Shown: positions 1 through 64,000 of the stretch, one piece after another
How the letters are laid out: each line of letters starts with the position of its first letter
Numbering within the stretch: position 1 is the first letter of the stretch
Virus record (IMG/VR): IMGVR_UViG_3300001528_000425
Location: 171,560 to 235,559 of that record
Length of the DNA stretch: 64,000 nt
Origin: a virus
Lineage: Duplodnaviria; Caudoviricetes
Strand: one strand, 5' to 3'
The notes under the pieces: generated by a model
Database searches by the model: none
What the model saw: only the letters and a program-made list of their open reading frames with translations
Told to the model about the DNA's origin: nothing
Translations under genes and position numbers: made by a program

Positions 1-190
1 CGTTCAGATTGATGATTGGGTTGTCCGGTCGAGGAGCCATGGAAGGAGGATCGACCATCTGGAAGTTATCCAGCACATGCAGGATCGTCTCCAGTGGCAT
101 CTCCGGAACATCAGCCAACTGTTTTAACTCGTTGAACTGAGAAGCCCTCCAAATCATCTGTCGACGGACAAAGTTTGGGTATCTTATCAT
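1..190 (-). CDS. Partial CDS (5' end), hypothetical, probably late/virion
   Basis: ATG at 190 with AGGAG RBS; frame MIRYPNFVRRQMIWRASQF... is open to the window edge; late-promoter-like motif at 221-234. Confidence 0.65.
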   Translation of the reverse strand, partial: MIRYPNFVRRQMIWRASQFNELKQLADVPEMPLETILHVLDNFQMVDPPSMAPRPDNPIINLN

Positions 191-331
191 GAGATAAACT
201 CCTGAGGTTGAATGTTAAAGCATAAGATGGCGGGTTCCTTTATTCCTATACTTATCTCCCCCATTGTATACAAGTAAAGACGGTGTGTGTCGTTTAGTTC
301 GTCTACTTAATCCTTAACTAAAGGTGAAACA

Positions 332-1420
332 ATGCGATTTATTGTACCTAAGGCCAGCAAGCAAGAGCTTGTTGTCACGGATAGCATGCTTGTTTCCGCC
401 GCGGAAAGTCTCAGCGAAGAGCGGGAGGAACTCACTGCTGCCATCAATGAACATTCCGAGGCTGAACAAAAACTCGAGGCTATCAATGCCACCGCACTCG
501 CCCTGGAAACCATGGGCTACACGGACACTTTCCTGACCATCTACAACCGCGACGGCGTTCTGCTGTCTGAGCTCGGCCTGGTCAATGTGGTCAGTGGATC
601 GATGGAAGGCATGGACGAAGCCAGCAAGGCGGAAGATGCGAAGAAGGTCAAAGAAGGCCTCGATGAAGCCAAAACCAAAGCGGAAGGTGTGCGTTCTAAC
701 GCTGCCAAACGCATGGTCGAAGCCGCGATCACCTTCCTACGGAAGTGGTTCACGACCAACGAGTATCTGGCGAAATCCATCGCCAAGAACACCGAGAAAC
801 TCAGCTCTATGAATGAGAAAGAGTTCGCGGAGATGCCGGCAACGATCTTCTCCGATGATCAGCTGCAAGCCGTCTTCGGTGCCACTGCTCCGGTCATGGC
901 TCTGCTGAAGAAGGTTCTCGAAAAGGGAGTCGCCGCTTACAGCAAGAAGGAAGGCTCTCCGAGTGAAGTCGAGTTCTGGAAATCCATCGGCTGGTCCAAC
1001 AAGATCTCTGCGATCGGCATCACGCTTGGCGATCATGGCATCACCATCGATACTGCCAAACCCAAAGCCACCAAAACCACCTACGGCGAAGCCAGCTGGA
1101 CCAAACCTTTCCTGACCAGTGCTTCCAAAGAAGCGCAGGCGGCTCTCCGCTGGAACCGTAAGGAACTGGCGACGATCATGAAGGCTCTGGACAAAGCTGC
1201 AGTTTCGGCTGTTACTCAAAACAGTGGTGAAACCGATCTCCCGACTCTGTTCAAGATCACTGGCACGGCGATCCGTATCGCCAAACGTCAGTCCACCCTG
1301 CTTTCTTCTGCCGCAACCCAGGTTGATCTCGCGATCCGACGAGCGGCTGGCGTCAGCAGCAAGGAAGCTGAACCGAAGAAGGATGACGAGGCTGCCAAGA
1401 AAGACGAAGCCAAGAAGTAA
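332..1420 (+). CDS. Inner head/ejection protein (phiKZ-type processed head protein)
   Basis: Acidic propeptide-like N-terminus with ALE and SME-G motifs matching the S/A/G-x-E head-protease site; helical, Lys/Ala-rich body. Confidence 0.65.
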   Translation: MRFIVPKASKQELVVTDSMLVSAAESLSEEREELTAAINEHSEAEQKLEAINATALALETMGYTDTFLTIYNRDGVLLSELGLVNVVSGSMEGMDEASKAEDAKKVKEGLDEAKTKAEGVRSNAAKRMVEAAITFLRKWFTTNEYLAKSIAKNTEKLSSMNEKEFAEMPATIFSDDQLQAVFGATAPVMALLKKVLEKGVAAYSKKEGSPSEVEFWKSIGWSNKISAIGITLGDHGITIDTAKPKATKTTYGEASWTKPFLTSASKEAQAALRWNRKELATIMKALDKAAVSAVTQNSGETDLPTLFKITGTAIRIAKRQSTLLSSAATQVDLAIRRAAGVSSKEAEPKKDDEAAKKDEAKK

Positions 1421-1441
1421 CACTTCTTATACACAAAGGAT

Positions 1442-1477
1442 CAGTTAGGGTAGGCGGATATCCGCCTACCCTAACTG
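1442..1477. terminator. Bidirectional palindromic terminator
   Basis: Perfect inverted repeat between convergent genes. Confidence 0.7.
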
Positions 1478-1490
1478 TATCTTATCGTTG

Positions 1491-3944
1491 TTATTTGAGA
1501 TCTTCCGGATCAGGATCTTCTGTCATGTTGTACATGGTAAGAGACACCAAGTCATCGAAAGCAAGTAGAAGCTTGCCACTCGGTGACAGATAGTTATTCA
1601 AAGTCTTGAGATAACCCAAGGCTTCTTCATTGGCTTCCTTACTTAAGATAGGAACCCAGTTGACAGTGTCATAGACGACTACACCTTCGTTAACAACAAA
1701 GACTTTCGTGGATTCCACAAGGAAGTCGTAGACTCTCTGCGGACCGAGAGTAGTGATGTTCTTCGGATAACTCCAGATGATATCCTTATTGTTCAATCGC
1801 TGCCACAGGGGAGTTTCTTTCCCGATATAGTCAGCGTATTGCATCAGTTCATCCCTCTGGATAAATCCTAAAGTCTTGACTCCCGTATAGGTTCTCAGAT
1901 AGTTTTCTTCCTCTACGGTGAGAGGAATAACATCATCTTCCCGATCGTGTACAATGGGAGAGCTCCAATTGTCCGAATCTCCGAATAACGGTTTCCGTTT
2001 GAACACCGGAATCCTTGTGGTTGCGTTCGTATCCTTAGGAGCAATCCGTCGAAGACCTCCAGTATTCTGATCGAATACCGCCAAAGATTCATTGGTAGAA
2101 ACTCCGATCTCACGATTTGCTACCGTACAAGACACAGCTTCGCAATCATCTTCGATTGTCACGCCAGAAATAGGTTCCCAGGAACCTTGGTTGGGACCGG
2201 ATTGATAACTCATGATTTCGCAACCAGGAGCTACATCGAAGACTCTCGCTCCATTTCTGTCGAGTTTGAACGGACCGGTGACCGGAAACTCTTGCATCTG
2301 GATCTCACAGTAGTTCCATCCATCTTTGGTGAGGAACGTCTTATCCTTCAGATTCTTGAGGATCGAATCTTTGTCGAGTTGACTTGCCGAATAATCGGCC
2401 GTCTGCAACTGAGTATACCAAAGATTGGTATATCTCAAGGTTACAGTCGTAGTACCAATAAGGCAGTTCCCATCGAAATCTCCCCCTAACGGCGCAAGTC
2501 GACTTGGGTGTAGAAGCAATGCATCGGTGAACGAACTGTTCAAGATCGGATACTCCGGCATCGTAACTGGTTCAGTTGATCCATTGATCAGTTGAACAAC
2601 TCTGGAAGGTACCGTGGAGATCAGGTGGATCTTCGATACATAGATACTGCCGGCATCCGTTACCGGATATCGAGTTACTGTTCCAGTCTTACCGATCGAA
2701 GACATCCAAGTTGCGATATACAAGATCTCGCAATAGGTGATCGGTCGGAGTCTGGAAGGATCATACAGCAGGTTCATCTTCTCCAACTGTTGTTTCAGGG
2801 AGTTGACATCACGTACAAGGATGATCTGTTGATCCAAGTCATAGATCATGAACATGTAGTAATGTTTCTTATTCTCTGTCTCAACTGTGAGAGGACGGAA
2901 CCTGAAATCAGCATCCTGAAACAAATCGATCATCTTGACAATACCTTCACTGGAGAGTAATCGGTCTTTCTCGGATTCAGTGATCGGCTGATATTCCAGC
3001 TGAAGGGTTTGCGGATTGATCAAACTCACTTGATCAGAACTGGCACTCAAGACAGTACTGAAGAAGAACTGTTTCAGGTTGTAAATGACCAGAGGTTGTA
3101 AGGCTTTGGCTGCTTGAAACAGAGGAACTTTGGTCTCATCGACTTTATGGTACTGCGGATCTTTGGGATCTTTAGCAGCCATAATGGAAGATGCGATCAC
3201 GTTACGAGTTCCAAGAGCAAGTGCACGTGCACCGTACTTCGATTCCAGGAACCCTTTCTTCCCGGTCATCATACTGAGGATGTGAAGATAGATTTCATTC
3301 ACTTTCCTCTGGATCGCGTAATGCACACTGTCGTAGATCGGACGTTGCCAGGCCGAAGGCGGCATAGCCTTACAATTGTTCATCAACGACATGTAAAGGT
3401 TGTTGACAACATCTTTCTCTTGTTTCCCATCGGTGATCCGAATGTCTCGGATACCAGCAGGGAGAACCAGGAATTTGTCGATCAGCAGCCGATCTGGGAA
3501 TTGCAGGATCAGATCGATCTTGTCTTCCCGTTTAAGAGAGGCGTTCTTTCGCCAATTGATTTCTGGGAAGTGAGTGAGGAAGAAAGTGAATCCAGTGTCA
3601 GCTTCTGGATCATCTTCCGAAGCATGGTCGAAGTCACCGAGTTCCTTGTTCCAGGTAGCATATGACTTACCAGACATAATGTCAACATAGAAAGATTTCA
3701 GTGCTTTCAGGTTCTGGAAAATAAGCGGATGAAAGACTTTACAGTTCAGGTTGATCCAGCCGAAGCGAATCAATCGAGCGTTGGTTCCGATCTGTCCGAA
3801 GATCTCCTCAGAGAATAAACCCTGAGGATGGAACATGTTACTGGAAGGCTCACGGATCAGCGGAGAAGTGACCTCAAGCATGTTGTACTTGGCGATCTCT
3901 TTCTCCACATCCATGAGCGAAAGATTAAATGGATCTCTTGCCAT
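1491..3944 (-). CDS. Virion RNA polymerase beta' subunit (phiKZ gp180-like), intein-containing
   Basis: GLFSEEIFG, VLPAGIRD, GKKGFL, TRYP and GGDFDG motifs; start MARDPFNL has a GGAG RBS. Confidence 0.9.
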   Translation of the reverse strand: MARDPFNLSLMDVEKEIAKYNMLEVTSPLIREPSSNMFHPQGLFSEEIFGQIGTNARLIRFGWINLNCKVFHPLIFQNLKALKSFYVDIMSGKSYATWNKELGDFDHASEDDPEADTGFTFFLTHFPEINWRKNASLKREDKIDLILQFPDRLLIDKFLVLPAGIRDIRITDGKQEKDVVNNLYMSLMNNCKAMPPSAWQRPIYDSVHYAIQRKVNEIYLHILSMMTGKKGFLESKYGARALALGTRNVIASSIMAAKDPKDPQYHKVDETKVPLFQAAKALQPLVIYNLKQFFFSTVLSASSDQVSLINPQTLQLEYQPITESEKDRLLSSEGIVKMIDLFQDADFRFRPLTVETENKKHYYMFMIYDLDQQIILVRDVNSLKQQLEKMNLLYDPSRLRPITYCEILYIATWMSSIGKTGTVTRYPVTDAGSIYVSKIHLISTVPSRVVQLINGSTEPVTMPEYPILNSSFTDALLLHPSRLAPLGGDFDGNCLIGTTTVTLRYTNLWYTQLQTADYSASQLDKDSILKNLKDKTFLTKDGWNYCEIQMQEFPVTGPFKLDRNGARVFDVAPGCEIMSYQSGPNQGSWEPISGVTIEDDCEAVSCTVANREIGVSTNESLAVFDQNTGGLRRIAPKDTNATTRIPVFKRKPLFGDSDNWSSPIVHDREDDVIPLTVEEENYLRTYTGVKTLGFIQRDELMQYADYIGKETPLWQRLNNKDIIWSYPKNITTLGPQRVYDFLVESTKVFVVNEGVVVYDTVNWVPILSKEANEEALGYLKTLNNYLSPSGKLLLAFDDLVSLTMYNMTEDPDPEDLK
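1668..2465 (-). mobile_element. Mini-intein (266 aa, no evident endonuclease) in the vRNAP beta' catalytic motif
   Basis: Block A CLIGTTTV follows DFDGN; blocks F/G VYDFLVESTKVFVVNEGVVVYD are followed by Thr+1 (TVNW). Confidence 0.85.
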
Positions 3945-4061
3945 AGAGCACTCCAATGTTATTTATTTAAGCAGTTTGTATAAGATGGCGTGTTCCTGTA
4001 TCTGACCATTCTATGCAGATTTTACTACTACTGTAACGCCCCTTATAAGGAGATTATAACA

Positions 4062-5453
4062 ATGCTTTACGCCTTTATCAACGACACTGCGGCATGGAGA
4101 CGTGCTACTGGTTTGTCGGAGCTGGTCAATTATGACCAAGGAGCGATGTTCCTCGATGAACAGATGGTGAACTACTTCAACGTTCCCGTCAAGATCGGCG
4201 ATACACGCAAACAGCGTCTGGCGATCTCCGTGGACACTTCTTCCGGTGAATCGGTGAGCGGTGTTCCGGATGGCATGATGCATCTGATGTTGGACAAAGA
4301 CAAACTCGGTGGAGTTGATTTCAATTCCGTTACGGCCAACGAATACGGTCAGTTGTTCAACATCATCGAATTGTGTTTTACTTCTCAGAATCGTACAGCG
4401 GCTTACCTCAACGCCCAGATGGAATCCAACTCCATCTACGGCGTTTACATGGTTGGCTCTCTGAAGATCTCAGGGTCGTATGTGACTCTGGACAACTACT
4501 ATCTTCAGAACAACTTGATCGCTCGTCCGATGATCCGTTCGTGGATCGAATTCCGAGTTGCTCTGGCAGGTCAAGTTGTGGACTTCCACATCTGGGCGGA
4601 ACGAGATCAATTCCGCGCCGACTACCCGTTCACCACGATGACCGCTGTGGTGTATCCGTGCGAACCGGCACAGATCCTGACCCTGAACGATATGGAGAAC
4701 GTCGCCAAGATGCTGCAGGAAGGATCACTGACCTCCACAGCGATCACCGCTACCGAGATGGCAGCTGATGACCACTCCGGTATGTATCGGTTCAAATGCA
4801 AATATAACAACTCAATCCTCGGGATCGGAAGATACTCTTTCTATTTCGGTGTGATGTATAAAGGTCGTGCGCCTTCTCGTGAAGAAGCGCGACAGTTCAT
4901 CAAGACCGATCTGCTCGAGAAAACCAATACCACTGAAGATATCTGGATCGATGTTCTTCCGGACCTGTTCGCCAGAGCTTCGTTCATGTTGGTTCCGATC
5001 TGGGGTAACTACTCCAGGAACGAGGCCAATGAGACGATCAAGTTCGGTGTTTATGATGCTCAGGTTTTTGCCAAGGCATTGAAAGCAACTTATCCGGATT
5101 ACAATCAATCCAACATCGACGAGTATGCGGAAGTGCTGACAGTGGCATCTTCCGATATTCTGGTTGCTGCGATCCCGGGTACGGACAATGATGCTGCTAA
5201 CAAACAGCTGTCCGCTATTCATCCGACTTACATGGGTGTCTCTAACGACGATCCTCTGTTCAGCAAACAATCCACCATCACTCAGCAGTTCAGTGAACAA
5301 CTGAACGATACGATGGGAACATTGATTGCTGCTGGCAGTAGCAACGTCGTAGATGCGGATGTCGTATACGGATTACGGCATCTCTCGTTCTCGGTCAATG
5401 GTGTCGATTACCACGTGCTGATCAAGGCTGATTATCCGCTCAGTGGCATTTAA
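4062..5453 (+). CDS. Putative virion structural (baseplate/tail) protein
   Basis: Long ORF with AAGGAG RBS before ATG 4062; co-oriented with structural genes. Confidence 0.6.
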   Translation: MLYAFINDTAAWRRATGLSELVNYDQGAMFLDEQMVNYFNVPVKIGDTRKQRLAISVDTSSGESVSGVPDGMMHLMLDKDKLGGVDFNSVTANEYGQLFNIIELCFTSQNRTAAYLNAQMESNSIYGVYMVGSLKISGSYVTLDNYYLQNNLIARPMIRSWIEFRVALAGQVVDFHIWAERDQFRADYPFTTMTAVVYPCEPAQILTLNDMENVAKMLQEGSLTSTAITATEMAADDHSGMYRFKCKYNNSILGIGRYSFYFGVMYKGRAPSREEARQFIKTDLLEKTNTTEDIWIDVLPDLFARASFMLVPIWGNYSRNEANETIKFGVYDAQVFAKALKATYPDYNQSNIDEYAEVLTVASSDILVAAIPGTDNDAANKQLSAIHPTYMGVSNDDPLFSKQSTITQQFSEQLNDTMGTLIAAGSSNVVDADVVYGLRHLSFSVNGVDYHVLIKADYPLSGI

Positions 5454-5464
5454 GGAGAAGTTCC

Positions 5465-6379
5465 ATGCAACAACTTAAACTCGGAAGTACCTATCGGGTA
5501 ACATTCAAACCTGAGTTTGCCATACATGGATACCAGAAAGCCACGGAAGAGAATTCGGAACCAACTTTCCTACATGAAGGAAAGGGTGTAGCCAGAATCG
5601 AAGCGATGATGTCGTTCAACGATCTGGTGAAATCTGGTATCAACTTGTATGAGTCATTCTTCAAACCGTGTGGGATCACCGAGGAACAATACCTGCGATA
5701 TTTTGATGGGAAACCCGACGATATCGCAGGTGGTACGGTAGAGGATGAAGAAGGCAATGTGGTGAATATCACGGAACGTGTCTTCTCTTCCGTTAACTAT
5801 TCCAACTACCCCATTTACAAATTCGTGGATGCGATCGACTCCACCGATACGTATTACGTTCCTCAAGAGGCTATGGCCTCGTTCCCTGAAGTGGATATCA
5901 ATCCATATCTGAAGTTGATGATGACTGTTGACTTCGGTGCGTGGGCTGATGTGTCCCAACTTCAGAACATCGAGAAAGTGATCGCCGATAACCTGAACCT
6001 CTTCGGTCTCAAAACCGCAGACGTTCGCATGATGGTCTATGACACGGTTTTCATGACTACCAAAGAGTATGAAGAGATGGATGCTGAACGGAAACCGGAA
6101 GGTTCCGTTGTCGTGGAACTTACCACGGAGAACATCTCTCTCTACGTCAACACGAGATACATCCTCAGCAAAGACGGTACTCTCACGAAACTAACGGATG
6201 CCAATCAATCCGAGTACATCGGAAAGACGGTTACGTTGGTTTCGCTCAACTCTTCGTTTGCTACCAACTATTTCCTTCGTTGGAAACTTGCTGAGCAAGA
6301 ACTGTTGGAAACACAAGCGCGCTGTCAAGCTCTTGAAGAACTGGTGATCCAGTTGTCCAAAGGCGAGCAGAACCCGTAA
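5465..6379 (+). CDS. Putative virion structural protein with C-terminal coiled coil
   Basis: AAGGAG RBS; operon context. Confidence 0.55.
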   Translation: MQQLKLGSTYRVTFKPEFAIHGYQKATEENSEPTFLHEGKGVARIEAMMSFNDLVKSGINLYESFFKPCGITEEQYLRYFDGKPDDIAGGTVEDEEGNVVNITERVFSSVNYSNYPIYKFVDAIDSTDTYYVPQEAMASFPEVDINPYLKLMMTVDFGAWADVSQLQNIEKVIADNLNLFGLKTADVRMMVYDTVFMTTKEYEEMDAERKPEGSVVVELTTENISLYVNTRYILSKDGTLTKLTDANQSEYIGKTVTLVSLNSSFATNYFLRWKLAEQELLETQARCQALEELVIQLSKGEQNP

Positions 6380-6407
6380 TCGTTCTACTTAAACAAGGAA
6401 TCTACCT

Positions 6408-8552
6408 ATGTCCCTTTCGTACGACCTTACCGGGAGAGATCCGAACTTTAAGAGGACGGATGCCCGGTTCGCGGTATTTATGGAAGAGCAGGTGATCAGC
6501 TTCGATGAACCCGTATACGTGGAAAGCATCGTGGTTCGCCACTTGCTCGGTGGAAATACCACCGAACTGACCGCTGACATCGATTGGCTTATAACCAAGA
6601 ATAGTTACGACTACGATGCCATTAGTCAAGCCAAGGTGATGGATGCAGCGTTCACCAGAACGCTGGTGAAGAACATCGTCTTGAAGATATTCAGAACAGG
6701 AGAAACGGAATCACAGGTGTCTGTTGACTATCAAAGATTCCAAAAATCCTACGTGGCCGAATATGATCCAGATGGTGATGGACCGGCATACAGTCCTTCT
6801 CTGATGAAGGACATGCTTGATCGAATCACTCAACTGGAAGCGATCAAGAACCCTGTCAACGATCTGGTAACAGACGACCTGAATAAGGTCACGTTCCTTG
6901 AAGTTGACAAAACTGGATTAGCTACTGCCAACTACGTGTTGGACGAACTGCAATCGATCAATGTTCCTGCTGGTCAGCCTTTCCTGCGACCCGCATATGG
7001 CTCGTTCTATGCTCACGATGTTGTGGTGAAATCGGTTGTCACTCGATCCATCCCTATCTCCAAAGTAAAAGCAACTGGCTTCTACGATGTATATCGGACT
7101 GGTACGGTTGGATCTGGTTATCCGCTGCTCACCAGAGCACAACAGATGTCGGAACAAGGAGTCGCGTTGTCAGGAGACGGAACTCGTATCCGTAACACGA
7201 GTGAAATCAACTCTCCGATCAAAGATGTGGCCACCGGAAGGTTGTTGATCACTTCTGCCGATATCGCTGCTGGGTTGGTGGCGGTATATGAAGAAGAGAC
7301 GATGTTGACTCAAGGAGAGGACTACAACGTCTCCTATGCGAACTTGTCCAAGACCAGGCAATCCACTCATCCGAGTGGAGTGTATGAAGTCATCTACTTC
7401 CTTGCACCTTTGGTTGGTAACGTCAAGGTATCGTACCACGCTTATGGCGGAACAGTTTCTCCGTTCGATGTCACCAAGTTGCAGAGTGCACTGATCGACA
7501 TCATCACTGTTCTTCAGAACAATGGATACCTGACCCCAGAAGATGTGGATAAACTTACTGTCATCCAGACGATCATCAAACGTCTGGACAAGATGGAGGA
7601 GTTCCACCGTCATTTCTTGCAGATCGAACGAAATGTTGCTGTAGTTGACGAGAATCGGCACTGGTATCCGATCGCGTTCATCTACGATGACAGGTGGTCC
7701 GGTATCGATGATGGGACAGATGACATCGGACAATTCCGTGTGGAATCGTTGGAACGAGAATGGGTGTACGACTTTGTTGTAACCGCCAATCTCTCTGCGA
7801 TCGGACACCGGAAGTTCATGCTCGACACGATGAAATCATGTGATCCTAACTACGTCTTCTCTCAGAACGACTATCGAGGAGCGTGCAATGGAGATATGAT
7901 CCAAGCACGTTTGGTCTGGGTGGGTGATGGAAAGTCCAGTGGAGTTGTTCTCCAGCTTGGTATCAAATACGATAAATTGGTTGGCAAGAAAGACGTCGAT
8001 CTCCTTGTTGTTACCAATAAGTCTGGTGGTGCCAGTCGCTGGAGATTGAGCGAGCCTTCGCTTAATGTAGTCCAACCACAGGATACGCAAGTCACTATGC
8101 CTGGACGAGTTACTGTATGGAACTCTGGTTCTGTGAACCACAACTCCATCATCAAGACACTTGAACCTCCCAATGGTCTCCTGCTCTATGCTGGTTCTAT
8201 GGCCATGCGTCCGTTCGGTACTCCGGCTCAACTGCCGTTGTTCAGTGAAGACATCACGGCTGATTTCCAGCCATGGCATGTCAAGGAACTGGAATTTGCA
8301 TTCTTCGATCGCAAGGATGGGGAGTGGGTATATGCTCGACAAGCTGTTCACCTTGACAACTTCGATGGGTTAGGATCTACCGACTCAGAATCCGGGAACG
8401 AACTTGTGTTCTTCTTCCCTGATCTCTGTGGTATCCGTTACCGTATGCTGCAACTGAATGGATTTGTCTTCTTTGTGGAAGCATGTCTTGGTTCCAGCAG
8501 CTTCTTCAACGATCGATTTGATTTGCGTCAAGTCGTGGCTCATCTCAACTAA
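6408..8552 (+). CDS. Baseplate/virion structural protein (phiKZ-family DxTG...PxxGSFY type)
   Basis: DLTG at the N-terminus and DKTGLATANYVLDE...RPAYGSFY, as in phiKZ-like baseplate proteins. Confidence 0.6.
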   Translation: MSLSYDLTGRDPNFKRTDARFAVFMEEQVISFDEPVYVESIVVRHLLGGNTTELTADIDWLITKNSYDYDAISQAKVMDAAFTRTLVKNIVLKIFRTGETESQVSVDYQRFQKSYVAEYDPDGDGPAYSPSLMKDMLDRITQLEAIKNPVNDLVTDDLNKVTFLEVDKTGLATANYVLDELQSINVPAGQPFLRPAYGSFYAHDVVVKSVVTRSIPISKVKATGFYDVYRTGTVGSGYPLLTRAQQMSEQGVALSGDGTRIRNTSEINSPIKDVATGRLLITSADIAAGLVAVYEEETMLTQGEDYNVSYANLSKTRQSTHPSGVYEVIYFLAPLVGNVKVSYHAYGGTVSPFDVTKLQSALIDIITVLQNNGYLTPEDVDKLTVIQTIIKRLDKMEEFHRHFLQIERNVAVVDENRHWYPIAFIYDDRWSGIDDGTDDIGQFRVESLEREWVYDFVVTANLSAIGHRKFMLDTMKSCDPNYVFSQNDYRGACNGDMIQARLVWVGDGKSSGVVLQLGIKYDKLVGKKDVDLLVVTNKSGGASRWRLSEPSLNVVQPQDTQVTMPGRVTVWNSGSVNHNSIIKTLEPPNGLLLYAGSMAMRPFGTPAQLPLFSEDITADFQPWHVKELEFAFFDRKDGEWVYARQAVHLDNFDGLGSTDSESGNELVFFFPDLCGIRYRMLQLNGFVFFVEACLGSSSFFNDRFDLRQVVAHLN

Positions 8553-8564
8553 GGAGGAATTGAA

Positions 8565-8903
8565 ATGGTCTATGCTGTGATCAGATATGATTCCGTTTCA
8601 AGGAATATCCTTGGTGTCGGGATCAGATACGTGCGGAGTGGCATTGCACAAGGAGCTGGTGAACTCTGTCTCCGGTGTGACAACGAAGAGAACGGATTGC
8701 CTGACGGCATGTCGATTGAATCGTTCATGAACAACTTTCACCACTGGATGGTTACTACCGATGGAGGTGGTCTGATTAAAGTCAGTGAAACTTCTCCTGG
8801 TGGAAGAACTTACACGAATGCCGAATGGAATGCATTGACATACAGTCATCTTCCGTTGGCATATCGTAGAGCGAATGAGATCAAGAACTTCAAATTCGTT
8901 TAA
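8565..8903 (+). CDS. Hypothetical protein
   Basis: AAGGAGG RBS; last gene before a hairpin. Confidence 0.7.
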   Translation: MVYAVIRYDSVSRNILGVGIRYVRSGIAQGAGELCLRCDNEENGLPDGMSIESFMNNFHHWMVTTDGGGLIKVSETSPGGRTYTNAEWNALTYSHLPLAYRRANEIKNFKFV

Positions 8904-8916
8904 CAACTCAAAATAC

Positions 8917-8953
8917 CCTAGAGGGAAGGAGCGTAGTGCTCCTTCCCTCTAGG
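8917..8953. terminator. Bidirectional palindromic terminator
   Basis: 16-bp inverted repeat between convergent genes. Confidence 0.7.
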
Positions 8954-8965
8954 TGATATTTGTCT

Positions 8966-10006
8966 TTATTTTTTGGTTTCGTCTTTCTCAGTGGGAGGAC
9001 GCCAGTCTCTTGCCGCGTTGCAGACGAACAACAACGCACGTGCAACCGCTCCATTATTCACAGAGGATTTGCGAAGAACTGATCGGAAGAAATCCGCTTC
9101 CTTCTTGATAGATCTGGCCAAATCTTGATCACCGTCACTCTGAGCAGCTTGTTTGGCGGTGTTCATCTTCTTGAGAACTTCGTTCATCGCCCGATTCATT
9201 GTCTGATCGTCTTTCAACATACCGATTGTGGTTTCACAGTATGTCTGAAGGTCTCCCAGTTTCCATTGTGCTACACCGAGTTTGAACACTCGACGTTCGG
9301 GACCACGATTGGAAGAATGAACTCCGTCAGCAGTGATCGTCTGTCCAAAGTAGGCAAAGCTCTTCTCCAGGACATTGATGTGCTTCTTGACATAGTCTCC
9401 TTGATCCTGGTTCAGATCGGAGTAAGTCTCCGTAACGGAGATAGCTGCAGCTTGCAGTTCACGCCACACCAGATTGTGATAGGTGTTGACTGAAAGCTGG
9501 GCAAAGATGTTCTGATCCCCACGACAGTAGATGTTGATACTGTTCTGAAGCATCGCCGCATGCTTCTGCAGCTGGAATCGATACCGTCGGTTATGGACGA
9601 TATAATCCATCATGAACTCTTTGAATGCTTCCATCAGCTGAGTCAGGATACGAATGAAGTCTTCTTTCCATCCTTCCATGCTCGCTTCTGCTTTCTGCAG
9701 ATAGAGATCACGGAGCTCCGGATTGTACGATTCCATTGTAACGATTTCGAGTGGTTGACCGATAAGAGATTCCATCTCTCCGTTGTAGTCGAAAGCACTC
9801 AAAAAGGCCGTATCAACCCGGTAGCCTTCGACTGCCTTTTTAAAGGCTAAAACTCGGTCATACTTAAGCAATTGGCTGTCCAAATCAGCCATAATTGCAT
9901 CACACTTCTGAATGGCCAAAATTTGATCGAACTCAGATTGAGTCAAATCAGCATCGGCACTCTCAAGTGTTGGTCCAACCGGATGACCCGGCATGGTGTA
10001 CTTCAT
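8966..10006 (-). CDS. Inner head protein (processed)
   Basis: Start reassigned to MKYTM (GGAG RBS); TLE, TME and ASME-G maturation-like motifs. Confidence 0.6.
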   Translation of the reverse strand: MKYTMPGHPVGPTLESADADLTQSEFDQILAIQKCDAIMADLDSQLLKYDRVLAFKKAVEGYRVDTAFLSAFDYNGEMESLIGQPLEIVTMESYNPELRDLYLQKAEASMEGWKEDFIRILTQLMEAFKEFMMDYIVHNRRYRFQLQKHAAMLQNSINIYCRGDQNIFAQLSVNTYHNLVWRELQAAAISVTETYSDLNQDQGDYVKKHINVLEKSFAYFGQTITADGVHSSNRGPERRVFKLGVAQWKLGDLQTYCETTIGMLKDDQTMNRAMNEVLKKMNTAKQAAQSDGDQDLARSIKKEADFFRSVLRKSSVNNGAVARALLFVCNAARDWRPPTEKDETKK

Positions 10007-10029
10007 GTTACATATCTCCAAGTTTATAC

Positions 10030-11928
10030 TTAGTTCTTGTTCACTCGATGCCACGGGAAGATAGACATCAACGATTTGATTGGAGCGCTCATGCCCATCA
10101 TGGTTGCCCAGTAAGTTGAAGATCCCCACGTGTTACGTTTCATCAACAGAAGCGCTTGTGTTCTTCTCATCATGGTATCCCATCGGAAGTATCTTTCCTT
10201 CAAGCCGATACCGGCAAGTGTGTCCAGATACATATCGAGTTTCGTTGTATTCAAGTTATCGATCGTCCCATCACACAAGTGTGTATAAAGCACAGGAGAA
10301 AGATCCTTGATCGAGAAACTCACTTTAACGACAGTGGGCATGTCTGTATGGTTCCACCCGAATTCCTGATCGCCTCGCTCTACACTCAGGCTATCGATGA
10401 TTCCGTAGGGAACGGCGAACATACCCTTGACATATGCCCTTACCATAAACGGTGAGGTGAATGTTGAGTTACCGGTACCTCGAGGAAGAGTACCAGCCAA
10501 CAAACAAGACAACGGGATGTAGATGGATTGGTAGATCGAAACCGGATCTCCATACTTGGCACGTAGTACCATATTGAAACTGTAGCTTTTGCTGAAGCTA
10601 CTTCCAGCCCATACTTCTGGTAAGTCGAAATATCCGTTACCGGTGTAGATATTCATAGCGGCCTTTTTGAAACCGCTAGAAGCTGCTTCCCAGAATTGCT
10701 TAAATCCAGAAACCAATGCATCCAAAGTTCCGATAACACCAGTGCCACCGGCACTGTTCATGGAGATGTCACGTTTCTGCCCAACGAATCCGTTCAAGTC
10801 CTGTGCCAACTGAGTTTCCTTGGTGCTGTTGCTGAAACTTTCGGAGGCGTTGGTACCCTTTTCGATGCGGAACCCGATGAAGTCGTTGCCACCAAGTGCA
10901 GAGCCCTTAAACGCACCAGTGAATCGATCGAAGATCGTAGATTCTTGTCCACCATCGATCTCATCTTTGTTGGTTTTCTCGTTGCGTTTGATACCCTTGC
11001 CCATTGCTTTCGCTTGCTCGTCATTTAGATCGTCAGTAGACATATTGAGTAGCTTCTGATCCTTGGCGTCTGGGTCCAATCGAGCAGCACGTTTGTTCAG
11101 GATACGAAAGATATCCGGACCGTCTTTGATGATCTCTGGGAGATTATGTCGATACATAGCTGCTATTTCTGGATTCTGCAATCCTTGGGAAGTAGTGTTA
11201 CCCCAAATACCCATATTAACTGCAAGCTTAGATGCTATGACGTTCACCAATCTCAGATACAAGGGCATGGATTGATAGAACTTGATGTAGTCGGTAACCT
11301 CAAATGTGTTACCAAGCGACAGTAACTTCGATGTCCAGATGATCGGATACCATGGAAGTTCGAATGCGATCTTCAAACCTTCTCCAAGCAGATGTCCAAT
11401 GGAATAGGCTGCGCTCGCATAACCGTTCTCCATGGTAACAGCCAACTTAGCTGCTGTCGCTTTACCAAGGTAATCTTCCAGCTTATTGAAGTGAGGTACT
11501 CCGAAGGTCATCCACAAGATGCGTTGTTGTCCGTCGAAGATCTCACTATACACTCGACCCATACCAGAGTATCCATATCCAGCAGCTCTACCAGCCTTGC
11601 TGTTCATGATAGGAACAATGTCATCATCCAACCCGAAGGACGGATAAGGATTGATAGCATCGTTACCACCTACACTTGAATCAGACACGATCGGACGTTC
11701 TCCGATCGATTTGTCTTTCTTTTCAAGATCTTTCAATTGCTCCCTGGCACGAGCTCTTGCTGTATCCACGTCCATATTTTCATCAGCTTCCATGAAACCC
11801 TTAGCGAATACATCAATAAGAGAATCTCTGTAGTTCTGATAACTCTTACCAAGGATGACTCCGTAGGGGGATTTGAGCCAGTCTGGATTCTGGTCCATCA
11901 CAGTTTCGGGTCTTTTAACCGAAGCCAT
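10030..11928 (-). CDS. Tail/baseplate protein (phiKZ gp182-like)
   Basis: SSVGGNDAINPYP..DDD..GMGRVYSE and FGVPHFN motifs; directly downstream of the gp181-like gene. Confidence 0.75.
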   Translation of the reverse strand: MASVKRPETVMDQNPDWLKSPYGVILGKSYQNYRDSLIDVFAKGFMEADENMDVDTARARAREQLKDLEKKDKSIGERPIVSDSSVGGNDAINPYPSFGLDDDIVPIMNSKAGRAAGYGYSGMGRVYSEIFDGQQRILWMTFGVPHFNKLEDYLGKATAAKLAVTMENGYASAAYSIGHLLGEGLKIAFELPWYPIIWTSKLLSLGNTFEVTDYIKFYQSMPLYLRLVNVIASKLAVNMGIWGNTTSQGLQNPEIAAMYRHNLPEIIKDGPDIFRILNKRAARLDPDAKDQKLLNMSTDDLNDEQAKAMGKGIKRNEKTNKDEIDGGQESTIFDRFTGAFKGSALGGNDFIGFRIEKGTNASESFSNSTKETQLAQDLNGFVGQKRDISMNSAGGTGVIGTLDALVSGFKQFWEAASSGFKKAAMNIYTGNGYFDLPEVWAGSSFSKSYSFNMVLRAKYGDPVSIYQSIYIPLSCLLAGTLPRGTGNSTFTSPFMVRAYVKGMFAVPYGIIDSLSVERGDQEFGWNHTDMPTVVKVSFSIKDLSPVLYTHLCDGTIDNLNTTKLDMYLDTLAGIGLKERYFRWDTMMRRTQALLLMKRNTWGSSTYWATMMGMSAPIKSLMSIFPWHRVNKN

Positions 11929-12037
11929 ATGACGTTTCCTCCTTTAGTTGTTCTTAAATTTGCTATATTATCGTCCATAACGAATAAAAAGAACTAGGTA
12001 AGGAGGGGGATATCCCCCTCCTTACCTAGTGGATGAG

Positions 12038-15000
12038 TTACTTCTTACGAAGATCGACTCCATCTCGATCCGACTCTTTTCCAGTCTGCTGCATAACAGC
12101 AACAGGGGAATTGTTCATAACAACAGGCGGCGGCATTTCCTTCTTGGCGGTTTCTTGCGAAGCCTTGACCAGGTCAGACATACCATCGATCTTGATGCCT
12201 CCTCCGTTGGTAACCAACTTGGATAGCAACTGAGCGATCTGAGCGCTGTTCGCTGCATTTTGAGCAGCAGCAGATTCATTCTTCTTAAGGCTCTCAGCGA
12301 GACCCTGCTGAAGTTTATCAACACTGTTGTTAAGATTACGCGCACCTTGCAGTTGAGTAGAAGGTGCAGTCTGTGCTGCATTCTTCACCTCTTCCTGGGT
12401 AGATGCCATCGGATTGGGATCGGAACCCATGATGTCACGACCAGTAGTCGTGAGCTTCGGTGCATTGGTTGATGCATCTTTGATGATGTCAGATGCTGGT
12501 GGTTCTGGTTGGATTTCTGCATTCTCCACGGAAGCAGCTGCATCCTTCCCTTGTTCCAGGGCGGCTTTTTCTTGTTCAGCTTTAGCAGCTTGCGCCTTGC
12601 TGTACTCAGCCTCGATGGCTTTGGAGATAGCGAAGCCTTCTTTACTACCAGCTTTAGTTCCCAAGAACGCGGCGGCTTTGTCCGCCAGAGATTTGCCCTC
12701 GGGGGTGTTCATACCGCCAAGCTTCTGAACAAGCATCTGGTGACGTTTGTTCTTAAGCTCCCACATCTTCTTATCATCACTATTACCACGGAAGAAGTTC
12801 TTCATGGACAACCAACCGGTTTCACCTGCAGAACGAGCAGCAGCTACGATCACACGACCTTGTTCGACTGGGTTGAGACCAACGTCAATTGCATTGTTGA
12901 CGAACCCTCTCCAGCTCACTCCGCCACGGTTAGCGACCTGTTCCTCGTATTCTTTTCTGCGTTCTCCGGTCATGAGCGCACCATCGATAGCACCTGCACC
13001 GATCGCTGCCAACTGGAGTGGACCAAGTGCTTTGGACGCTACACCAGAAGCAGCTTTCAGACCGACAGTAGCTGCAGCCTTGGGAGCTGCTTTAGCGGCG
13101 ACCTTACCAGCTAAGCCGAGAATCGGCGCTGCCGTATAGCCAACGTTAACTGCCGTATCAGCTGCAGATGCGATACCAGACTGATTCTCAGCGGTGGTAT
13201 CATCCCCGAGAGCCGTCAGCCAAGGACCTTTCTGTTGAGAAGATGCTGGTACCGGAGGCGGAGCTCCACCTGCTTTCAGCTTCTCCAGCAGAGCATTATT
13301 CGGTGCATTGGTTGATGCATCAGCGTTCTGCATCGGATTGGGATCGGGAGTATCTCCAGGAGATTTCACTTCCGTTCCTACTTGTTCCAGGGCGGCTTTT
13401 TCTTGAGGAGTAGTTGGAGAGCCTTCTTCCTTCCCTTCTTCACCGGGAATTAATCCAGCATCCTTCTTCATCTGAAGTTCTTTGATACGATCGGAGATAT
13501 CCTCATCATCGTTCAAATCCACTCCAAGTGCATTCAACTCCTTGATATCACGTTCTTCTGGCGCTTTGTTTCGAAGTTCCTGAAGTCTGGAAATCTGCTG
13601 ATCAGTAGTCATAAGGGCGGACGTTGCCGCCTTCTTATCATCTTCCGATGCAGCTTCTCCGTCTTCTGTCTTTTCGATGGCACCGCCAGCTGCATCCGCA
13701 ACTGCCTGTTGGAACATGTTGTAAGCTGCCTGGCATTCCTCGATAGACTTCGCCTCCGTGATGTTCATCATAGCGGCAGCTGCCGCTTTCTTCTGACGAT
13801 CATTCATGTCTGGCATCGTACTATCGATGGTATCGAGCAACTGCTTCTTGTAATCGGCTAATTGCTTTTCTTGATCATCATCACCTCCGGACATCCCGTA
13901 GGCAGTACCAGCGATAGCAGCGGTTCCGATACCAAGCACAGCCAGCTTCTTCCCCCAACCACCAGGAGTCTTAAGGGCCTTCATTAACATTTTGCCGCCA
14001 GCCTTCCAAACGCTAGGTTTGAAGAGTTTGCCAGCTGTTTTGGTAGCAGAGGCGATACCCTTACCGTAGTTCTTGAACGCTTTGCCGCTGGTAAACATCC
14101 GACGTGCGGTGTTCCACACCTTTGATCCTCTGGTGAGCATGCCTCCAGAGGTCTGAGATGCACGACCAGCGCGCTGAAGCACTCGTGCTCTGGCGTAGAG
14201 ACCTTTGCCAAGCTTAGAGCCCTTGCTCCAGCCCCCCTTCGCCATGGTTCTGCCTTTGTACCAGTTAGCGAACTTACCGGCTCCAGCAGCCAGACCCAAT
14301 CCACCTAACGTGTATTTGACTGTCTTGCTGAGCCAACCTTCGCCTCCCTCACCAGTATTGTTGGTGACGTTATTGATGACTTGAGGTCCATCATCACCGC
14401 CTCCTCCACCTGCAGCCATGGCAGCGAGTTCCTCGCGACGTTCCTTCTCGGCTTGACGCTTCTCCATGATGTCTTCGTAACTTCCATCACGATCTCCATC
14501 ACCATCGGCATCGCCGAACATCGGTCGTTTTCCACCAGGCCCGCCACCATAGAACCCATCTTCAGGAAGTCTCGCATCCAACAACTTGTAGATCAAATCC
14601 AACCGATCTGTGATCGGTGCGTACTTCTTCTCTGGGTTCTTACCGGCTCCGAATAGCCATTTGAGACCTGCACCCGCACCATCGAACAATTTCTTGTAGA
14701 TGTGCGTGTACATCTCAACTACGCTACCGCCACCTTTGAAGAGGGTCTTCAGCATGTCAGAACCATTGCCGAGAAGTTTCTTGGCAAGACCTCCCCCACC
14801 TCCGGCTCCAGATCCGAGTGGACGGTTATCCACATCTACCAACCCATGCTTAATATCTTCTTCAGTGATCAGACACTCTTTGGTTTGAGGATCGAACACC
14901 GGTTCGATGATATCTTCACTACGCTTGACTGTGGTACCATCTTTGAACACGACTCCGCTTTCTTGCTTCCGTCGTGACAGGATCGGTTTACCGGGATCGA

Positions 15001-18000
15001 TCTGATCCTTGAGATAGATGTTGACATAAGGTCTGTCAGCTGCTCGTCTGCCACCGAGGATATTGGAGATACCCTTGATGGCCGCACCGTAAACACCGAA
15101 GTAACCTTTCAGCAATCCGGTCGCTCCTTTGACAGCATTGTTAGCCAAGAGCAACCCACCTTGCACCATCTTGGACAGAGGACGATTAGACACCGTCACC
15201 AGGCCATGTTGCAAGTCTTCTTCACTGATCAGTACTTCTCCGGTAGCTGCATCGATCACAGGACGATCGATATCCTTACTGTTGAGAACACGTTCTTGTG
15301 TATCTGCGAACAGTACGCCAGGTGCTCTCGCTTGTTTCTGGGCACTGAGCAGCGGATGTCCGAGATCGACGTTATCCTTGAGATAGATGTCGTAGTACGG
15401 TTCCTTAGCACCCAATACACCACCAGCTATCTTGCTGGCTAACCCGAAGGCTCCTTTGATCGCTGAACTGTAGACGTTGAAGTAGCCTTTCGCGATGGTG
15501 CCACCAGCACCTACGAGTTTACCCGCAAGTCCTGTCAGACCCCCACCACCTTGGCCTCCTATACCTTGGAGTCCTGCGACCAACTCGAGCATCGTGTCAA
15601 GTTGTTCGTCGCGTTTGGTCTGACGTTCGTCCCAACTAACGTTCCATGCCTTGAACGCATCGAGCATTGAGTTGGAGTTGGTAACACCAAGACCAGGATC
15701 ATCGATACTGGGAGAAGCTGGATCTTGAACCGTACTGGTTTGCACGGTAGAAGAAGGTGCTTGAACTTGCGGCAGAGGAGCTGCTTCAGGTCTCAGTCGG
15801 TTGAGCTGAGTCAGTTTTCTAGCCATCACCATACGCAACTGCAGCACATCGAATTTCTTACCGGATTTGGATTCCAGTGTATCCAGTAAGGCACCGAAAT
15901 CGTTCCGATATTGAAGGATCAATGCTCCAAGTTGATCAGAATCCATACCTGCCTGGTTGGCAAGATCTTCAGCCGAACTGATAGGAGTAAGTTGCGGAGA
16001 AGATGGAGATGGTGCAGCACCTGTGGGCGATGGTATCCCCGACGGAGGTGGTGTCTCTGGGATGAAGGACTCCCGTCTCGGTGCTGGTGCCGTCTGGCTT
16101 TCATTACCGATGTGGATACCACGTTCGTGTAACCTTGCAACGATTCTATCTTTGAGATCACCTTTGGCCACACGAGTCAACGTCTCTCCGGTTCCTTGGA
16201 GAAAATCATCCACAGGCTGGAAAACGCTGGAACTGGTAACAGAGCGAAGTTTATTCGCTCCAGCAGCCAGTGCTCCAGTGACACGACTCCCTACTGTAGA
16301 GATCTTCTCCGTGGCAACTTGTCTTACTTCATCAGAATGCTGTAAGCCACGAAGTGTGGACTCGTAAGCGTCATCAACAGCGCTTCCAAATGTTTTCTCG
16401 TCTTTCTTCCGCAATTCAGCGGCGATGGGATCGAGATTGATCTGGTCGTTTTTATTGATGATGTCGGTCAAATACCGACGCATGCCACGAGCTTCAGCGA
16501 AGATCGGCAATTCGGTTTTGAAGGCATCGCGTGCAGATTGACGATTGACCGCTTGTTGGATCATGTCCACCATGCGCTTGTCATATACACCATCCGGGAA
16601 GCAAGAGTCGTAGATCACTCGCAACACTGCTTTTGGATTACGTGTCCCCTTGGTGATCGTTGCGATGTACTTGTCCGGGTCCGGATAGGGATCATTGGGA
16701 TCTTCGTTGATATAAAGTCCGATCGTGTCCAAGTCCAGCGCCTCCATACGGAGCGCCATATTGACGATCACTTTACTAATGTCGTCCTGGACATTATCGA
16801 AGTTCATCTTATCTTCTTCAGATGCTTGAGACTTCGAGTGACCAGCTTTGATTGTACCGATCGCCGCAGACAAATCCTTGGATCGTTGCTCTGCAGTACC
16901 CATGATACGATCGAACATGTTAGAACGCATCTCGGACACAGGGACAAAAGAGCGACTGTAATAGTCGTAAGCTTCTTCCTCTTGAGGTGATCCGGCTCTC
17001 AGCTGAGCGATCTCATTGTGGATCTTACCGAGCCATCCAGGGATGATCTCCACGATCGATTGTCTGGTGATGTTGTCGTAGATAGCGGCATCGGTGCCAT
17101 TGGTCAGAAGCTTGTTGGTTCCAACTGAAGCCGCTTCAAAACCCGGGATGATATCCGCCAGGAAACCCATAAGACCAGGCTGGTTCGCAGCGCGTTTACG
17201 CCACTGGGCCACTTTCATCAAGGTATTGGTTTTGATATCACCGAAGGCGCCTTCCATGTCAGACGCGAATGGCTGAAGCTTATCAGCGATACGTCGAGTA
17301 CCAGCAACGCCAAGGAATCCACCCAATCCTCGAGCAAGGAGACCGCTGATTTGGCTTCCGATCCCCTGGCCTTCCATGCCAAGTTCACGCCCCATCTCAG
17401 CAGCATCAGCTTGTTGTTCAAGTTGTCCTGCAAAACTTCCAAGCATCCCTTGAGTACGTTCGAAGACTTTGTCTCGAATGTTTCCAAGGAGTTTGTCACG
17501 GAAGGTAGAAATGTATCCAGAAAGTCTCTGACCCCACTGTCCGTAGGTGGACTTCAAGTATTCTTCCTTCATACGTTCGATCTTGGTGATCTTATTCACT
17601 TCCGGCAATGCCGTATTGTGAGCGATGATCTTCAAGTTCGATTCCATGACTTGCGACATCGTGCTGATCGCTCCAAAGATGTCTCTGGATACAAACAGAT
17701 GTCTGTATTTCAGTTCCAGGGATTTCTTCAAATAAGCGGTGTAAGTCGTCTTCACGAAAGCAGCCACGTAGCGATTCGCTACATAGATGTCAGACAACCG
17801 ATTCTCAAGCTGACGATTCCGGGTGGAAGCGAGTGCTTGATTCAACATGTTGGTCTGACGTTCTTCCGCCTTCTGGGCTGCCATATACTCGATCTGAGCA
17901 CTGGAAGTATCAGCGAAGACAGAACTCAATTCCGCTGCAATACTCTCCGATTCGATCGATTCTTTCGATCTGGGAGAATACGCCCAACGAGCATCGATGT

Positions 18001-18430
18001 CACGACGTCTCTGGCGGTCCTGCAGCTTCTTATTGATCTTATCATAGATTCGTTTCGGGACCAATCTCTTCGCTTGAGGTAACAGCTTACTCGCTGAGAC
18101 CTCGAGACTGATCAACGTGGGCTGGAGTTTCTGGGAGAACTCCCTTCGCATGTCGTTGAACTCACTGTAAGTCTGTGAGAGTTCACTCGCCATAGCGGAT
18201 GTCTTGGGAAGACGACGTCCGATTTCCACACTGAGAGCATCACCTGCTCCAGTTGCGGTATCTTTCAGGAACTTGCTAACGAATTTCTTAGTAGGACCAG
18301 ACGGTTTACGTCCGGTTACCTTCGGTTCTTCGATATCGAAGTTACCAAGTCCAGATTCCCATTCGTCAGCATTGTCGAATGGTTGGAAATCTTCTTCCCG
18401 CAATGATTCAAGACTTTTATCAATAGCCAT
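12038..18430 (-). CDS. Giant tail (tape-measure-like) protein, phiKZ gp181-like
   Basis: 2130 aa; YLKKSLELKYR and TRQSIVEIIPGWL motifs; duplicated DIYLKD..PLLS..I..EDL.HGLV repeat; adjacent to gp182-like. Confidence 0.75.
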   Translation of the reverse strand: MAIDKSLESLREEDFQPFDNADEWESGLGNFDIEEPKVTGRKPSGPTKKFVSKFLKDTATGAGDALSVEIGRRLPKTSAMASELSQTYSEFNDMRREFSQKLQPTLISLEVSASKLLPQAKRLVPKRIYDKINKKLQDRQRRRDIDARWAYSPRSKESIESESIAAELSSVFADTSSAQIEYMAAQKAEERQTNMLNQALASTRNRQLENRLSDIYVANRYVAAFVKTTYTAYLKKSLELKYRHLFVSRDIFGAISTMSQVMESNLKIIAHNTALPEVNKITKIERMKEEYLKSTYGQWGQRLSGYISTFRDKLLGNIRDKVFERTQGMLGSFAGQLEQQADAAEMGRELGMEGQGIGSQISGLLARGLGGFLGVAGTRRIADKLQPFASDMEGAFGDIKTNTLMKVAQWRKRAANQPGLMGFLADIIPGFEAASVGTNKLLTNGTDAAIYDNITRQSIVEIIPGWLGKIHNEIAQLRAGSPQEEEAYDYYSRSFVPVSEMRSNMFDRIMGTAEQRSKDLSAAIGTIKAGHSKSQASEEDKMNFDNVQDDISKVIVNMALRMEALDLDTIGLYINEDPNDPYPDPDKYIATITKGTRNPKAVLRVIYDSCFPDGVYDKRMVDMIQQAVNRQSARDAFKTELPIFAEARGMRRYLTDIINKNDQINLDPIAAELRKKDEKTFGSAVDDAYESTLRGLQHSDEVRQVATEKISTVGSRVTGALAAGANKLRSVTSSSVFQPVDDFLQGTGETLTRVAKGDLKDRIVARLHERGIHIGNESQTAPAPRRESFIPETPPPSGIPSPTGAAPSPSSPQLTPISSAEDLANQAGMDSDQLGALILQYRNDFGALLDTLESKSGKKFDVLQLRMVMARKLTQLNRLRPEAAPLPQVQAPSSTVQTSTVQDPASPSIDDPGLGVTNSNSMLDAFKAWNVSWDERQTKRDEQLDTMLELVAGLQGIGGQGGGGLTGLAGKLVGAGGTIAKGYFNVYSSAIKGAFGLASKIAGGVLGAKEPYYDIYLKDNVDLGHPLLSAQKQARAPGVLFADTQERVLNSKDIDRPVIDAATGEVLISEEDLQHGLVTVSNRPLSKMVQGGLLLANNAVKGATGLLKGYFGVYGAAIKGISNILGGRRAADRPYVNIYLKDQIDPGKPILSRRKQESGVVFKDGTTVKRSEDIIEPVFDPQTKECLITEEDIKHGLVDVDNRPLGSGAGGGGGLAKKLLGNGSDMLKTLFKGGGSVVEMYTHIYKKLFDGAGAGLKWLFGAGKNPEKKYAPITDRLDLIYKLLDARLPEDGFYGGGPGGKRPMFGDADGDGDRDGSYEDIMEKRQAEKERREELAAMAAGGGGGDDGPQVINNVTNNTGEGGEGWLSKTVKYTLGGLGLAAGAGKFANWYKGRTMAKGGWSKGSKLGKGLYARARVLQRAGRASQTSGGMLTRGSKVWNTARRMFTSGKAFKNYGKGIASATKTAGKLFKPSVWKAGGKMLMKALKTPGGWGKKLAVLGIGTAAIAGTAYGMSGGDDDQEKQLADYKKQLLDTIDSTMPDMNDRQKKAAAAAMMNITEAKSIEECQAAYNMFQQAVADAAGGAIEKTEDGEAASEDDKKAATSALMTTDQQISRLQELRNKAPEERDIKELNALGVDLNDDEDISDRIKELQMKKDAGLIPGEEGKEEGSPTTPQEKAALEQVGTEVKSPGDTPDPNPMQNADASTNAPNNALLEKLKAGGAPPPVPASSQQKGPWLTALGDDTTAENQSGIASAADTAVNVGYTAAPILGLAGKVAAKAAPKAAATVGLKAASGVASKALGPLQLAAIGAGAIDGALMTGERRKEYEEQVANRGGVSWRGFVNNAIDVGLNPVEQGRVIVAAARSAGETGWLSMKNFFRGNSDDKKMWELKNKRHQMLVQKLGGMNTPEGKSLADKAAAFLGTKAGSKEGFAISKAIEAEYSKAQAAKAEQEKAALEQGKDAAASVENAEIQPEPPASDIIKDASTNAPKLTTTGRDIMGSDPNPMASTQEEVKNAAQTAPSTQLQGARNLNNSVDKLQQGLAESLKKNESAAAQNAANSAQIAQLLSKLVTNGGGIKIDGMSDLVKASQETAKKEMPPPVVMNNSPVAVMQQTGKESDRDGVDLRKK

Positions 18431-19203
18431 TACTGATCAGTTCCTGTAATAATCTTGTTGCGGATGAAAGTGAAGTCACATACAGCTGCCATGTGGATCT
18501 GTTGGTTCTCGATCCTCTGTTCGATGTCATCTGTATGTGTTACTTGTATACGACTGAAGACGAACTTGGTGAGAAACTCGTTAGCCTCACCCAGTCTAGC
18601 ACAAGTCGATCCTTTCCGGAAGAAATTCAGAATATCGTACACTACAAAATAATCCAGTGTTTCGATAAACGACTCAGGATAGGAGTTGATTTCTCTATCC
18701 AAGAATTCAACTCGCATGAATGGATCGATTCTGGTTTTCAACTGATGTTTGATCATCAACTTGGCATCTTCATGCAGATGAAGTGATGTACAGTTGAAGT
18801 AATAGGTTACAGGATCGTTGGTATCTTTGTGTTTGTTGAATGTGTTAATCCCTTGGATCATAGAATCGATGGTTCTCCAAGATTCCGTAATGGGAGATCC
18901 AAGGCAAAGATTCCGGTTGAACTTCGGGTTGTTCAGTACTTCCAAGATTTGGCTCTCTTTCAGCCTTAACTGAGGGAAATACTTCGCTGTCTCCAGATCG
19001 ATCGCTTTCTCATACATGGGAAGTCGATACAAGATGTATTGATATTCCACATCTGTAGAGATAAGCTGTTGTATGATTGCTCCAAGCTTGTAATCGAAGC
19101 AACATTCCAGATCAATGTAGACGTTCCTGATTTGCTTGAAATAAGGAGACATCATAGCGGTTCCCAGTGCAGAATATTCGCTGAATGATGCGGGTGGCTG
19201 CAT
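18430..19203 (-). CDS. Conserved jumbo-phage hypothetical protein
   Basis: VYIDLECCFDYKLG motif; AGGAGG RBS; stop overlaps the next start. Confidence 0.6.
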   Translation of the reverse strand: MQPPASFSEYSALGTAMMSPYFKQIRNVYIDLECCFDYKLGAIIQQLISTDVEYQYILYRLPMYEKAIDLETAKYFPQLRLKESQILEVLNNPKFNRNLCLGSPITESWRTIDSMIQGINTFNKHKDTNDPVTYYFNCTSLHLHEDAKLMIKHQLKTRIDPFMRVEFLDREINSYPESFIETLDYFVVYDILNFFRKGSTCARLGEANEFLTKFVFSRIQVTHTDDIEQRIENQQIHMAAVCDFTFIRNKIITGTDQ

Positions 19204-19355
19204 ATAAGCTCTCCTCCTATTTGATTCATATAGACCTTATTTTAACATAGGATGGCGGGTAGCTGTAGGTATTTAATTAGAGTACCTTAGCTATTATATG
19301 TGTGTACGTGATAACGTGTATGTCGTATCAACAAGTCAAGTATCTAGGAGTTAAC

Positions 19356-20411
19356 ATGAAATTCACCCAACCGACGAACGAAGAACCGGTCGTCTACAAC
19401 CTGCCGAATACCGACGCTGTCGTCGGTGTGCTCGCCAGGATTGCCGCCGGCGTGGAAGGTGATTCTGTCACGATGGTCGTCAACAACGTCCTGACCGACA
19501 CGATCACCGTGGAAGGTGTGACGCTGGCTGAAGGAGAGGCCAAAGTCCTCTTCGACTTCTGTCAGGAATTCCGCAAGCTGAACGAAAATGTTCAGTGGAA
19601 CGTCATGAATCTGACCTACACCAAAGCCGTGGGAGATGCCGATGCTTTCGTCGACATCACCGTTGCCTGGGATCAGGCGAAGTACGACGAGACCAAGAAG
19701 GCGCTCGAAGAGACTCCCGACACCCAAGCCGAACCGCAACCTGAAGCTCCCGCTGCCCCGGCCGCGCCTGAGTCCCCGGCTCCCGAAACGGAAACCCCGA
19801 CCGAACCTGCCGCTGAGCCCGCTCCGGCGCCGGAACAGCCGTCTCTGCCCGCTACCATCGATGTCCCGGAACCGACGAACGTCTACCGTGCTCCGCATGC
19901 TCTGAAGCTCTTCGGTGCTGATGGTCAGCCGGTGTTCGCCTGTGATGTCACCTGGGGTATGGAAGGTCTGTATCCGGCCGAGAACGTCAAGGTGGAAGAT
20001 CGCGCCTGGTGGGTGCACATCGACACCGTCGCTCTCTTCGGCAAGAAGTACGACATCAACGCCTGCATCGCCTGCGATGTCCCGGGCGGCAAGATCGTCG
20101 AAGCTCAGGTCAAACTGTACAATGAAACTGTCGAGAAGCTGGACGAAATCGTCGAAGCGTTCATCGGCAAGGAACTGCTGCAGTATCTGACCGAAGCTAT
20201 GAAGGAAGTCGAGAACGCTCCGGAACTGACCGCCGAATCCATCAAGGAAGCCATCGTCGATCTGAAGAAGATCAAGATCACCTCCGTCGATGGCAAATAC
20301 GATGCGGTCATCGGACTGTGCCTCAGCTTCTGCCCGGACTGCTGCATCGGTATCAAGCTGGTTGACGGCAAAGTTGACGAGATCGACAAGATCGAAGTCA
20401 TCGCCTGCTAA
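19356..20411 (+). CDS. Hypothetical acidic two-domain protein with Pro/Ala/Glu linker, likely highly expressed
   Basis: AGGAG RBS before MKFTQP; strong C/G-ending codon bias. Confidence 0.75.
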   Translation: MKFTQPTNEEPVVYNLPNTDAVVGVLARIAAGVEGDSVTMVVNNVLTDTITVEGVTLAEGEAKVLFDFCQEFRKLNENVQWNVMNLTYTKAVGDADAFVDITVAWDQAKYDETKKALEETPDTQAEPQPEAPAAPAAPESPAPETETPTEPAAEPAPAPEQPSLPATIDVPEPTNVYRAPHALKLFGADGQPVFACDVTWGMEGLYPAENVKVEDRAWWVHIDTVALFGKKYDINACIACDVPGGKIVEAQVKLYNETVEKLDEIVEAFIGKELLQYLTEAMKEVENAPELTAESIKEAIVDLKKIKITSVDGKYDAVIGLCLSFCPDCCIGIKLVDGKVDEIDKIEVIAC

Positions 20412-20483
20412 CAGCAGCTACAGATGAAATAGAAGAGTCAGTCACTAGTGGAGCTTCAAGCTCCACTAGTGACCCTCTTTTGT

Positions 20484-21851
20484 TTATTTAGTCGCAACTT
20501 TTACTACAAGTTCCAGTTGCAATTCAGGGGACAAATCACTGTCTTGATAAAAGTCTTCGTAGACAACTCCCGACAGAAACGCTCTGATACAATCCTTCTT
20601 ATATTGTTCAGTTTCTTCAGTAACATGATCGACAACATTCCTGATCTGCTCATATAAGGTATCCGTATCACCTTGTTTGTCAGATGCCTGTGTGTATAAC
20701 GAAATCAAGGACGTGATCTCTTTCATCGTTGTGAATCCGCTGGCACCGATAGATGTCGTTTTGGGCTTTGGGAATGAAAAACCCATACTACCAGGACCAT
20801 CAAATTCACTGAGCATAGTAGACAGAGATAGAACATTGTACCTGAAATATTTCAATTTCAAAGAACGAAGAGACTTAACGACTTCGTCGAAATACTCTCG
20901 TGCAGTCTCCTTGCCCGTAGTAGAAGGCATGTTCAAAACATACGAACTGTAAGCTATACGCTCCGTATAATAGGCTTTCAGCTCTTGGCTAGTGACCAGA
21001 GACAGTTTCCTGGATTTAATCTCTTCCGACAATCCATTCTCTATCATGGCTTCATATTCATAGAATCCGAACGATCTGTCCATTCCCTTCAGCATATCTC
21101 CAACCTCATCGTGGGAGCGAACGATAGGCTTGCCAGGAGATGCTGCCTTGAATAGTTTCTCTATCAAAGACACCTGCGCGGACATCAGCGACAGTTTGTC
21201 TTTGACGAATGTTCTCAACTGCTTGTGGAACAACGAAACCATAGTCAGTCTGGCATTGAGTCGCGCTCTCTCCTGCGGAGTTATGTTCTTGTAGGTATCG
21301 AACTTAAGCCAGCGTTTGTTGCGATCGACATAATACCTTGTCGACGACCTTAACGCTGGAATCAAATCACAGAAGGAACTGATCACATTACTCAATGATT
21401 CCAGAGTGTAGCCTTTCGACTTATAAGTACCTTCCGTGGATACAAACAGATCATTCGGTATCGATATGTGTAAACTTTCGTTCGCCAGAATTTTGATATC
21501 TTTATCTGAAAGTACACCACGAGATCGTTTGATGAACTCGCTCTTCAGGTCTTGTGCTGACATCTTGATCAGATTATCAAGCTTTGTGGGAGGAAAGTTA
21601 TCATAACAGAAAGCACGAAAGCCGCCTAACCTCCCCTCCATCTCATTCAGTGGAGGGAGTGTGGTTTTCTCTTGTGCTAGCAGCTTGTTGACTGACGACC
21701 GTCTCTCCGGAACATCAGCTTGGCGTAACCTCTGTTTCAATTTTGTGAACAAAGCAAACATATCGGTGAAATCGTCCACCAATCCCTGTAATACATCAAT
21801 TGCAAGATTTTCCATTGCAACTTCAATGTTGTTGTTTACTACAATGCGCAC
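20484..21851 (-). CDS. Putative inner head protein
   Basis: N-terminal AME site; AAGGAG RBS with GTG start; late-like motif upstream. Confidence 0.5.
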   Translation of the reverse strand: MRIVVNNNIEVAMENLAIDVLQGLVDDFTDMFALFTKLKQRLRQADVPERRSSVNKLLAQEKTTLPPLNEMEGRLGGFRAFCYDNFPPTKLDNLIKMSAQDLKSEFIKRSRGVLSDKDIKILANESLHISIPNDLFVSTEGTYKSKGYTLESLSNVISSFCDLIPALRSSTRYYVDRNKRWLKFDTYKNITPQERARLNARLTMVSLFHKQLRTFVKDKLSLMSAQVSLIEKLFKAASPGKPIVRSHDEVGDMLKGMDRSFGFYEYEAMIENGLSEEIKSRKLSLVTSQELKAYYTERIAYSSYVLNMPSTTGKETAREYFDEVVKSLRSLKLKYFRYNVLSLSTMLSEFDGPGSMGFSFPKPKTTSIGASGFTTMKEITSLISLYTQASDKQGDTDTLYEQIRNVVDHVTEETEQYKKDCIRAFLSGVVYEDFYQDSDLSPELQLELVVKVATK

Positions 21852-21932
21852 TGTAATTTACTCCTTAATAATGTTTAATGGTAAGTATAAGATGATGAGG
21901 GGGTCATCCCCTCATCATCCTACCATTTCAGC

Positions 21933-22942
21933 TTAAGCGTGATACACATGGAACTCGGGAGGAATAGTGAAACTTTCATCAGGACCAGGTCTCCAAGCCA
22001 AGTCCCAAGGATTGGCTGTTCCATCCGGATCATCCGCCTGGTAACAGGCATTTCGTTGCCACGATAGGTACCACTTCTTAATGGATGGATACCACCTTAC
22101 TTGATGCCCTCCGTTACTGACATCTCTCCAGCAACGGTTGGAACCAATGACAGTTGCATCATCGAGCATGAACAGTCTTCCAGTACCACTATCCGTGTTA
22201 TTCCAATTCCAGTTGGTACCTCTTATTCGTATATGTGGAATCATGATAGAATCCTGCACGTTCATCCAAGATCCGCTGAACACATCTGCAGCACGTGCTA
22301 ACGCTGTACCAAGACCACTCGATCCTTGAGATAACCAAGACTCCGTCACGCCAACATTACGAACATAAGGAGCTGCTGATACAGGAACTCCTTTCGCTGG
22401 TACGAAGTATACACTGTAATTCGTACATCCTGTTGTAGATCCGCTATCAGGGGCTATCTCCATGTACGTATGACTCCCAGGGTTGATGGGTGTGATAGAG
22501 GACTGCCAGGTATCTCCATCCGGTAACGCGTCTCCTACGAATACCATACGATTGGCTACATAACCAGGTCTCACCCATGTAGCTTGTGTCTTATTCGCAC
22601 AATCGTACAAGGTAACGTTTTCGTTGTAACGATGGAACAGATGCCCGGGATGACCAGCTACAAATTGAACGACGTCACAGTCGTTATTTCTTTTAACTTG
22701 CTGTACCCAGATATATCCAGGAGCACGAATGTGCCAGATATGTCCATGTCTGGTATTAGCCAACTGTAGCATGAAGGTGGTTCTCGTGAAATCCGGTAGA
22801 GAAGCTGTACCGATTTCATTGAGAGCTTCTCCTTTGGTGTAATAACGATCGTCGTGATTGTGAACGATGTTGGCAAAGGTTTTATTTAACCACGCCTTGA
22901 AATCATCGGCGATGGAATGATCCTGTGAGGGAAGTTAGCCAT
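21933..22942 (-). pseudogene. Tail-fibre-like paralog (MANFP..HNHDDRY family) split by a 1-nt frameshift near 22915
   Basis: AAGGAG + ATG 22942 gives MANFPHRII; the -1 frame continues IADDFKAWLNKTFANIVHNHDDRYY into ORF 21933-22772 and aligns with the intact paralogs at 44750 and 46207. Confidence 0.75.
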
Positions 22943-23344
22943 GGTTGTGAACTCCTTGGTTGGTAAAATGGAATTGACTATTTCTATGTAGAAATAGTCA
23001 CAACTATTAAATTTCACACACCACCGAAGCTGATCGTCAATGCGATCATGCTATACAGGACATATAACGACAAAAAATAAAGAACCAGTTACTAGGAGGA
23101 GCATCAAGCTCCTCCTAGTAACTGCATGTTAGTTGATCGGTATTCACCCTTGGAAGATCTCCAGATCATCATCTGTAACATGACAACAGCTACAGAACTC
23201 TTGCCCTTTTGGAGAAGTAGTATTGTTCTGTTTGGTGATTATCTGTACATGTGGTGATATGGTACTCATAACAATTTCCATGTATCCTTATCTTCTCCGT
23301 GAGTCAGAAGTTTCTTAACCAACTCATTCATAGTAGATATCTCC

Positions 23345-23551
23345 TCATCCAAAGATAGTCTTCAGAAGCATATAGCATCCGATGACACATAGAACGATGA
23401 TAGCCAAACAGCCGAATCCCAGACAGCCGAGGCATCCGAATCCGAGATACTCATCGGTGTGATCTGGTTTCGGTGGGTAGTTGTGGATCTCGTAGACGAC
23501 TTGACCATTCTCTTTGGTCACCTTGGTAACTTTCGGATGTCGTTTCAACAT
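23345..23551 (-). CDS. Small membrane protein
   Basis: AGGAG RBS; hydrophobic Cys-rich C-terminus (LGFGCLGCLGFGCL). Confidence 0.65.
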   Translation of the reverse strand: MLKRHPKVTKVTKENGQVVYEIHNYPPKPDHTDEYLGFGCLGCLGFGCLAIIVLCVIGCYMLLKTIFG

Positions 23552-23664
23552 AGCAATCTCCTTTCTATATACATCTATGAGATGTAGTTAACGTGTAAAA
23601 ATTAAAGACATGGTAAGGGATGGAAGGCAATCCTTCCATCCCTTACCACCTATCGTGTGATCGG

Positions 23665-23865
23665 TCAGATGTTCAAGTCGACCGTTCCGGTGACGCCGGT
23701 ATCAACCATCTTGATATTCACGCGTTCTCCTTCATAGAAGACTTCCTTCTCCATGCCTGTCACATAGACATGTACGGGTAACGTCTTGTCCTGGATATCC
23801 GTGAGAACATCGATCAGATCTTGTACTGACATCGGTTGCACTTCTTTGTGGTTGTCCATACCCAC
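23665..23865 (-). CDS. Hypothetical protein
   Basis: GAGGT RBS; co-oriented after the helicase. Confidence 0.6.
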   Translation of the reverse strand: MGMDNHKEVQPMSVQDLIDVLTDIQDKTLPVHVYVTGMEKEVFYEGERVNIKMVDTGVTGTVDLNI

Positions 23866-23877
23866 ACCTCATCTTTC

Positions 23878-25362
23878 TCAAATGTAGTTAATAACATGCT
23901 CGTGATAATCACGAGCCTTTCGTTTCAAGATCTCACGTCGCTCATAGACGTGTCTCTGATGGGATTCGAGATTGAGATCATACTGATCTACATAGATCAG
24001 ACTCTCTCCTGGATTCAATTCTCGTAGACGACCTAACCACTGTTCAATTTGCGTTGGAGCTTTGGTTGAAATCGTGTTGTAAGCTGTCTTCAGATTCTTG
24101 ATATCCAGACCAGTTCCACCCTTCTGAGGAACCGTGATGATGATGTCAACACCATCCGCTAAGTTGCTCTCAGGGCTACCACCCACGTACTCCTTAATTA
24201 CGAGTGATGGGTAGTATTTTTCAAGCTCCTGCTTGAGTTTTTGGAGCATTTGGATCGTTGATACGAATATGAGCAATTTCTGATTCTTCTTACGAACGTT
24301 GATGTAATGACTGTCGATTCTTGGTTTGATCACCATTTCGACATATCGTTGGAACTTCCGTTCTGTCTTCATCAGTTGCGCTTCGTATCGAGCATGCATG
24401 TAACCACGATTAGTGACCACTTTACGTTCCAAGACCTCTCCATGGTAACCGTACATGAATACAGTGACATACTGCTTATAACGATCCTCTCCGAACCTCA
24501 TAGAGGTTGGATAGATGATATCGAAGATCCTTCTGCATTCTGCTCCTGATTGGGTAAAGGTAGCAGTTAGATAGATGTTGTTGGGAACGTTCGTGTAGAG
24601 ATCCATCATGGTTGTTGCATGGAAGTCACGGTGTACTTCATCGTACACTTTCGTTCCGATACCATAATGCTTGAAGAACTCCTTGAAATCCATAGGGAGT
24701 TCAGCATAGTTACCTTTCGCCCCCATGAAGAGTCTCATCGTAGCCAGAGAGGCAACGAATACGGAAGGCTTCCAATCGCTTCCCATTAACATCTCTAAAC
24801 TACGATGTTCTTTCAGAACATAAACCTCATCCTCAGCATTCGTCTGTTCTCGAATGGACTTGACCCATTGCTCCACCAGACCTGCTACTACGATGATAGC
24901 GGCATGTTTCAAGTTAGCGATAGCTTTGGTAGCACTGTAGGTTTTCCCAGCACCCGGTTGTAAACTCAATCCACGTCTTGGAGTAGACGGATCGGACAAA
25001 TATCTGATCGCATCAACTTGATGAGGTCTGTCTGTAAATTTCGGATTCATTTTGAGATTGATACTTCGAATCGGATAATCCGGTAATTTTCTCTGTTCGG
25101 TATCGATACCCAACTCGTGAAGCCGCTCTGAGAAGATATTGAGAAATCCGATCGGTATCCTCAAGGAACTCGTCTCGTAATCGTAATAACAGAATTTGCG
25201 AACTTCGAAGATCCTTCTTCTACGTGGGTCCCACGTATGTTCTGTCAAGGATCTCCTCACCAGATCCCCGATGTAATGACCCTTCGGATGATCTGGTGGA
25301 ATGACGATGGCTGCATGGGTGTAGCCAACGTATACAGGAATCGTTGCGGCCATAGCAGCCAC
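23878..25362 (-). CDS. Superfamily 2 helicase (phiKZ gp75-like)
   Basis: Q-motif RPHQ, Walker A PGAGKT, DEVH, TAT, GTGLDI, QWLGRLR. Confidence 0.9.
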   Translation of the reverse strand: MAAMAATIPVYVGYTHAAIVIPPDHPKGHYIGDLVRRSLTEHTWDPRRRRIFEVRKFCYYDYETSSLRIPIGFLNIFSERLHELGIDTEQRKLPDYPIRSINLKMNPKFTDRPHQVDAIRYLSDPSTPRRGLSLQPGAGKTYSATKAIANLKHAAIIVVAGLVEQWVKSIREQTNAEDEVYVLKEHRSLEMLMGSDWKPSVFVASLATMRLFMGAKGNYAELPMDFKEFFKHYGIGTKVYDEVHRDFHATTMMDLYTNVPNNIYLTATFTQSGAECRRIFDIIYPTSMRFGEDRYKQYVTVFMYGYHGEVLERKVVTNRGYMHARYEAQLMKTERKFQRYVEMVIKPRIDSHYINVRKKNQKLLIFVSTIQMLQKLKQELEKYYPSLVIKEYVGGSPESNLADGVDIIITVPQKGGTGLDIKNLKTAYNTISTKAPTQIEQWLGRLRELNPGESLIYVDQYDLNLESHQRHVYERREILKRKARDYHEHVINYI

Positions 25363-25378
25363 CTCTCTTGGTTAGTTG

Positions 25379-25612
25379 TTAATCGATCGTGTACGGTATA
25401 TCCACGCCGCTAACAGCAGCAGCATGGGTATCTAACGTACGTTTGAGCGTGTGCTCGGTGTCACTCAATGGCGTCACTCGTTTCCAGATTTCAGTCGTTC
25501 CACCGTTATGATGATCCGGCTCATATCCGACGACCATGTATTGCACGTTACCACACGTCCGCGTGGTTCCTAATGGAAGACAACGGACATCACTTCGTAA
25601 GGGAGCTTTCAT
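25379..25612 (-). CDS. Hypothetical protein
   Basis: GAGG RBS; co-oriented. Confidence 0.55.
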   Translation of the reverse strand: MKAPLRSDVRCLPLGTTRTCGNVQYMVVGYEPDHHNGGTTEIWKRVTPLSDTEHTLKRTLDTHAAAVSGVDIPYTID

Positions 25613-25639
25613 GCAACCTGTTCCTCACTCAATTGATCG

Positions 25640-26257
25640 TCAAATGAATTCCATATAGTCGTCGATGATCTCGACCTCACCCTCGTAGCGATTGATATTC
25701 ACTACAGCCATGGGCATGTCGATCATGAACGCCATGAGTTGTTCGGGAGCTATCGCTACAACCCCATTTTCATCCGGATTCCATTCAGCCAACTTGGGTA
25801 TTGCTTCAATGAGTAAAGTCCGGTATGGAGTGATGGTAGTCGGTACTCCGTCCTCGTATTCTTGACGTCCTTCAGTCTCACCATCGAGACTGGCGGCCTT
25901 GACCGTAATGAAAATCGTGCCTCGTTCTCTGTCCTTGAGCTCTCGGTAAACGTCCCGTACTAAGCAAGGATTCACTTTTCCTTTAGCGTGTATCATGTAA
26001 GCTTCGATGAACTCCTTTTCGGACAAATTCAGATTCGACTTGGAGAATTCGACTATCTGAACTATCATGGATTCTTCAGGCCAATGCTTCGCGTACACGT
26101 CATAGTCCTTGATATCAGGAGTCTCTTCATCCGGATACTTGGCTTTGAAGAACTCGTAGAATCGAGGCCAGTGATTCGGAGGAGCTCCGTCCTTTACAGC
26201 ACGTTTGATCGCCTGCATGGATGGAGTATTGTCCAATATCTTGAGGTAGTTACTCAT
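25640..26257 (-). CDS. Hypothetical protein
   Basis: GAGG RBS; 205-aa ORF. Confidence 0.7.
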   Translation of the reverse strand: MSNYLKILDNTPSMQAIKRAVKDGAPPNHWPRFYEFFKAKYPDEETPDIKDYDVYAKHWPEESMIVQIVEFSKSNLNLSEKEFIEAYMIHAKGKVNPCLVRDVYRELKDRERGTIFITVKAASLDGETEGRQEYEDGVPTTITPYRTLLIEAIPKLAEWNPDENGVVAIAPEQLMAFMIDMPMAVVNINRYEGEVEIIDDYMEFI

Positions 26258-26321
26258 GTTACATTTCCTCTTCTGATAATGTGGTCCTAGGGGCTCGAGC
26301 CCCTAGGACCATGGTTTCGGG

Positions 26322-28310
26322 TTAGAACCCGAAGTAGCGATCGTTCATTCCTTCACGCATGTCGACCAAAGTTGCCTTTGGATCGGAGAACAAGCCGTCC
26401 ATCCGTTCGAAACTCAACTTAGTAGAGAGCGCTGCTTCATTGATCACCGAAGCCATACCCGCGAAGGATACAGACTGATGAGCATCTTCGATCACAGGAA
26501 TACTGTAGTCGATCGAGCTCTTGATCATAAAAGCTCTAAGCAACATCTCTACATAGAATATTTCGATATCCGTCTTGTTGTACAGGATCTGCGTAAAATC
26601 CTTCAACAGTAACGGAATGGAGTGATAGTCGGCGATCTGCGTCGACAAGAAGTTTTCGATCCTTGTCACGAACGAGACCATGTCGTCGTTCATCACCGTG
26701 TACTTCATGAACGGTTTGTGGAGGTCGAACTCTGCCAACGGTACAGTGACCGTATCGGAAGTGATCTCCAACTGCTTCCAGTACTTCTTCATGTGCATCA
26801 GCGCATACGAAGAGAGATACGGAATAGCCGCTCCATCTTCCATCGGGACTCGTTCCACGAATTTACCATCCATGAGGATATCGAAGAACCGAATCTTGGT
26901 GAAAGACTCCGTGACAGGGAGATTCTTCTGAGTCAAGTCGGTAAGCGTACCGATCGCATCCAGAGGAATCCTGATCTGCATACGGGATAGTTTGTCTGCA
27001 AGAGCCACGTTCCAGATGATACCGTCGTTATGTTTCAGCAGATACTTGAGAGCCGGTACAGGAATATTGTATTCCTTCGACAGCGTGCGAATCAGATGCT
27101 TCGCACTCAAGATCAACTGAGTGATGGCGGCAACCACCTTGGTGGCAGAGAAGACACCGATATGGATGCCCGGTGGGATGAACTTGGATAGATGTCCATA
27201 CATGAACCCAGCACAATGTTCACATACTCCGTCGGTATGTCGACATCCGAACGGACTGAACATCTGTACTGGCTGTGCAACATATTTTCGAATGTTCTCT
27301 CTGGTAAGGATCACCTTGTTCCCGTCGATGCGGATGATCTTCCCAAGATAGTTCTTCATAGAACGCTCAGGGATCGTTACATCCATGAGGACATCAGACC
27401 CACACCATCCAGGATACACCCTCGGTAACTGTGATCCAACCAATCGGCATTTTCGTGCGAAGTACTGGGCACGTTCGATAACTTCAGAGTTAAAGAACGC
27501 ACTCTTCTTCGCACTCAACGCCTCGATAGCGTAATCCTCCACACCGTCAAGTCCTGACATAGCAGAAGACTGAATCACGTGCTGCATCATGATGTCAGTG
27601 ATATCGGAACGACAGCCGTACTGCAAGAACATCTGCGGAAGCTGGTTGCGCTTCAACAGTTTGGTGCTCATGTACGGACGCATCCAGTTGTTTACCAACG
27701 GACCGTCTTTCTCCGCTAACAAGACATGCAGCTGATGATTTAGCTGATCAATCTTCTTCTCAGCGAATGCGGTTCCAAGCTTACCGTCCACCGTACCTGC
27801 TGTGAGATCCTTCAGAGGTTTCTGGGTGAACAACTCAGCGATACTGATTGCATCCATAGTACCTTGATAAGGTCTCAGATACCTATGGATGAAGTTCGCT
27901 AGATAACATTTACCCAAGAAAACCTGCTGAAGGACTTCCAGATAGAACGTATCTTGCTGTTCTCGGAGTTTCAGATCGTTGACATCGTGGATCTTTTCAT
28001 TTTCTCCGGCATAGTGCTTAAGCACCAATTCTTTGAAAATGACACCGAAGCATTTGCCATCGGTTTCATCACTGAACGATGGAATCACGAAGACTCGTTC
28101 TTTGGTGATCGGTTCTTTGAAATACGCATAGACCCTCCAGAATATGGCATTCATGATGATCTTTCTGACAGGAGCGATATACTCGTACTTGTCATTCAGA
28201 ACTACCATGCCGTAGCCGTTATCCTTGTGGTCTTTCATCAGCTGTTCACAGAACTTCGGATCGAGGATCTGTTTCAGCTTGAACGTTTGTGTGACTTTTA
28301 CATCCGCCAT
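26322..28310 (-). CDS. Non-virion RNAP beta' C-terminal subunit (phiKZ gp74-like)
   Basis: YFARKCRL (bridge-helix region), CGS, zinc site CRHTDGVCEHCAG, TQLILSAKH; follows the beta subunit. Confidence 0.85.
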   Translation of the reverse strand: MADVKVTQTFKLKQILDPKFCEQLMKDHKDNGYGMVVLNDKYEYIAPVRKIIMNAIFWRVYAYFKEPITKERVFVIPSFSDETDGKCFGVIFKELVLKHYAGENEKIHDVNDLKLREQQDTFYLEVLQQVFLGKCYLANFIHRYLRPYQGTMDAISIAELFTQKPLKDLTAGTVDGKLGTAFAEKKIDQLNHQLHVLLAEKDGPLVNNWMRPYMSTKLLKRNQLPQMFLQYGCRSDITDIMMQHVIQSSAMSGLDGVEDYAIEALSAKKSAFFNSEVIERAQYFARKCRLVGSQLPRVYPGWCGSDVLMDVTIPERSMKNYLGKIIRIDGNKVILTRENIRKYVAQPVQMFSPFGCRHTDGVCEHCAGFMYGHLSKFIPPGIHIGVFSATKVVAAITQLILSAKHLIRTLSKEYNIPVPALKYLLKHNDGIIWNVALADKLSRMQIRIPLDAIGTLTDLTQKNLPVTESFTKIRFFDILMDGKFVERVPMEDGAAIPYLSSYALMHMKKYWKQLEITSDTVTVPLAEFDLHKPFMKYTVMNDDMVSFVTRIENFLSTQIADYHSIPLLLKDFTQILYNKTDIEIFYVEMLLRAFMIKSSIDYSIPVIEDAHQSVSFAGMASVINEAALSTKLSFERMDGLFSDPKATLVDMREGMNDRYFGF

Positions 28311-29224
28311 TACTTCACCACCACTTCTGCACTGTTCCCTTCAACTTGACGAACTTTGTCAGCTTCCGGTCTGGTATCATACCCGATCGGAGCCATCATG
28401 TGCGTAAAGATGGAGATGTTGTTGCTGGTTTTAATGATGTGATCAGTCTCCATGGGATAATGAGTCACTTGCGTAGGATGTGGGTCGGTGAGAGCAGTTC
28501 TTTCCATCAACTTAACTGCTGATGGAGAGTTGCCGTTCACGCCCATCAATCTCACGATCGTGTAAGCTCCCATGGACATCGTCGACATACAGATCTCATC
28601 TTCACCCAGTCTCTGACAGGTCTGTCCGACTGGAGATTGAGATTTGATGTATTTGCTTGTCGGTTTCATCGGAGTCTCGAACTGATTCCCATAACTGATC
28701 TCCACACAATGCAGCATGGAGGTCGGGATCTTCCCGAGTAACATGAGATGTTTGTCCCCGATGATAGTCTCAGACAGAGTCCTGACTGTTGTCATGGTTC
28801 CATCCTCTTCCCGGACCGTATACGTTAAGGGAGATTTCTTCAATCCATACTTGTCCTTCATGTACAAGATCCACTCTGGTGTGATGTTCTCCATGAACCC
28901 GATCGCAAGCATGATCCCGTCGCGTCGAACCGTTTCCACGAACTCTTCCTTACGGTTGATGGTCGTTTTCTCGTATTCTTCACGAAGTACGGGTCGAACA
29001 TCTTCAATGTATCCCATGATGTATTCATAGGCTTTGTTGATGTCCTTCATCTCGCGTACCGTCTTCTGGACACATCGACTGAGAGCATTCAGGTCTTGTT
29101 CATAGAACTGACCAGGATTCATACGGTTGATCACAGATGCTGTAGTGATACAGAAATCCGCGATAGTCCCATCGTCCGTGCGAGGCATGTATTTCTTCTC
29201 ACGGATATCTGATACGACACCTTT
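28310..29224 (-). CDS. Non-virion RNAP beta C-terminal subunit, exon 2 (gp73-like)
   Basis: Begins KGVVSDI directly after the intron terminal G; SVINRMNPGQ, QRLGEDE. Confidence 0.85.
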   Translation of the reverse strand, partial: KGVVSDIREKKYMPRTDDGTIADFCITTASVINRMNPGQFYEQDLNALSRCVQKTVREMKDINKAYEYIMGYIEDVRPVLREEYEKTTINRKEEFVETVRRDGIMLAIGFMENITPEWILYMKDKYGLKKSPLTYTVREEDGTMTTVRTLSETIIGDKHLMLLGKIPTSMLHCVEISYGNQFETPMKPTSKYIKSQSPVGQTCQRLGEDEICMSTMSMGAYTIVRLMGVNGNSPSAVKLMERTALTDPHPTQVTHYPMETDHIIKTSNNISIFTHMMAPIGYDTRPEADKVRQVEGNSAEVVVK

Positions 29225-31083
29225 CGTTATGTTCAAGAGAACGCGCTACTGTCCTCCCCGCGGCATGACCCGCTCCGCTGCAAGCTTTCCTTGCAGACCA
29301 GACTATATCTCCACCTTCACCATTACGTGGTCAGGTGCACTTCTATTTCCTCGCCGCTTGGCAAGTACAGGGTGGATCAGTCCCTTAGTCGTTGAACTCA
29401 CCTCATGTCGATATACAGGATATATCGATTTAGAGGGCAGCTGCGGATTACCCATTACAGCGATCGCGTCTAGAAAATCCCATCTAGTCGATCATCTCGA
29501 TTTCTTTTACCATACCCAGGTTAATTACTCCTGGCCCCACAGTAATCACGTTTCCGGCTGTGGTTGGTGTATCGAGCTTTAGTGGCTTCCCGTCAATTAA
29601 GAAGTGAATAGTTAAGCATTTCTGCTTAACCAGCCATCAAATCTTTGAGATAGTAAATGGATCTGAAGGTTTACTGTATCGTAACGCTCGTTTGATAAAT
29701 TTCCTATCAACACCCAGCGCTTTCGCAGCTTCCCTCAGCGAATGAAACGTGCGTTCTTCTCCAGTTGCTTTATCAACAACCTTCATCTGAACGTTCTTGA
29801 ACTTGTTTTGTAAAACAGTGGTTGGCCATGCATGAGATGACTTGAACCTAACCCGGAACCGCCCGATCATCTTCTTTCCACCAGTCTTCGCTGCTAAGAT
29901 CAAACTACAGCGAGAGATGCCAACATAAGCTGCAGCTTCTCTCTGGTTGTGAAACGACCGAACATCTCCGGTGTCAGTATCTAGAACTTGTATCACCTTA
30001 GGAACACACTGATCCGTATAGGTAGCAGTATATCCAGGATAACGCGCTTCGAACTCTTCGATCGTCTCCCGTACCGACTTGCAGATATTCCACAAACCGA
30101 AATACTTGACGAACGTTCGAACCCCGTTGAACACAAGTTCCTTACCATCTGGATCAACGACTGTGATGATGTACCTAGATGGTTCCACGTTCACAGTCGG
30201 TCGATCATAGACCCAAGGTCTAGTGTCACCTTCCACCCGTACTTCCCACTCTTCGTTGTACAATCGATTCCCTCTCCAGCTAGCCAATGTAGCAGCTTCA
30301 CGAGAACCTAACCCAAGATATGCTCTTGCTTGTGAGATACTGGGAAATTCTTTGATCTCTCCAGTTTTCGCACTTCTCAAGAAACACTTCGTGGTTGGAC
30401 GAAGGTTGTGGTTGATCGCATGGAGGTTGTTACCTCTGATCGTTGTCCATTCCAGATTACTTGCATGATTGTTAAACTTATTACCATCGAGATGGTTCAC
30501 GATAGTGTAGAAGCCTAACCTTGGGTTATGTACCCAAGCCATGGCAACGAGGATGTGTATCGCTTTACCAATTCGTTTCTGGATGATCGTGTCCATGACG
30601 AATACTTGACGGTATTGCCCACGCAAACCTACACTGAGATGTGCTCCAGTCTTCACATCGATCACGTCTCCATCTATGGAAACCGCAACCGAAGGATACT
30701 CTGGTACGATCCTGTACGTTTCGTCATACATGATCGGTGTCCTGAATTCCACAACATAAGGGAACTCCGGTCTCCGACTGTCCATCCTGCTGTGGAAGAA
30801 GACGTCATCCGGAACAACCGGTACGTATTCTCCCAACCCTAATCTGGAGATTAGGAACAACCATCGCCTGGATCGTTGTTGTGTTTTACAATACATTTCA
30901 ATTGAGACAAGATCTCCTGCCGTTGGCAGATTCACTTCTCTCTTGTTTTCATCAACAATCTTCAAACGGTTATTGATGAAAAGCTTTTCATTCGTTCCTG
31001 GTATCACGTAGTACATAGATTCCTCCGTTTTCAGATTCTATATAATAGTGTACCATCTTCCTTTTTACTTACCTCAAAACGAT
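29225..31083 (-). mobile_element. Group I intron in nvRNAP beta, carrying an HNH ORF
   Basis: Core P AATTGACGGGAA, Q AATCCGCAGC, R GTTCAACGACTA and S GATATAGTC within 29225-29640; splits GRDGx/KGVV; 5' boundary uncertain by about 2 nt. Confidence 0.9.
29637..31016 (-). CDS. Intron-encoded HNH homing endonuclease with NUMOD1-like repeats
   Basis: IHILVAMAW..VNHLDGNKFNNHASNLEW; repeated TGE..F.S..EAA motifs. Confidence 0.9.
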   Translation of the reverse strand: MYYVIPGTNEKLFINNRLKIVDENKREVNLPTAGDLVSIEMYCKTQQRSRRWLFLISRLGLGEYVPVVPDDVFFHSRMDSRRPEFPYVVEFRTPIMYDETYRIVPEYPSVAVSIDGDVIDVKTGAHLSVGLRGQYRQVFVMDTIIQKRIGKAIHILVAMAWVHNPRLGFYTIVNHLDGNKFNNHASNLEWTTIRGNNLHAINHNLRPTTKCFLRSAKTGEIKEFPSISQARAYLGLGSREAATLASWRGNRLYNEEWEVRVEGDTRPWVYDRPTVNVEPSRYIITVVDPDGKELVFNGVRTFVKYFGLWNICKSVRETIEEFEARYPGYTATYTDQCVPKVIQVLDTDTGDVRSFHNQREAAAYVGISRCSLILAAKTGGKKMIGRFRVRFKSSHAWPTTVLQNKFKNVQMKVVDKATGEERTFHSLREAAKALGVDRKFIKRALRYSKPSDPFTISKI

Positions 31084-32304
31084 TGCTCCGTCCCGGCCTG
31101 TAAATTTAAATCCCCTTCCAACCTTACGTTTGTAAGCGTAAGTGATTTCCACGGAAATAAACTCAACCGGTTCTTTCTTGTCGATCAGTTGAAGTTTGGA
31201 ACGAACTCGATTCCTTGGTGCCAACAGTCCGATGCATCTTGTGACCAGAGTATTGAATTCCGGTCGCAATTCATAACCATCCGATTGGACTTTGTCGTAG
31301 ATCGCCAGAATGGCCTGATGATATGCATCGTGTTGTTCTTTGTACTTCACGAATTGCTCATAAGGCCCTTGACGATTCTTCAATCGTTTGTACGCATCGA
31401 AGTTGATGTATACATTGACATCGAGTACTGTCGATCCTGCCGGAGCATAATGACACTGATCGTGCATCTTCTCCGTACGCATCAACGCTTCCGCTGTCAT
31501 GTCGGTAATGAACGTCGTCTTATTCCGTTGACGGAGGCCGACAAGGACTCCATCGGAACGTAACTGACTGCCGATATCCGGGAAGGCTTTATACTCTTCC
31601 AGAGAACCATAGAGGTTCAGAGGAACATCATCTTCTCGGATGTTCAGTTTCATCGTGCCGATCGCAGTGTGCTCATTCTTCTCCGCATATTCATCAGAAA
31701 TCAGGAATGCGTCCTCGGTAACTTCCCATCCACTCAAATAAGCAACTGCTGCATTGGTGCCAAGACAGTAGAGATTACCTTTGTGATTGGGAGATGTGAC
31801 GAACTTGGTTTCCTTGGATACGTGGTTGTTGTTGGTCAGGAGATAAGAATTCAGCATCGTGTTCATGTAGCCAAAGCCATCGTGCAACTGACGATAGTTG
31901 GTAACATCGAAGTAACCGATCTTCTGATCATCTTGTCCAACATAGATGACAGTCATCGTGGGGTTGGTCAACCCATCCGAACTCCAACATGTAGTCTGGA
32001 ACTTCGGTATGACTGCCAAGATGATGATGTCCTGATCACGTCTGGTGTCATCGAATTCATAACGACCGATGATACCTTCGTATCCGGTACATACCATCGG
32101 AGGTTCACATCCATCGACCACCAGAGCTTGCGCGATGTTACTGGCGAACATCATCGCTCGCTGACTTGATACGTACTGCGGAAATGGCAGTAGCAAGGCT
32201 TGTAAGCCTAAGAATTCATACCGCATCTTTAAGTCGGACAACAATCGATTTGGATTATCCCGTCCATAAGGATATCGACTTTTGCCCGTTGCAGCATCGT
32301 CCAT
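31084..32304 (-). CDS. Non-virion RNAP beta C-terminal subunit, exon 1 (gp71-like)
   Basis: SSQRAMMFASNIAQAL, EDAFLIS, GFKFTGRDG (cf. GDKxxGRHG). Confidence 0.9.
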
Positions 32305-32458
32305 ACTGTTCCTCCTGTTAGTTAGTAGGTTGATATAAATTTGGTTAGAACCATCATATGCTCGGTCTTAGTACCTGGCATACCCCTCATGAACGTAATA
32401 TATACGTAAACTTAGGATGTACCTTTAAGGCATCTTGTTGAATAAAGGAACTATCGTT

Positions 32459-32815
32459 ATGGCCACAACTTACAACACATTGGCTGATCGCTGCGAGTCC
32501 AAACTTGGTGATTATTCCAATACCGATACAGGATGGGTACAATTTGTAAAAGATCACAGGGAGATGCTGCTGCAAAACTCTACGGTCTTAGAGATGTCCC
32601 TGGAAGTAGCGCACCGATATCGGTTCAGTCTTGCACTACTTTTATACGATCGATCCATGGATCAAAGTACCATGTGGATCATCATGTGGTTGAACCAAAT
32701 CTCAGCTGAGCATGAGTTCAAGCAACTACAACGTTTGCTGATTCCGACGAATGAATACTTGGCTACACTGAAAGCTCAGTACGATTCCAATAAACAAGCG
32801 GCAGAATCAGTTTAA
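32459..32815 (+). CDS. Small conserved protein, possibly baseplate wedge (T4 gp53-like)
   Basis: LLYD....WIIMWLNQI...LLIP pattern; AAGGA RBS. Confidence 0.45.
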   Translation: MATTYNTLADRCESKLGDYSNTDTGWVQFVKDHREMLLQNSTVLEMSLEVAHRYRFSLALLLYDRSMDQSTMWIIMWLNQISAEHEFKQLQRLLIPTNEYLATLKAQYDSNKQAAESV

Positions 32816-32821
32816 ACGAGC

Positions 32822-33286
32822 TTACACGATCCTGGCGATCTTCGTCCAAGCTTGAGCTAAATCTGGCAGTAGCCAGAGATAGTCATACTTCTCCATCCAT
32901 TCATTGATCATACTGCGGGGCACCTTGTAGGTGTTTCGCAGTATGTATCTGAATTCTTTCTTCATGTACTCAACATAATCGTGACCAACGGCCATCGAGA
33001 TACGATCTTTGGTACGATAGAGATGGAGCAAGGACCGATCTTCAGAAGAAGCTCCTTGCTGAAGAGATTCGAACTTCTCCATACCAGATTTGGTGGTCAG
33101 TGCACCAAGATTGAACAGGATCAGATTGTGGATCGGATAATACTCCAATCCTGATTCGATCTTCTGTACAGAGATGAGTCTTTTGAGAACTTCCTGTGTG
33201 ACTAGAGAATACTCATTGAGCATCTCCACAATAATTCCATGAAGAACCATACGTTCTTCGACGGTATATTTCGGTTTGAAAATCAT
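32822..33286 (-). CDS. Hypothetical protein
   Basis: Start reassigned to MIFKPKY (AAGGA RBS). Confidence 0.6.
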   Translation of the reverse strand: MIFKPKYTVEERMVLHGIIVEMLNEYSLVTQEVLKRLISVQKIESGLEYYPIHNLILFNLGALTTKSGMEKFESLQQGASSEDRSLLHLYRTKDRISMAVGHDYVEYMKKEFRYILRNTYKVPRSMINEWMEKYDYLWLLPDLAQAWTKIARIV

Positions 33287-33299
33287 GAACTGGTGTTCC

Positions 33300-34331
33300 T
33301 TATGGCAACCAAGAGATAGAACCGGATTTGGTAGCGACGTTGAAATTGTTTCCGATGAAGTTGAAAGTACCTTCCAGACAGTTGAACGTCTGAAGTTTGC
33401 AATTGACCGTATATGCAGTACCAACGGTGAGGGTGTCGTTGGCACCGATCGTGGTGGTACGGTTCGTCTCGACGTTCAGTGTATCTTCACCGATCGTGGT
33501 GGTATTCTTCTTGATCACGGTGGTTTCCATGGCGTTTTCAACGGTAACCTTACGAACATCTTTAACTGTCAAGGTATCCGCCTTCTCCACCAAGGTGGTT
33601 CTTACTTCACAAGTTGTGATGATATTGGGAGCGGTGATATTGATCGTGTTCAGGCAACCGATGTTGATCACGTCTTTGATCAGCGAAATAGTACTCTCAT
33701 GGTTGTTGTGAAGCACGATCTGGGGAATGTTGCTATCCAGCTCGATCCAATTGTTGGCATCGTCGTTGATACGTACCGTGTTAGCGATCGTGTTGATCGC
33801 GATGTCATAGCGGAACGCTTCCCCGTTGTTCCGACAGGTACGGATGAAGATACCACGACTTTCTGGACGAGTATCAAGTTCGATATAGTAGGTGTTGTCA
33901 GCATCGACGTTCTTCCAAGTACCCGGCTGTCCTTTGTCGATGATCGCAACATCATCTTGCACAAAGATACGAAGCCGTTCGAAGTTGCGTACTTCCGTAT
34001 GTTGTCCAGTCGGTCTCCAGTAGAATACATCGAGTCCACCATAAGTGATGACTTCCACCAATTCTCCTCGATGTACACAGGGAACTGTCATGTTATCGCG
34101 TCCGAAATACTTCGCCTTGACGCACTGGGCTATGGCGATCGTGTCTTTATCTTTCACCCCTTTCAGTGCATCGAACGTTTCGAATTCGATCGAGGATGCG
34201 ACATTCTCCACATCTCCTGTGTGCATAGGAGATACTTCCGGGAGAAAGACTAAGATTTCAGTGTCAGTACCGTTTTGAATGGTTGTACATGAGACACCGA
34301 TATAGGCCTTCCATTGTGATTCTATTTGCAT
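33300..34331 (-). CDS. Baseplate hub/central spike protein
   Basis: NMTVPCVHRGELV..FYW N-domain plus C-terminal 8-residue gp5/VgrG-type beta repeats (TTTIGANDTLTVG). Confidence 0.65.
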   Translation of the reverse strand: MQIESQWKAYIGVSCTTIQNGTDTEILVFLPEVSPMHTGDVENVASSIEFETFDALKGVKDKDTIAIAQCVKAKYFGRDNMTVPCVHRGELVEVITYGGLDVFYWRPTGQHTEVRNFERLRIFVQDDVAIIDKGQPGTWKNVDADNTYYIELDTRPESRGIFIRTCRNNGEAFRYDIAINTIANTVRINDDANNWIELDSNIPQIVLHNNHESTISLIKDVINIGCLNTINITAPNIITTCEVRTTLVEKADTLTVKDVRKVTVENAMETTVIKKNTTTIGEDTLNVETNRTTTIGANDTLTVGTAYTVNCKLQTFNCLEGTFNFIGNNFNVATKSGSISWLP

Positions 34332-34413
34332 GCGATGGATCTCCAAAAAAATAAGGGCCTGATAGAAAGAGCTACAGTGGGTCTTTACGACCCACTGTAG
34401 CTCCCTGAGAGAA

Positions 34414-35526
34414 TTACCAGTTGCCCGCCATCACGGAAACAGGAGCCATTCCGTTAACAGGACAACCGCCGGAGACAGGTTGACCGAAGTGCATACCAGT
34501 CAGCGGAGCCGGAGTGAAACCGACCGGAACCGGAACAGACGCCACGGGGACGGTGATCGGTGCCGTAATCGGAGTACTCTCTGCCGGTACGATCGTACCG
34601 GGAATCACGCCATTGGTCGGGATACCAACCGGACCGATGTTTGCACCTTCCGGGAGCGGAACTCCAGTGCTGGTCTTGGTTGGTGCTGTTCCCCACGGAA
34701 CTGCAGGTTTTTCCGAGGAAACGGAGGCGGCCGATGTGCCGGTGGCGAACCAGGCGATGAGCTTCTGATATTTCTCGAGGTGTTCGAGATGAGAAGCCAG
34801 AACTTGAGGATGAAGGTCGACGTTGAGGATCTTCTTGACATGCGGATTGAGCCGGTTGGCTGCCATCGACATGATGTGGAAGATCGCATCGGCTTTCGGT
34901 ATCGCCACATTGGCGGACGTGAACGTGAACTTCGCTTCGATATCATCCGTACCGAAGATCAGAGCCATGAGTCCGCGGAAGACTTCCCAGGACTGTTTCC
35001 TGATCTTGTTGCCGAGCGACTCCTGAAGCTGGGTATTGAAGATATCGGACTGGAGCTGTGCGGTGTGGGTCGCTTTGTCGTAAAAGATGTACGCCCACTC
35101 CATCACTTTGATTCGATCGATCTCTTTGAGCATCTTCTCATCGAGTTTGTCATAGAATGCTGTGACAAGATCGAGTTTTTCGTAATCGGTGTCTTTGCCC
35201 TTGTCGATCGCAATTTCCACGATGCGAGTGAACAGCTGCTTGAGCATGCCACCGATCAGAAGCTGCCGGGACTGGAAGAACCATTCGCGCTCCGGAGCTT
35301 TGCCGAGCGTTTCGACGAGAGGATTGAGAACGACATAGTTGCCGACTTTCATCCCATCCTTGAACAGAGCCACCGGAAGAGTCTTCTTACCGACGGCCAC
35401 GCCGATCGGAGAATTGTCCGAGGTGGTCAGGATGATCTGATTCATGTCCACGTAATACGCTCCACCAAACTCAGTCACGAGTTTGAGGAACGCATACACG
35501 GAATCCTGGTTGATGATTTGTTCCAT
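34414..35526 (-). CDS. Chimalliviridae core protein (phiKZ gp70-like)
   Basis: Synteny between the gp69-like and gp71-like genes; LNPLVE motif; Pro-rich disordered tail. Confidence 0.55.
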   Translation of the reverse strand: MEQIINQDSVYAFLKLVTEFGGAYYVDMNQIILTTSDNSPIGVAVGKKTLPVALFKDGMKVGNYVVLNPLVETLGKAPEREWFFQSRQLLIGGMLKQLFTRIVEIAIDKGKDTDYEKLDLVTAFYDKLDEKMLKEIDRIKVMEWAYIFYDKATHTAQLQSDIFNTQLQESLGNKIRKQSWEVFRGLMALIFGTDDIEAKFTFTSANVAIPKADAIFHIMSMAANRLNPHVKKILNVDLHPQVLASHLEHLEKYQKLIAWFATGTSAASVSSEKPAVPWGTAPTKTSTGVPLPEGANIGPVGIPTNGVIPGTIVPAESTPITAPITVPVASVPVPVGFTPAPLTGMHFGQPVSGGCPVNGMAPVSVMAGNW

Positions 35527-35573
35527 GATGCGTTGTTTCCTTTTCGTTATTTCACGACGTGTGAATCTGTAAG

Positions 35574-37271
35574 TTAATGACGAGCCACCACTACTTCGTC
35601 ACCGAACCCGTAAGAAGGTGCGGGCATCGGTTGTTGACCGAATGGTCCTCCGAAGGATGCCTGGTGCATACCCGGAGGCTGGCTATCGAACATGAGTTTG
35701 CGTCCGACCACTCGATCCCCAAGTACCGCCAATTCCGTTCCGTTGTGGATGAATGTATCCCTGGAACCGAGTAGCGGATTGTGAGTGACCGGGAGCCGAT
35801 TGCTGGTTTCGTAATATCCGGAACCTTCGTTGGATACCGAGAAATCCATGAAGTGCAGGTCGACGATCGTTTCCGAACCCAAGTCATGGCGACAATGTAA
35901 TTCGAAATCTCCGCTTGCCGACTTCAGGATCGGAACGATGTCCGAACAGAAGTTGATCCGGAACATGTTGATCGCTGCCTCCAGCTGGTTAGCAGCGACT
36001 GTCGGATTCGGATCGGGGCAGAGCAAGTGAGCCGGTTCGATCTCCGGGTGATTCTGATCATAATGCAACTGGAAAAGTCCGTTACGATCAGCTGCCATCG
36101 CAGATGTGAATGATCTGAACCCGAACCGAATATCTGCCAGACCAGCACTGCTTGCCAGCGTCGAAATCGCAGAAGCAACCATCGAAGAGAACTGCACCTT
36201 AGCACTGATCTCTGTCTGCGGAATCACGTCATACTGCGAACGTCTGGCGATATTCAGTACCTGCACGGCAAGTTTACCGCCGAAAGTGGCATCCAGATAA
36301 CCGAGAGTGAACGGCTGAGAGACATCGATGCCGATATTAACCGGAATGGTTCCGACTGAACGATGAAGACCATGCCGGAAATCACTGACAGCTTGTTCTA
36401 CCGGATCGTACGCTCCAAGGAATCCGGTCTGACTCAAATCACTTTGCGTCGCGAATTCTTCGGACTTGGCCGTGTCGATGGCGCTCTGCAGATGAGTGGT
36501 GATCTCCTGGAGATGATGTCGCGGTGACTTCAGTCTGGTCGGGATCGGTGCCTGTTCGTTGTTCAATGTGGCAACCGCTGCAGCTCCTTCTGTGGTCACT
36601 CTGGACACCATATTGCCAAGAGAATCCTTGACGATATCACCGACATTACTGACAGCATCGCCAGGAGTACAGATGAACAGATCCTGTTGCGGAGTCATCG
36701 AACTCATGTATGCACCGACGATATCGTCATCGTCCGATACGATACGATTCGGGATACCACCAACCATACCGATACGGTCTCCGATACGAAGGACCGAACG
36801 ATGCGTGGTATACAGCATGCAGTTCTGATTGATCACCGGCTGCGCATTGTTCATAGACCACGGGAGAACCGGTTCATCCGAACACCAGCCAGATGCCATC
36901 AGTCGGATCTTCGATCCGCATCCGGCAATACCCAGCGCATTCGGTGCCGTTGGCATGTCGATCATGAGAACGAACGTCCATTGTGCGGACATCGTCTGCA
37001 TGTCGACCATAAGTCCGTTGGCTTCCGGTCGAATGGCAGAATTGAATGCTGGATCTTCGAACAAACCTCCGTTGCGGAGAGCCATCCTCGGATCTTGCAT
37101 CGTCGACAACTTATCGACCATGTTGCCGTTGAACTGATACACATACGGTCGAATGACCTGTGTGTCGAACGTCTTGGGGCTGTACAGCCACAGCCAAGCC
37201 GATGATTCGTTGAATGTCGAAGCACCGAATTGACTGACTTGTGAATAAATGGGAAGCGGTTTGTCGAACAT
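35574..37271 (-). CDS. Putative phage-nucleus import factor PicA/Imp1 (phiKZ gp69-like)
   Basis: Synteny (gp68-like upstream, gp70-like downstream), size and the TQVIRPY motif. Confidence 0.55.
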   Translation of the reverse strand: MFDKPLPIYSQVSQFGASTFNESSAWLWLYSPKTFDTQVIRPYVYQFNGNMVDKLSTMQDPRMALRNGGLFEDPAFNSAIRPEANGLMVDMQTMSAQWTFVLMIDMPTAPNALGIAGCGSKIRLMASGWCSDEPVLPWSMNNAQPVINQNCMLYTTHRSVLRIGDRIGMVGGIPNRIVSDDDDIVGAYMSSMTPQQDLFICTPGDAVSNVGDIVKDSLGNMVSRVTTEGAAAVATLNNEQAPIPTRLKSPRHHLQEITTHLQSAIDTAKSEEFATQSDLSQTGFLGAYDPVEQAVSDFRHGLHRSVGTIPVNIGIDVSQPFTLGYLDATFGGKLAVQVLNIARRSQYDVIPQTEISAKVQFSSMVASAISTLASSAGLADIRFGFRSFTSAMAADRNGLFQLHYDQNHPEIEPAHLLCPDPNPTVAANQLEAAINMFRINFCSDIVPILKSASGDFELHCRHDLGSETIVDLHFMDFSVSNEGSGYYETSNRLPVTHNPLLGSRDTFIHNGTELAVLGDRVVGRKLMFDSQPPGMHQASFGGPFGQQPMPAPSYGFGDEVVVARH

Positions 37272-37306
37272 AAGACCTCCTGTTATTATCTATGTTCTTG
37301 TTGTTA

Positions 37307-38662
37307 TCAAAGGATCAGACTACCGAACCACGAGCATTCATAATCATCAAGCAGGGCCCTGCAACCCAACGCCAGAAATATGAAGTCGAAGTAATACCTG
37401 ATAATCATTCCATCCTCGTACTTATAGGTAATATATGCGTCGTCATTGAATGACCGATAGAGAGAGATCGTTGCGATCGGTACTCTATGATTCATAACAG
37501 CTGCAGATTCCATTAAGCGATGGTACAGTTCCAGTCCTTGTACCGATTGGATAGAAAGATTCAGAGGTACTTCTTGTTGTCTCCTCATGTTTGAGTTAAC
37601 TGATTTTATCGTCTGATCCGGCGTATACGCATTCCAAAAGTTACCCTCCCATGTATGCTGAGTACACTCGAAGGAGAACTCTGTATATGGTAGTTCCTCT
37701 ATGTATTTATTTAAGGCGTGAAATACAGGAACCTCGTGCTCTTCCAGTCCGACTTTGACATCTGGTGTGAGTGGAAACGGGGTTCGCAATGGTATCCTCG
37801 CATAAGGCCGCATGACGATCGCACTGCTGATCATGGAGATGAAAGGTTCTGTGCTTTCACATCCAGCAAGTGCCATACGTCCCACGCTGCCACGCATACA
37901 AGGATGATCTTTCCATTGTTCCTGAAAACCACACACTGGCTGTCCGGCTGGTCTGCGACGTTCCCACGGATGGTGAACTTTAACCAATTCTTTCGGAATA
38001 CTGAAGAATCTGGCTGTTTCCACAATGTCATCTGCAGGTATCATAGCTCCATTACAGATAAGAGAATTGGGATTCTCCATCACGCACCTCCTGAGATCCG
38101 CGAAAGAAGGATGATAACTTAAATAATCCAACTCTTGCGGAGTCGCTTCTACAGAAGTGCATGCTGTATTGTACACATTCGTAATGTCGTACAGCAAGTT
38201 GTACAAAGCCGCCGTGAAGTAGTAATGGGACTGGACTCCCCTCTGATCGAATGACCTGACACCGATCGGAGCGATGTTGACAGCTTCTCGACGTGGATCG
38301 AGGATGGTCTGTGGAGTTACTTCGCCGTACGCAACGGCGAGGTACTCCAACATCAACCCTTGATGCTGTTCAACGATCTTGACTTTCTCAAAGTTGGTAT
38401 CAACTCGATCAAGATTTCTCCCTAACCAGAAATACTCCTCAGTCGCGATGCCATCACGATGAGTAATAATCTCCGGGGAGAATGTACTGAAATTTATGAT
38501 CCCCTGATAACCTTTCCAGTGGTTGACCAGGGGAACAATATCAACGATCATAGCACAGCGAACCTCCAAGTTAAATGGGACACCAAGATTTACGTAGTGT
38601 AAGGTAATCCCTTGTTGCAGCATCTGACTCTGCTGTTGAAGTAGCTCCGAAGAACAATACAT
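37307..38662 (-). CDS. Hypothetical protein
   Basis: 451-aa ORF. Confidence 0.7.
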   Translation of the reverse strand: MYCSSELLQQQSQMLQQGITLHYVNLGVPFNLEVRCAMIVDIVPLVNHWKGYQGIINFSTFSPEIITHRDGIATEEYFWLGRNLDRVDTNFEKVKIVEQHQGLMLEYLAVAYGEVTPQTILDPRREAVNIAPIGVRSFDQRGVQSHYYFTAALYNLLYDITNVYNTACTSVEATPQELDYLSYHPSFADLRRCVMENPNSLICNGAMIPADDIVETARFFSIPKELVKVHHPWERRRPAGQPVCGFQEQWKDHPCMRGSVGRMALAGCESTEPFISMISSAIVMRPYARIPLRTPFPLTPDVKVGLEEHEVPVFHALNKYIEELPYTEFSFECTQHTWEGNFWNAYTPDQTIKSVNSNMRRQQEVPLNLSIQSVQGLELYHRLMESAAVMNHRVPIATISLYRSFNDDAYITYKYEDGMIIRYYFDFIFLALGCRALLDDYECSWFGSLIL

Positions 38663-39809
38663 GGGAGTTGACCAGACCTCCTCCGGTAAGCAACCACCAA
38701 ACCAGATCGATATACCACCAAGGTTGATTTGCTATCGATGGTCTGAACCAGAACTCTTCCAGATAGGTCTTGTTGACTTGAATGGGAGTCTGATCGGATT
38801 CATTCATACCGAGAACATTCTTCAACAGATCGTAGCTCCTGTAGAGTTTCTTGGGAGCGGACTGGTATCCGTTATAACGAATGGACCCAATACGTTCGAT
38901 ATCACCCGGAGTCAGTGTCAACTGGAAATCAGTACTGTTACAAGCAAATCCATCTACAACGATCGTTTCAGCTAATGATGCTGTGGCAATATCGGACAGA
39001 TCAGTCTCGCATTCATTATACACGATTGCGTTCCGTCTAACATCGTCTGGAGTAGAAGGAGATTGCCACAGATGCAGTCCGAATTTGCTTGACAGATGAG
39101 GAACCAACTCCGATGACATCCTTGTTTTGCTCATCCATAGCGAGAACGTATCGAACATGCTACGCGGAACCGCGAAATGTCTGAGTAGCAGTCTCGGTTC
39201 AGGGGGCATACCTAACATTTCAGCTAGTTCATGCATAAGTTCATACGGAGTCTGAGAGTCGTTGATGATCAGATTCTCGATCATATTGACTACTTCTCCA
39301 GTTGACATCGGTTGAATGTCAAATGAATACTCTGGCATGAACAGAGATTGTGGTGGTTTGTTGAATAGTTTGGCTGATATCAGCGTGAGATAATCCAACA
39401 ACGACACAACAACTCTACCAGTGAATGTATCGCTAGCGCACAACCGAGGACATGCGTCGAACAACTCTCTGATGCCATCTACGTAGTAATATCCCTCATA
39501 AGGGCGATCTCCTTTGTACCGTTTGATCTTCTTAAACATCACCGGGAACAAACGAACTGGTTGACCATTTGTTCCAAGTAATGTCATGGGATTCATTGGC
39601 TCTAAAGTCAGGACGATGTATTCATAGAAGTTCACGTGATCCTGTCGTATCAGTTTGTACTTATGGATATTCGGTTGAACTTGAATGCTTCGCCCTGCAG
39701 AGATTTCCACATACCAACCAGAATCAGTTGTTAGATGTCCACCTCTGACATTTGAGATCATATCACCAGGTCGCATCGATGAAGGTAATTCAACGATACC
39801 ATCTATCAT
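38571..39809 (-). CDS. Hypothetical protein
   Basis: 412-aa ORF with AGGAG RBS. Confidence 0.7.
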   Translation of the reverse strand: MIDGIVELPSSMRPGDMISNVRGGHLTTDSGWYVEISAGRSIQVQPNIHKYKLIRQDHVNFYEYIVLTLEPMNPMTLLGTNGQPVRLFPVMFKKIKRYKGDRPYEGYYYVDGIRELFDACPRLCASDTFTGRVVVSLLDYLTLISAKLFNKPPQSLFMPEYSFDIQPMSTGEVVNMIENLIINDSQTPYELMHELAEMLGMPPEPRLLLRHFAVPRSMFDTFSLWMSKTRMSSELVPHLSSKFGLHLWQSPSTPDDVRRNAIVYNECETDLSDIATASLAETIVVDGFACNSTDFQLTLTPGDIERIGSIRYNGYQSAPKKLYRSYDLLKNVLGMNESDQTPIQVNKTYLEEFWFRPSIANQPWWYIDLVWWLLTGGGLVNSHVLFFGATSTAESDAATRDYLTLRKSWCPI

Positions 39810-39845
39810 AATTCTTCTCCTGTTAGTTGTCGATGAAAGTTCTTA

Positions 39846-41456
39846 TCAGTGGACTTCTCCATCTGACGATTGCAGAGCTTTCTCGACGAAGATACACATC
39901 CCAGTGATCATATTCGGATCATTGACGATGCGTTTGCCGTTGAGTTCTTCTTCTCCCATGAGATCCCAGAGATATGTGGGAGTGTTGTAGACGTAGATCT
40001 TACCGACCAAGTCAGCGACGATCTCCTCCACTTCTTGATCCCACTCACGTCCATTAGAACTTGCCGGAGATAATTCGATCTTTTGTTTGACGTTCCGATA
40101 GGCGAAGGAGTTGCCGTAATTCAGTCGCAGCAACGTATCCTCCTGTGTTTCCTGTGTCCTTGCTGTCAGAGCAGGTTGGGCCGTCAGGATATGACCAAAC
40201 TCTTTGAATCCCTGTGAAAACACGATCATCTGCAACAAACAAATGATCCGAGTATATTCAGGAGCTTGCAGATACTGGACACCACGTCCACCACCGAAAT
40301 CCCTCGCAAAGAAACTTCCGGCTACGAACTTATTGATCGGAGTCGGGTAGATCGGATGCTTCAGGAAATACTCGTAGCAAGCATTGAACTCGTCTTTGGC
40401 GATATCGAACATCATGCAATACTTGTAGATGGTCGGTTCTACCGCAACACTGACGATCATCGGGATGTCCATCGTCTTCGCGGTAGGTACGCTGTCAACT
40501 TCAAGCTGAGCAACATTACCAACATCATCACTACCCGCAGCCGCTCCGAACGGAATGCGAGTCTTGACCTGGTTCTTATTGGCGGAGCTATCTTGAGTCC
40601 CAACCAGCGTTCTGGCGATAGAATCGCAGAACCGCATGATATTGCTATCATCGTAACACAGGTCGATGTTGATGAAGTTACGAACCAGGAGATTCGCATA
40701 GATACTGGTTGTTCTCGTGGAAATCGTGAATCCACTGAACACTGCAGCCGGATTCTCCTGACCACAGCATCCACGTACCGTATGCTGCAGATAATGCTGG
40801 AACTTGATCATTAGATCTTTGAAGGAATGTTCCAACAAAGGTTTCATGATAACAGCACATCGCATCTCTCTGTCGAACGGTTGGTGTTCTTTGCCATCTT
40901 CTCCAACGATATTCGGCATCTTGCTCATCAGCCCACCGAAGATCGGAATCAGAAGTTTGCACAGAAGTGCCACCACAATGAGTCTTCTCATCTCCGGTGG
41001 ATGAAACGTCAGTTCAGCAGTATCTTGAGGACGCGTTCCCACTTCCGTGGTATCATCCATCTTGATGAACTGATGGGAATACTTGTCGAACAGATTGATC
41101 AGATCCAACTCGAATACCAGAGACATGAAGAATGCCCCAAGTTCTTTGAGTAACTGATCTTCTTCTCTTCGATTCCCATCAACAGGCATCCGTTCGATAA
41201 CCATGCGTTGCATGGTAGCGAATGCTTTGGCGAACGTCACCAGCTGTTCATCATTCAACTGAGTTAATACCCAATTGCTGGCTCCAAACAAGGCGTTCCA
41301 GATGGTCGGATCACCGCCATCTTTATCCAGTTTCTTGTACGTTCTGGTCTGCCAGATCAGCCAGGGCTCGATGATCTTCCTTTCAGGAACATCGAGGTTC
41401 TCGAAATCGAGTTTGACTCGATACGATTTGTCCACGAATACAGGTTTAAATTGCAT
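39846..41456 (-). CDS. Non-virion RNAP promoter-specificity (sigma-like) subunit, phiKZ gp68-like
   Basis: AGGAGG RBS at MQFKP; ALLCKLLIPIFG motif, size and synteny; early promoter motif upstream. Confidence 0.6.
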   Translation of the reverse strand: MQFKPVFVDKSYRVKLDFENLDVPERKIIEPWLIWQTRTYKKLDKDGGDPTIWNALFGASNWVLTQLNDEQLVTFAKAFATMQRMVIERMPVDGNRREEDQLLKELGAFFMSLVFELDLINLFDKYSHQFIKMDDTTEVGTRPQDTAELTFHPPEMRRLIVVALLCKLLIPIFGGLMSKMPNIVGEDGKEHQPFDREMRCAVIMKPLLEHSFKDLMIKFQHYLQHTVRGCCGQENPAAVFSGFTISTRTTSIYANLLVRNFINIDLCYDDSNIMRFCDSIARTLVGTQDSSANKNQVKTRIPFGAAAGSDDVGNVAQLEVDSVPTAKTMDIPMIVSVAVEPTIYKYCMMFDIAKDEFNACYEYFLKHPIYPTPINKFVAGSFFARDFGGGRGVQYLQAPEYTRIICLLQMIVFSQGFKEFGHILTAQPALTARTQETQEDTLLRLNYGNSFAYRNVKQKIELSPASSNGREWDQEVEEIVADLVGKIYVYNTPTYLWDLMGEEELNGKRIVNDPNMITGMCIFVEKALQSSDGEVH

Positions 41457-41654
41457 GCACGACCTCCTAAGTTGATTGTGAGTTCTACTCATCAATTAAG
41501 TAATATATGCATATAGCTAGAATGAGAGAGGACTCACAGCTATCTCCACTATGTTCAAGGTGCAGTTGCAACCTTGATCTGTACCTATAGGTTATTCCCA
41601 AAAAATAAAAAGTTACGGGTCGGTGATTAGCCGCCCGTAACTTCTTGTAGATAA

Positions 41655-42533
41655 TTATACGATTGATTTGGTCCTGGCAGCAGCTACACACGCCGCTTGA
41701 ATCGCATCCTCATAAGGAATATCGGCTTTGGTCAAATTTGGTTTCATGAGATCCCATGAAAGCATCGACCGAAGTGTCAAAATCAACGCAATGTGAAAAT
41801 GACGATAATCTTCCGGACGATTGACCGTCTCGGCATAGCTAAATTCTGTGCTATCGTACAACGATTTGTATTCCTCCATAGCGGGATCATGATGCAACTT
41901 ATGACGAATGGTCTTGAATAAGTAGCGACGAAGTGGTATCATCGTCGTGTTCTTATCGCGGGCACGTGCACCTGTCGCCATTTCATTGAACCATCGAATC
42001 ACCTCCAGCCACAACGAAGGATCGCGTTCGCGCAACCAGGAACAAGCATCCAGTGTGGAAGTGAGGAACGGCTCCAGGAATCGTAGGCGAAGCTGCAATT
42101 GTATCATGTAAATAGAAAGCAGCTGATCATCCAGGGATTCACCTGAATCGACAATTGCTTGAGTCAGTAAAACCGCTGATGACGTTTGAGCCGGAATCAG
42201 CGGATAGAATGTCGAATCTATAAGCTTCGATAGATATGTCAGTAGCTGATACATCTCCTCGGCTACGCGATCCAACGGAAAGTCTGCGAGAAGCGATATT
42301 TCCTGCAAATATTGCTTGATGTGCAATATCTTACCTTCCAATCTCTCACGTGTCTGAACGTCCAAATCAGCACAGAGCATGTTCAGGAAAGTCGTTTCTC
42401 CGTTTATGATAAGCTCGGATGGTATATTGGTTCTGAATCCGAACATTCGCAACTCTCGAGCATAGTTCCATGGACGCCCAGTTGGCACATATGCTATTAC
42501 ACCTTTCTTCCGATCGTGACTGTAATGAAACAT
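41655..42533 (-). CDS. Hypothetical protein
   Basis: 292-aa ORF with GGAG RBS. Confidence 0.65.
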   Translation of the reverse strand: MFHYSHDRKKGVIAYVPTGRPWNYARELRMFGFRTNIPSELIINGETTFLNMLCADLDVQTRERLEGKILHIKQYLQEISLLADFPLDRVAEEMYQLLTYLSKLIDSTFYPLIPAQTSSAVLLTQAIVDSGESLDDQLLSIYMIQLQLRLRFLEPFLTSTLDACSWLRERDPSLWLEVIRWFNEMATGARARDKNTTMIPLRRYLFKTIRHKLHHDPAMEEYKSLYDSTEFSYAETVNRPEDYRHFHIALILTLRSMLSWDLMKPNLTKADIPYEDAIQAACVAAARTKSIV

Positions 42534-42534
42534 G

Positions 42535-43071
42535 TTAATTCTCCAAGTTAAGGTTACGTGGATCGATCCCGATCAAACTGGAATCAGATTGGTAACTTTG
42601 TTTGGTTTTGGTTGCAATATAGAAGGATTGTTCCTGAACACCGAGATCTGGATACAACCCTCCATATTGCGCAGCGAAGTTCTTAGCCGCACGATAGAAC
42701 CCAAGAGCTTCTTGATAGCTCATCGTAGAGATAAAGAACCGCTTATGAGAATCCCCGTAAGTATACTCATCAACGACCCATCTATGAAATGAGTCAGCTG
42801 GTGGTTTATCCTTCACACCAAGGCCTTGAAACAAATGTTGCAAAGACACTCGAAAGGAATGTGTACAGGTACGGCAGAGGAACTTATGATCAGCACGAAA
42901 ACTTTCAACAGTTCCTACTACCAGATAATCCGCTGGTGTATGTTTACCTTTTTCCAGACATCGAACACATAGTTCATCTCCGTGGATGACAACTGGATCA
43001 ACATCTGGACCAAAGTTAAAACTAGAACCAACGGACGTGCAGATGGTTGTTATAATTTGACCTTCTCTCAT
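42535..43071 (-). CDS. Hypothetical zinc-finger protein
   Basis: CVRC and CRTC pairs; ATGA overlap with the upstream gene. Confidence 0.6.
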   Translation of the reverse strand: MREGQIITTICTSVGSSFNFGPDVDPVVIHGDELCVRCLEKGKHTPADYLVVGTVESFRADHKFLCRTCTHSFRVSLQHLFQGLGVKDKPPADSFHRWVVDEYTYGDSHKRFFISTMSYQEALGFYRAAKNFAAQYGGLYPDLGVQEQSFYIATKTKQSYQSDSSLIGIDPRNLNLEN

Positions 43072-43466
43072 GGATGTAATGTCCTATCGAAGTATCGAGC
43101 ATCTCTGATATCACCGGAACGCAACGACCGATATGAAAATGTTTTCAATCCATTCATGTAGACTTGATCGAACGTGTTCCGGACCAATTCCGTCGATCGT
43201 TCATCTAGTTCTACACATACCGGATTACGCCCACGTGACCGGTTGTACTGCTCCTTGATTTTTACAGCCTCTTTTACCAAAAACTTGTGGATATCGTCGG
43301 TGTTTTTACAGGCATACAGAGCTTCGATCTGATCTTCTGTAAAAGACCATGAAGCCCAAGTATCCGGATCATCACCAAGAATTTCCACAGTTCCGTAATA
43401 AGCATAATGAAGGAGGTTCCAGTTGATCGTCCGAATCGTATGAATGACATCAAAGGGCTGATTCAT
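43068..43466 (-). CDS. Hypothetical protein
   Basis: GAGGT RBS; coupled to neighbouring genes. Confidence 0.6.
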   Translation of the reverse strand: MNQPFDVIHTIRTINWNLLHYAYYGTVEILGDDPDTWASWSFTEDQIEALYACKNTDDIHKFLVKEAVKIKEQYNRSRGRNPVCVELDERSTELVRNTFDQVYMNGLKTFSYRSLRSGDIRDARYFDRTLHP

Positions 43467-43899
43467 TGGATGACCTCACGATCTTCCGATACAGTAAGTT
43501 CCGCTCTTCACCTGGATACAGCTTGGGTATCGACGTCAGTTTCCAGCAGGGATTGTCCAAATCACCTGGAATTCCATCTGCCGTGCCAACGATATTTCCT
43601 TCATTGGTCGTTACATAGAAGCTAGTCCAATCGATCCGCTCGTCGTACGTACAGTATTTGAATTCGATCCACTTATAACCTGGAAATAGTGGCCAACATA
43701 TTCTCTTGTCTTCATTGATCTTGTTGAGAAGATCAGTTGCGTTATGTGCTACAATCGTAGTTGCGAGTGAATCATCAAGCTCTTTTCTCCAGAACCTGAA
43801 TCGTAACGGACGACGAATGATATTGTGGAAGCATGGTTCACCTTCAACGTCACGCAGAAGATCAGTGAGATGCTCTTTTGAGAAGTCTGAATTTGTCAT
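43450..43899 (-). CDS. Hypothetical protein
   Basis: Start reassigned to MTNSDF (GGAGG RBS). Confidence 0.6.
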   Translation of the reverse strand: MTNSDFSKEHLTDLLRDVEGEPCFHNIIRRPLRFRFWRKELDDSLATTIVAHNATDLLNKINEDKRICWPLFPGYKWIEFKYCTYDERIDWTSFYVTTNEGNIVGTADGIPGDLDNPCWKLTSIPKLYPGEERNLLYRKIVRSSNESAL

Positions 43900-44632
43900 G
43901 ATGTTTCCTCCAATTCTGGTACAGGTGTTCGTGTTGCTTAATACCGGTCTTATCGATGGATTTAAAGTAGGCATGCCAATCAACCGGTCTGTAAGTGTGT
44001 TGAATTTCGACGATGTATGCGGTAATATCTTCAACTCTCATGGTAGAGAGATACTGCTCACGTTGTTTCAGTTCTTCCTTGAACGTATCCAGATAGAGTT
44101 GAGGGAATTCCCTGTCTGCATGTAACCGATCACCCATTCTGGAGATCAATTGCACAGCAGTTTCTTCTGGAGTTGTAACCTCTTTCTCTTCTAAGAGATA
44201 CAGAATACCTCTAAGTACACAACGTGCATCGGCGTTGGGTAACCCAGCATCCGCACATGCGATGATCTCGTCGTCGATAGTAGGCCAAGGAGTACCGAGA
44301 TGTTTTCGTTTCATCTCCTTACTGGAATTCCGATGGAAGAGGATCGTATGTACGATCGTGTCGACTTCCTCTTCAGAATACCCAAGCTGTTTACATTCAA
44401 CTTCAGCGATGAATGCACTGGTGTACTCGTGTTCCTTGGGAAATAGCTTATGACCACTATCGTGGAAAGCAATGTATGCAAGCTCCACATCTGACAGTTT
44501 TCGCTTGAGACAGCGCATAGCAACTGTCATGGATTCTTCGATATGATTCCAGCCATGCGAGCCATACGGCGGATAGTAGAGTTTGGCACGTTCAATCACG
44601 TACTCTCTATTGATCTTCGGCTTTGTTGTCAT
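43862..44632 (-). CDS. HD-domain phosphohydrolase
   Basis: HGWNH..., AFHDSGH, HE, ILFH and CADAG motifs. Confidence 0.8.
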   Translation of the reverse strand: MTTKPKINREYVIERAKLYYPPYGSHGWNHIEESMTVAMRCLKRKLSDVELAYIAFHDSGHKLFPKEHEYTSAFIAEVECKQLGYSEEEVDTIVHTILFHRNSSKEMKRKHLGTPWPTIDDEIIACADAGLPNADARCVLRGILYLLEEKEVTTPEETAVQLISRMGDRLHADREFPQLYLDTFKEELKQREQYLSTMRVEDITAYIVEIQHTYRPVDWHAYFKSIDKTGIKQHEHLYQNWRKHHDKFRLLKRASH

Positions 44633-44749
44633 ATACTCCTATCTCCTTAGTTAATTAAGTTAATGTATAAGTTAGTTATATTCGTTAAAGTAATATATAC
44701 ACGAACTAGAGACCGGGTGGAATATTCCACCCGGTCTCTAGTTGTCGAT

Positions 44750-46120
44750 TTATTTGTAAGGATGATCCAACCAGGTGTGATCCATGACGGACATCTGTGC
44801 TCCAGTTAGGATAGTCTGGATATACGGATGGTTCGCCACCGTTACCGGTTGCCAAAATCCCGTAGCATTGGTTACCGATGTTGCCGTATTGGGGAACTCG
44901 ATCGGGGACCAACGCTTGTCATAGTTGTAATACGCCAGCTGATTCGTGAAATTCAAATTAACGAATCGTCCGATCGCAGCTGTCGATTCTCCAGTGATCA
45001 CATTCGAGTAGAACGTATGTGCATGCCGATATCTCGGAATGTACACTGTACCTCCATTGATGTTAGCGATGGAAGTGGTTGCTGCTTGTGCGGAAGTCAG
45101 ACCAGGATTCGTGGTCTTGATCTCACTGGCATCTCGGTTCGGAGGAAGACTCACCTTACGAACTCCATTTTCGATCATGAGTTGTGGTGCGATGTCTTCC
45201 CATTTAGTGAAAGCCACCAACTGCCATTGATTACCGATATTGTACAACCATACCTCATCGCGACCTTGTACGTAATTGTAATTGTAGGAATAATCCCCAG
45301 AAATAGTCGGAGAGTTAACTCTGGTGGCATTGTATCGGCAGTATCCAGAAGTAGCTGCTCCAGTTACCGAGTACTTGTAACACGTACGAGTAACTTTTAC
45401 TCCATTCACCGTAGGTGTATCCGTCGTTCTGGCGTACAGAAAATAATCTGTCTGATAATTGGCACGTCCAGTAGCGTTATAAGGTCCACTCGTCTGGAAC
45501 ATTTCACGATACAGCATCCGGAGACGAGCACCGTCTTTATCAAGGATGCAGTTCCCAGGAAACCCTCTGGTTCCAAGATGTCGGCAAGCCATGTTGGAAG
45601 TTGGTGTAAATACCAGTTTCAGATATTCTGTAGTTGGAGTTGACACGAATGGCACGAAATACATACGACAGCAGATCATGTCATTGGCTGCACCGTATCG
45701 GACGTACCATGGATGCGTGGCGCCTCTGACAGGTACGATGGTGGTACCCAAGTTAATTCCGTCATCGGCATTTGCTGACAGGATGAACTTGTCATAGTCA
45801 TACATGTTGTTCGTGGAGGTGATCGCCTCAAACAAAGTAGAAGCCATCAACAAGTAATCGCAGTCATTATCGTTATGACCTGCGTGAAAGGTAAAATAAA
45901 TGTATCCATCAGCCATGGTACGGTAGACATACGCAAGACTTGCAGAGTTACCGGGACCGAGCGTGTACTCTTTAGCACGTGCCCAGTCTGGCGTGGTATT
46001 CACGAGTTCAGACTTCAGAGCGTACTGAGGATGTTCGTGAACTGTAGGAGCGAAAGTCTTGTGAAGCCAATCTTGGAATTCAGCGGATACCGCGAGTATA
46101 CGATTGGGGAAGAGTGCCAT
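44750..46120 (-). CDS. Tail-fibre-like protein (MAxFP..HxH family)
   Basis: N-terminus MALFPNRI..FQDWLHKTF..HEHPQY..PDWAR shared with two paralogs; beta-rich body. Confidence 0.55.
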   Translation of the reverse strand: MALFPNRILAVSAEFQDWLHKTFAPTVHEHPQYALKSELVNTTPDWARAKEYTLGPGNSASLAYVYRTMADGYIYFTFHAGHNDNDCDYLLMASTLFEAITSTNNMYDYDKFILSANADDGINLGTTIVPVRGATHPWYVRYGAANDMICCRMYFVPFVSTPTTEYLKLVFTPTSNMACRHLGTRGFPGNCILDKDGARLRMLYREMFQTSGPYNATGRANYQTDYFLYARTTDTPTVNGVKVTRTCYKYSVTGAATSGYCRYNATRVNSPTISGDYSYNYNYVQGRDEVWLYNIGNQWQLVAFTKWEDIAPQLMIENGVRKVSLPPNRDASEIKTTNPGLTSAQAATTSIANINGGTVYIPRYRHAHTFYSNVITGESTAAIGRFVNLNFTNQLAYYNYDKRWSPIEFPNTATSVTNATGFWQPVTVANHPYIQTILTGAQMSVMDHTWLDHPYK

Positions 46121-46206
46121 TGAATAACCTCATAGGTTGGATTGATTTTCTCTAACATGCTACATAGCATGTTAGAAACACAGTTAAAACCAGGAGATTT
46201 CACTTC

Positions 46207-46875
46207 ATGGCTAACTTTCCAGAACGACTTATCCAACTATCAACCTCGTTCACAACTTGGTTGCAGAATAATTTCTCCAATATCAATCACAATCACGATG
46301 GTCGATATGCTCTTCTTAACCACGAACACGACAACATCATCAGTGGCGTCCCAGACTATGCAAGACAGTATAGAGTACGTACCAACGATATCACCACACA
46401 AGGTAGGATAGCGACCGACCCTGTACGGCAAGTTATACGTCCGGTGACAGGTTGCTATCTTCTATGTACCATATATGGAAGTTCCAATACTGAATCAGAC
46501 CGAATAATCGAATGGTCTCCTAACATAAATCGCACTGTTATCATGCCGTGCAGTAACTCCAATGGAGAGAAGAATCCGTTCCGTAAGCTGCTTGATGCTA
46601 TGCAGGCGATAGAACCATTGTACAGATGCTTACACTTCAATGATGTGGTCAGCATGGTGTTGCCGTTGTCACCTGGATTCTACTATCATGCAAGGGTAGG
46701 TAGCGTCAACTCGAATAACGAAAATACGGATGCGGTCCAGATGTACCTGCTTCCTCCATATGGAAGATCTGTAGGCAAGTTGGCAGAGTTGTACGATGTT
46801 ACGGTGAGTTTCAATAATAAAGCTCAATTTCTTAGCTATATCTACAGTAACAAAACTGCAGATGTAAATATTTAG
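46207..46875 (+). CDS. Tail-fibre-like protein (MAxFP..HxH family)
   Basis: MANFPERL..FTTWLQNNF..HNHDGRY..PDYAR; divergent from its paralog. Confidence 0.55.
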   Translation: MANFPERLIQLSTSFTTWLQNNFSNINHNHDGRYALLNHEHDNIISGVPDYARQYRVRTNDITTQGRIATDPVRQVIRPVTGCYLLCTIYGSSNTESDRIIEWSPNINRTVIMPCSNSNGEKNPFRKLLDAMQAIEPLYRCLHFNDVVSMVLPLSPGFYYHARVGSVNSNNENTDAVQMYLLPPYGRSVGKLAELYDVTVSFNNKAQFLSYIYSNKTADVNI

Positions 46876-46887
46876 TGTATAAAGAAA

Positions 46888-46925
46888 CTAGTTAGGAGAG
46901 AGGGATGTCCCTCTCTCCTAACTAG
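46888..46925. terminator. Bidirectional palindromic terminator
   Basis: CTAG-bounded inverted repeat between convergent genes. Confidence 0.7.
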
Positions 46926-46928
46926 GAT

Positions 46929-48133
46929 TCAACGAACTTTTGAAAGTCCTTTGTTGCATTGTTCAAGCAATGGTAACATCTTGTTGACAAGAGCACAAGC
47001 GTCGGCGTAGCGACGTGAAATAGGAGTCACGAATCTTGCTGAATGCAATCCAAGATGATCGTAGGTAATGTATTCTGGACGTTTCGCTGCAGGTCCAAAC
47101 ACAAGTTTATCCTGACGATAAGCTTCATCAAGCGTCAGGAAGTGCTCATTTCGAATAAAGATCTTAAGAGTGGACTCGTTAACATCCAAGCATTTAAGCT
47201 TATCTTTCTGATCGAGCACCCATTCCTTAAATGCTGGAGCTAAGATCAACTTGTCACGAGATGCCGTTAGTTGTTCCACAAAACCGAGCACTTCTTCAAG
47301 TCCCGCTGGAGTAACCCAAGCTGGCAATGCGATCGAAGCCTTGGAATTAAGAACAGTCTGCAGTCTCTGATGCTTGTTGATGTACTTAATAACGACATTC
47401 TCGTAATTGACGGTAAGCTGTCGGATCACAGCTAAACAATCATAAAGAGCCTTAGAGTAAACCTGCAATGTCCTGGTTCCGTCTTTGTGAGATAGCTTTC
47501 CACGGGTAGAATTAATCGCATCACTGATTGCATTGTAATGCTTAGTTCACGTTTGTCGGAAATTGTCACAACCTGTGGATGATCCTGCGATTTATCCACA
47601 GCCTCGTCTACTGCAGCATGAATTACTTCCTTCGCAGGTACCACTTCATTCACACCGGAAGGGGCTTTTGAAATAGCACAGCCGTCCAATATAGTTCTAG
47701 TGATAGCGTGATCACGAACATTATCGGCTAACAAATATCCTTCATTGCCTTCCGTGACTTCTCCCTTTCTCGGGTTTTCCAGGAGACGAAGATATTCTCC
47801 TCCGGCGGACCTTACGAACATCATCCGCATGCGAACCACTTTGTCTGTAATGTAGCCGATGATCGCACGAATGATCCTTACGATCTCTTTCAATGCAGCC
47901 TTAGCTATTTTACCAGCAGTGCTCCAAAATCCCTCCTGAGAAGCAACTAGTTCGTACTGCAACTGATGTTGTATAAGAAACTGTTCGAACGCTTCCACGT
48001 TCTGATCTGTCAGACCGAATTGACAAACACTGGCTTCAATCAGTCTCCATTTATCCAAATCTTGCAATAACGATGATTCGTCTAGTTCAGGGAAAGGCAA
48101 ACCATCCACAGGAATAGGACAAGCTATTCTCAT
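46929..48133 (-). pseudogene. Inner-head-like protein apparently split by a frameshift between about 47470 and 47545
   Basis: ASQE-G motif in the first ORF; the second frame is open from about 47546 (TKHYNAISDAINS...) with no evident RBS. Confidence 0.45.
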
Positions 48134-48217
48134 TTCAACATATTCTCCCAATATGCATTACAAAGTTAAAGAAAAGAACACTAGGGGAATCTTTCTTCCC
48201 CCTAGTGTTCACACAAG

Positions 48218-50332
48218 TTAAGCGATGACCGGGAACGGATCAACAAAAGTTGCCGCATCGACCATATACCAGAACCAACGATAAGATACCGTCACGTTGC
48301 CATCTTCGGGCATCGTAAACGGGATCGTCAATTTGAAGCTGGTGCTTCCATCAACGTTCTCCCAGACGGCATCGTCTTCGGCTTCCCAATGACCAGCCTG
48401 CGAGAAGATCTTGCTTCCATCCGGAAGTTCGATCGTAGCCTGGAAATGTTCAGGAATCTCCGTAGGATCGTTGTATCCGTACAGAGTCATGTGGAACGTA
48501 AGGGTTCTCTCCCCTGCAGAAGCAGGAAGAGTGATGCCCTTGAACGGAGCTCCACCGATCTCGATCGGCCGTCTGCTGTCATTCTGAATTTCGTTGGAAA
48601 GACGGATGGAGCAATTCGAAGTAGAACCAACGCGATAGACACTCCAGGTCTGCGCCTGTGAGAATCGACTCCTCACGGTGAAGTTCCCTTCCTGCATATT
48701 GTTCGTGCAGATATAAGCACACTCCGTCTTGTAAGAATCCATGCTCTCGCTGGAGAAGTTGTTCGTGACAAATCGAATATTTGACGATCCGCACAGGATA
48801 TAAGAATGCCAGTTAACCGACAATGCCACCTGAGAGTTATATTCCCAGCGAGGATTGGAGCGATTACAGGTAATGGAACCAATATAGAGGGTATTACGGC
48901 CTCCGTCATTGAACGCGTACCCAGGATACCAACTGGAGATCGATTTGATCTTACCAAGGCTCAAACTCGCATACACAGAACCTTGTATATCACAGTCCGA
49001 CATATCGATCATCGCCTGATACACCTTCATTGCGATCCCGAATGGTGCCGTAATGTGGATGTTTTGGAGCAGATAATCGGTTGACGCGTTGCGTTGATAG
49101 GAGCTTTCCGTGGTAGCAACCAAAAGTCCGTTGTCATAATCAGTGAACGGATTCTGGTCCCAAGTAGTGAAGTCGTTCAACGTATCCGTGTATTCCGTAC
49201 ACGCATTGATCGTAATGTTGCGGAAGATGTTGTACTGGCCTCTCGAAGGAGTCCAATATCTGCCGTCGTCTTGATTCTGGATATACTTGAAGTAGAGAAT
49301 ATTGGAATTTCTCCCTTTCAGTGTCGGGAGATCAACCGTAACGTTTTCCATGATAGATCCTGCATTCATGGAATTGGCACAGATAACGCCACTCATATAG
49401 AACCTATTCTGGTAAGCAGAATGATTCTGATGTTCTCCCATGGCCACTGTAACGTTATCCACGAAGATACGGTTAACGGTATTGTTGACAAATGGCCGAC
49501 AATACGGATCTTCGCAATGATTGTTGTAGTACGCATAGTACTTGATATTTTTGACCTTTACTTCCGGCGCATTCTGTTGATCTTCCGGAGACCACGTGAT
49601 GATCGGTTGTACTGCATCTCTGCACTGAGTGACATGAGCTTCACAATCTTCAATGCGTATGTTACGCACACGACCAAGGTTGATCGCCCAACCGCGTCCC
49701 CACTTATCGAACCGACAATTGAGAACCGTTGCTGAGTTAGCGAATACATCCGTGCATCCAGTCAGCCACTGCTGTCCACGGTAGTAGTTCGTATCGTTGG
49801 TATCACCTTCTGCCGTGAAATCGAATCCGGAATACTTGAATCGACAGTTCTCCAGATATATTTCGGTACCGAATGAACTGGAGAATGACAGACATGCGGC
49901 TTCGTTGTTCTCAGTTCTGCCATCCTCGAAACAAACTCGACTGATATGAACCTTACGACACGAAGTGAATTTGGTTCCATATCTTCCATTGAACGGCATG
50001 CGTATCCAGGCCCATTCGCGTTCCGCATCTACCCAAGCAGATTTGGCATCTGCAGGCATTTCGGTGAACATCGGATCATCCGTCTTGGGCATACCCATGA
50101 TCACCACACTCTTCACGTTGTTGAAAGTGAGGCTGGAGTTGTTGCTGTATGGGAGTAATGCAACCAAACCAACAGCAGAGCGACGAACGAGATAGATGGT
50201 GTTATCTTCCCATGTGGATGGGAAGTTTCTGGAAGCATTGGCGGCAGAAGACCCATCTCCACCATCACCTTGTTCGTTAGAGAGAGTCGGGTCAATGTAG
50301 TAGAACTTGTGTTCTGTGTTATGTATCAACAT
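48218..50332 (-). CDS. Beta-helix (pectin-lyase-like) tail spike/receptor-binding protein
   Basis: YYIDPT..GDGSSAANA N-terminus; repeated I.LENC.F, V.NC.F and FRNITI beta-helix rungs. Confidence 0.6.
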   Translation of the reverse strand: MLIHNTEHKFYYIDPTLSNEQGDGGDGSSAANASRNFPSTWEDNTIYLVRRSAVGLVALLPYSNNSSLTFNNVKSVVIMGMPKTDDPMFTEMPADAKSAWVDAEREWAWIRMPFNGRYGTKFTSCRKVHISRVCFEDGRTENNEAACLSFSSSFGTEIYLENCRFKYSGFDFTAEGDTNDTNYYRGQQWLTGCTDVFANSATVLNCRFDKWGRGWAINLGRVRNIRIEDCEAHVTQCRDAVQPIITWSPEDQQNAPEVKVKNIKYYAYYNNHCEDPYCRPFVNNTVNRIFVDNVTVAMGEHQNHSAYQNRFYMSGVICANSMNAGSIMENVTVDLPTLKGRNSNILYFKYIQNQDDGRYWTPSRGQYNIFRNITINACTEYTDTLNDFTTWDQNPFTDYDNGLLVATTESSYQRNASTDYLLQNIHITAPFGIAMKVYQAMIDMSDCDIQGSVYASLSLGKIKSISSWYPGYAFNDGGRNTLYIGSITCNRSNPRWEYNSQVALSVNWHSYILCGSSNIRFVTNNFSSESMDSYKTECAYICTNNMQEGNFTVRSRFSQAQTWSVYRVGSTSNCSIRLSNEIQNDSRRPIEIGGAPFKGITLPASAGERTLTFHMTLYGYNDPTEIPEHFQATIELPDGSKIFSQAGHWEAEDDAVWENVDGSTSFKLTIPFTMPEDGNVTVSYRWFWYMVDAATFVDPFPVIA

Positions 50333-50343
50333 GGTTCACATCC

Positions 50344-50826
50344 TCATGGTTGTTCTTCAGTTGTTGTGTCATCCGGACTCGGATGGTATACGAGCGGGAA
50401 CGGAGATTCATCGAAGGCAACCAGTTGCGGTTGTTCGAGTTCAAGTGATCCTTGGAATACTGTATTACCTCCACACCATACTCCGAACATACCAGCCGGA
50501 GGTTTGTTCGGTTGAAAGTGGTTGGGAAATTCCATAGAGATCACAATGGGTTCAGCGAATGCCGTTTCAAGGTCTAAGATCAGTCCACCAGAAGCTTGTC
50601 CTCTACGAGGATATCTGGGAGTTCCGAACTGATCCACATCTTGAAAGTTGAAGAAGAATTCGAAGTCGTTCTGATAGACAGAGTCGATCAAGGATGGAAT
50701 GTCCAGTAGAACAATCTCTTTCCCATCAGGTATCACCACTCCTTTGGCGATAAGGGACTCCTTAGCTTCAGCTTGTACTTGTTCGACAAGTTCGAGTATC
50801 TTGATCGTCTTTTCTACTAAAGTCAT
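50344..50826 (-). CDS. Tail-associated protein
   Basis: AAGGAGG RBS at MTLVEK; KESLIAKGV motif typical of fibre proteins. Confidence 0.5.
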   Translation of the reverse strand: MTLVEKTIKILELVEQVQAEAKESLIAKGVVIPDGKEIVLLDIPSLIDSVYQNDFEFFFNFQDVDQFGTPRYPRRGQASGGLILDLETAFAEPIVISMEFPNHFQPNKPPAGMFGVWCGGNTVFQGSLELEQPQLVAFDESPFPLVYHPSPDDTTTEEQP

Positions 50827-50839
50827 GGCATCCTCCTTA

Positions 50840-51103
50840 TCATGGCGTTGCGTTGACTTCGTATCCAAGAATCTTCAAGATTTCGGTATCCAAATCGCTG
50901 ACAACTCCAACAGTCTTCTCCAAAGCGGCAATCCTCGCTTCGAGATCTGCTCCTCCACCTGTGTTGTCAACCCATTCGGTTGTACCGTCTTCTTTAACGG
51001 AAAGAATCTGTCCAGCTTCTCCAGGGATCTCGGGAGCAAGCACTCTCTTCTGGATCTCTGGTAGCAAACTCTTTCCATTGATGATCACGGATGTTTGTTT
51101 CAT
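50840..51103 (-). CDS. Short tail-fibre-like protein
   Basis: GQILSVKEDGTTEWVD and LEARIAALE motifs. Confidence 0.55.
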   Translation of the reverse strand: MKQTSVIINGKSLLPEIQKRVLAPEIPGEAGQILSVKEDGTTEWVDNTGGGADLEARIAALEKTVGVVSDLDTEILKILGYEVNATP

Positions 51104-51184
51104 AGGGCTTGGTTCCTCCTATTCAAATAAGATGTATAAAATGGTACGTACTACTGTGGGAATTCCCACAGTAGTACGTGAGCT

Positions 51185-51622
51185 TTATTCAATTACATGC
51201 TTCAGATGCATCTTAATGGAATTGTCCTTCTTACGATGACAAGGACGACATAACCACATGACTTCAAGTGGTTTGGAGTAATCATCATGGTGCATCTCCA
51301 GATGATCGATCGATCCACAGATCTCACAGGGTTGTGGAATCAAGATACCTTTCCGTCTTGCGACATTAGCCAGGTATCTTGCATGGTATCGATCTGGATG
51401 TTTCTTCCGGTCTTCTGCTGCTCTACGTCTACCTTCTTCGGATCTAGATTTCATTCGAGAATATTCTCGGTACTTCTCTAGCTTCCTCTGTCGGATATGA
51501 TACTGCGCTGTTTTGGCACAATCTTTACATAGATACAGCAGATTGTCTTTTGAAGTTGGATGGTGATAATACTCCGTGAAAGGCTTATACAATCCGCACT
51601 TACTACAGACTTTAGCCGGCAT
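51185..51622 (-). CDS. Free-standing Zn-binding HNH-type endonuclease
   Basis: CSKC..CKDC, CEICG..HHDDYSKPLEVMWLCRPCH; start uncertain. Confidence 0.7.
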   Translation of the reverse strand: MPAKVCSKCGLYKPFTEYYHHPTSKDNLLYLCKDCAKTAQYHIRQRKLEKYREYSRMKSRSEEGRRRAAEDRKKHPDRYHARYLANVARRKGILIPQPCEICGSIDHLEMHHDDYSKPLEVMWLCRPCHRKKDNSIKMHLKHVIE

Positions 51623-51695
51623 CAGGTCATCTGTTCCCGGATCAACTGGTACCCAATCGGGTAATTCAAGCGGGATATCGAAGGTGTCTCCTGAC

Positions 51696-52325
51696 TTAGA
51701 AGGGAATATCGTCGTCGGAATTGCCGGAGCCGCCTCCATTGCCTCCGTTGTTTCCGCCGTAGCTATTTCCTCCTCGAAAGGAGTTACCCCCATTGTAGTT
51801 GCCACCACCGTTACCGCCATGGCGGTTCGGATCGTATTTCTCATCCGTCCAGATGACCGCCAGCATCGTGCGTTCGAACCACTCGATCATGGTCTCGAAG
51901 GCGAACGCCGACTTGTCCGCATTGCTCATCGGATCGGAGCCGATGGAAATACCGCCGGTGCCGCGGAAGACGAAGTCGAACGTCCGGTTGCCGTCCAGAC
52001 AGTTCGTCAGCGTGACATGATAGAGCATCTCGGCATCCTTGGAGAAAGTGAGAACCCACTCCAGCGCCCACTGTTTGGTCTCCGGATTGAACTTCTCTTT
52101 CTTCACCGGGATCTTGGTTTCAGGAGCCGCTTTGCGGATCTTGTTGAATGCCGATTTCAGAACTTCGTAGAGATACGGAGTGACGTTGATCTTGATCGGC
52201 GGTTTGCCGCCACCCTTGGTGAAGACGGCGAATGAGATCGTTCCCTTGAAAACGCTCAGATTCAGGGATTCCCCGGAAGCCTTGTTGTCCAGAGTAAACG
52301 GTCTGATGAAGAGTTCCTTTTCCAT
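51696..52325 (-). CDS. ChmC-like nucleic-acid-binding protein (phiKZ gp67-like)
   Basis: Position two genes after the SbcD-like gene; Gly/Asn-rich disordered tail ending DDDIPF; high-expression codons. Confidence 0.55.
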   Translation of the reverse strand: MEKELFIRPFTLDNKASGESLNLSVFKGTISFAVFTKGGGKPPIKINVTPYLYEVLKSAFNKIRKAAPETKIPVKKEKFNPETKQWALEWVLTFSKDAEMLYHVTLTNCLDGNRTFDFVFRGTGGISIGSDPMSNADKSAFAFETMIEWFERTMLAVIWTDEKYDPNRHGGNGGGNYNGGNSFRGGNSYGGNNGGNGGGSGNSDDDIPF

Positions 52326-52339
52326 TTGATTCATTCCTT

Positions 52340-53203
52340 TTATTTAAGGTTGTTGGGTACTTCGATATTGAGTCTTTGGAGAGCATCGTTGATATACATG
52401 GGAGTATGCATCGTCCAACGCTCTTGTTCTGCCACTTCCAGCACACGTTTCTTGTCTTTTGGAGATAATGTTCCTTTCACGACCTCACTATCCCCGAATA
52501 ACAAATGTGTTGCTACAGTAAATGGTACCTGTGGATGTTTAAATACGTAGTTGCCGATCGTGTTACGATCTGCTTTCAGAAGATCTCCGGTGAAACTCTT
52601 GATGATATCACCTTCATACCACTGATAGACGTGATAGTCGATCGGAACATGACTGATCATCCTCACCTTCGGTCTTGCCACGGGGAACTTAGCCAGCGAT
52701 CCTCTGATCGCTAGGTAACTCGGTAGTATACTGTCACTATGAACAACTGCTACTTGTAATTTACCCAGCTGCTGCCGATGCTGTGGAAGTACAGCTCGTA
52801 ATAGAGTCGTTCCCGTTCTGATCTTGGCTCTCTGTTGGCTATCCTTCCGTTGGAGATCAGGAGGAAGCTGTCGTTCATACTGCATCGTATAAAAAATAAG
52901 AGCCTTGTTCAGAGTACCTTGAGAGAGCTGCTCAGAGAACTCCCTGATGATACCAGATACGTCCGCTTCGATGGCTTTCGCGATCTGATGGAAAGATGTA
53001 TCCTTATGCAAGCGATTACGCACTAATGTACTTAGATTGATCAGGATGATCTCCTCTGCATCCTGTACTCCAGATCCCATCTTATCTTGTCGAAATAACT
53101 CCAACAAGCGATCGATAGGAGCTGTCGTACCGAAGGAATACCGACCCTCCTCATCCAAGGAGGGCTGTTGTTGTGGCTTTGCCATATCTTCCAGTACGAT
53201 CAT
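52340..53203 (-). CDS. Chimalliviridae core protein (phiKZ gp66-like)
   Basis: INLSTLVRN, SHVPID and PF...LLFGD motifs; synteny. Confidence 0.55.
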   Translation of the reverse strand: MIVLEDMAKPQQQPSLDEEGRYSFGTTAPIDRLLELFRQDKMGSGVQDAEEIILINLSTLVRNRLHKDTSFHQIAKAIEADVSGIIREFSEQLSQGTLNKALIFYTMQYERQLPPDLQRKDSQQRAKIRTGTTLLRAVLPQHRQQLGKLQVAVVHSDSILPSYLAIRGSLAKFPVARPKVRMISHVPIDYHVYQWYEGDIIKSFTGDLLKADRNTIGNYVFKHPQVPFTVATHLLFGDSEVVKGTLSPKDKKRVLEVAEQERWTMHTPMYINDALQRLNIEVPNNLK

Positions 53204-53206
53204 GTA

Positions 53207-54349
53207 TCAACCCTCCTTTCCAGCTACCGTTTCGAGGATATTTTGTATCCTCTGTGTGGTTATGTTGGGATGCTTATTTTTGACGTGTTCGAACAACAAA
53301 ACCCCGATATTTGCCTTAGTTATTTGGGGCAAATTCTCTAACTGTTGATTTGTGTTCGGAAGCACTTGAGTCTGTTTCTTCACTGGAGGTTTCGTGATAG
53401 CAAGACCCTTAGCGTGCTTCTTACTCCAGTCCTCCAGCACCTCTGCAATCAAAGGTGTACTGGTTAACAACCGAAGATAAACAGTCGGTCTTAACGGATT
53501 CTGGAGTTTCATGTGTTCTTCGAACCATGGTTCGAATTTAACCAATGCGTCTTCAACAGAGTCGTAATCACGAAGATCTGCAGTGAGACACAAAGTTGCA
53601 TCCGTATTTTCGATGAACTCGAATTTGGTCTCTCTGGTTTTAGTATCGATCGTAACCAGAAAGAATCCCTTTGCCTCTTCTTCGCCGTGAGCGAATCGTT
53701 CAAAGGAACCACATGAGATAATGTTCTTGTAGATGCCAGGTTTGTGGACGTGACCGTTCATGACGACTGTCGGGTGGAACTGTTTGTTGACAGCTTTCTC
53801 CGTGAGTGTATGTTGTGGTAACATCGGTATCCCTGGTGGAAGCAGATGATCGAAGTATCCGTGATGTACGATTACATCTACTCGTTCGAGTTGGAGATCT
53901 TTCATCTTCTGAAGTGCTAACTCCATGTGATCTCCAGGAAGATCATCCGGCATATACAAGATGTGTTGTTGGTATCGTTCGATATATTCGATATCGATCG
54001 TGTCGAATACTTTGATCCGACCATCTTCCGTTGTCTGGAAGAATTGATTCTGATTCCTGTCGTGCACATAAGTGCCTCGCACAACTCTTATCATAAAATC
54101 TTGCGCATAAGCCATCTCCGCTAGCTCTTGGATGATGATAACAGCTTCCAAGCTAGATTCGGAACTCATGTGTAATAAGGTATCCCAAAAGTCTCCGGCT
54201 ATGACCAAGATATCGATATCCTTCAAACGAGGATACAGATGTTTCCTAAACTTAGCATGTAAACATTTGGGATTGATACGAGGATTGCCCATATGCACGT
54301 CAGATAGAAGCAGATATCGTACAAGTTGTGCGGTCTTTTCTTTTACCAT
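53207..54349 (-). CDS. SbcD/Mre11-like metallophosphoesterase nuclease
   Basis: SDVH, AGDFWD, GTYVHD, HHG, GHVH, GSFER. Confidence 0.85.
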   Translation of the reverse strand: MVKEKTAQLVRYLLLSDVHMGNPRINPKCLHAKFRKHLYPRLKDIDILVIAGDFWDTLLHMSSESSLEAVIIIQELAEMAYAQDFMIRVVRGTYVHDRNQNQFFQTTEDGRIKVFDTIDIEYIERYQQHILYMPDDLPGDHMELALQKMKDLQLERVDVIVHHGYFDHLLPPGIPMLPQHTLTEKAVNKQFHPTVVMNGHVHKPGIYKNIISCGSFERFAHGEEEAKGFFLVTIDTKTRETKFEFIENTDATLCLTADLRDYDSVEDALVKFEPWFEEHMKLQNPLRPTVYLRLLTSTPLIAEVLEDWSKKHAKGLAITKPPVKKQTQVLPNTNQQLENLPQITKANIGVLLFEHVKNKHPNITTQRIQNILETVAGKEG

Positions 54350-54352
54350 ACC

Positions 54353-54955
54353 TTACGTCCATTCGAAATCGTCGGTGTCCACTTCATCGTCCGGTTTCTT
54401 CATTGACGAAGCGTCCTTACTGAACTCTTCTAGGATTTTATCTGTAGCGGCTTCATGTTCTGGAGTTGGCTTCGCCAACGTCTGAACCGCCGTGCGAAAG
54501 TAATGTCCGATGATAGCAGCACGTTCTGAAAGAGGATTGTCGTAGCCTGCCGAATTCATAAACATCGTGACCAACGTTGCTCCCTGTGGGAACACATCTG
54601 TCATCTGTCTCATCTCATCCATGATGGGAGGAAATCGTTTCAGAACGATCACGTTACCGTGTTCATCTCTCTTGTCATCGATAAGTGTGATATCTCGATA
54701 GAGATTCAGTCGACGACGAAGTTCGTCGCTCAACTTCAATCGTTCATCTTTACTCAACTTACCACATGCTTCCACATTGAACAATGGAGCGAATTTCTTG
54801 AATTCACTGGCTTTGATCACATTCCTGTTGATCGCAGCTTGTTCCATATCTGGCAATTGGTTAGCCAATGCCACTAAATCTTCGATCTGACCAGTTACTG
54901 GAGTCTCCAGTCCTTTGATCTTTAGATTCTTGGGTTTCGAAGCTTCCATCCTCAC
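54353..54955 (-). CDS. Conserved hypothetical protein
   Basis: GGAGG RBS; GTGA overlap with the upstream gene. Confidence 0.65.
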   Translation of the reverse strand: MRMEASKPKNLKIKGLETPVTGQIEDLVALANQLPDMEQAAINRNVIKASEFKKFAPLFNVEACGKLSKDERLKLSDELRRRLNLYRDITLIDDKRDEHGNVIVLKRFPPIMDEMRQMTDVFPQGATLVTMFMNSAGYDNPLSERAAIIGHYFRTAVQTLAKPTPEHEAATDKILEEFSKDASSMKKPDDEVDTDDFEWT

Positions 54956-55365
54956 GCCTCCGATACCGTTTCAGGGATAAGGTTGCCATCTGCGTCGATA
55001 CCGATCTTCTTCATCGGCACGATCGGGTTACCAAGAGCATCCGATACCAGAATACTGAGACCGAATGCCCCGTTCTCTTCCACGTCTTCTGCACCAACAG
55101 TCACCATAGGAGCATCGTTCGGGAAATAACGTCTGAAGCAATTCTGAAGTGCCTCTTGGATCGAATCCGCTAGTCGGGTCGGAGTACGGCCAGCATTCGC
55201 ATTGATTACACGGAATGAAATCATCTCAGATTCGTGGAAACTGCTTGTCCATCCAGGGTTGGCGAACATAAATTGCAGTACGTAAGTGATGATGTCCTCT
55301 TTCTTCTTGAGGACAGTAGTGGGACCAGCATGGAACGTTGGTATGACGGGAGTCTTATCAGCCAT
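54952..55365 (-). CDS. Conserved hypothetical protein
   Basis: AAGGAG RBS; 137 aa. Confidence 0.65.
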   Translation of the reverse strand: MADKTPVIPTFHAGPTTVLKKKEDIITYVLQFMFANPGWTSSFHESEMISFRVINANAGRTPTRLADSIQEALQNCFRRYFPNDAPMVTVGAEDVEENGAFGLSILVSDALGNPIVPMKKIGIDADGNLIPETVSEA

Positions 55366-55549
55366 GACCGCTTTCTCCTTGTTATTTGAGCTAAGTTTAC
55401 TTAGAGTATATTAAAGCGATCCTGTTTATTTTTATACTAAGTTTTCTTGATGAAAACAAAAAAAAAAGAAAGGAGTCGATGGATGAGCGATGGAGTCAGT
55501 CCGTTAAGACTCACACCATCGCTAAGGAGAACATCCATCAACTAGAAAG

Positions 55550-55819
55550 AACTCACAACAAGATCAGTGATCACATAGGCATAGTCCCGAATCGAACAGG
55601 ACTCCTCAGTTATGCCACATTCACGACCGTACACGTCCAGTTTTCATACCAAGATCTCAACTACACGGATGCAGTTGATCAGTACGTGCTGACCCACTTG
55701 CTGTGTACACCAGCGTGGGATTTATACGAGCAAGGACGCAACAGGGAAGTATGACCCGTGTGCAGACCACATGATGTTACACCACATACCATCTGCGAGT
55801 CACCTACCTGTTGTGAGTT
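55550..55819 (-). ncRNA. Unassigned ~270-nt structured RNA
   Basis: Terminal stem AACTCACAACAGG/CTTGTTGTGAGTT enclosing many stems and a T-loop-like hairpin; G-U pairs favour the minus strand. Confidence 0.65.
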
Positions 55820-55823
55820 TAAG

Positions 55824-56459
55824 TCATTTCAACTTGCCGATACGATTCGGGATATCAGTGATATCCATACGATCGCCTCTGAGCTGATCTTCCAAGAAGT
55901 TATCAACCCATTCCCGAGACGCTCTCAGCTTGGACAGTTCATCGAAGTCGTACACAGGGTCATCACTTCGGAACGTATAACCGACCGGACGATCGTTCGG
56001 AATATCCGGATGGTTGAAGTAAGATGTTCCGTTATCCAACAGACGTCCAACCACATCCTCATCCGGGAGTTTACTGGCATCCACACCCCATCCGTAGATC
56101 AGTCCCTGATCATACAGATCCCTGACTTTCGGCATCGTCAGAATCGGAATATGCATGCATGATGGAATATTCTCCAGCGCTTCCTGGTTATCGATCACCA
56201 CGATGGTGTCCGGATGGAAGATCGCTGCAGTTGCCGCATTCAACGCGCTCACCGCAGCTCCATCCATTTCCTGGATCTTCTGAGTGAACGCATCGTATCG
56301 GTTACTGAATCCCATGCTGGAAGCTGATCCGAACAGGACACCTGCCGCATCAGCGAATTGATTATTAAGTCGACTGAACACCGCTTGATTCCCGGAATGC
56401 CCTGTATACATTCCAAGTACCGGTGCAGTCATCACGTCAAGAACTTGCAATACAACCAT
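55824..56459 (-). CDS. Chimalliviridae core protein (phiKZ gp59-like)
   Basis: IPSCMHIPILTMPKVRDLYDQGLIYGW motif; position after the gp55-like gene. Confidence 0.55.
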   Translation of the reverse strand: MVVLQVLDVMTAPVLGMYTGHSGNQAVFSRLNNQFADAAGVLFGSASSMGFSNRYDAFTQKIQEMDGAAVSALNAATAAIFHPDTIVVIDNQEALENIPSCMHIPILTMPKVRDLYDQGLIYGWGVDASKLPDEDVVGRLLDNGTSYFNHPDIPNDRPVGYTFRSDDPVYDFDELSKLRASREWVDNFLEDQLRGDRMDITDIPNRIGKLK

Positions 56460-56657
56460 AAAACTTCTCCTGTAAAGTAACTTGCTACATGATAGTAGCG
56501 TTCTATATTTTAATACTCTGTTGATTCTTCCTAGGATCAGGGGATCACATATGTAATATATGATCGAATCAAGTAAGAATATATCGCAAGCTATGTCGTA
56601 TAAAAAAAGAAAGAAGCAAGGAGAGGGAGCACGATGCTCCCTCTCCTTGTGTTGTTG

Positions 56658-56852
56658 TCAGTATCCTCCGACTACCAACGGATCTCCTTCACCTGCCAAC
56701 CAACGGTTGGCTGCAAGGGAATACTCGTTAGTGAGTTTCACATCGTTGGTTAAACTGTCTCCAGTTCCACCGAGCAATGTAGTCATCGGATGCACTGCCA
56801 TGAACTTGATGACCTCAGCCATCTCTTTCAGAGCAACCCCATAGATCTGATC
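56658..56852 (-). CDS. nvRNAP beta' (gp55-like) exon 4
   Basis: Starts DQIYGVAL after the intron terminal G, supplying the last Asp of NADFDGD. Confidence 0.85.
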   Translation of the reverse strand, partial: DQIYGVALKEMAEVIKFMAVHPMTTLLGGTGDSLTNDVKLTNEYSLAANRWLAGEGDPLVVGGY

Positions 56853-57389
56853 CATTGTGTTCACTGTGTTCGCTAATCACAGCAGTGTCGTTTCAGACAC
56901 ATCTCTAGCTTTCACTAGACGACCAGGTATATCCTGGAAGCGTGTATAATGATCCATATACACGGTGCAGACTATATCACCATCTCCTCATGATCGTATC
57001 TGTCCGAGTACCAGGATTCGAACCTGGGACGTTCTGCTCCCAAAGCAGACGCGCTACCACTGCGCTACACTCGGACAGATACTACCATCAAGGAGACCCC
57101 TACCGTTACGGGATCGCATGATCCCTCTCGATTTGATGACTCAAATACATTTAGTCGTTGGGCATTTAGGAACATCTCTGTTCCATTTAGCTGCTGAAGA
57201 CCCATTTGCTGATAACATCGTTGCTCAAATGCTATCAACTAGTCCTTAGGATTTAACCATAGACCATCTCCACACTTGTTTCTACTTTCGTTCCTATGCG
57301 ATAAGTTGCATAGGCAGTGGAGCTATTAGGGATTGCCAGCGATTAGATAAGTTTGCTACGCAGATCGCTCTACGTAGGGAGCAGATCAC
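56853..57389 (-). mobile_element. Group I intron 3 (ORF-less, tRNA-containing) splitting DFDG/D
   Basis: P1 GGAGT/GCTCC, P AATCGCTGGCAA, Q CTTCAGCAGC, R CAACGACTA, S GATATAGTC. Confidence 0.9.
57003..57074 (-). tRNA. tRNA-Pro(UGG) embedded in intron P8; no encoded CCA
   Basis: CCGAGTG/TACTCGG acceptor, GCGC D-stem, TCTGC-TTTGGGA-GCAGA anticodon arm, CCAGG-TTCGAAT-CCTGG T-arm. Confidence 0.92.
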
Positions 57390-57410
57390 TCCATCGAAGT
57401 CAGCATTAGG
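57390..57410 (-). CDS. nvRNAP beta' micro-exon 3 (PNADFDG)
   Basis: CCT AAT GCT GAC TTC GAT GGA between two intron cores. Confidence 0.9.
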
Positions 57411-58669
57411 CCTAATGGTCAAGTGGAATCGCAACTTCCACCGTGTGTGCTATGACACACCCTCAGTGTTTCCAAAGAGGAGCAGACTATATCAGACATC
57501 TCGAATATCACGTGTTTATCCGAGATCCTTCTCCGTTTCAGCATCCTTGCGGATGGTGGTAGCTTGTACCACACGCCATATGCTTGCGCCCTACGTCCCT
57601 GTTGGAACTAGTCGTTGAACACATCGTCTACATGAGACGACTTCGTTGCGATGATTGAGCCAATCCTTTTACTTTTTATATCCATCATAGCTTACCTCGC
57701 GGTTACTATTGTGGCTAAAAGGCTCTAAGGCTCTTCCCGCAATTAGAAGAAGTACGCACATCCTATCACTAAGATGTGGGCCCGGTGATTGTTTTATCAG
57801 TTTCCGAAGATCTTCGTTTCTTATACCTAGAATAATCAATTGGTGTTAAACGAATCGGTTTCTTATACGGAATGCCATATTGTTCAGCTATATGCCGATG
57901 TGTCCCGTGTGCAACGATATGTTGAATCGCTGTAACAGGAACATTCAACTCTCGACTAATTGCTGTCAATTTCATTCCATCCTGAATTCGTTTACATACC
58001 GCATGTACTTGCTCTTCTGTCATAGCTGACTTACGGAGCCCGTGTATCCTGGCATGTAGATGATTATCGTAAGCCGAACACCATTCCAAGTTATCAGCTG
58101 CATTGTTAGCTTTGTTGCCATCAGTGTGATTGACTTCTAATAACTTGTTAGGATTTGGTACGAACGCAAGAGCTACCAGTCGATGGATCTTCACCGACTT
58201 AAGTGATCCGGAACCTGTGTATCCGAATCTTAGATAAGTGCAGTAATAACCGCTGTTGTTTGGTGCTCCTGTTATCATCTGGTAGGTACGTTTGTTCCAT
58301 ATCCTACCATCCCGTAAGATGATGTAATTCGGGAATCCTAGACTCTCCAAACTACATTGATCTTCCGGAGGGATTTCCTTCAATTCATTGTGAAAATATT
58401 TCCGCCATAGATAATCCGTACTGAAAGTTTTAGACTTATTATCTTTCCATACGAATACAGTTGGTCCGAAATGTTTTAATTCTCGACCACTACGTTCATC
58501 TACAACGGTCTTATCTTCATAAAACCTGATGAAAGGATACCCTTCTTCTTCGAGTAATACTGATGCCTGTTGTTTCATTGCACTTCTTACCTCTGGCTTA
58601 TTAGAGTTAGGCTGTCTTCCGACAGCCCTCATCAAGCCTTCGGAAGACAGTGTGCAACGACAATCGTTG
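57411..58669 (-). mobile_element. Group I intron 2 with HNH ORF
   Basis: Canonical GCT|...G|CCT junction (SISA/PNADF); IGS GGCTG; P AATTGCGGGAA, R GTTCAACGACTA, S GATATAGTC. Confidence 0.9.
57769..58578 (-). CDS. Intron-encoded HNH homing endonuclease
   Basis: IHRLVALAFVPNP..VNHTDGNKANNAADNLEW and C-terminal HTH; start reassigned to MKQQA. Confidence 0.88.
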   Translation of the reverse strand: MKQQASVLLEEEGYPFIRFYEDKTVVDERSGRELKHFGPTVFVWKDNKSKTFSTDYLWRKYFHNELKEIPPEDQCSLESLGFPNYIILRDGRIWNKRTYQMITGAPNNSGYYCTYLRFGYTGSGSLKSVKIHRLVALAFVPNPNKLLEVNHTDGNKANNAADNLEWCSAYDNHLHARIHGLRKSAMTEEQVHAVCKRIQDGMKLTAISRELNVPVTAIQHIVAHGTHRHIAEQYGIPYKKPIRLTPIDYSRYKKRRSSETDKTITGPTS

Positions 58670-58775
58670 AGCTGAAATGCTGAGCGGAGATAACCCAATA
58701 GAGTCATCTTCGATCTCTGGTTTGATCTTCGTTGCAAAGAAGAGTTGTATGGCTCCATGTCGCAACGTTGGATTT
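58670..58775 (-). CDS. nvRNAP beta' exon 2
   Basis: NPTLRHGAIQLFFATKIKPEIEDDSIGLSPLSISA (cf. RxPTL..SIQ); 5' boundary uncertain by 1-3 nt. Confidence 0.88.
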
Positions 58776-59168
58776 TGCAGTGTTCGGCGTAGGCGCTAAC
58801 TACACCCGCATCGTTTCAGATACTGCTCCGCCTTTCGGTCGGACGACCAGGTATATCCTGGAAGAACTCTTGCGAGTTGGCCAGACTAGCTCATCACCAC
58901 ATCCCTTATGAGACAAGGTGTGTAACGTTTGGAGCCCGCTTGGTGCTCTACTCTCCGTCCGTAGATAGGAGATAGTCGTTGAACTACCGTTAGGTAGCTG
59001 CTGAAGACCCACTGCCTAGTCCATTTAGGATTTAACCTTGTGGACATCCGTATACTTGTTTCTACTTTCGTCACTCAACCAGCTAAGGTTAAGCTACACG
59101 GCTTTAGGGATTGCCAGCAATTGGTTACATGATCGATCCTGCTTTCGCAAGAAAGGGAGCTATCCTTA
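58776..59168 (-). mobile_element. Group I intron 1 (ORF-less)
   Basis: P1 GGGAGT/GCTCCC, P AATTGCTGGCAA, Q CTTCAGCAGC, R GTTCAACGACTA, S-like GCTAGTC; paralogous to intron 3. Confidence 0.88.
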
Positions 59169-60397
59169 CTCCCGAGTAAAACAGGCAGACCCTTGTAAGG
59201 GCATTCATCCATCAGTCTCTGGATCACATCGTACACATCCTGATCGAACTCTACCAATGCCCTCGCATGCTTCTCATAAGCATCCGGATAGGACATGTGA
59301 TAATGCCGAACAAGGAAGTTGATGATCTCCAGCTTCCACTGGGCAACGCCGATCCTCCATGGGAGGTGACATTCATCTGCCTTGTGTTCTGTTACGATCG
59401 GAACGATAACAGCACGGAATGTGTTGTTCAACCTCGAAGCCAACAGGGATTTCCGGATGAACCCATATTTGCTGACCAACTTGATCTTGGTGATCTTCTC
59501 AACATAGTTGAGATAAGATTTGTACACGTTGTAGCTGTACTGCTCCAAGTAGTTTCGGTTGGCTGCACTATGAGCGATTGGGTTATGCCTGTAGTTGTAG
59601 ATCGCGCTGGATAACTCGATACATGTTTCGAGGATGGACGTAGACACATCGTCGTTGTAGGTCAACGTTCCACTCTTGGTCAAGATATGCAGAGCTTGAT
59701 TCAGTACCGGAACATGTCTGATGAACATTACGTTCCTGTACGTATCCACGAATTCCTTGATGAACAAGTTCTTCTTGGATTTGGCTCCGGTGTTTTGGTT
59801 GAGGAAATAGTTGATGATGTTATCGAAGTTCTCGTAGAAATAGGCTGGACCTTGTCCCAAGATACTGCCATAGGGTTCTGGAAGTTCACTGTCAACATCG
59901 AGGAGAAGATCGATGATCTTCTTCTTGCGTTTGACGCAACCCATCCATTTACCCAAGATCCGATAAGCTGCAGGATGCAGCATCGGAGGCATGAACTCTG
60001 GGATCTCCAGCCATGCACGGAACTTGATCTCATCTGCGAAGGCGTCGCGAACTTCCGTGTTGCAATATGGACAGATCGTACCTTTGGCGAAGTTACCTTT
60101 GGTTCGTTCACATTTGCAACTGGCGATGAAGTTCAAGTTGCTGTCGCTCTCTTGGAACAACATCTTCTTGATCGTCTCGATAGAGTTGTTCGCGACGTCT
60201 ACACCGTCCAACTCTTGGCCACATGGAACGATCATCGCATTCGGATCTTGATGGAATTCCCTATCGAAATCGAACAACCGTAACTTCGTCACGGTTGCAT
60301 GTTTCTTTGGGTTACACCATCGATCCGATGAGGCGTAATACGCCCTGACGATCGCTTCTGCGTCAACGTTCGGCTTGAATATACTACTGAACCACAT
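59169..60397 (-). CDS. nvRNAP beta' N-terminal subunit (phiKZ gp55-like) exon 1
   Basis: AGGAGG RBS at MWFSS; zinc site CKC..CPYC, KYGFIRK, RAVIVP; ends GLPVLLG. Confidence 0.88.
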
Positions 60398-60432
60398 AAG
60401 CCTCCTGCTGATAAAAATAAGTTCTAGGAAAA

Positions 60433-60470
60433 GGGTAAGGTGATGGAATATGTATTCCATCACCTTACCC
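60433..60470 (-). terminator. Intrinsic terminator after chimallin and the tRNA-like RNA
   Basis: Hairpin GGGTAAGGTGATGGAATA/TATTCCATCACCTTACCC followed by TTTT. Confidence 0.75.
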
Positions 60471-60481
60471 ACGGAATTAAG

Positions 60482-60624
60482 AGGAATAGGCAGGACTCGA
60501 ACCTGCACCAGTTGCTATCGCTAACAACCGACTTGTCATTCTCCGAGCTTAAGGTGTATATCTCGGGATTCTCCAAGTATCCGGGGGACCGGCCCAGCAC
60601 TCTATCCAGTTGAGTTACTATTCC
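60482..60624 (-). ncRNA. tRNA-like RNA with ~75-nt expanded variable region
   Basis: GGAATAG/CTATTCC acceptor, ACTC-AACTGGATA-GAGT D-arm, GCAGG-TTCGAGT-CCTGC T-arm, non-canonical anticodon loop. Confidence 0.8.
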
Positions 60625-60639
60625 AAGTTAGAACTTAGC

Positions 60640-62223
60640 TTACCAGCCGAAGTTGTTGCCGTTCCAGCTGTTCACGCCACCAGCCGTGGTGAAGCTGTTG
60701 AAGCCCTGGTAGTTGTTCGCGCCGCTGGTGAGCAGCGAGCTGATGTTGTAGCTCGCCTGCTGGTTGTTGAAGTCGTATTCGATACGAACCACATTGCGGA
60801 TCGCGTTGGCCACCGTGTTGACGAAGTCCGGCCGGAGGACCAGACGCATCGTGAGGTAGAGCGACTGCGTGGTGTTCGGATACCACTTCTGGACCTGAGC
60901 GATGCCGCTCGACATGTCGGTCGGCTGCTGCAGGAACCCACCGAGTTCCTCGACGTTCGGGATGTCCTTGGCCATCCGCAGATAATCGATGCACCGAGTG
61001 TCGATCGTCTGGGTGGAGCCGAGGGTGACCTGCCCATCGAACTGCGGATACCTGGCGATGGCCGGATCGACTGCCGCGAGCTGCTGGCCGGAGAAGGTGC
61101 TGAGCGCGTTGATGATGGTCGCCGGATCATTGATCAGACGGTCGATCATCGGGTTGCGGAAGCGACCTTCCTGGATATCGAGCGCCAGGAACGGCATGGT
61201 GGAGTTCAGGTAGTTGCGCATGAACTCATCACGCTGCTGCTGGTTGCGGGCGATCCACGGCTTCTTGGTTTCCGGGTCGAGGATCAGGCGGCCGATGTTG
61301 TATCCGTTCTCGCTGTAGTCGTTGAACTGGTTGAGCCAGCCGTACTGCATGATGAACGCATCCATCGCGATGGAGAGGCCGATGGCCAGGGTCGGAGCCG
61401 TGAGCAGATCGGCGACGATGTCAGTGATGACAGTCATCGGCGAATACTTCGTGGTGCCGAACTGGACGTTGCCGGGAGCGATGCTGGCGTTGGCGGTCAG
61501 GTAGAACTTGGTGTAACCGGTGACGGCGATCAGCGGGATCAGATCGTACTGCGCACGCTGGTCGAAGGTCGTGGTAACGCCGGCCTTGCGGACCTTGGCG
61601 TACACCAGGAACCCGACATCGTCACGGGCCGGCACGGCGTGCGGGCTGTGGACGTCGATGAACGAACGAACTTTCTGCATGTCGCTGGTGACAGCGTATT
61701 CGGTACCGCCGTACTGTTTCGCAGTCATGTTGACGAGACGGGGCTCGGTCAGAGAGCGGAACAGGTTGATGATGGCAGCGCCGGCGCGATCGACACGGGG
61801 ATACATTTCCTTGGTGACAACGATCACCTGGGTGATCTCCGCATCGGAGACGGCGAGTGCGAACTTCTGGCGGATTTCCTTCGCCATGCAGGCCGGGGGA
61901 CGAGCGTCGATGCTGTTGTAGCTTTCAGCGAACAACAGGGCGACGGCGACTTTGCCGGCATGGAAGACGTGGCATTCGTAGCTCGGGGACGCGATGCGTT
62001 CGACCTTCGCAGCCGGAACGGCTTTGACGAGACGTTCGAGGATGGTCTCACTGTAGAGCTTCCCCTCGTTGGAGAGATGGGTCGGGGTTTCGAGAGCCAG
62101 GTTCATCAGCTCAACCACGCCCAGCGGCTGAACCGGACCATCCGCCTGCGCAGTACCGATACCGGCGCCACGGTTCTGGTCATCGAGACCTTCGATCACA
62201 ACGTTTCCGTTACTTCCACTCAT
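60640..62223 (-). CDS. chmA: Putative chimallin (phage nuclear shell protein)
   Basis: Immediately upstream of gp55-like beta' and divergent from a gp52-like gene; very strong codon bias, tandem early promoters, G/N/aromatic C-terminal tail; assignment rests mainly on synteny. Confidence 0.7.
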   Translation of the reverse strand: MSGSNGNVVIEGLDDQNRGAGIGTAQADGPVQPLGVVELMNLALETPTHLSNEGKLYSETILERLVKAVPAAKVERIASPSYECHVFHAGKVAVALLFAESYNSIDARPPACMAKEIRQKFALAVSDAEITQVIVVTKEMYPRVDRAGAAIINLFRSLTEPRLVNMTAKQYGGTEYAVTSDMQKVRSFIDVHSPHAVPARDDVGFLVYAKVRKAGVTTTFDQRAQYDLIPLIAVTGYTKFYLTANASIAPGNVQFGTTKYSPMTVITDIVADLLTAPTLAIGLSIAMDAFIMQYGWLNQFNDYSENGYNIGRLILDPETKKPWIARNQQQRDEFMRNYLNSTMPFLALDIQEGRFRNPMIDRLINDPATIINALSTFSGQQLAAVDPAIARYPQFDGQVTLGSTQTIDTRCIDYLRMAKDIPNVEELGGFLQQPTDMSSGIAQVQKWYPNTTQSLYLTMRLVLRPDFVNTVANAIRNVVRIEYDFNNQQASYNISSLLTSGANNYQGFNSFTTAGGVNSWNGNNFGW

Positions 62224-62359
62224 GATGTTCCTCCTATAGGTTTGTGAGTGTTAAGGTTTTCTGTGACATGTCAACTTCGACTCCAATGATCTGTTGGAGC
62301 CTTTGATCCTTTTATGTTTAACTACATTGACAGACCTCCTTACATTGTAGTTCACTTAA

Positions 62360-62495
62360 GTAATATATGTCCATTCACGGTATGGAAATATCACCTAAGG
62401 AACCATGATATAACTGCGGTTAACCCGCATTAGTCTGGATATTTTCAGTATCCGTTTCATGGTTGTAATATATGCTCCATTTGAATATGGAAATA
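62360..62495 (-). promoter_or_regulatory. Tandem early promoters (TATATTAC) for chimallin
   Basis: GTAATATA on + at 62360 and 62465, each with a shared TATTTCCATA..AATGGA upstream element on the minus strand. Confidence 0.7.
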
Positions 62496-62603
62496 CATGT
62501 ACAACCTGAACTGAGGCTGTCTGTCTATATAGGGTGAGGCGCTCTTGGAGCGATCCTACAGTATATTACCACCCTGTATTTTTTAACAAGGAGTAAGCGA
62601 CTC

Positions 62604-63755
62604 ATGCTTTACGATATCACGAAGATGCTACCAAGAGGCAATGCCAAGACGATCGTCTCTTGGAAACAAGTCAATGACAACATTCATTCCAGGGTTAAGA
62701 ACTGGAAACAGAGATTCGATGGAACTTCTCCAACATTTTCACAAGGTGTGGAGTTATTGAAGTTCTTAGTATTGAATATCGATCTCGAATACATTTTAAC
62801 GATCAAGTCCGATATCGATCGTTATACCCTGGTGATAGCTTATCTTGCTGATGCAAGACGCGCTGCATACGACCCTGTGTACTCCGGGTCAGTAGCCCGT
62901 AAACTCTTCCTGGAAGATCAACGAGGTATCCCAGAGTTCATCCTGAATGTTACCATCAACGACCCTGCTAAGGATTATCCTTTCGATCTTCCTTACTCCG
63001 ATAGTAAGTGGCAACAACTAAGAGCGATGAGATTACTCCATCACGATGCCAATGAACTGGTATCTGGATTACTCAATTGGAAGATCTCTTTCGATGGTCC
63101 TCCTCCCTCCAGAGTATTGATCGAACTTGATGTCACCACCTTGATCTTCAAGTACGTGAAATACGTGGAACTCTGTCGTACTCAAGGAACAGAGCCATCT
63201 GTCTCTACCTTCATCCAAGAAGGGGAACTTCGTCATCTATTCGATGACTTCCACAAGATCTGGCAGATCAACTTGATCAACTTACTTCTGGCTTCTACCT
63301 CTGAACAAGAAGATGCTACCATCATCAAGTCATCCTTCGTCCCTCAGTTCTACTGTTCTATCTCTCAAGTACAAAGAGCTGCTCAAGATATCCTGATCCA
63401 GAGAGATCTCTTACAACAAGGATCGATCAAAGTACAGGATTTCCTGGCTACGCCTTGGTTGCGTACGGGATCTGTCATAGATGCCATCGATCATCTCGAT
63501 GACAGATCCCTCCCTACAACCAGACAGTATAAGTACCTCCAACTGATGAAGGAGTTACCTTACCTGAAGATGGTTGCTATTGCTTCCAGGTTGTTCGATA
63601 CTGCATCTGCTCAGAACAGACAAGTGATGAAGAAGATCGAGTTCTCCTTGAGGAATATCAAGAGAGAGAACTTAGCTTCTTCTATCCTTAACTCCAGAGC
63701 AAGACAAGTCTTCGAACGAGAACTCAACCAACTCTATCAAGTAGTTGGATTGTAA
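62604..63755 (+). CDS. Chimalliviridae core protein (phiKZ gp52-like)
   Basis: AAGGAG RBS; TATATTAC at 62562; divergent from chimallin. Confidence 0.55.
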   Translation: MLYDITKMLPRGNAKTIVSWKQVNDNIHSRVKNWKQRFDGTSPTFSQGVELLKFLVLNIDLEYILTIKSDIDRYTLVIAYLADARRAAYDPVYSGSVARKLFLEDQRGIPEFILNVTINDPAKDYPFDLPYSDSKWQQLRAMRLLHHDANELVSGLLNWKISFDGPPPSRVLIELDVTTLIFKYVKYVELCRTQGTEPSVSTFIQEGELRHLFDDFHKIWQINLINLLLASTSEQEDATIIKSSFVPQFYCSISQVQRAAQDILIQRDLLQQGSIKVQDFLATPWLRTGSVIDAIDHLDDRSLPTTRQYKYLQLMKELPYLKMVAIASRLFDTASAQNRQVMKKIEFSLRNIKRENLASSILNSRARQVFERELNQLYQVVGL

Positions 63756-64000
63756 CGTACAGTATCCCTAGAGTGGAGTAGAGAGCTTGATAGCTCTCTA
63801 CTCTATTTCTTCTTTTATTTTTATCATCCTAAGATGTTCTTCTTGTTTTATTCTTCATTTCTAGATGAGTTGATTTAACGTGATTTCTCTAAGCCTATAG
63901 CTTATCTTCTCTCTCGTTTTATCATCTCCTATTACCTCTTCATACCGTCCCCTAGCTTCGCTTCTCTCTTCTCTTCTTAACCTTCTCTATCTCTCTTCTT

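Follow-up and report, generated by a model that had tools for sequence, protein, structure and literature searches.

A phage RNA polymerase intein family with a terminal aspartate and asparagine encoded at the third metal-A aspartate

Group I introns have been reported in the RNA polymerase (RNAP) genes of AR9 and phiKZ-like phages, where these self-splicing elements target the most conserved RNAP motifs; their splicing acts on RNA and does not alter the codons. Among inteins, that of Chy RIR1 has a C-terminal Asp. The CIV RNR and Pab/Mma PolII inteins end in Gln, and the mechanism assumed for inteins that end in Asp, Gln or Glu is that of those ending in Asn, terminal Asp being a rare known alternative (PMC4031507). 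The Tko CDC21-1 intein is without the block B His (cited in PMC4031507), and this residue is dispensable in the PolB16 intein (PMC10189870). On the extein side, Asp at position −1 leads to premature N-terminal cleavage in many inteins, with Asn among the slow residues (PMC11842431). The third Asp of the RNAP motif NADFDGD has been called universally conserved and is a direct ligand of Mg A (PMC13198411). Here we describe an intein family inserted at this residue. It resembles class 1 inteins with a non-Asn C-terminus in its HINT fold, Cys1, hydroxyl or thiol nucleophile at +1 and cyclisable last residue, and we assume the same four-step path for it; it differs from them in that the terminal Asp is fixed in at least 97 clusters, the three canonical His residues are lost and the catalytic extein Asp is changed to Asn. 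Like the group I introns the intein is a self-splicing element at a most conserved RNAP motif, but in contrast to them it alters the encoded catalytic residue.

The window, a 64,000-nucleotide stretch of the genome of a giant phage (Caudoviricetes; IMG/VR record IMGVR_UViG_3300001528_000425, positions 171,560 to 235,559), encodes an 817-amino acid protein resembling the N-terminal part of RNAP β′ (1491–3944; ATG at 3942–3944, stop at 1491–1493, from the open reading frame list and its translation); this gene and all of its parts given below lie on the minus strand. The product is identical to an 817-amino acid database protein (P0002) and matches PHROG 2986, "RNA polymerase beta subunit", with an E-value of 9e-135, so the exteins are homologous to RNAP β′. 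By tblastn the gene shares ~30% identity with the RNAP subunits of phiKZ-like phages, and Rpb1/Rpb2 Pfam domains are present in long relatives of the protein. The reading frame is open throughout, and translation of 1491–3956 gives LAPLGGDFDG-N497↓C498LIGTT...NEGVVVY762-D763↓T764VNWVPIL, with arrows at the splice junctions. The N-extein (2466–3944), colinear with intein-less homologues of 543–572 amino acids, ends with the metal-A motif (2466–2480), which as encoded reads D-F-D-G-N: the third of the three Asp residues expected in RNAP β′ is Asn497, at −1 (AAC, 2466–2468). The 266-amino acid insert that follows (1668–2465) was recognised as an intein by predicted structure and homology and is without a recognisable homing endonuclease. 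Translation then gives a C-extein of 58 amino acids (1494–1667), whose first residue is the +1 nucleophile Thr764 (ACT, 1665–1667). The insertion is in frame and at a conserved host site, as 68 intein-less homologues run straight through DxDGD-T.

The insert is a genuine intein. Its AF2 model (pLDDT 91, pTM 0.88) has the HINT fold, and a Foldseek search of the PDB returned 47 matches at E ≤ 1e-3; those listed are inteins, PolB16 among them, or related HINT domains (BIL, Hedgehog). The best structural matches are the cysteine-less Aes123 PolB1 intein (9hth) and TFIIB mini-inteins (5o9i), with E-values of 4e-9 to 7e-8 and a TM-score of ~0.70 on the target, but identity is 11–12% and, unlike the window intein, they have Ser1, the canonical His residues and a terminal Asn. 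A family profile matched PI-SceI (E 8e-7) and the Ssp DnaB intein (E 4e-6) in the PDB. Against Pfam Intein_splicing (PF14890) the window protein reaches 15.1 bits, compared with a cut-off of 35.8 that its relatives P0131 and P0188 exceed (46.7 and 46.0 bits). Larger relatives, of 390–490 amino acids, bear a LAGLIDADG domain (PF14528, LAGLIDADG_3), as do PI-SceI, PI-PfuI and the Tli/Pho VMA inteins; the window protein has no Pfam match to a LAGLIDADG domain, and its splice-site residues, unlike those of the inteins just named, are non-canonical. Comparison with the larger relatives indicates that the homing endonuclease has been lost from the window intein, which is probably active in splicing.

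Nucleophiles are present at both junctions. Block A (CLIGTTTV, 2442–2465) opens with Cys498 at position 1 (TGC, 2463–2465), and Cys1 occurs in 78 of 86 aligned members of the family. In the block B region (GVSTNESLAVF, 2073–2105), the usual Thr-x-x-His is absent and the window has S-T-N-E-S, with Ser624 (2085–2087) at the His position; Ser stands there in 85 of 86 members, the Thr position is variable, and the register of this block comes from the sequence pattern, not from structural superposition. Asn622 (B:8) is near-invariant by alignment and column census, with Asn in all 76 N↓C members (residues −1 and 1). Block F (VYDFLVESTKVFVVN, 1689–1733), whose position follows from an HMM alignment with 1mi8, the Ssp DnaB intein, contains Asp744 (F:4; 1725–1727, in VYDF), invariant in 86/86 members, and Lys751 (1704–1706) replacing His F:13, as in 75 of 76 N↓C members. 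Block G (EGVVVYD, 1668–1688) closes with Tyr762 (TAT, 1671–1673) and Asp763 (GAC, 1668–1670) instead of a penultimate His and C-terminal Asn. The intein is not of class 3, which has a non-nucleophilic residue 1, Cys at F:4 and a WCT motif: here Cys is the first residue and Asp occupies F:4. All invariant or near-invariant columns of the family (Gly(−2), Asp F:4, terminal Asp, Ser, Lys F:13 and Asn B:8) are kept in the window copy.

The column census showed no conserved His at the junction-block or NX positions examined, and among D↓S members no consistent His stands at the K/R-x position, where Ser1 inteins have their NX-motif His (PMC10189870). Activation of the N-terminal junction without the "most conserved" His would liken the family to Tko CDC21-1 and PolB16 OarG (PMC10189870; PDB 8cpn/8cpo). 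Those two, however, are single outliers that end in Asn and have a His at the penultimate position or in the NX motif, whereas in the window family an invariant Ser takes the place of the block B residue.

The family comprises at least 97 clusters at 50% identity (census, n = 97; column census, n = 86 aligned members) and all its insertions are at the DxDGD↓T site of multisubunit RNAP β′ proteins from phages. Residues −1 and 1 are N↓C in 86 of the 97 members; eight have D↓S, two have D↓C, one has E↓C and none has N↓S; the third Asp of the polymerase is encoded as Asn in ~90% of the family. Position 1 is Cys or Ser in 97/97, the +1 residue is Thr in 96 and Thr or Ser in all 97, and the penultimate residue is aromatic in 93 (Tyr 60, Trp 27, Phe 6). 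Family-wide, the three canonical His positions hold Ser (block B), Lys (F:13) and Tyr or Trp (penultimate). Across these sequences Asn(−1) covaries with Cys1 and Asp(−1) accompanies Ser1, but three D↓C members (P0044, P0047 and P0262) show that Cys1 does not wholly preclude Asp(−1). The C-extein of the E↓C member (P0220) is odd and this sequence may be a damaged one; nothing is inferred from it.

An initial annotation, made from the window alone, had recognised that an intein interrupts DFDGD, that its N-extein ends in Asn and that its own last two residues are Tyr and Asp, and the codons, fold and family pattern bear this out. The N...D pattern that it proposed to seek in homologues is there, with N↓C in 86/97. 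Its description of an exact swap of Asn and Asp has to be given up: the last intein residue is Asp in 97/97 members, whatever stands at −1 and with D↓S and D↓C members included, so it has not been exchanged with the extein Asp. A read error at 2466–2468 or 1668–1670 is excluded in practice, because 86 of the 97 independent members, which come from other metagenomes, show N↓C...(Y/W/F)D↓T junctions as well. It is likewise very improbable that the gene fails to mature to an active polymerase, whether as a decaying pseudo-intein, a dead allele or a sequencing or assembly error in the Asn or the Asp. The missing endonuclease and the low Intein_splicing score would suit such decay, but the copy has an uninterrupted frame and all residues that are invariant in the family, its AF2 model is of high confidence and 86 independent clusters share its junctions; moreover, this is the only copy of the subunit in a complete genome (a 235,559-bp IMG/VR record with terminal repeats).

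Cultured phages gave no megablast match to the window gene and no tblastn match to the intein alone, so no cultured phage in the searched collection carries the intein. Literature on inteins at DFDGD, jumbo phage RNAP, deamidation and the aspartate triad yielded no account of the family or of an Asn-for-Asp extein change, and the family is apparently undescribed.

Alleles that lack the intein have the aspartate. The third Asp is present in 68/68 intein-less homologues, in the motif D(F/Y/H)DG-D, and the following Thr is found in nearly all of them as well (DFDGD-T). An IMG/VR DNA pattern scan with ADFDGNT and ADFDGN-C placed 12 of 28 ADFDGN-C matches in an RNAP context and 0 of 43 ADFDGN-T matches, the form an intein-less polymerase with Asn would take. 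Intein-less relatives naturally encoding DFDGN, against which the initial annotation had cautioned, were thus found in neither set. The extein tree requires at least 16–19 changes in the presence of the intein, and 13–14 independent pairs associate Asn with the intein, with 0 against (p ~2e-4); Asn at the third Asp position is always accompanied by a Cys1 intein. Only three changes explain the junction state on the intein tree, and N↓C is therefore an old, stable state. Near-identical exteins occur in three states: intein-less (P0082, GGG GAC↓ACG), N↓C (P0031, GGA AAC↓TGC) and D↓S (P0020, GGG GAC↓TCT). The intein family is mobile, and Asn is strictly tied to the intein.

The junctions N497↓C498 and D763↓T764 support the view, already taken in the initial annotation, that standard splicing in the canonical class 1 register would give DFDGN-T as the primary ligation product. 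Cys498 would form a thioester at the Asn497 carbonyl, the N-extein would pass to Thr764, cyclisation of Asp763, instead of the usual Asn, would free the intein and an O-to-N shift would then complete the peptide bond, all in an active site rewired with Ser, Lys and Tyr/Trp at the three canonical His positions. The Asn codon at −1 would be an adaptation of the element, not of the polymerase: an Asp carboxylate beside the Cys1 thioester is likely to promote off-pathway N-terminal cleavage, which may have imposed Asn. We lean towards a mature polymerase that would keep Asn as the third metal A ligand, at some cost, unless it is later deamidated, although we hold this reading as a whole, the splicing steps included, to be the leading possibility rather than a probable one. 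In other polymerases, Asp-to-Asn changes at metal ligands lower activity by orders of magnitude. A working DFDGN polymerase would be unprecedented, since the Asp has been called universally conserved and Asn occurs in no intein-less relative. Against such a cost, endonuclease-less copies, the window's included, keep Asn though one A-to-G change would restore Asp, which makes more sense if the polymerase pays nothing for Asn.

Either the polymerase works without the third Asp, or maturation re-creates it. The latter is possible but less favoured: Asn(−1) would be deprived of its amide nitrogen while splicing proceeds or directly afterwards, the intein editing a catalytic residue of its host. 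A succinimide could, for example, arise by attack of the Cys1 backbone nitrogen on the Asn side chain. An imide at −1 would do the work of the missing block B His by activating the scissile bond, and would also remove the difference between Asn and Asp, N↓C and D↓S precursors both yielding DFDGD-T. Use of an aspartimide to ligate peptides has a known precedent in legumain (PMC4506564). Such editing would accord with the confinement of Asn to intein-bearing alleles despite its direct Mg A ligand position, with the persistence of Asn in immobile, endonuclease-less copies, with the imide-forming nature of all −1 residues seen (Asn, Asp and one Glu), and with the invariant non-canonical polar set near the junctions (Asn B:8, Ser B:10 and Lys F:13). 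Against it, we know of no intein that edits an extein residue, and Asn-Thr and Asn-Cys sites deamidate spontaneously only over weeks, with isoAsp as the main product. The imide route would also need extra steps to release the side chain from Cys1, and the same Ser and Lys are present in D↓S and D↓C members (for example P0020 and P0032) and so are not Asn-specific. RNA editing of AAC to IAC was considered and dropped; bacterial TadA editing has a TACG loop context, which the site, inspected by eye, does not have.

Both RNAPs of this phage were initially thought to be interrupted within the same motif by different self-splicing elements. In the second β′ gene, the coding sequence runs through NADFDG to 57390 and resumes at 56438 with D, the first residue of the next exon, a break at G^D, and orthologous open reading frames in other phages stop at GAD^ or DFD^. 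Exon homology, assigned from a short local match to the phage PCH45 homologue, upholds the shared position; the last exon (55827–56438) gave no tblastn match in phages, and as to a self-splicing element between the exons, there is only a sub-threshold group I signal. A break at exactly G^D would suit register-shifted splicing of the intein, with Asn497...Tyr762 excised and Gly496 joined to Asp763 to give DFDG-D-T. The canonical motif would then result in all 97 members, and in the DNA an insert running AAC TGC...TAT, flanked by the Gly and Asp codons, is an equally valid description. Homology, from the fold and from the alignment of blocks F and G with Ssp DnaB, nevertheless makes Cys498 the first residue of the intein and puts Asp763 where the terminal Asn would be. 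A Cys at position 2 would be unable to make the five-membered N-to-S shift on a Gly-Asn bond, Tyr could not cyclise for Tyr-Asp cleavage, and Asp is no known +1 nucleophile. Of the three outcomes initially put forward this is the least likely, and we consider it highly doubtful.

With at least 97 clusters the family is large; it is also old and occurs in phage RNAPs that differ widely from one another, so the Asn is no isolated curiosity. If Asn is kept, a multisubunit RNAP functions although one residue of the "universally conserved" Asp triad around the catalytic Mg A is Asn; if Asp is re-created, intein chemistry goes beyond excision and ligation to the rewriting of an extein residue. Natural controls are at hand in the N↓C, D↓S and intein-less alleles of almost identical exteins. 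An intein that ends in Asp and splices without catalytic histidines would enlarge the protein-engineering toolbox, and would show a selfish element forcing a substitution in the active site of its host.

The insert lies in an RNAP β′-like ORF (1491–3956, minus strand) that translates without a stop and whose likely start, an ATG at 3942–3944, gives a protein of 817 aa identical to a database entry (P0002). The viral record is a complete genome of 235,559 bp with terminal repeats and holds this β′ subunit in single copy. The exteins match PHROG 2986 ‘RNA polymerase beta subunit’ (E 9e-135) and share ~30% identity with the RNAP subunits of phiKZ-like jumbo phages. Translation of the ORF reads ...LAPLGGDFDG-N497|C498LIGTT...NEGVVVY762-D763|T764VNWVPIL, with the minus-strand codons AAC for Asn497 at −1 (2466–2468), TGC for Cys498 at position 1 (2463–2465), TAT for the penultimate Tyr762 (1671–1673), GAC for the terminal Asp763 (1668–1670) and ACT for Thr764 at +1 (1665–1667). 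The DFDG-N|C...Y-D|T junction residues are thus exactly those read in the initial annotation, and enclose an insert of 266 aa.

The insert is an intein. Pfam Intein_splicing gave the window protein 15.1 bits, below its cut-off of 35.8; larger relatives of the intein score above that value and carry LAGLIDADG_3. The insert and short flanks were modelled with AlphaFold2 from an alignment of 86 relatives (pLDDT 91, pTM 0.88), and the model gave 47 Foldseek matches in the PDB at E ≤ 1e-3; among the matches listed, all were either inteins or HINT domains related to them (BIL, Hedgehog), and the Aes123 PolB1 and TFIIB mini-inteins scored best. The family profile also matches PI-SceI (E 8e-7) and, slightly less strongly, the Ssp DnaB intein (E 4e-6). 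No endonuclease domain was recognised in the window copy, which is a mini-intein whose homing capacity is gone.

A word-based search with the whole protein returned 120 homologues, and a profile built from four mini-inteins gave 206 matches among 1.84 billion representatives. Wherever the N-terminal junction of a match could be read, the match lies in the D-x-D-G motif of an RNAP β′-like protein, some of these hosts being β-β′ fusion polymerases of 1,700–3,100 aa with Pfam Rpb2 and Rpb1 domains. Across the 97 members with both junctions present, the −1|1 residues are N|C in 86, D|S in eight, D|C in two, E|C in one and N|S in none; the last intein residue is Asp (97/97), the penultimate is Tyr (60), Trp (27), Phe (6) or other (3), and the +1 residue is Thr (96) or Ser (1). 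Among 86 aligned members, Gly(−2) and Asp F:4 are invariant (86/86 each), Ser stands where the block B His aligns in 85/86, Asn two residues ahead of this Ser in 76/76 N|C members, and Lys at the His F:13 position in 75/76 N|C members. Positions in blocks F and G were equated by HMM alignment with the Ssp DnaB intein; the block B register was set from sequence pattern only. The window copy retains every one of these conserved residues. There is therefore no His at any position that aligns with one of the three canonical catalytic histidines, and Asp replaces the terminal Asn. In the larger Ser1 clade (D|S in alignment A2: P0242, P0246, P0248, P0259, P0260 and P0261), the block B Asn is Asp (6/8 D|S members) and Lys no longer stands at F:13; thus several active-site positions switch along with the −1/1 pair. 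It is very unlikely that the gene is dead or the sequence in error, because the frame is open, every invariant residue is retained, the gene is single-copy and the same junctions are common to 86 independent clusters.

Asn at −1 is tied to the presence of the intein. All 68 full-length intein-less homologues encode D(F/Y/H)DG-D-T. A scan of IMG/VR with back-translated patterns gave 43 matches to ADFDGN-T (unrelated proteins or chance), 28 to ADFDGN-C, 12 of them in RNAP context, and at least 107 to ADFDGD-T, most in polymerase-like contexts as judged by eye, uncounted. Intein-less relatives encoding DFDGN, which the initial annotation had named as evidence against its reading, were found neither among the homologues (0/68) nor in RNAP context among the ADFDGN-T matches (0/43). 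On an extein tree for which the −1 residue was masked, the intein comes or goes at least 16 times if well-supported branches are counted, and 19 times on the best tree. Asn accompanies the intein in 13–14 independent pairs with none against (p about 2e-4); in the other 2–3 pairs the intein is D|S or D|C. Three junction states occur within one set of near-identical exteins: no intein in P0082 (GGG GAC|ACG), N|C in P0031 (GGA AAC|TGC...TAC GAC|ACA) and D|S in P0020 (GGG GAC|TCT...TAC GAC|ACA). Compared with P0082 (L001), P0007 (L004) differs at 280/1,485 nt (19%) of the N-extein and at 4/168 nt of the C-extein; it is a recombination mosaic with the intein at its centre, which homing with co-conversion would be expected to produce. 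Because only three changes of junction state are required on the splicing-domain tree, with D|S arising twice and D|C once, N|C is an old, stable state of a large radiation moving between hosts.

The ‘exact swap’ of Asn and Asp proposed earlier does not hold, as the terminal Asp is independent of the −1 residue: D|S and D|C members also end in Asp, which is a family constant rather than the displaced extein residue. What Asn(−1) covaries with is the nucleophile, Cys1 occurring with Asn in 86/89 and Ser1 with Asp in 8/8. It is the roughly 11% of members without Asn(−1) (D|S, D|C and E|C) that bring this covariation to light. Published work suggests a simple reason: in many inteins Asp at −1 leads to premature N-terminal cleavage in place of splicing, and Asn was among the slow-cleaving residues in a 20-residue scan (PMC11842431). 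An Asp carboxylate beside the reactive Cys1 thioester would be a liability, the Ser1 oxyester being less reactive; thus the Asn codon is most readily understood as belonging to the element's adaptation and inherited together with the intein.

The DFDGD motif is a hot spot for self-splicing elements. Orthologous β′ ORFs in other phages end at ...GAD or ...DFD, after which comes non-coding sequence, the pattern that introns would give. Ten relatives (P0014, P0038, P0040, P0061, P0067, P0084, P0085, P0090, P0102 and P0116) have β′ ORFs that stop within the motif (...LGGD, or ...GAD or ...DFD followed by junk), which points to introns at two or three additional sites in it. The window's second β′-like RNAP gene (55824–60508, minus strand) belongs to another PHROG, 2987, and is in pieces, apparently four exons. 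Homology to a phage PCH45 protein places these minus-strand pieces at about 59165–59171 (...KGLPVLLG), 58777–58670 (QNPTLRHG...LSISA), 57410–57390 (PNADFDG) and from 56438 (DVMTAPVLG...MYTGHSG). Rfam finds a group I intron at 57462–57843 (61.9 bits, above threshold) and sub-threshold candidates at 58863–59188 (27.3 bits) and 56954–57381 (25.8 bits); an HNH-like ORF occupies 57769–58758. The statement in the initial annotation that both polymerases are cut in the same motif therefore stands, the type of element at G^D in the second gene being only weakly indicated. The ~950-nt gap at NADFDG^D also contains a strong tRNA-Pro(TGG) (57002–57074, minus strand; Rfam 68 bits, also called by ARAGORN), which would be nested in a putative intron. 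A 143-nt Rfam tRNA match (60482–60624, minus strand; 39.3 bits) is long for a tRNA, has no ARAGORN call and is possibly interrupted. Elsewhere in the window, a group I intron (29278–29664, minus strand; 52.4 bits) separates ORFs 28310–29236 and 31069–32304, which look like pieces of an RNAP β-type gene, and adjoins an endonuclease-like ORF of 459 aa (29637–31016).

Inteins with terminal Asp or Gln are known, as are inteins that do without the block B His (Tko CDC21-1; PolB16 (PMC10189870)) and, separately, inteins and introns in phage polymerase genes. In the literature searched, neither this DxDGD-site intein family nor a catalytic triad in which an intein goes with Asn in place of Asp is described. 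Because homology equates Cys498 with position 1, Asp763 with the terminal Asn and Thr764 with +1, we infer canonical four-step splicing in which Asp763 would cyclise in step 3; reviews assume the same mechanism for other inteins ending in Asp, Gln or Glu (PMC4031507). In this register the primary ligation product would therefore be DFDGN-T. Excision of Asn...Tyr by register-shifted splicing would yield DFDG-D-T in every member, but it lacks workable chemistry, is contradicted by the block alignment and is highly improbable.

The third Asp of NADFDGD is a direct ligand of Mg A, not of Mg B (PMC13198411). Quite possibly, though we hold this tentatively, the mature polymerase keeps Asn, with the amide oxygen as ligand, at some cost imposed by the element; simplicity favours this, as does the lack of precedent for an intein editing its extein. 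It is rather unlikely, if worth considering, that the amide is lost in maturation, N and D precursors converging on one product. One route would be a succinimide between the Asn(−1) side chain and the Cys1 nitrogen, which would also activate the scissile bond and replace the missing block B His. Such loss is favoured by the absolute conservation of Asp elsewhere, and by the retention of Asn in immobile mini-inteins, which are one A-to-G change away from Asp. Retained Asn and a lost amide both predict the comparative data, which do not discriminate between them; either outcome would be surprising.

Follow-up and report, generated by a model that had tools for sequence, protein, structure and literature searches.

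On the minus strand of the window, the whole stretch of 64,000 nt of giant-phage DNA that was analysed, four group I introns lie across two RNA polymerase (RNAP) subunit genes, beta-prime and beta. The gene models predicted here comprise the following features (a slash within a motif marks a splice junction throughout).

59169..60397, minus strand: beta-prime exon 1 (N-terminal, phiKZ gp55-like nvRNAP subunit), 3' end ...GGGAG
58776..59168, minus strand: intron 1, ORF-less, IA2-like, 393 nt, first base U, last base A
59159 and 59146-59143, minus strand: guide C of intron 1, which pairs with the last exon G, and its P2 GAAA loop
59007-59004, minus strand: J5/4 UCUU of intron 1
58881-58880 and 58778-58777, minus strand: P9.0 of intron 1, GC with GC
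58670..58775, minus strand: beta-prime exon 2, 106 nt, completing the Arg of GRNPTL
57411..58669, minus strand: intron 2, canonical U/...G/, with an HNH ORF at about 58578-57769
57389..57410, minus strand: beta-prime exon 3, 22 nt, PNADFDG and base 1 of the Asp codon
56852..57388, minus strand: intron 3, ORF-less, 537 nt, first base U, last base G
57381 and 57368-57365, minus strand: guide C of intron 3 and its P2 GCGA loop; the P9.0 of this intron is CA with UG
57002..57074, minus strand: tRNA-Pro(UGG) within P8 of intron 3
56658..56851, minus strand: beta-prime exon 4; the spliced protein has 516 aa
31084..32304, minus strand: RNAP beta (C-terminal part) exon 1, 3' end GCA (Ala)
29225..31083, minus strand: beta intron, 1859 nt, canonical-type core, terminal G, P9.0 GU with AC
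31016-29637, minus strand: HNH/NUMOD1 ORF in the P1 loop of the beta intron
29635, minus strand: guide G of the beta intron, facing the last exon A
28310..29224, minus strand: RNAP beta exon 2, beginning AAA GGT (KGVV); the spliced protein has 711 aa

The spliced beta product (711 aa) showed 67-69% identity to intron-less homologues, and the spliced beta-prime product 44-46%. A homologue of the latter (P0023) matched phiKZ gp55 (7ogp_A) at 6e-47, and the subunit, the N-terminal part of a split beta-prime that carries the RNPTL and NADFDGD motifs, marks the enzyme as a phiKZ-like non-virion RNAP. A tRNA-Pro like that of intron 3 is also contained in the orthologous intron of the relative L121.

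With the Rfam model RF00028, intron 2 (61.9 bits) and the beta intron (52.4 bits) scored above the cut-off, and introns 1 and 3 scored more weakly (27.3 and 25.8 bits); the alignment placed P3-P9 and the conserved cores in these two as well. The P7 guanosine-binding pair is intact and the P7 strands are unchanged in all four introns, and P9.0 pairs fully (2/2) in each, using four different dinucleotides. At the predicted 5' splice site, intron 2 alone has U.G; introns 1 and 3 have G-C, and in the beta intron A faces G. The last base is G in all but intron 1, which has an A (58776); since exceptions of this kind are known, the missing G does not remove intron 1 from the group I class.

The possible exon joins were listed exhaustively and filtered by reading frame and protein motif. 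The original prediction that three of the four introns fail to restore conserved motifs by the canonical U/...G/ rule was borne out by this listing, as was a canonical join for intron 2 (58670/57410). In intron 1, a single join keeps the Arg (exon 1 up to 59169, exon 2 from 58775), with a 5' G and a terminal A, in agreement with the claim that Arg needs AG/A; the remaining in-frame joins yield Gln, Lys or Ser. In intron 3, DFDGD is kept by the two joins foreseen, GGA/GAU and GGAG/AU, both with a terminal G, and also by a terminal-U join one base earlier. No join with a U-ending exon retains GRDGAKGVV in the beta gene. Homologues upheld the motifs: each of the 47 having the motif carries Arg-Asn, as does phiKZ gp55, and GRDGAKGVV occurs in 7 intron-less homologues. 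The JGI assembly 3300001525, which may derive from the same reads, was 100% identical across intron 1.

Introns 1 and 3 are predicted from their sequences to be cut after G, with U as the first intron base. All 42 related introns in the comparison have C at the position 12 nt ahead of the GNRA loop of P2, opposite the last exon G; these relatives have a GNRA-type P2, were picked by core motif and are non-independent. At the same guide position, canonical relatives (L001 B/C/D, L121, L123, L126 and L146) carry G opposite U, and thus the register appears to be conserved, with G-C replacing U.G. Rows with coordinates one base off, among them L148, the guide index of L121 and an initial version of the spliced beta-prime, were not counted as evidence. 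The base 5' of the guide C, by contrast, varies among the 42 (G in 27, U in 12 and A in 3), which indicates that a U.G pair is not the determinant. The junction of intron 3 was identical in the orthologues from L121, L123 and L145. A counter-example to the 12-nt rule comes from the same genome, in which a DNA polymerase intron has U.G at 13. The spacing of 12 nt reportedly goes back to Michel and Westhof in 1990; in this analysis it rests on controls, and a literature search found no paper giving it. Searches with short DNA patterns returned mostly chance matches. UCUU in J5/4 was rejected as a need for G/U splicing, since J5/4 is canonical in the Clostridium botulinum (Cbo) IStron copy and the sample had been selected on the UCUU motif.

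A U.G pair does cap P1 in introns 1 and 3, so that a canonical cut after its U, followed by one-base trimming, editing or a +1 frameshift, might be envisaged. However, no G faces that position in 15 of the 42 relatives, some relatives begin with A (L076, L108 and L099), and in BcISt1, a Bacillus cereus group B IStron, the circularised intron contained the U and the joined exons did not (PMC4227781). We regard this route as extremely improbable. Trimming, editing or recoding, which had been among the suggestions of the original prediction, need not be invoked, since geometric rules alone give in-frame, motif-perfect products. With the guide C as the determinant of the 5' cut, the exon would end in G and the nearby U.G would not be the cut site.

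The terminal A of intron 1 is also required in four relatives, L121, L123, L145 and L099 (the two closest and two more distant), whose assemblies are independent of one another (ENA, NCBI and metagenomes). P9.0 is a short helix of 2 bp; it pairs fully in three of the four and only 1/2 in L099, as in L076 and L108. The P10 register with GGAU and AUCC, proposed earlier to fit AG/A, gained support: P10 pairs 7/7 in L123 and L145 but at most 3/6 when slid, and in both it tracks synonymous codon changes. The same-site relatives L076 and L108 end in G, and the insertion point is thereby fixed. The terminal A, a trait and no clade, is supported by exon homology and P9.0/P10 in intron 1, L121, L123 and L145, and more weakly in L099; the intron of L145 contains an HNH ORF. 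A single origin of the terminal A was rejected (p-AU 0.003), and the introns may be mosaics. An altered J8/7 as a need for the terminal A (absent from L123 and L099), a guide role for CUUCC in the 3' extension (unconserved in L108 or L123) and L051 as a further example (ambiguous reading frame) were also rejected.

Intron 1 might instead end in G, either by a cut after GGG with a CUG end, which gives Gln for Arg, or at cryptic sites by which residues are gained or lost, much of the mRNA then being faulty. In-frame joins ending in G exist, with cryptic sites close by, and the IStron ribozyme has a marked preference for G as its last base (PMC13521648). Nevertheless, such products would break the Arg-Asn that is invariant in the homologues and in phiKZ gp55, the Gln join places the cut 2 nt outside the conserved register, no G-ending join preserves GAIQ in L121, L123 and L145, and it is the A-ending join that has perfect P10 in L123 and L145. 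A terminal G in intron 1 is thus improbable, and the terminal A is the preferred reading.

The beta intron is of the canonical type and belongs to a different lineage from introns 1 and 3. Its orthologues (HNH 56% and 45% identical) have a canonical GCU/...G/ at the same site, whereas the beta 5' exon ends in GCA, known from one sample only. Folding gave a long P1 in which this last exon A faces the guide G, consistent with the original prediction. The GGAG noted at or near all three anomalous junctions was rejected as their shared cause: at the beta junction it is incidental, the orthologues having GGT GCT and GGC GCT. The three anomalous junctions have no single common cause.

The exon-terminal GCA is probably either a private substitution or an error in the reads. 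A mistake in sequencing or consensus (true GCU), or a harmful mutation of recent date that lowers splicing, would agree with the GCU of the orthologues and with a synonymous change known from one sample. On the other hand, assembly 3300001525 differs from the beta gene at 1 of 9236 bases, not at the junction, although reads may be shared; the gene, presumably an essential one, has an otherwise intact intron. Error or harmful mutation is unlikely. Another register, GGAG/ with a terminal A or GGAGC/ with a terminal C through a local hairpin, also results in GRDGAKGVV by both joins, and a weak hairpin is possible. Position 12, however, lacks a CUCC-type guide, GCA/AAA is favoured by P9.0, by the terminal G and by every orthologue at this site, and the last seven bases are identical to those of a canonical intron in L108, which makes another register highly improbable. 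The reading we prefer for the beta intron is a private, synonymous substitution of A for U as the exon's last base, placing A opposite the guide G.

Taken together, these observations suggest, with a probability of roughly 0.8, that the four introns are ordinary two-step group I ribozymes in which splice sites are set by geometry and not by end-base identity. The 5' cut would follow the exon base whose partner is the guide base, 12 nt ahead of the GNRA loop of P2, and the 3' cut would fall one base past the 2-bp P9.0 helix, aided by P10. Introns 1 and 3 would represent a group-B-IStron-like IA2 lineage with a guide C; intron 3 would end in a normal G and intron 1 in A, like its closest relatives. 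The second step of intron 1 is probably less efficient, its A meeting a guanosine pocket that is unchanged. Splicing at these sites in vivo, and its efficiency, are predictions from sequence; the sequences, the pairings, their conservation and the uniqueness of the motif-preserving joins are what the analysis shows.

The closest known parallel to introns 1 and 3 is the group B (IS607-type) IStrons, which likewise have an IA2-like core, a G-ending 5' exon after a GG- or AG-type site, U first in the intron and U.G one step above the cut. The G/U 5' site of BcISt1 was demonstrated by RT-PCR, and why group B IStron ribozymes cut one base ahead of U.G was left open (PMC4227781). Shifted splice-site selection, the first option of the original prediction, is supported for introns 1 and 3, which match the IStron site. 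The copy in C. botulinum BKT015925 has the C-at-12 geometry too, with the kinase frame restored; its J5/4 is canonical, in contrast to UCUU in introns 1 and 3. TnpB-carrying IStron members share core motifs with introns 1 and 3, but in the tree the G-type introns are not one clade. Introns 1 and 3 differ from IStrons in lacking TnpA, TnpB, the guide RNA scaffold and the AU-rich stem (no IS607-type TnpA/TnpB was found among ORFs of 60 or more codons) and in occupying fixed positions within the RNAP gene of a phage, some relatives having HNH genes. Their 3' ends lie 108 and 118 nt beyond P7, and their terminal bases are GCA and UGG, compared with CGG in group B IStrons. CboIStron splices scarlessly without protein (10.1101/2023.11.20.567912); its alternative 3' sites all end in G, and changes of the terminal trinucleotide severely reduce splicing (PMC13521648).

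For the terminal A, the hexacoral mitochondrial (sea-anemone) ND5-717 intron (PMC8146996) resembles intron 1 as a natural A-ending group I intron in an essential protein gene; it is mitochondrial, giant and gene-carrying, whereas intron 1 is small, comes from a phage and, besides its terminal A, has no U at the predicted 5' site. Intron 2 and the beta intron recall PhiPA3 gp210, an HNH-bearing group I intron in a phiKZ-like RNAP gene (PMC11620839), in gene class and HNH-type mobility, the beta intron differing by the A opposite its guide G; a term search of that article found neither a non-canonical junction nor junction data. Precedents are published for a cut after G and for a terminal A, but not for a cut after A. 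What appears to be new is that one intron, intron 1, would lack both universal end bases, and its geometry may bear on the IStron shift.

A broader proposal, to which we give slightly less than even odds, is that small group I introns of phages form a mobile lineage whose members self-splice accurately and protein-free with neither universal splice-site base (G-C for U.G; A for G), by a remodelled J4/5-J5/4 receptor and purely geometric selection; the one-base shift of group B IStrons would then reflect an altered base-pair specificity, the register itself being conserved. The geometric reading would offer a testable answer to the question of PMC4227781. Intron 1, with its 393 nt and neither universal end base, would be a handy natural substrate for gauging the importance of U.G and the terminal G. 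Ribozymes cutting after G could also broaden the targets of trans-splicing and circular-RNA methods. The predicted junctions would give correct models for two RNAP subunit genes that pipelines assuming U/...G/ would mis-splice in annotation, and the G/U 5' splice site, known from IStrons, would be extended to phage introns that are ORF-less or carry HNH.

The phage record holding the window is complete (235,559 bp), and four group I introns split its RNA polymerase beta-prime and beta genes.

60397-56658, minus strand: beta-prime subunit gene, phiKZ gp55-like (introns 1, 2 and 3 at 59168-58776, 58669-57411 and 57388-56852)
32304-28310, minus strand: beta subunit gene (beta intron at 31083-29225)

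Related phages carry four introns each inside the same 60 codons of the beta-prime gene, at partly different sites (L001 7230-10605; L121 6246-8139; L123 6230-8908). Directly upstream of this gene, Rfam scores a tRNA-like element at 39.3 bits (60482-60624, minus strand); ca. 70 nt are inserted at its variable arm, and ARAGORN makes no call there. The window also holds a 2130-aa ORF (12038-18430, minus strand) and a lone intron R-like 9-mer in a coding region (61316-61324, minus strand), which had no Rfam match and is probably due to chance.

All junction pairs were enumerated for each intron and scored by the protein motif kept. Intron 2 was confirmed as canonical, with a 5' exon ending in U and an intron ending in G; its 3' splice site is the centre of a 14-bp palindrome (57404-57417). 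At intron 1, the original prediction that the Arg of GRNP(TL) is invariant and needs an AG-A join was borne out: the sole pair keeping it was 59169/58775 (last 5' exon base/first 3' exon base), in which the 5' exon ends in G and the intron in A. Arg-Asn was present in 47 of 47 homologues showing the motif, and the closest relative, L001, which has no intron at the intron 1 and intron 3 sites, reads GRNP and DFDGDQ. As also predicted, DFDGD was kept at intron 3 only if the 5' exon ended in A or G, and no U-ending 5' exon solved the beta intron junction (GRDGAKGVV). The predicted joins yielded proteins of 516 and 711 aa, which aligned over their full length with intron-less homologues. The non-standard junctions are real, and with splice sites predicted from sequence they are explained without editing or recoding. 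Of the explanations proposed earlier, shifted splice-site selection is supported for introns 1 and 3, which appear to have a G-C pair at the conserved register; junction trimming, editing and recoding are unnecessary.

In group I introns of this kind, the guide position is counted from the P2 GNRA loop with a 12-nt spacing. This spacing was tested here on canonical relatives and on a family sharing the core of introns 1 and 3, found by pattern searches in phages, metagenomes and MAGs, some members of which have TnpB. Family 5' exons end in G, usually with U next. The base 12 nt upstream of the loop was C in all 42 family introns, able to pair with the exon's last G, whereas in canonical relatives this position is the G of the U.G pair. 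Next to this C on the 5' side, 27 family introns have G, 12 have U and 3 have A. Thus, the family of introns 1 and 3 appears to have kept the register and switched the pair at the cut from U.G to G-C. The spacing has one exception, the phage's own DNA polymerase intron (G000 35620-35990, L003), where U.G is at 13 nt. Family introns at a His-Gly site (L076 1003, L108 2570, L126) begin with A, which puts A opposite G at the intron's first base. In a 208-kb phage (L044 4560-5500), a helicase is interrupted within its Walker A motif by a G-type intron, and a TnpB-like ORF comes after the intron.

Group B IStrons are distinguished by just such a G-then-U 5' site; in them, RT-PCR placed the U in the intron, the cause being left open by the authors (PMC4227781). 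A Clostridium botulinum IStron copy, on the plasmid studied in 10.1101/2023.11.20.567912, had the same geometry as the family introns. J5/4 is UCUU in introns 1 and 3 and an AA-containing receptor in canonical relatives; since the C. botulinum copy lacks UCUU, this is a lead rather than a requirement for the G-type site.

P9.0 can be drawn in each of the four window introns, between bases 3-4 following the P7 3' strand and the two bases that precede the final intron base, with four different dinucleotides. In intron 3, P9.0 picks the second G, giving a GGAG-AU join with which the orthologues in L121, L123 and L145 agree. The intron 3 ribozyme would work like that of group B IStrons, but intron 3 is not an IStron because it has no TnpA, TnpB or CGG end. 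Its P8 contains a tRNA-Pro(UGG) (57002-57074, minus strand), kept in the L121 orthologue (L121 7916-7992); in L001, a tRNA-Pro (9848-9921) and an ORF lie within a different, canonical intron.

The beta intron grouped with the canonical introns of L146 and L148 (support 100/99), both inserted at its site and with GCU|...G| ends; the L143 intron there is also canonical. Folding with the ORF removed gave a long P1 and showed the predicted A opposite G. The exon's last A is left unpaired and faces guide G 29635, which lies 12 nt from the GAAA loop. Mismatches at the cut-site pair have been described as partly tolerated in vitro. The bases of intron 1 and of the beta intron are the same in a second assembly, and a read error common to both assemblies is a possible source of the beta-intron A. 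The departure from the rule is minor here, one base, and the best reading of the beta intron is a canonical one that carries a private, synonymous change of U to A.

For intron 1, P9.0 picks the A at 58776 as the last intron base, and P10, with pairing from +3 to +6, is in the same register as the terminal-A join. Its nearest relatives, in L121 (85% identical) and L145 (78%), lie six codons downstream of its site, after His-Gly codons, and need a terminal A, as does the L123 intron (67%); their insertion point is fixed by same-site introns ending in G (L076, L108). P9.0 is AA/UU in these three relatives versus GC/GC in intron 1, and P10, 7/7 in L123 and L145, tracks synonymous codon differences. 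Two bases upstream of the intron 1 site, the L099 intron also requires a terminal A; its P9.0 is weaker. An altered J8/7, AGC where AUA is usual (58884-58892), is common to intron 1, L121 and L145 and absent from L123 and L099; in the tree, A-ending introns are not one clade. L051 (minus strand, tail protein gene) may hold a further terminal-A intron, depending on start codon choice.

A terminal A has been published for the sea-anemone ND5-717 group I intron (PMC8146996). However, CboIStron has a strong preference for ending in G (PMC13521648), and intron 1 contains cryptic in-frame G sites whose use would break the motif; both count against a terminal A, and some mis-splicing is likely. Intron 1 would combine a group-B-type G 5' site with a terminal A and thus miss both universal end bases, for which no precedent was found in the literature searched. 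HNH ORFs are embedded in the intron core of L076, L123, L126 and L145, and the one carried by the L145 intron suggests that the terminal-A intron type is mobile.

What the first reader, a model, noticed from the sequence alone, without database searches (positions are those of the whole stretch)
56853..57389. Complete tRNA-Pro grafted onto P8 of the group I intron that splits the RNAP catalytic DFDG/D
Seen: a canonical 72-nt tRNA-Pro(UGG) cloverleaf (57003-57074) lies between intron elements R and S. Its acceptor stem continues without a break into an intron helix (GTATCTGT/ACAGATAC, then TCTCCT..AGGAGA = P8), and no CCA is encoded. The paralogous intron 1 has only a short P8 here. Established: group I introns commonly sit inside tRNA genes and usually carry endonuclease ORFs as cargo; I know of no phage intron carrying a tRNA. 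Inference: (a) the excised intron is a tRNA precursor, coupling tRNA supply to RNAP expression; (b) RNase P/Z cleavage of the pre-mRNA competes with or bisects splicing; or (c) the tRNA domain recruits a tRNA-binding protein as a splicing cofactor, as synthetases such as CYT-18 do.
Basis: partly seen in the sequence, partly recalled or inferred. Interest (0 to 1): 0.92.

Follow-up and report, generated by a model that had tools for sequence, protein, structure and literature searches.

The report
tRNA gene riding inside phage intron
A nucleus-forming giant phage keeps its only proline tRNA gene inside a self-splicing intron of its RNA polymerase gene, and related phages show the same tRNA module sitting in different introns, which suggests that the spliced-out intron is reused as a tRNA precursor; I found no phage precedent in the papers I could search.

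Summary
Confirmed. An intact tRNA-Pro(UGG) (57003-57074, minus strand; Rfam 68 bits) caps helix P8 of a group IA2-type intron that splits NADFDG|D in the non-virion RNAP beta' gene of a 235-kb chimallin-encoding phage. Its acceptor stem runs on into an 8-bp stalk and no CCA is encoded. It is not a one-off. A sister species (66% beta' identity) has a divergent tRNA-Pro in P8 of the same intron. Its strains that lack this intron carry the tRNA in P8 of the neighbouring intron instead. In one strain that copy is broken by an HNH gene that brought a replacement tRNA-Pro with CCA. Across three alleles, 9 of 21 tRNA pairs vary, 8 on both sides, none broken; the anticodon and Pro identity bases are invariant. 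tRNA-less orthologous introns exist, so the tRNA is cargo, not part of the ribozyme. Best reading (0.55): a working tRNA released from the excised intron, with the stalk delaying RNase P/Z until after splicing. No RNA data could be obtained. Precedents exist in coral and fungal mitochondrial introns; I found none in phage. The scan's notes show no such case on other DNA.

The parts
57003..57074 (-). tRNA-Pro(UGG), 72 nt, C1-G72, A73, G37, no encoded CCA
56982..57097 (-). P8 domain: base helix 57091-57097/56982-56988, a middle helix, an 8-bp distal stalk 57075-57082/56996-57003 continuous with the acceptor stem, capped by the tRNA
56852..57388 (-). Group I intron C (IA2-type, no ORF) at the NADFDG|D site; the register 56853-57389 gives the same mRNA
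57378..57392 (-). P1; the U.G wobble lies one base 3' of the frame-restoring 5' splice site
57152..57161 (-). R element (P7 5' strand, G-binding site)
56969..56978 (-). S element (P7 3' strand)
57110..57146 (-). P7.1 and P7.2 hairpins (IA2 hallmark)
57389..57410 (-). 22-nt micro-exon 3 (PNADFDG)
56658..56851 (-). Exon 4 (last Asp of DFDGD to the stop codon)
57411..58669 (-). Intron B with HNH ORF (57769-58560); short P8, no tRNA
58670..58775 (-). Exon 2
58776..59168 (-). Intron A, paralog of intron C, short P8
59169..60397 (-). Exon 1 of non-virion RNAP beta' N-terminal subunit (phiKZ gp55-like)
60640..62223 (-). Chimallin (nuclear shell protein) gene, context
   Evidence: AlphaFold model matches Goslar and 201phi2-1 chimallin, E 1e-16, probability 1.0

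Best explanation
The tRNA is functional cargo and the intron is its host transcript. SHOWN (sequence): a tRNA-Pro(UGG) on a paired stalk replaces the P8 loop of an otherwise normal IA2 core; it is the only tRNA-Pro in the complete genome; in this clade the module occurs in two different beta' introns, one copy per genome at this locus, and is kept intact. INFERRED: (1) the beta' pre-mRNA is made beside the chimallin gene and the intron self-splices with the tRNA as a passive peripheral domain; (2) the stalk pairs the 5' leader to A73 and the trailer, which makes the intact pre-mRNA a poor substrate for RNase P and RNase Z, so splicing comes first; the nuclear shell may add spatial separation; (3) after excision the intron is nicked and trimmed by host nucleases, the stalk opens, RNase P makes the 5' end, RNase Z or exonucleases make the 3' end, and the host CCA-adding enzyme completes the tRNA (the phage has no such gene); (4) the tRNA supplements or replaces host tRNA-Pro. 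The module moves between introns by recombination in P8.
For: Same intron with a divergent tRNA-Pro in P8 in L254 and L258. L246-L249 lack that intron and carry an intact tRNA-Pro in P8 of the PNA|D intron, while L254/L258 have a short P8 there. Three alleles: 9 of 21 stem pairs vary, 8 on both sides, 0 broken; anticodon loop, C1-G72 and A73 invariant. Window vs L254: tRNA 79% identical, intron core 74-75%, stalk 43-45% yet fully paired. In L001 the resident copy lost its anticodon arm to an HNH insertion that carries an intact tRNA-Pro(UGG) with CCA; it is the only tRNA hit in that 92%-complete genome. G000 has only tRNA-Pro and tRNA-Gln. A relative without the intron copy (G002) has a tRNA-Pro(UGG) elsewhere, also on a 12-bp stalk without CCA. 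A sequestered leader blocks E. coli RNase P (PMC8925977); N-1:N73 pairing affects rate and site (PMC10465520); RNase Z plus CCA enzyme mature CCA-less tRNAs (PMC4919913). No CCA-enzyme gene in three genomes.
Against: No RNA evidence of any kind. The conserved unbroken stalk and missing CCA are equally what a permanently attached domain would look like, and no route that opens the stalk is shown. The three alleles may derive from different donor tRNA genes, so part of the covariation could predate the insertion. The comparison rests on two species and about four independent haplotypes. The L001 replacement may be hitch-hiking, because that HNH family normally sits right behind tRNA genes. CCA codons are not enriched (19.5% of Pro codons), so codon demand gives no motive. 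Splicing needs a non-canonical 5' splice site that is untested.
Confidence: 0.55

Rival explanations
1. The tRNA stays attached and works as a tRNA mimic on the pre-mRNA or the stable excised intron: a decoy for host anticodon nucleases or tRNA-sensing defences, a protein-binding handle, or a stabiliser, like tRNAs in GOLLD linkers.
For: The stalk is continuous and strongly selected in place (8, 17-18 and 19 bp; 43-45% identity); CCA is never encoded in the grafted copies; G002 has a stalked tRNA-Pro at the head of about 850 nt of gene-free structured sequence; tRNAs occur in GOLLD linkers (10.1101/2024.12.08.627333). A decoy would also conserve the anticodon.
Against: C1-G72 and A73 matter for charging, which needs release (own knowledge of ProRS identity); in L001 the replacement copy has free ends and CCA.
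Confidence: 0.2
2. Neutral hitch-hiker: a tRNA gene fell into a tolerant loop and spreads with the intron or serves only as a target for tRNA-specific HNH cassettes.
For: P8 is a known insertion site (PMC6545197); tRNA-less alleles coexist in the same species; HNH homologs home next to tRNA genes.
Against: No broken pair in three alleles across species whose introns are only 74% identical; the tRNA is better conserved than the flanking stalk.
Confidence: 0.1
3. Regulatory switch: RNase P/Z cleavage of the pre-mRNA competes with splicing and tunes the amount of non-virion RNAP.
For: The tRNA is always in the last intron of an essential gene, next to the catalytic motif; RNase P measures from the elbow and is not sequence-specific (PMC4919913).
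Against: The paired leader should inhibit cleavage; the P8 base would still be paired after a cut; the giant P8 insertion of coral ND5-717 does not prevent splicing; the shell gene suggests separation from host enzymes.
Confidence: 0.08
4. Splicing aid: the tRNA domain recruits ProRS or another tRNA-binding protein that stabilises the core, in the manner of CYT-18.
For: The window intron has a C.A mismatch in P4 and a GU-rich P3, so it may be a weak folder.
Against: Orthologs L003 and L257 lack the tRNA; the PNA|D intron occurs with and without it at 249/257 and 86/92 identity on either side; L001 tolerates about 680 nt inserted in the anticodon arm. CYT-18 binds P4-P6, not P8 (own knowledge).
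Confidence: 0.06
5. Assembly artefact.
For: Metagenomic record; no reads could be laid; the second assembly of this genome (L005) ends before the intron.
Against: Both junctions pair with each other; the same architecture occurs in at least six other assemblies with different sequence.
Confidence: 0.01

Closest known systems
Phage group IA2 introns (T4 td/nrdB/nrdD, Twort; phiKZ gp55/gp56.1 RNAP intron)
   Same: P3-P9 core, P7.1/P7.2, insertion next to the RNAP catalytic motif (phiKZ: PN|ADFDGD with HNH gp56), cargo placed in a peripheral loop (PMC3984707).
   Different: Cargo is a tRNA, not an endonuclease ORF; the site is DFDG|D; the 5' splice site is a G-C pair one base before the U.G wobble.
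Hexacoral mitochondrial ND5-717 group I intron (PMC6545197)
   Same: Host genes, including one tRNA gene in corallimorpharians, are carried inside P8.
   Different: There P8 holds 2 to 16 whole genes over up to 19 kb, the intron is obligatory and is removed by back-splicing; here a single tRNA is the helical cap of P8, optional and mobile between introns, in a phage mRNA.
Intron-encoded tRNAs of fungal mitochondria, e.g. Ophiostoma minus atp6-i1 tRNA-Ile (PMC7902536)
   Same: A putative tRNA gene inside a mobile intron of a protein gene.
   Different: It follows a LAGLIDADG ORF; no P8 graft, conservation or processing was described in the passages read; organelle, not phage.
GOLLD RNA with tRNA in its linker (10.1101/2024.12.08.627333)
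   Same: A phage tRNA covalently embedded in a larger structured RNA.
   Different: GOLLD is a non-catalytic cage RNA, not an intron in an essential gene.
Group I introns inside tRNA genes (Azoarcus tRNA-Ile, cyanobacterial tRNA-Leu)
   Same: Both components are the same kinds of RNA.
   Different: Opposite topology: there the intron splits the tRNA; here the tRNA sits whole in the intron.
Intron-hosted snoRNAs and MALAT1 mascRNA of eukaryotes (own knowledge)
   Same: Works like: a small RNA released from an intron or a long transcript by general nucleases; mascRNA is cut by RNase P/Z and gets CCA.
   Different: No homology; spliceosomal or lncRNA context.

Membership tests
Group I intron (RF00028) | P3, P4, P6, P7, P8 core with P, Q, R, S in order | tested here: met
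   All located; P3 covaries among four orthologs; P7 invariant; one C.A mismatch in P4 of the window copy
Group I intron (RF00028) | Rfam gathering score of 50 bits | tested here: inconclusive
   Window copy 25.8 bits, E 0.002; ortholog L254/L258 58.6 bits; L257 38.1
Group I intron (RF00028) | Terminal omega-G and restoration of the host reading frame | tested here: met
   Both equivalent registers end in G and restore NADFDGD
Group I intron (RF00028) | 5' splice site after the U of a U.G pair in P1 | tested here: not met
   Cutting after that U gives a frameshift or DFDGV; the frame needs a cut one base earlier, at a G-C pair; the same holds in L003, L254, L257. This lowers 'canonical', not 'group I'.
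Group I intron (RF00028) | Self-splicing with exogenous G | not testable with these tools
   No RNA data
Subgroup IA2 | P7.1 and P7.2 between P7 and P3 | tested here: met
   57131-57146 and 57110-57125; subgroup rule from own knowledge
Bacterial-type tRNA-Pro(UGG) | Cloverleaf with 7/4/5/5-bp stems, G18G19, T-loop consensus | tested here: met
   68.2 bits; all 21 pairs formed
Bacterial-type tRNA-Pro(UGG) | G35, G36, G37, C1-G72, A73 (identity set from own knowledge) | tested here: met
   Present in all three intron-borne alleles
Bacterial-type tRNA-Pro(UGG) | Mature free ends, CCA and aminoacylation | not testable with these tools
   CCA not encoded; no phage CCA enzyme; no RNA data
Homing-endonuclease-carrying intron | Endonuclease ORF in the intron | tested here: not met
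   No ORF in intron C; neighbouring intron B has an HNH
Nucleus-forming (chimallin-encoding) phage | Chimallin gene upstream of the gp55-like beta' gene | tested here: met
   Foldseek to PDB chimallins, E 1e-16; same gene order as phiKZ gp54-gp55

The most novel reading that the evidence does not exclude
A stalk-mounted tRNA-Pro module moves between group I introns of an essential RNAP gene and makes self-splicing the obligatory route to the phage's only tRNA-Pro: a prokaryotic-virus counterpart of intron-hosted small RNAs, with the stalk acting as a lock that orders splicing before tRNA maturation, and with the useful cargo turning a selfish intron into one the phage cannot easily lose.
Probability: 0.4. 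Interest if true: 0.85.

Novelty: new variant of a known kind. Interest (0 to 1): 0.72.

Why it matters
Phage group I introns are known to carry endonuclease genes only. A conserved, apparently selected tRNA as cargo would show that excised ribozymes can be precursors of a working housekeeping RNA in a bacterial virus. It gives a compact, cloneable 537-nt system, with natural plus and minus alleles at 97% identity, to ask three open questions: whether introns benefit their phage hosts, why phages carry tRNAs, and where RNA processing happens relative to the phage nucleus. It also matters for annotation and engineering: tRNA finders call this gene without noticing the intron, and P8 is shown to tolerate a tRNA scaffold.

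Tried and rejected
blastn of the intron against GenBank phages found only ordinary tRNA-Pro genes. About 115 related phage introns pulled by a P5-region pattern: none has a tRNA between R and S. Three patterns for a T arm followed by an S element in viral contigs (checked) and one in prokaryote genomes gave only L001's contig, tRNA clusters whose next tRNA resembles S, chance hits, and three tRNA-Asn introns with a duplicated tRNA 3' part in P8. A pattern for the graft junction found only L001's contig. These are exact-pattern scans and miss divergent cases. Chimeric origin by simple crossover between introns B and C was rejected: the tRNA-bearing PNA|D intron has its own 3' end. Codon demand rejected as motive. 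No sigma-70 promoter inside the intron; phage promoters were not tested. Sequence searches failed to identify chimallin; the fold search did. Literature searches for a phage precedent found none; subscription journals are poorly covered. The anticodon-loop pattern search was uninformative. The count of structure pairs failed on a length slip; pairs were counted by script. A first pairing-probability run had an index error, corrected.

Full report
Setting. The window is the last 64 kb of a 235,559-bp virus record with terminal repeats, rated complete. The host gene lies on the minus strand from 60397 to 56658. Exon 1 matches the non-virion RNAP beta' N-terminal subunit of phiKZ-like phages at 22-28% identity. 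The gene upstream folds as chimallin (Foldseek E 1e-16), the same order as phiKZ gp54-gp55. Three introns (A, B with an HNH ORF, C) interrupt the gene. Joining four exons gives 516 aa with GRNPTL and NADFDGD intact, as in uninterrupted homologs.

The observation. ARAGORN and Rfam both call tRNA-Pro(UGG) at 57003-57074 (68.2 bits). Rfam's group I model covers 56954-57381 and treats the tRNA as an insert in P8. By hand, P1, P2 with a GNRA loop, P3, P4-P6, P7, P7.1, P7.2, P8 and a long P9 region are all present. P8 consists of a 7-bp base, a short middle helix and an 8-bp helix that continues into the acceptor stem through a U-1:A73 pair, at pairing probability near 1. No CCA follows A73. Among 108 distinct tRNA genes in my fetched loci, extensions of 8 bp or more occur only here and in three relatives; all others have 3 bp or fewer. 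The intron boundaries can be written as 56853-57389 or 56852-57388 with the same product.

Orthologs with and without the tRNA. The same intron, at the same site, occurs in L257 (70% exon identity) and L003 (61%) with a short P8 hairpin and no tRNA. P3 covaries among the four orthologs and P7 is invariant. So the tRNA is not part of the ribozyme core. In a sister species at 66% exon identity, L254 and L258 carry this intron with a different tRNA-Pro(UGG) capping P8 on a 17-18-bp unbroken stalk, again without CCA; this ortholog passes Rfam's gathering score (58.6 bits).

The module changes introns. Other strains of that species (L246-L249; 99% exon identity to L254) lack the DFDG|D intron. In them a third tRNA-Pro(UGG) allele caps P8 of the intron one site upstream (PNA|D), on a 19-bp stalk; L245 shows the same up to its contig end. 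In L254/L258 that upstream intron has a short P8 and is 249/257 and 86/92 identical on the two sides of P8. Each genome thus has one copy at this locus, in the last intron. The four bases on each side of the graft are shared, which points to one origin. These loci amount to two species and about four independent haplotypes, so the exclusion pattern is suggestive, not statistical.

Signs of selection. Across the three alleles 9 of 21 tRNA stem pairs differ, 8 by changes on both sides, and none is broken; the anticodon loop, C1-G72 and A73 do not change. Between the window and L254 the tRNA is 79% identical, the intron core 74-75% and the stalk 43-45%, yet the stalk stays fully paired. The stalk covariation must have arisen in place. 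The tRNA covariation could partly come from different donor genes. In L001 the grafted tRNA has lost its anticodon arm to an insertion of about 680 nt that holds an HNH gene and, in front of it, an intact tRNA-Pro(UGG) with CCA and free ends. That is the only tRNA hit in the 92%-complete genome. Homologs of this HNH lie directly behind tRNA genes in Bacillus and Pseudomonas phages, so the cassette is a known type of tRNA-associated endonuclease, and its replacement tRNA may be either selected or carried along. The window's genome has only tRNA-Pro and tRNA-Gln. A more distant relative with no tRNA in these introns (G002) has a divergent tRNA-Pro(UGG) near its tRNA-Gln, also on a 12-bp stalk without CCA, at the head of about 850 nt of gene-free structured sequence.

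Mechanism. Shown: anatomy, distribution, conservation. Inferred: the intron splices with the tRNA as a passive domain. E. coli RNase P is blocked when the seven leader bases are held in a helix (PMC8925977), and N-1:N73 pairing alters rate and site (PMC10465520). The stalk pairs at least eight leader bases, so the pre-mRNA should resist cleavage. After excision, nicking and trimming of the intron would open the stalk; RNase P, RNase Z and the CCA-adding enzyme then act as on any CCA-less tRNA (PMC4919913). The phage has no CCA enzyme, so the host must supply it. CCA-less phage tRNA-Pro has a precedent in T4 (own knowledge). The nuclear shell could separate splicing from host nucleases (inference). 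I put this at 0.55. The main rival (0.2) is that the tRNA never leaves and acts as a mimic or decoy, which explains the stalk and the missing CCA just as well. A neutral insertion (0.1), a cleavage-versus-splicing switch (0.08) and a CYT-18-like aid (0.06) fit less well, for the reasons listed under rivals.

A caveat on splicing. P1 places its U.G pair one base 3' of the only junction that keeps the frame and the last Asp. This holds in all four orthologs and in paralogs at the HG|A site, where the last intron base would be A. The pattern is conserved and independent of the tRNA, and other notes of this scan saw it too, but it is untested.

Comparison with the known. Phage introns carry endonuclease ORFs in loops (PMC3984707). 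Coral ND5-717 carries genes, including one tRNA gene, in P8 (PMC6545197). Ophiostoma mitochondria have putative intron-encoded tRNAs (PMC7902536). GOLLD RNAs sometimes hold tRNAs in a linker (10.1101/2024.12.08.627333). I found no paper on a tRNA inside a phage or bacterial group I intron, none among about 115 related phage introns, and none by pattern scans outside this clade. The scan's earlier notes cover the reverse topology.

Verdict. Real, conserved and clade-restricted. It is a member of group I (IA2-type, with a non-canonical 5' splice site) and a new variant in its cargo. Interest 0.72; about 0.85 if a charged tRNA is shown to depend on splicing.

Noticed in passing
window 57378-57392 and 59153-59172; L003, L254, L257, L245; L028, L083, L092, L108: A family of phage group I introns whose frame-restoring 5' splice site lies at a G-C pair one base before the conserved U.G wobble; members at the HG|A and GR|N sites would also end in A instead of G.
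   Followed up: partly
window 58776-59168: Intron A sits at GR|NP, whereas its closest relatives in the sister species sit at HG|A, 18 nt downstream; both targets end in the same four bases, which suggests a move to a new site by IGS matching.
   Followed up: partly
window 60482-60624 (minus): tRNA-framed RNA (acceptor, D and T arms; Rfam 39.3 bits) with no normal anticodon arm and about 70 extra nt, between chimallin and beta'; absent at this place in L001, L245 and L257.
   Followed up: partly
L001 9768-10503: tRNA inside a broken tRNA inside an intron: a tRNA-Pro(UGG)-CCA plus HNH cassette has replaced the anticodon arm of the grafted tRNA.
   Followed up: yes
L266 (G002) about 1920-2780, minus: Stalked, CCA-less tRNA-Pro followed by about 850 nt of gene-free, highly folded sequence that ends in a T-arm-like hairpin and CCA; no Rfam match; candidate large non-coding RNA.
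   Followed up: partly
L192, L230, L242: Group I introns (two of them seen inside tRNA-Asn genes; two of the three genomes are Patescibacteria) whose P8 contains a copy of a tRNA 3' part (T arm, acceptor strand, CCA); looks like an integration scar.
   Followed up: partly
L246-L249, L254, L257, L001 beta' gene: Extreme intron density: up to four group I introns within about 50 codons, micro-exons of 9-22 nt, and different intron sets in strains that are 99% identical in protein.
   Followed up: partly
window 56860-56945 and 58790-58865: Introns A and C share an extended multi-hairpin P9 region that is conserved in all orthologs and HG|A paralogs.
   Followed up: partly
window 29278-29664; G000 C1 35620-35990 and 167112-167447: Three more group I introns in this genome, none with a tRNA.
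   Followed up: partly
L282, L288, L289, L296 and others: Many phage tRNA genes begin with a sequence identical to the group I S element; this gave false hits and could offer micro-homology for recombination between tRNA clusters and introns (speculation).
   Followed up: no

Follow-up and report, generated by a model that had tools for sequence, protein, structure and literature searches.

The locus analyzed here raises the question of what a tRNA-shaped RNA gene, encoded directly behind a predicted chimallin (chmA) gene, does for its phage. The RNA gene runs on the minus strand from 60624 to 60482 (143 nt) of the window, by which we mean the whole analyzed stretch of 64,000 nt; it belongs to a complete virus record of 235,559 bp (genome G000). 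An initial annotation, made from the letters alone, had described a tRNA-like RNA with two additional arms, without stating its strand. Every structural feature that it listed is present in 60624-60482, the strand is minus, and the gap between the stop codon of the open reading frame 62223-60640 and the RNA gene is exactly 15 nt, as described. The generic tRNA family of Rfam (RF00005) matched this interval with 39.3 bits (gathering score 29), the extra region being an unmodelled insertion, and no other Rfam family passed its gathering score for the RNA, either in the window or at homologous loci. Infernal/Rfam and ARAGORN had been proposed as checks; the former thus gave this generic match, and the latter made no call at default settings. 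Our own model R1 scored the window RNA at 150 bits. A cloverleaf descriptor found three matches in the real genome (two tRNAs and the RNA) versus one in 40 random genomes. Single-sequence folding of the window RNA was only moderately good (z −1.77), and the minimum-energy fold misfolded the D and anticodon arms by 1.7 kcal/mol; the RNAalifold consensus of the alignment is a cloverleaf with both extra arms. A JGI contig with a name that points to chicken faeces holds an identical copy of the RNA.

Drawn as a cloverleaf, the RNA begins with the 5′ strand of a 7-bp acceptor stem (60618-60624), which pairs with 60483-60489; the sequence of this stem drifts among homologues and its pairing is kept. 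It carries U73 and no encoded CCA. The D arm (60599-60615) is of class I type, with a 4-bp stem, a 9-nt loop, A10-U25, G18 G19 and A20, and is followed by an arm at the anticodon position (60581-60597), whose 5-bp stem closes the 7-nt loop CCGGUCC (60586-60592) with C33 and C37. The T arm (60490-60506) has a canonical T loop, falls within the RF00005 match and shows pair changes. The earlier statement that the RNA keeps the tRNA elbow therefore holds, with the D and T arms intact. In the window RNA, 74 nt separate the anticodon-position stem from the T arm. They include a rod (60531-60578; conserved and with pair changes) of two helices flanking a purine-rich 7×7 internal loop, capped by a 14-nt apical loop (60548-60561) that is the best conserved non-tRNA sequence across both subtypes of the family, and a GNRA-capped hairpin (60509-60530). 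The internal loop is probably a stacked non-canonical helix of tandem G.A, G.U, A.A, U.G and C.A/U.G pairs, since the variants seen are C.A, U.G or C-G at one pair and G.U or A-U at another.

We then considered the neighbourhood, all on the minus strand. The upstream gene (60640-62223, 527 aa) gave no Pfam, PHROG or PDB sequence match, and a chimallin tblastn search against cultured phages was empty. A model of the 527-aa protein matched the Goslar, 201phi2-1 and PhiPA3 chimallins (E 5e-15 to 1e-10, TM 0.51-0.58), and the gene order at the locus equals phiKZ gp54-gp55-HNH. By its predicted fold, the upstream neighbour is a chimallin. Two copies of an AT-rich motif (62465-62473 and 62360-62368) lie upstream of chmA. 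This motif occurs 28 times in the window genome, 24 times in non-coding DNA, and these phages carry 20-30 mostly non-coding copies per genome. It fits, we infer, an early promoter of the kind that virion polymerases of this group use (PMC7598289), and the two upstream copies probably drive chmA and the RNA together. An intrinsic terminator (60470-60433; 17 bp plus a U tract, −28.7 kcal/mol) begins 11 nt past the RNA and is likely the 3′ end of the chmA-RNA transcript. Downstream of the terminator lie the first exon of a phiKZ gp55-like gene for the N-terminal part of the non-virion RNA polymerase beta-prime subunit (59075-60397; phrog_2987, E 5e-58), then an HNH gene and a group I intron.

Other RNA features were observed in the same region. 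About 390 nt beyond the core of the group I intron after the polymerase gene is a tRNA-Pro(UGG) without CCA (tRNA and intron core at 57002-57074 and 57462-57843, respectively, minus strand); the matching place in G001 (L214) holds a tRNA and a truncated tRNA 5′ half. Behind a 211-aa gene (55824-56459), a structured non-coding stretch contains a T arm with an acceptor-like helix, that is, a minihelix with no D arm (~55575-55620, minus strand). A second group I intron was located at 29278-29664 (minus strand, 52.4 bits). T-arm-bearing non-coding stretches with no tRNA call were also noted in L221 (G002:130788) and L218 (G001:204008).

A 124-nt homologue in G003 was recovered from a tRNA search of related genomes, and further homologues were obtained by patterns built from this copy and by look-ups through a neighbouring protein. 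Altogether, nine further distinct homologues at 16 loci were collected, showing 55-79% identity to the window RNA. Subtype A comprises eight sequences including the window RNA, to which the others are 77-79% identical; both extra arms are present, with an insert of 64 nt outside the window and a GNRA hairpin of 4 bp instead of the 9 bp in the window. The two sequences of subtype B are 55-57% identical to the window RNA and lack the GNRA hairpin. R1 scores were 150-169 bits for subtype A and ~61 for subtype B. No full-length homologues were found in cultured phages, in GTDB genomes or with a first metagenome pattern, and no description of this RNA family was found in the literature, in a search outside which most subscription papers lay. 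All three carrier genomes tested for chimallin encode one. The comparison indicates that the RNA belongs to an uncatalogued family of nucleus-forming gut phages.

Long but unrelated tRNA-like genes, approximately 25-30 of them, were also observed in phage contigs (loci including L013, L018, L040, L048, L052, L098, L102, L105, L113, L114, L138, L144 and L145); their D and T arms lie 50-220 nt apart. A short hairpin with a CAGCAA motif after it recurs in several of these genes, and a single excision turns some of them into normal tRNAs. They were rejected as family members; with both R1 and R2 they scored at most 56 bits, no higher than ordinary tRNAs.

The genomic context of the homologues differs from that in the window. 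Where it was readable, the RNA sits in an operon between a tmRNA and a tRNA gene, beginning 1-2 nt past the CCA end of the tmRNA and with the tRNA gene within ~15 nt downstream. The upstream tmRNA was called by Rfam in L257, L271, L417, L420 and L425; L334 and L428 have an identical tmRNA 3′ end upstream, with no Rfam call. The downstream tRNA is Gln-UUG in L271, and its orthologue was read by ARAGORN as Pro-UGG in L257, L266 and L334. No tmRNA was found in the window's phage, whose few tRNA-type genes are scattered, one of them beside the polymerase intron. The RNA is absent anywhere in G001 and G002, the two closest complete relatives of the window phage, and at the syntenic locus L426 both the RNA and the tmRNA end are missing, so the RNA is dispensable. 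This distribution indicates that it is accessory and patchy among relatives.

These RNA operons hold additional elements. Upstream of the tmRNA, L426 (10387-10990) and L428 (10378-11250) contain a short tRNA-like unit (GCA loop, T-like arm), together with a structured stretch of ~450 nt; neither element reaches an Rfam gathering score. L334 (~8590-8941) and L428 (~10900-11251) also have a shorter tmRNA-like gene without an Rfam call, which shares its 3′ end with the 500-nt tmRNA of L257.

Next, the alignment was examined for paired changes. In subtype A (eight sequences), 97.6% of the cells pair and eight pairs show two-sided change. With all 10 sequences, in alignment A5, which was fitted to the model, two-sided change occurs in 19 of 34 pairs, much of it resting on one divergent sequence (the window RNA) and the two subtype B sequences, that is, on few independent lineages. 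None of 500 shuffles reached as high a count, and slid controls collapsed to far lower counts. Compensatory changes fall in the acceptor, D, anticodon-position, rod and T helices. Five of the seven acceptor pairs change on both sides, and 8-9 of the 14 positions differ between the window RNA and its subtype A homologues. The D stem is invariant in the eight subtype A copies and shows one two-sided and one one-sided change versus subtype B; the anticodon-position stem covaries. In the rod, only ~4-7 differences in 48 nt separate the window RNA from its subtype A homologues (85-92% identity), and with subtype B included in the model-fitted alignment, two-sided change affects 8 of its 10 pairs. 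The apical loop of the rod can be recognised in either subtype despite the replaced stem beneath. The extra arms are thus conserved with covariation, which was the test proposed for the locus, and the compensatory changes show that the RNA is not a decayed tRNA. A conserved pseudoknot between the anticodon-position loop and the rod loop was rejected by inspection, as it would have 3 bp in subtype A and none in subtype B.

The RNA is also conserved beyond its surroundings. The window phage and G004 share 79% identity in the RNA and 34% (median) in their proteins, and the two genomes have only 12 DNA-level matches, the RNA among them. Two other such matches lie outside the window, G000:35719-35921, which matches four places in G004, and G000:149090-149274, with 89% identity over 185 nt. 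Conversely, G003 and G004 have 61% protein identity but only ~66% RNA identity. This suggests that the gene moved between lineages, or that the subtypes are old paralogues. From sequence comparison, we conclude that the RNA gene is real and conserved.

The reading that we favor, with a probability of roughly 55%, is that the gene product is a stable RNA on a tRNA chassis, stand-alone, accessory and non-decoding, the rod of which would be displayed to a protein. In general, RNase P cuts the 5′ end of an RNA that has a 7-bp acceptor stem and an unbroken elbow, and the 3′ end of such an RNA is trimmed and CCA-tailed. The elbow and acceptor helix would therefore let host RNase P and 3′-trimming enzymes excise the RNA and keep it stable. 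The precursor would be the stable-RNA operon in relatives and the early chmA transcript in the window genome, where the gene would borrow from chmA its terminator and both early promoters. Given this processing biology and the tight packing between tmRNA and tRNA, the tRNA body most likely serves maturation and stability. The rod, as its conservation suggests, would be the working part, offering a protein both its purine-rich non-canonical helix and its single-stranded loop of 14-17 nt, as a decoy or a handle. The last and weakest step names the partner, which might be the phage early-transcription machinery (the virion RNA polymerase or a promoter-binding factor). This choice follows from the loop, which reads like an early-promoter template strand; we hold it tentatively, as a minor share of the favored reading.

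The likeness of the loop to promoters was noticed after the fact and varies between genomes, being strong in G004, present with one gap in G003, and weak in the window and L420. Promoter template strands account for 15 of the 24 other G004 sites that differ from the loop at no more than two positions; such strands number 39 in 557,000 positions. Furthermore, the upstream half of the promoter is matched at 18 sites of that genome; 17 of these are promoters, the remaining one being the sequence of the RNA gene itself. The same likeness appears in G003 after one base is removed (15 of 21). The window loop has a U-to-C core change, and no promoter site lies within two mismatches of it. Dinucleotide shuffles reached the promoter-likeness score in 5/600 to 157/600 cases, so that the likeness is partly low-complexity AT alternation, and the rod loop lacks the three bases that would match the invariant 3′ end of the promoter. 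A working antisense promoter in the loop DNA was considered and rejected: at the other 58 motif sites, spread over four genomes, a TAC/AAC end comes next, and the loop DNA has none. We know of no template-strand reading by virion polymerases comparable to that of the AR9 non-virion polymerase. The latter reads a U-containing template strand, even a single-stranded one (PMC7598289). It is rather doubtful that the loop copies the early-promoter template strand on a tRNA chassis and binds the virion RNA polymerase as a decoy. If this were true, the RNA would shut down early transcription or hold new polymerase for packaging, a 6S-like control aimed at the phage's own enzyme.

Alternatively, the tRNA shape itself could be the active part, an abundant uncharged look-alike absorbing host tRNA-targeting defences or tRNA-sensing proteins at the level of the elbow; anticodon nucleases, acceptor-stem toxins, and T-box or stringent-response sensors are candidate targets. 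The intact elbow and 7+5 helix would suit such a role, as would the company of tmRNA and tRNA genes in which the RNA travels, its accessory and patchy distribution, and the occurrence of many unrelated long tRNA-like genes in phages. Most tRNA-cutting defences attack the anticodon loop. However, the loop at that position is unlike real anticodon loops and differs between the subtypes, the acceptor end drifts, and the strongest sequence constraint is in the rod, which such a look-alike does not need. We regard this alternative as unlikely.

A trans-acting antisense RNA appears similarly unlikely. Here the tRNA body would be a stability scaffold, and the apical loop would seed pairing with host or phage mRNAs, in keeping with the conserved loop, 14-17 unpaired nt around a CCU core, which tops a covarying stem and whose complement resembles a Shine-Dalgarno sequence with an AU-rich spacer. 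However, no perfect complement longer than 10 nt was found in three phage genomes, and these genomes had no shared or start-proximal target. A conserved antisense target within these phage genomes was thus rejected.

A role tied to chimallin was the explanation that the position of the gene had first suggested, the RNA either acting in cis on the chmA mRNA (in 3′ processing, stability or antitermination) or scaffolding the phage nucleus. The 15-nt distance from the chmA stop codon within one transcription unit and the complementarity of seven loop bases to the 5′ arm of the terminator are consistent with this. In contrast, in 10 chmA relatives (the closest with 48% ChmA identity), the spacer between chmA and the polymerase gene holds a terminator alone, with or without a small hairpin, and collecting the sequence downstream of chmA, as had been suggested, yielded no such RNA in any of them. 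The phiKZ gp54-gp55 spacer contains no T loop; it is a 394-nt stretch with many hairpins and a terminator at its end (L482/L483, phiKZ 47529-47922). In the three genomes where both were located, the RNA lies 19-21 kb from chmA, and closely related nucleus-forming phages do without the RNA altogether; the chmA-adjacent position is that of the window genome alone. Antiterminator pairing between the loop and the terminator was also rejected: the duplex is weak (−8.6 versus −28.7 kcal/mol for the terminator), is reached in 3% of shuffles and is private to the window genome. Moreover, an RNase P cut would strip the terminator hairpin from the chmA mRNA, which would more likely destabilise it. Given this distribution, the proposed link to chimallin does not stand, and processing or stability of the chmA mRNA and scaffolding of the nucleus are very unlikely as the selected function. 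The comparative data indicate that the RNA is not a chimallin element.

A translating tRNA is just as improbable, be it a Thr(GGU) tRNA whose variable arm is giant or a Lak-type tRNA containing an intron that is spliced to a normal tRNA. The 5-bp stem and 7-nt loop of subtype A have the correct geometry, the window loop places GGU at positions 34-36, and the 7-bp acceptor stem, D arm with G18 G19, and 5-bp T stem with T loop are all RF00005-type features. Introns in phage tRNAs are also known (bioRxiv 10.1101/356790). Against this, the anticodon-position loop lacks both U33 and purine 37. It reads CYGGUCC in subtype A, with C33 and C37 in all eight copies, so that the other loops carry UGG-UCC with the same defects, and it is an 8-nt CGUGRRAC in subtype B. 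Among 1086 ordinary cloverleaves in the collected loci, one lacked both. The variable region of subtype A (74 nt in the window RNA, 64 nt in the other copies) exceeds the ~24-nt maximum of canonical decoding tRNAs. The discriminator is U, A or G among members, acceptor pairs are swapped and acceptor mismatches are tolerated, which argues that no synthetase identity is kept. Furthermore, no single excision produced a canonical tRNA from any of the 10 members, versus solutions in five of eight other long tRNA-like genes; no RtcB was found in these phage genomes, and no bulge-helix-bulge motif by inspection. The RNA is thus almost certainly unable to read codons, and the original view that it is not a decoding tRNA was borne out by the missing U33 and purine 37 and by the drifting acceptor and discriminator.

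Least probable of all is a decayed tRNA pseudogene with random insertions, for instance from tRNA-Arg: an ordinary phage tRNA-Arg(UCU) at locus L069 has the same D loop and T arm, but the compensatory changes in five helices and a rod 85-92% identical between phages with 34% protein identity refute this origin as far as comparative data allow.

We then considered what the favored reading, that of a stable RNA presenting its rod to a protein, would mean. ARAGORN overlooks the family at default settings and Rfam files it as a weak tRNA. Conservation points to one small mutable element, the rod with its loop, which makes the family a tractable case for the old question of the role of tRNA-like stable phage RNAs such as T4 RNA C. 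Binding of the loop to the virion polymerase, if real, would make this a phage-made promoter-mimic RNA, for which no precedent was found in the literature searched, and would offer a way to bring about the early-to-late switch or to package polymerase. Otherwise, it would be one more family in the broad class of giant-arm tRNA look-alikes.

Finally, the RNA was compared with known systems. tmRNA (RF00023) has G3-U70, no D stem, a tag frame and pseudoknots, whereas the window RNA has A3-U70 and a full D stem; no RF00023 match was obtained in the window genome, and in relatives the tmRNA is a separate upstream gene distinct from the window-type RNA. Over-long conserved tRNA-like genes also occur in other large gut phages, as with the tRNA introns of Lak megaphages (bioRxiv 10.1101/356790); removal of the insert restores a normal tRNA there, but no single excision does so in the window family. 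6S RNA imitates a promoter and binds RNA polymerase (PMC8545117). It is a long rod with a central bubble that binds the host holoenzyme, whereas the window RNA is a tRNA body with an apical loop and gave no RF00013 match; any likeness is conditional on the promoter-mimic reading.

YrlA-type Y RNAs (RF02553; PMC4201824) resemble the window RNA in being non-decoding, in mimicking the tRNA elbow, in being cleavable by RNase P, in joining a tRNA domain to a protein-binding helix and in occurring in phages. However, the window RNA has no GNCGAAN0-1G Ro60-binding motif and no RF02553 match, its arms are in the ordinary order instead of the permuted order of Y RNAs, and none of five phage genomes carried a Ro60/TROVE gene. 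Class II tRNAs, tRNA-Sec and allo-tRNAs similarly combine a cloverleaf with extra variable-region helices (Mukai et al., PMC5389517), and among allo-tRNAs U73 occurs and some were found in phages (PMC5389517). In contrast, allo-tRNAs and tRNA-Sec have an 8/4 or 9/3 acceptor branch and a long D stem with a tetraloop, whereas the window RNA has a 7/5 branch, a 4-bp D stem and a 9-nt loop. Unlike these three kinds of tRNA, it also has a class I D arm, a 74-nt two-arm insert and no usable anticodon loop or conserved identity elements.

T4 RNA C (NC_000866 rnaC) is a stable RNA of 139 nt from a phage tRNA cluster; its fold has a T arm, a helix that closes the molecule and large hairpins inside. The family shares this architecture and, in relatives, the cluster context, as a likeness only; no homology to T4 RNA C or D (the species 1 and 2 stable RNAs; rnaC, rnaD) was detected by sequence or with R1 and R2. 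The function of RNA C is unknown (PMC3014915, PMC9697503). RNA C is without a D arm and without an RF00005 match, whereas the window RNA has a full D arm. Among the systems compared, T4 RNA C is the one that the window RNA looks most like.
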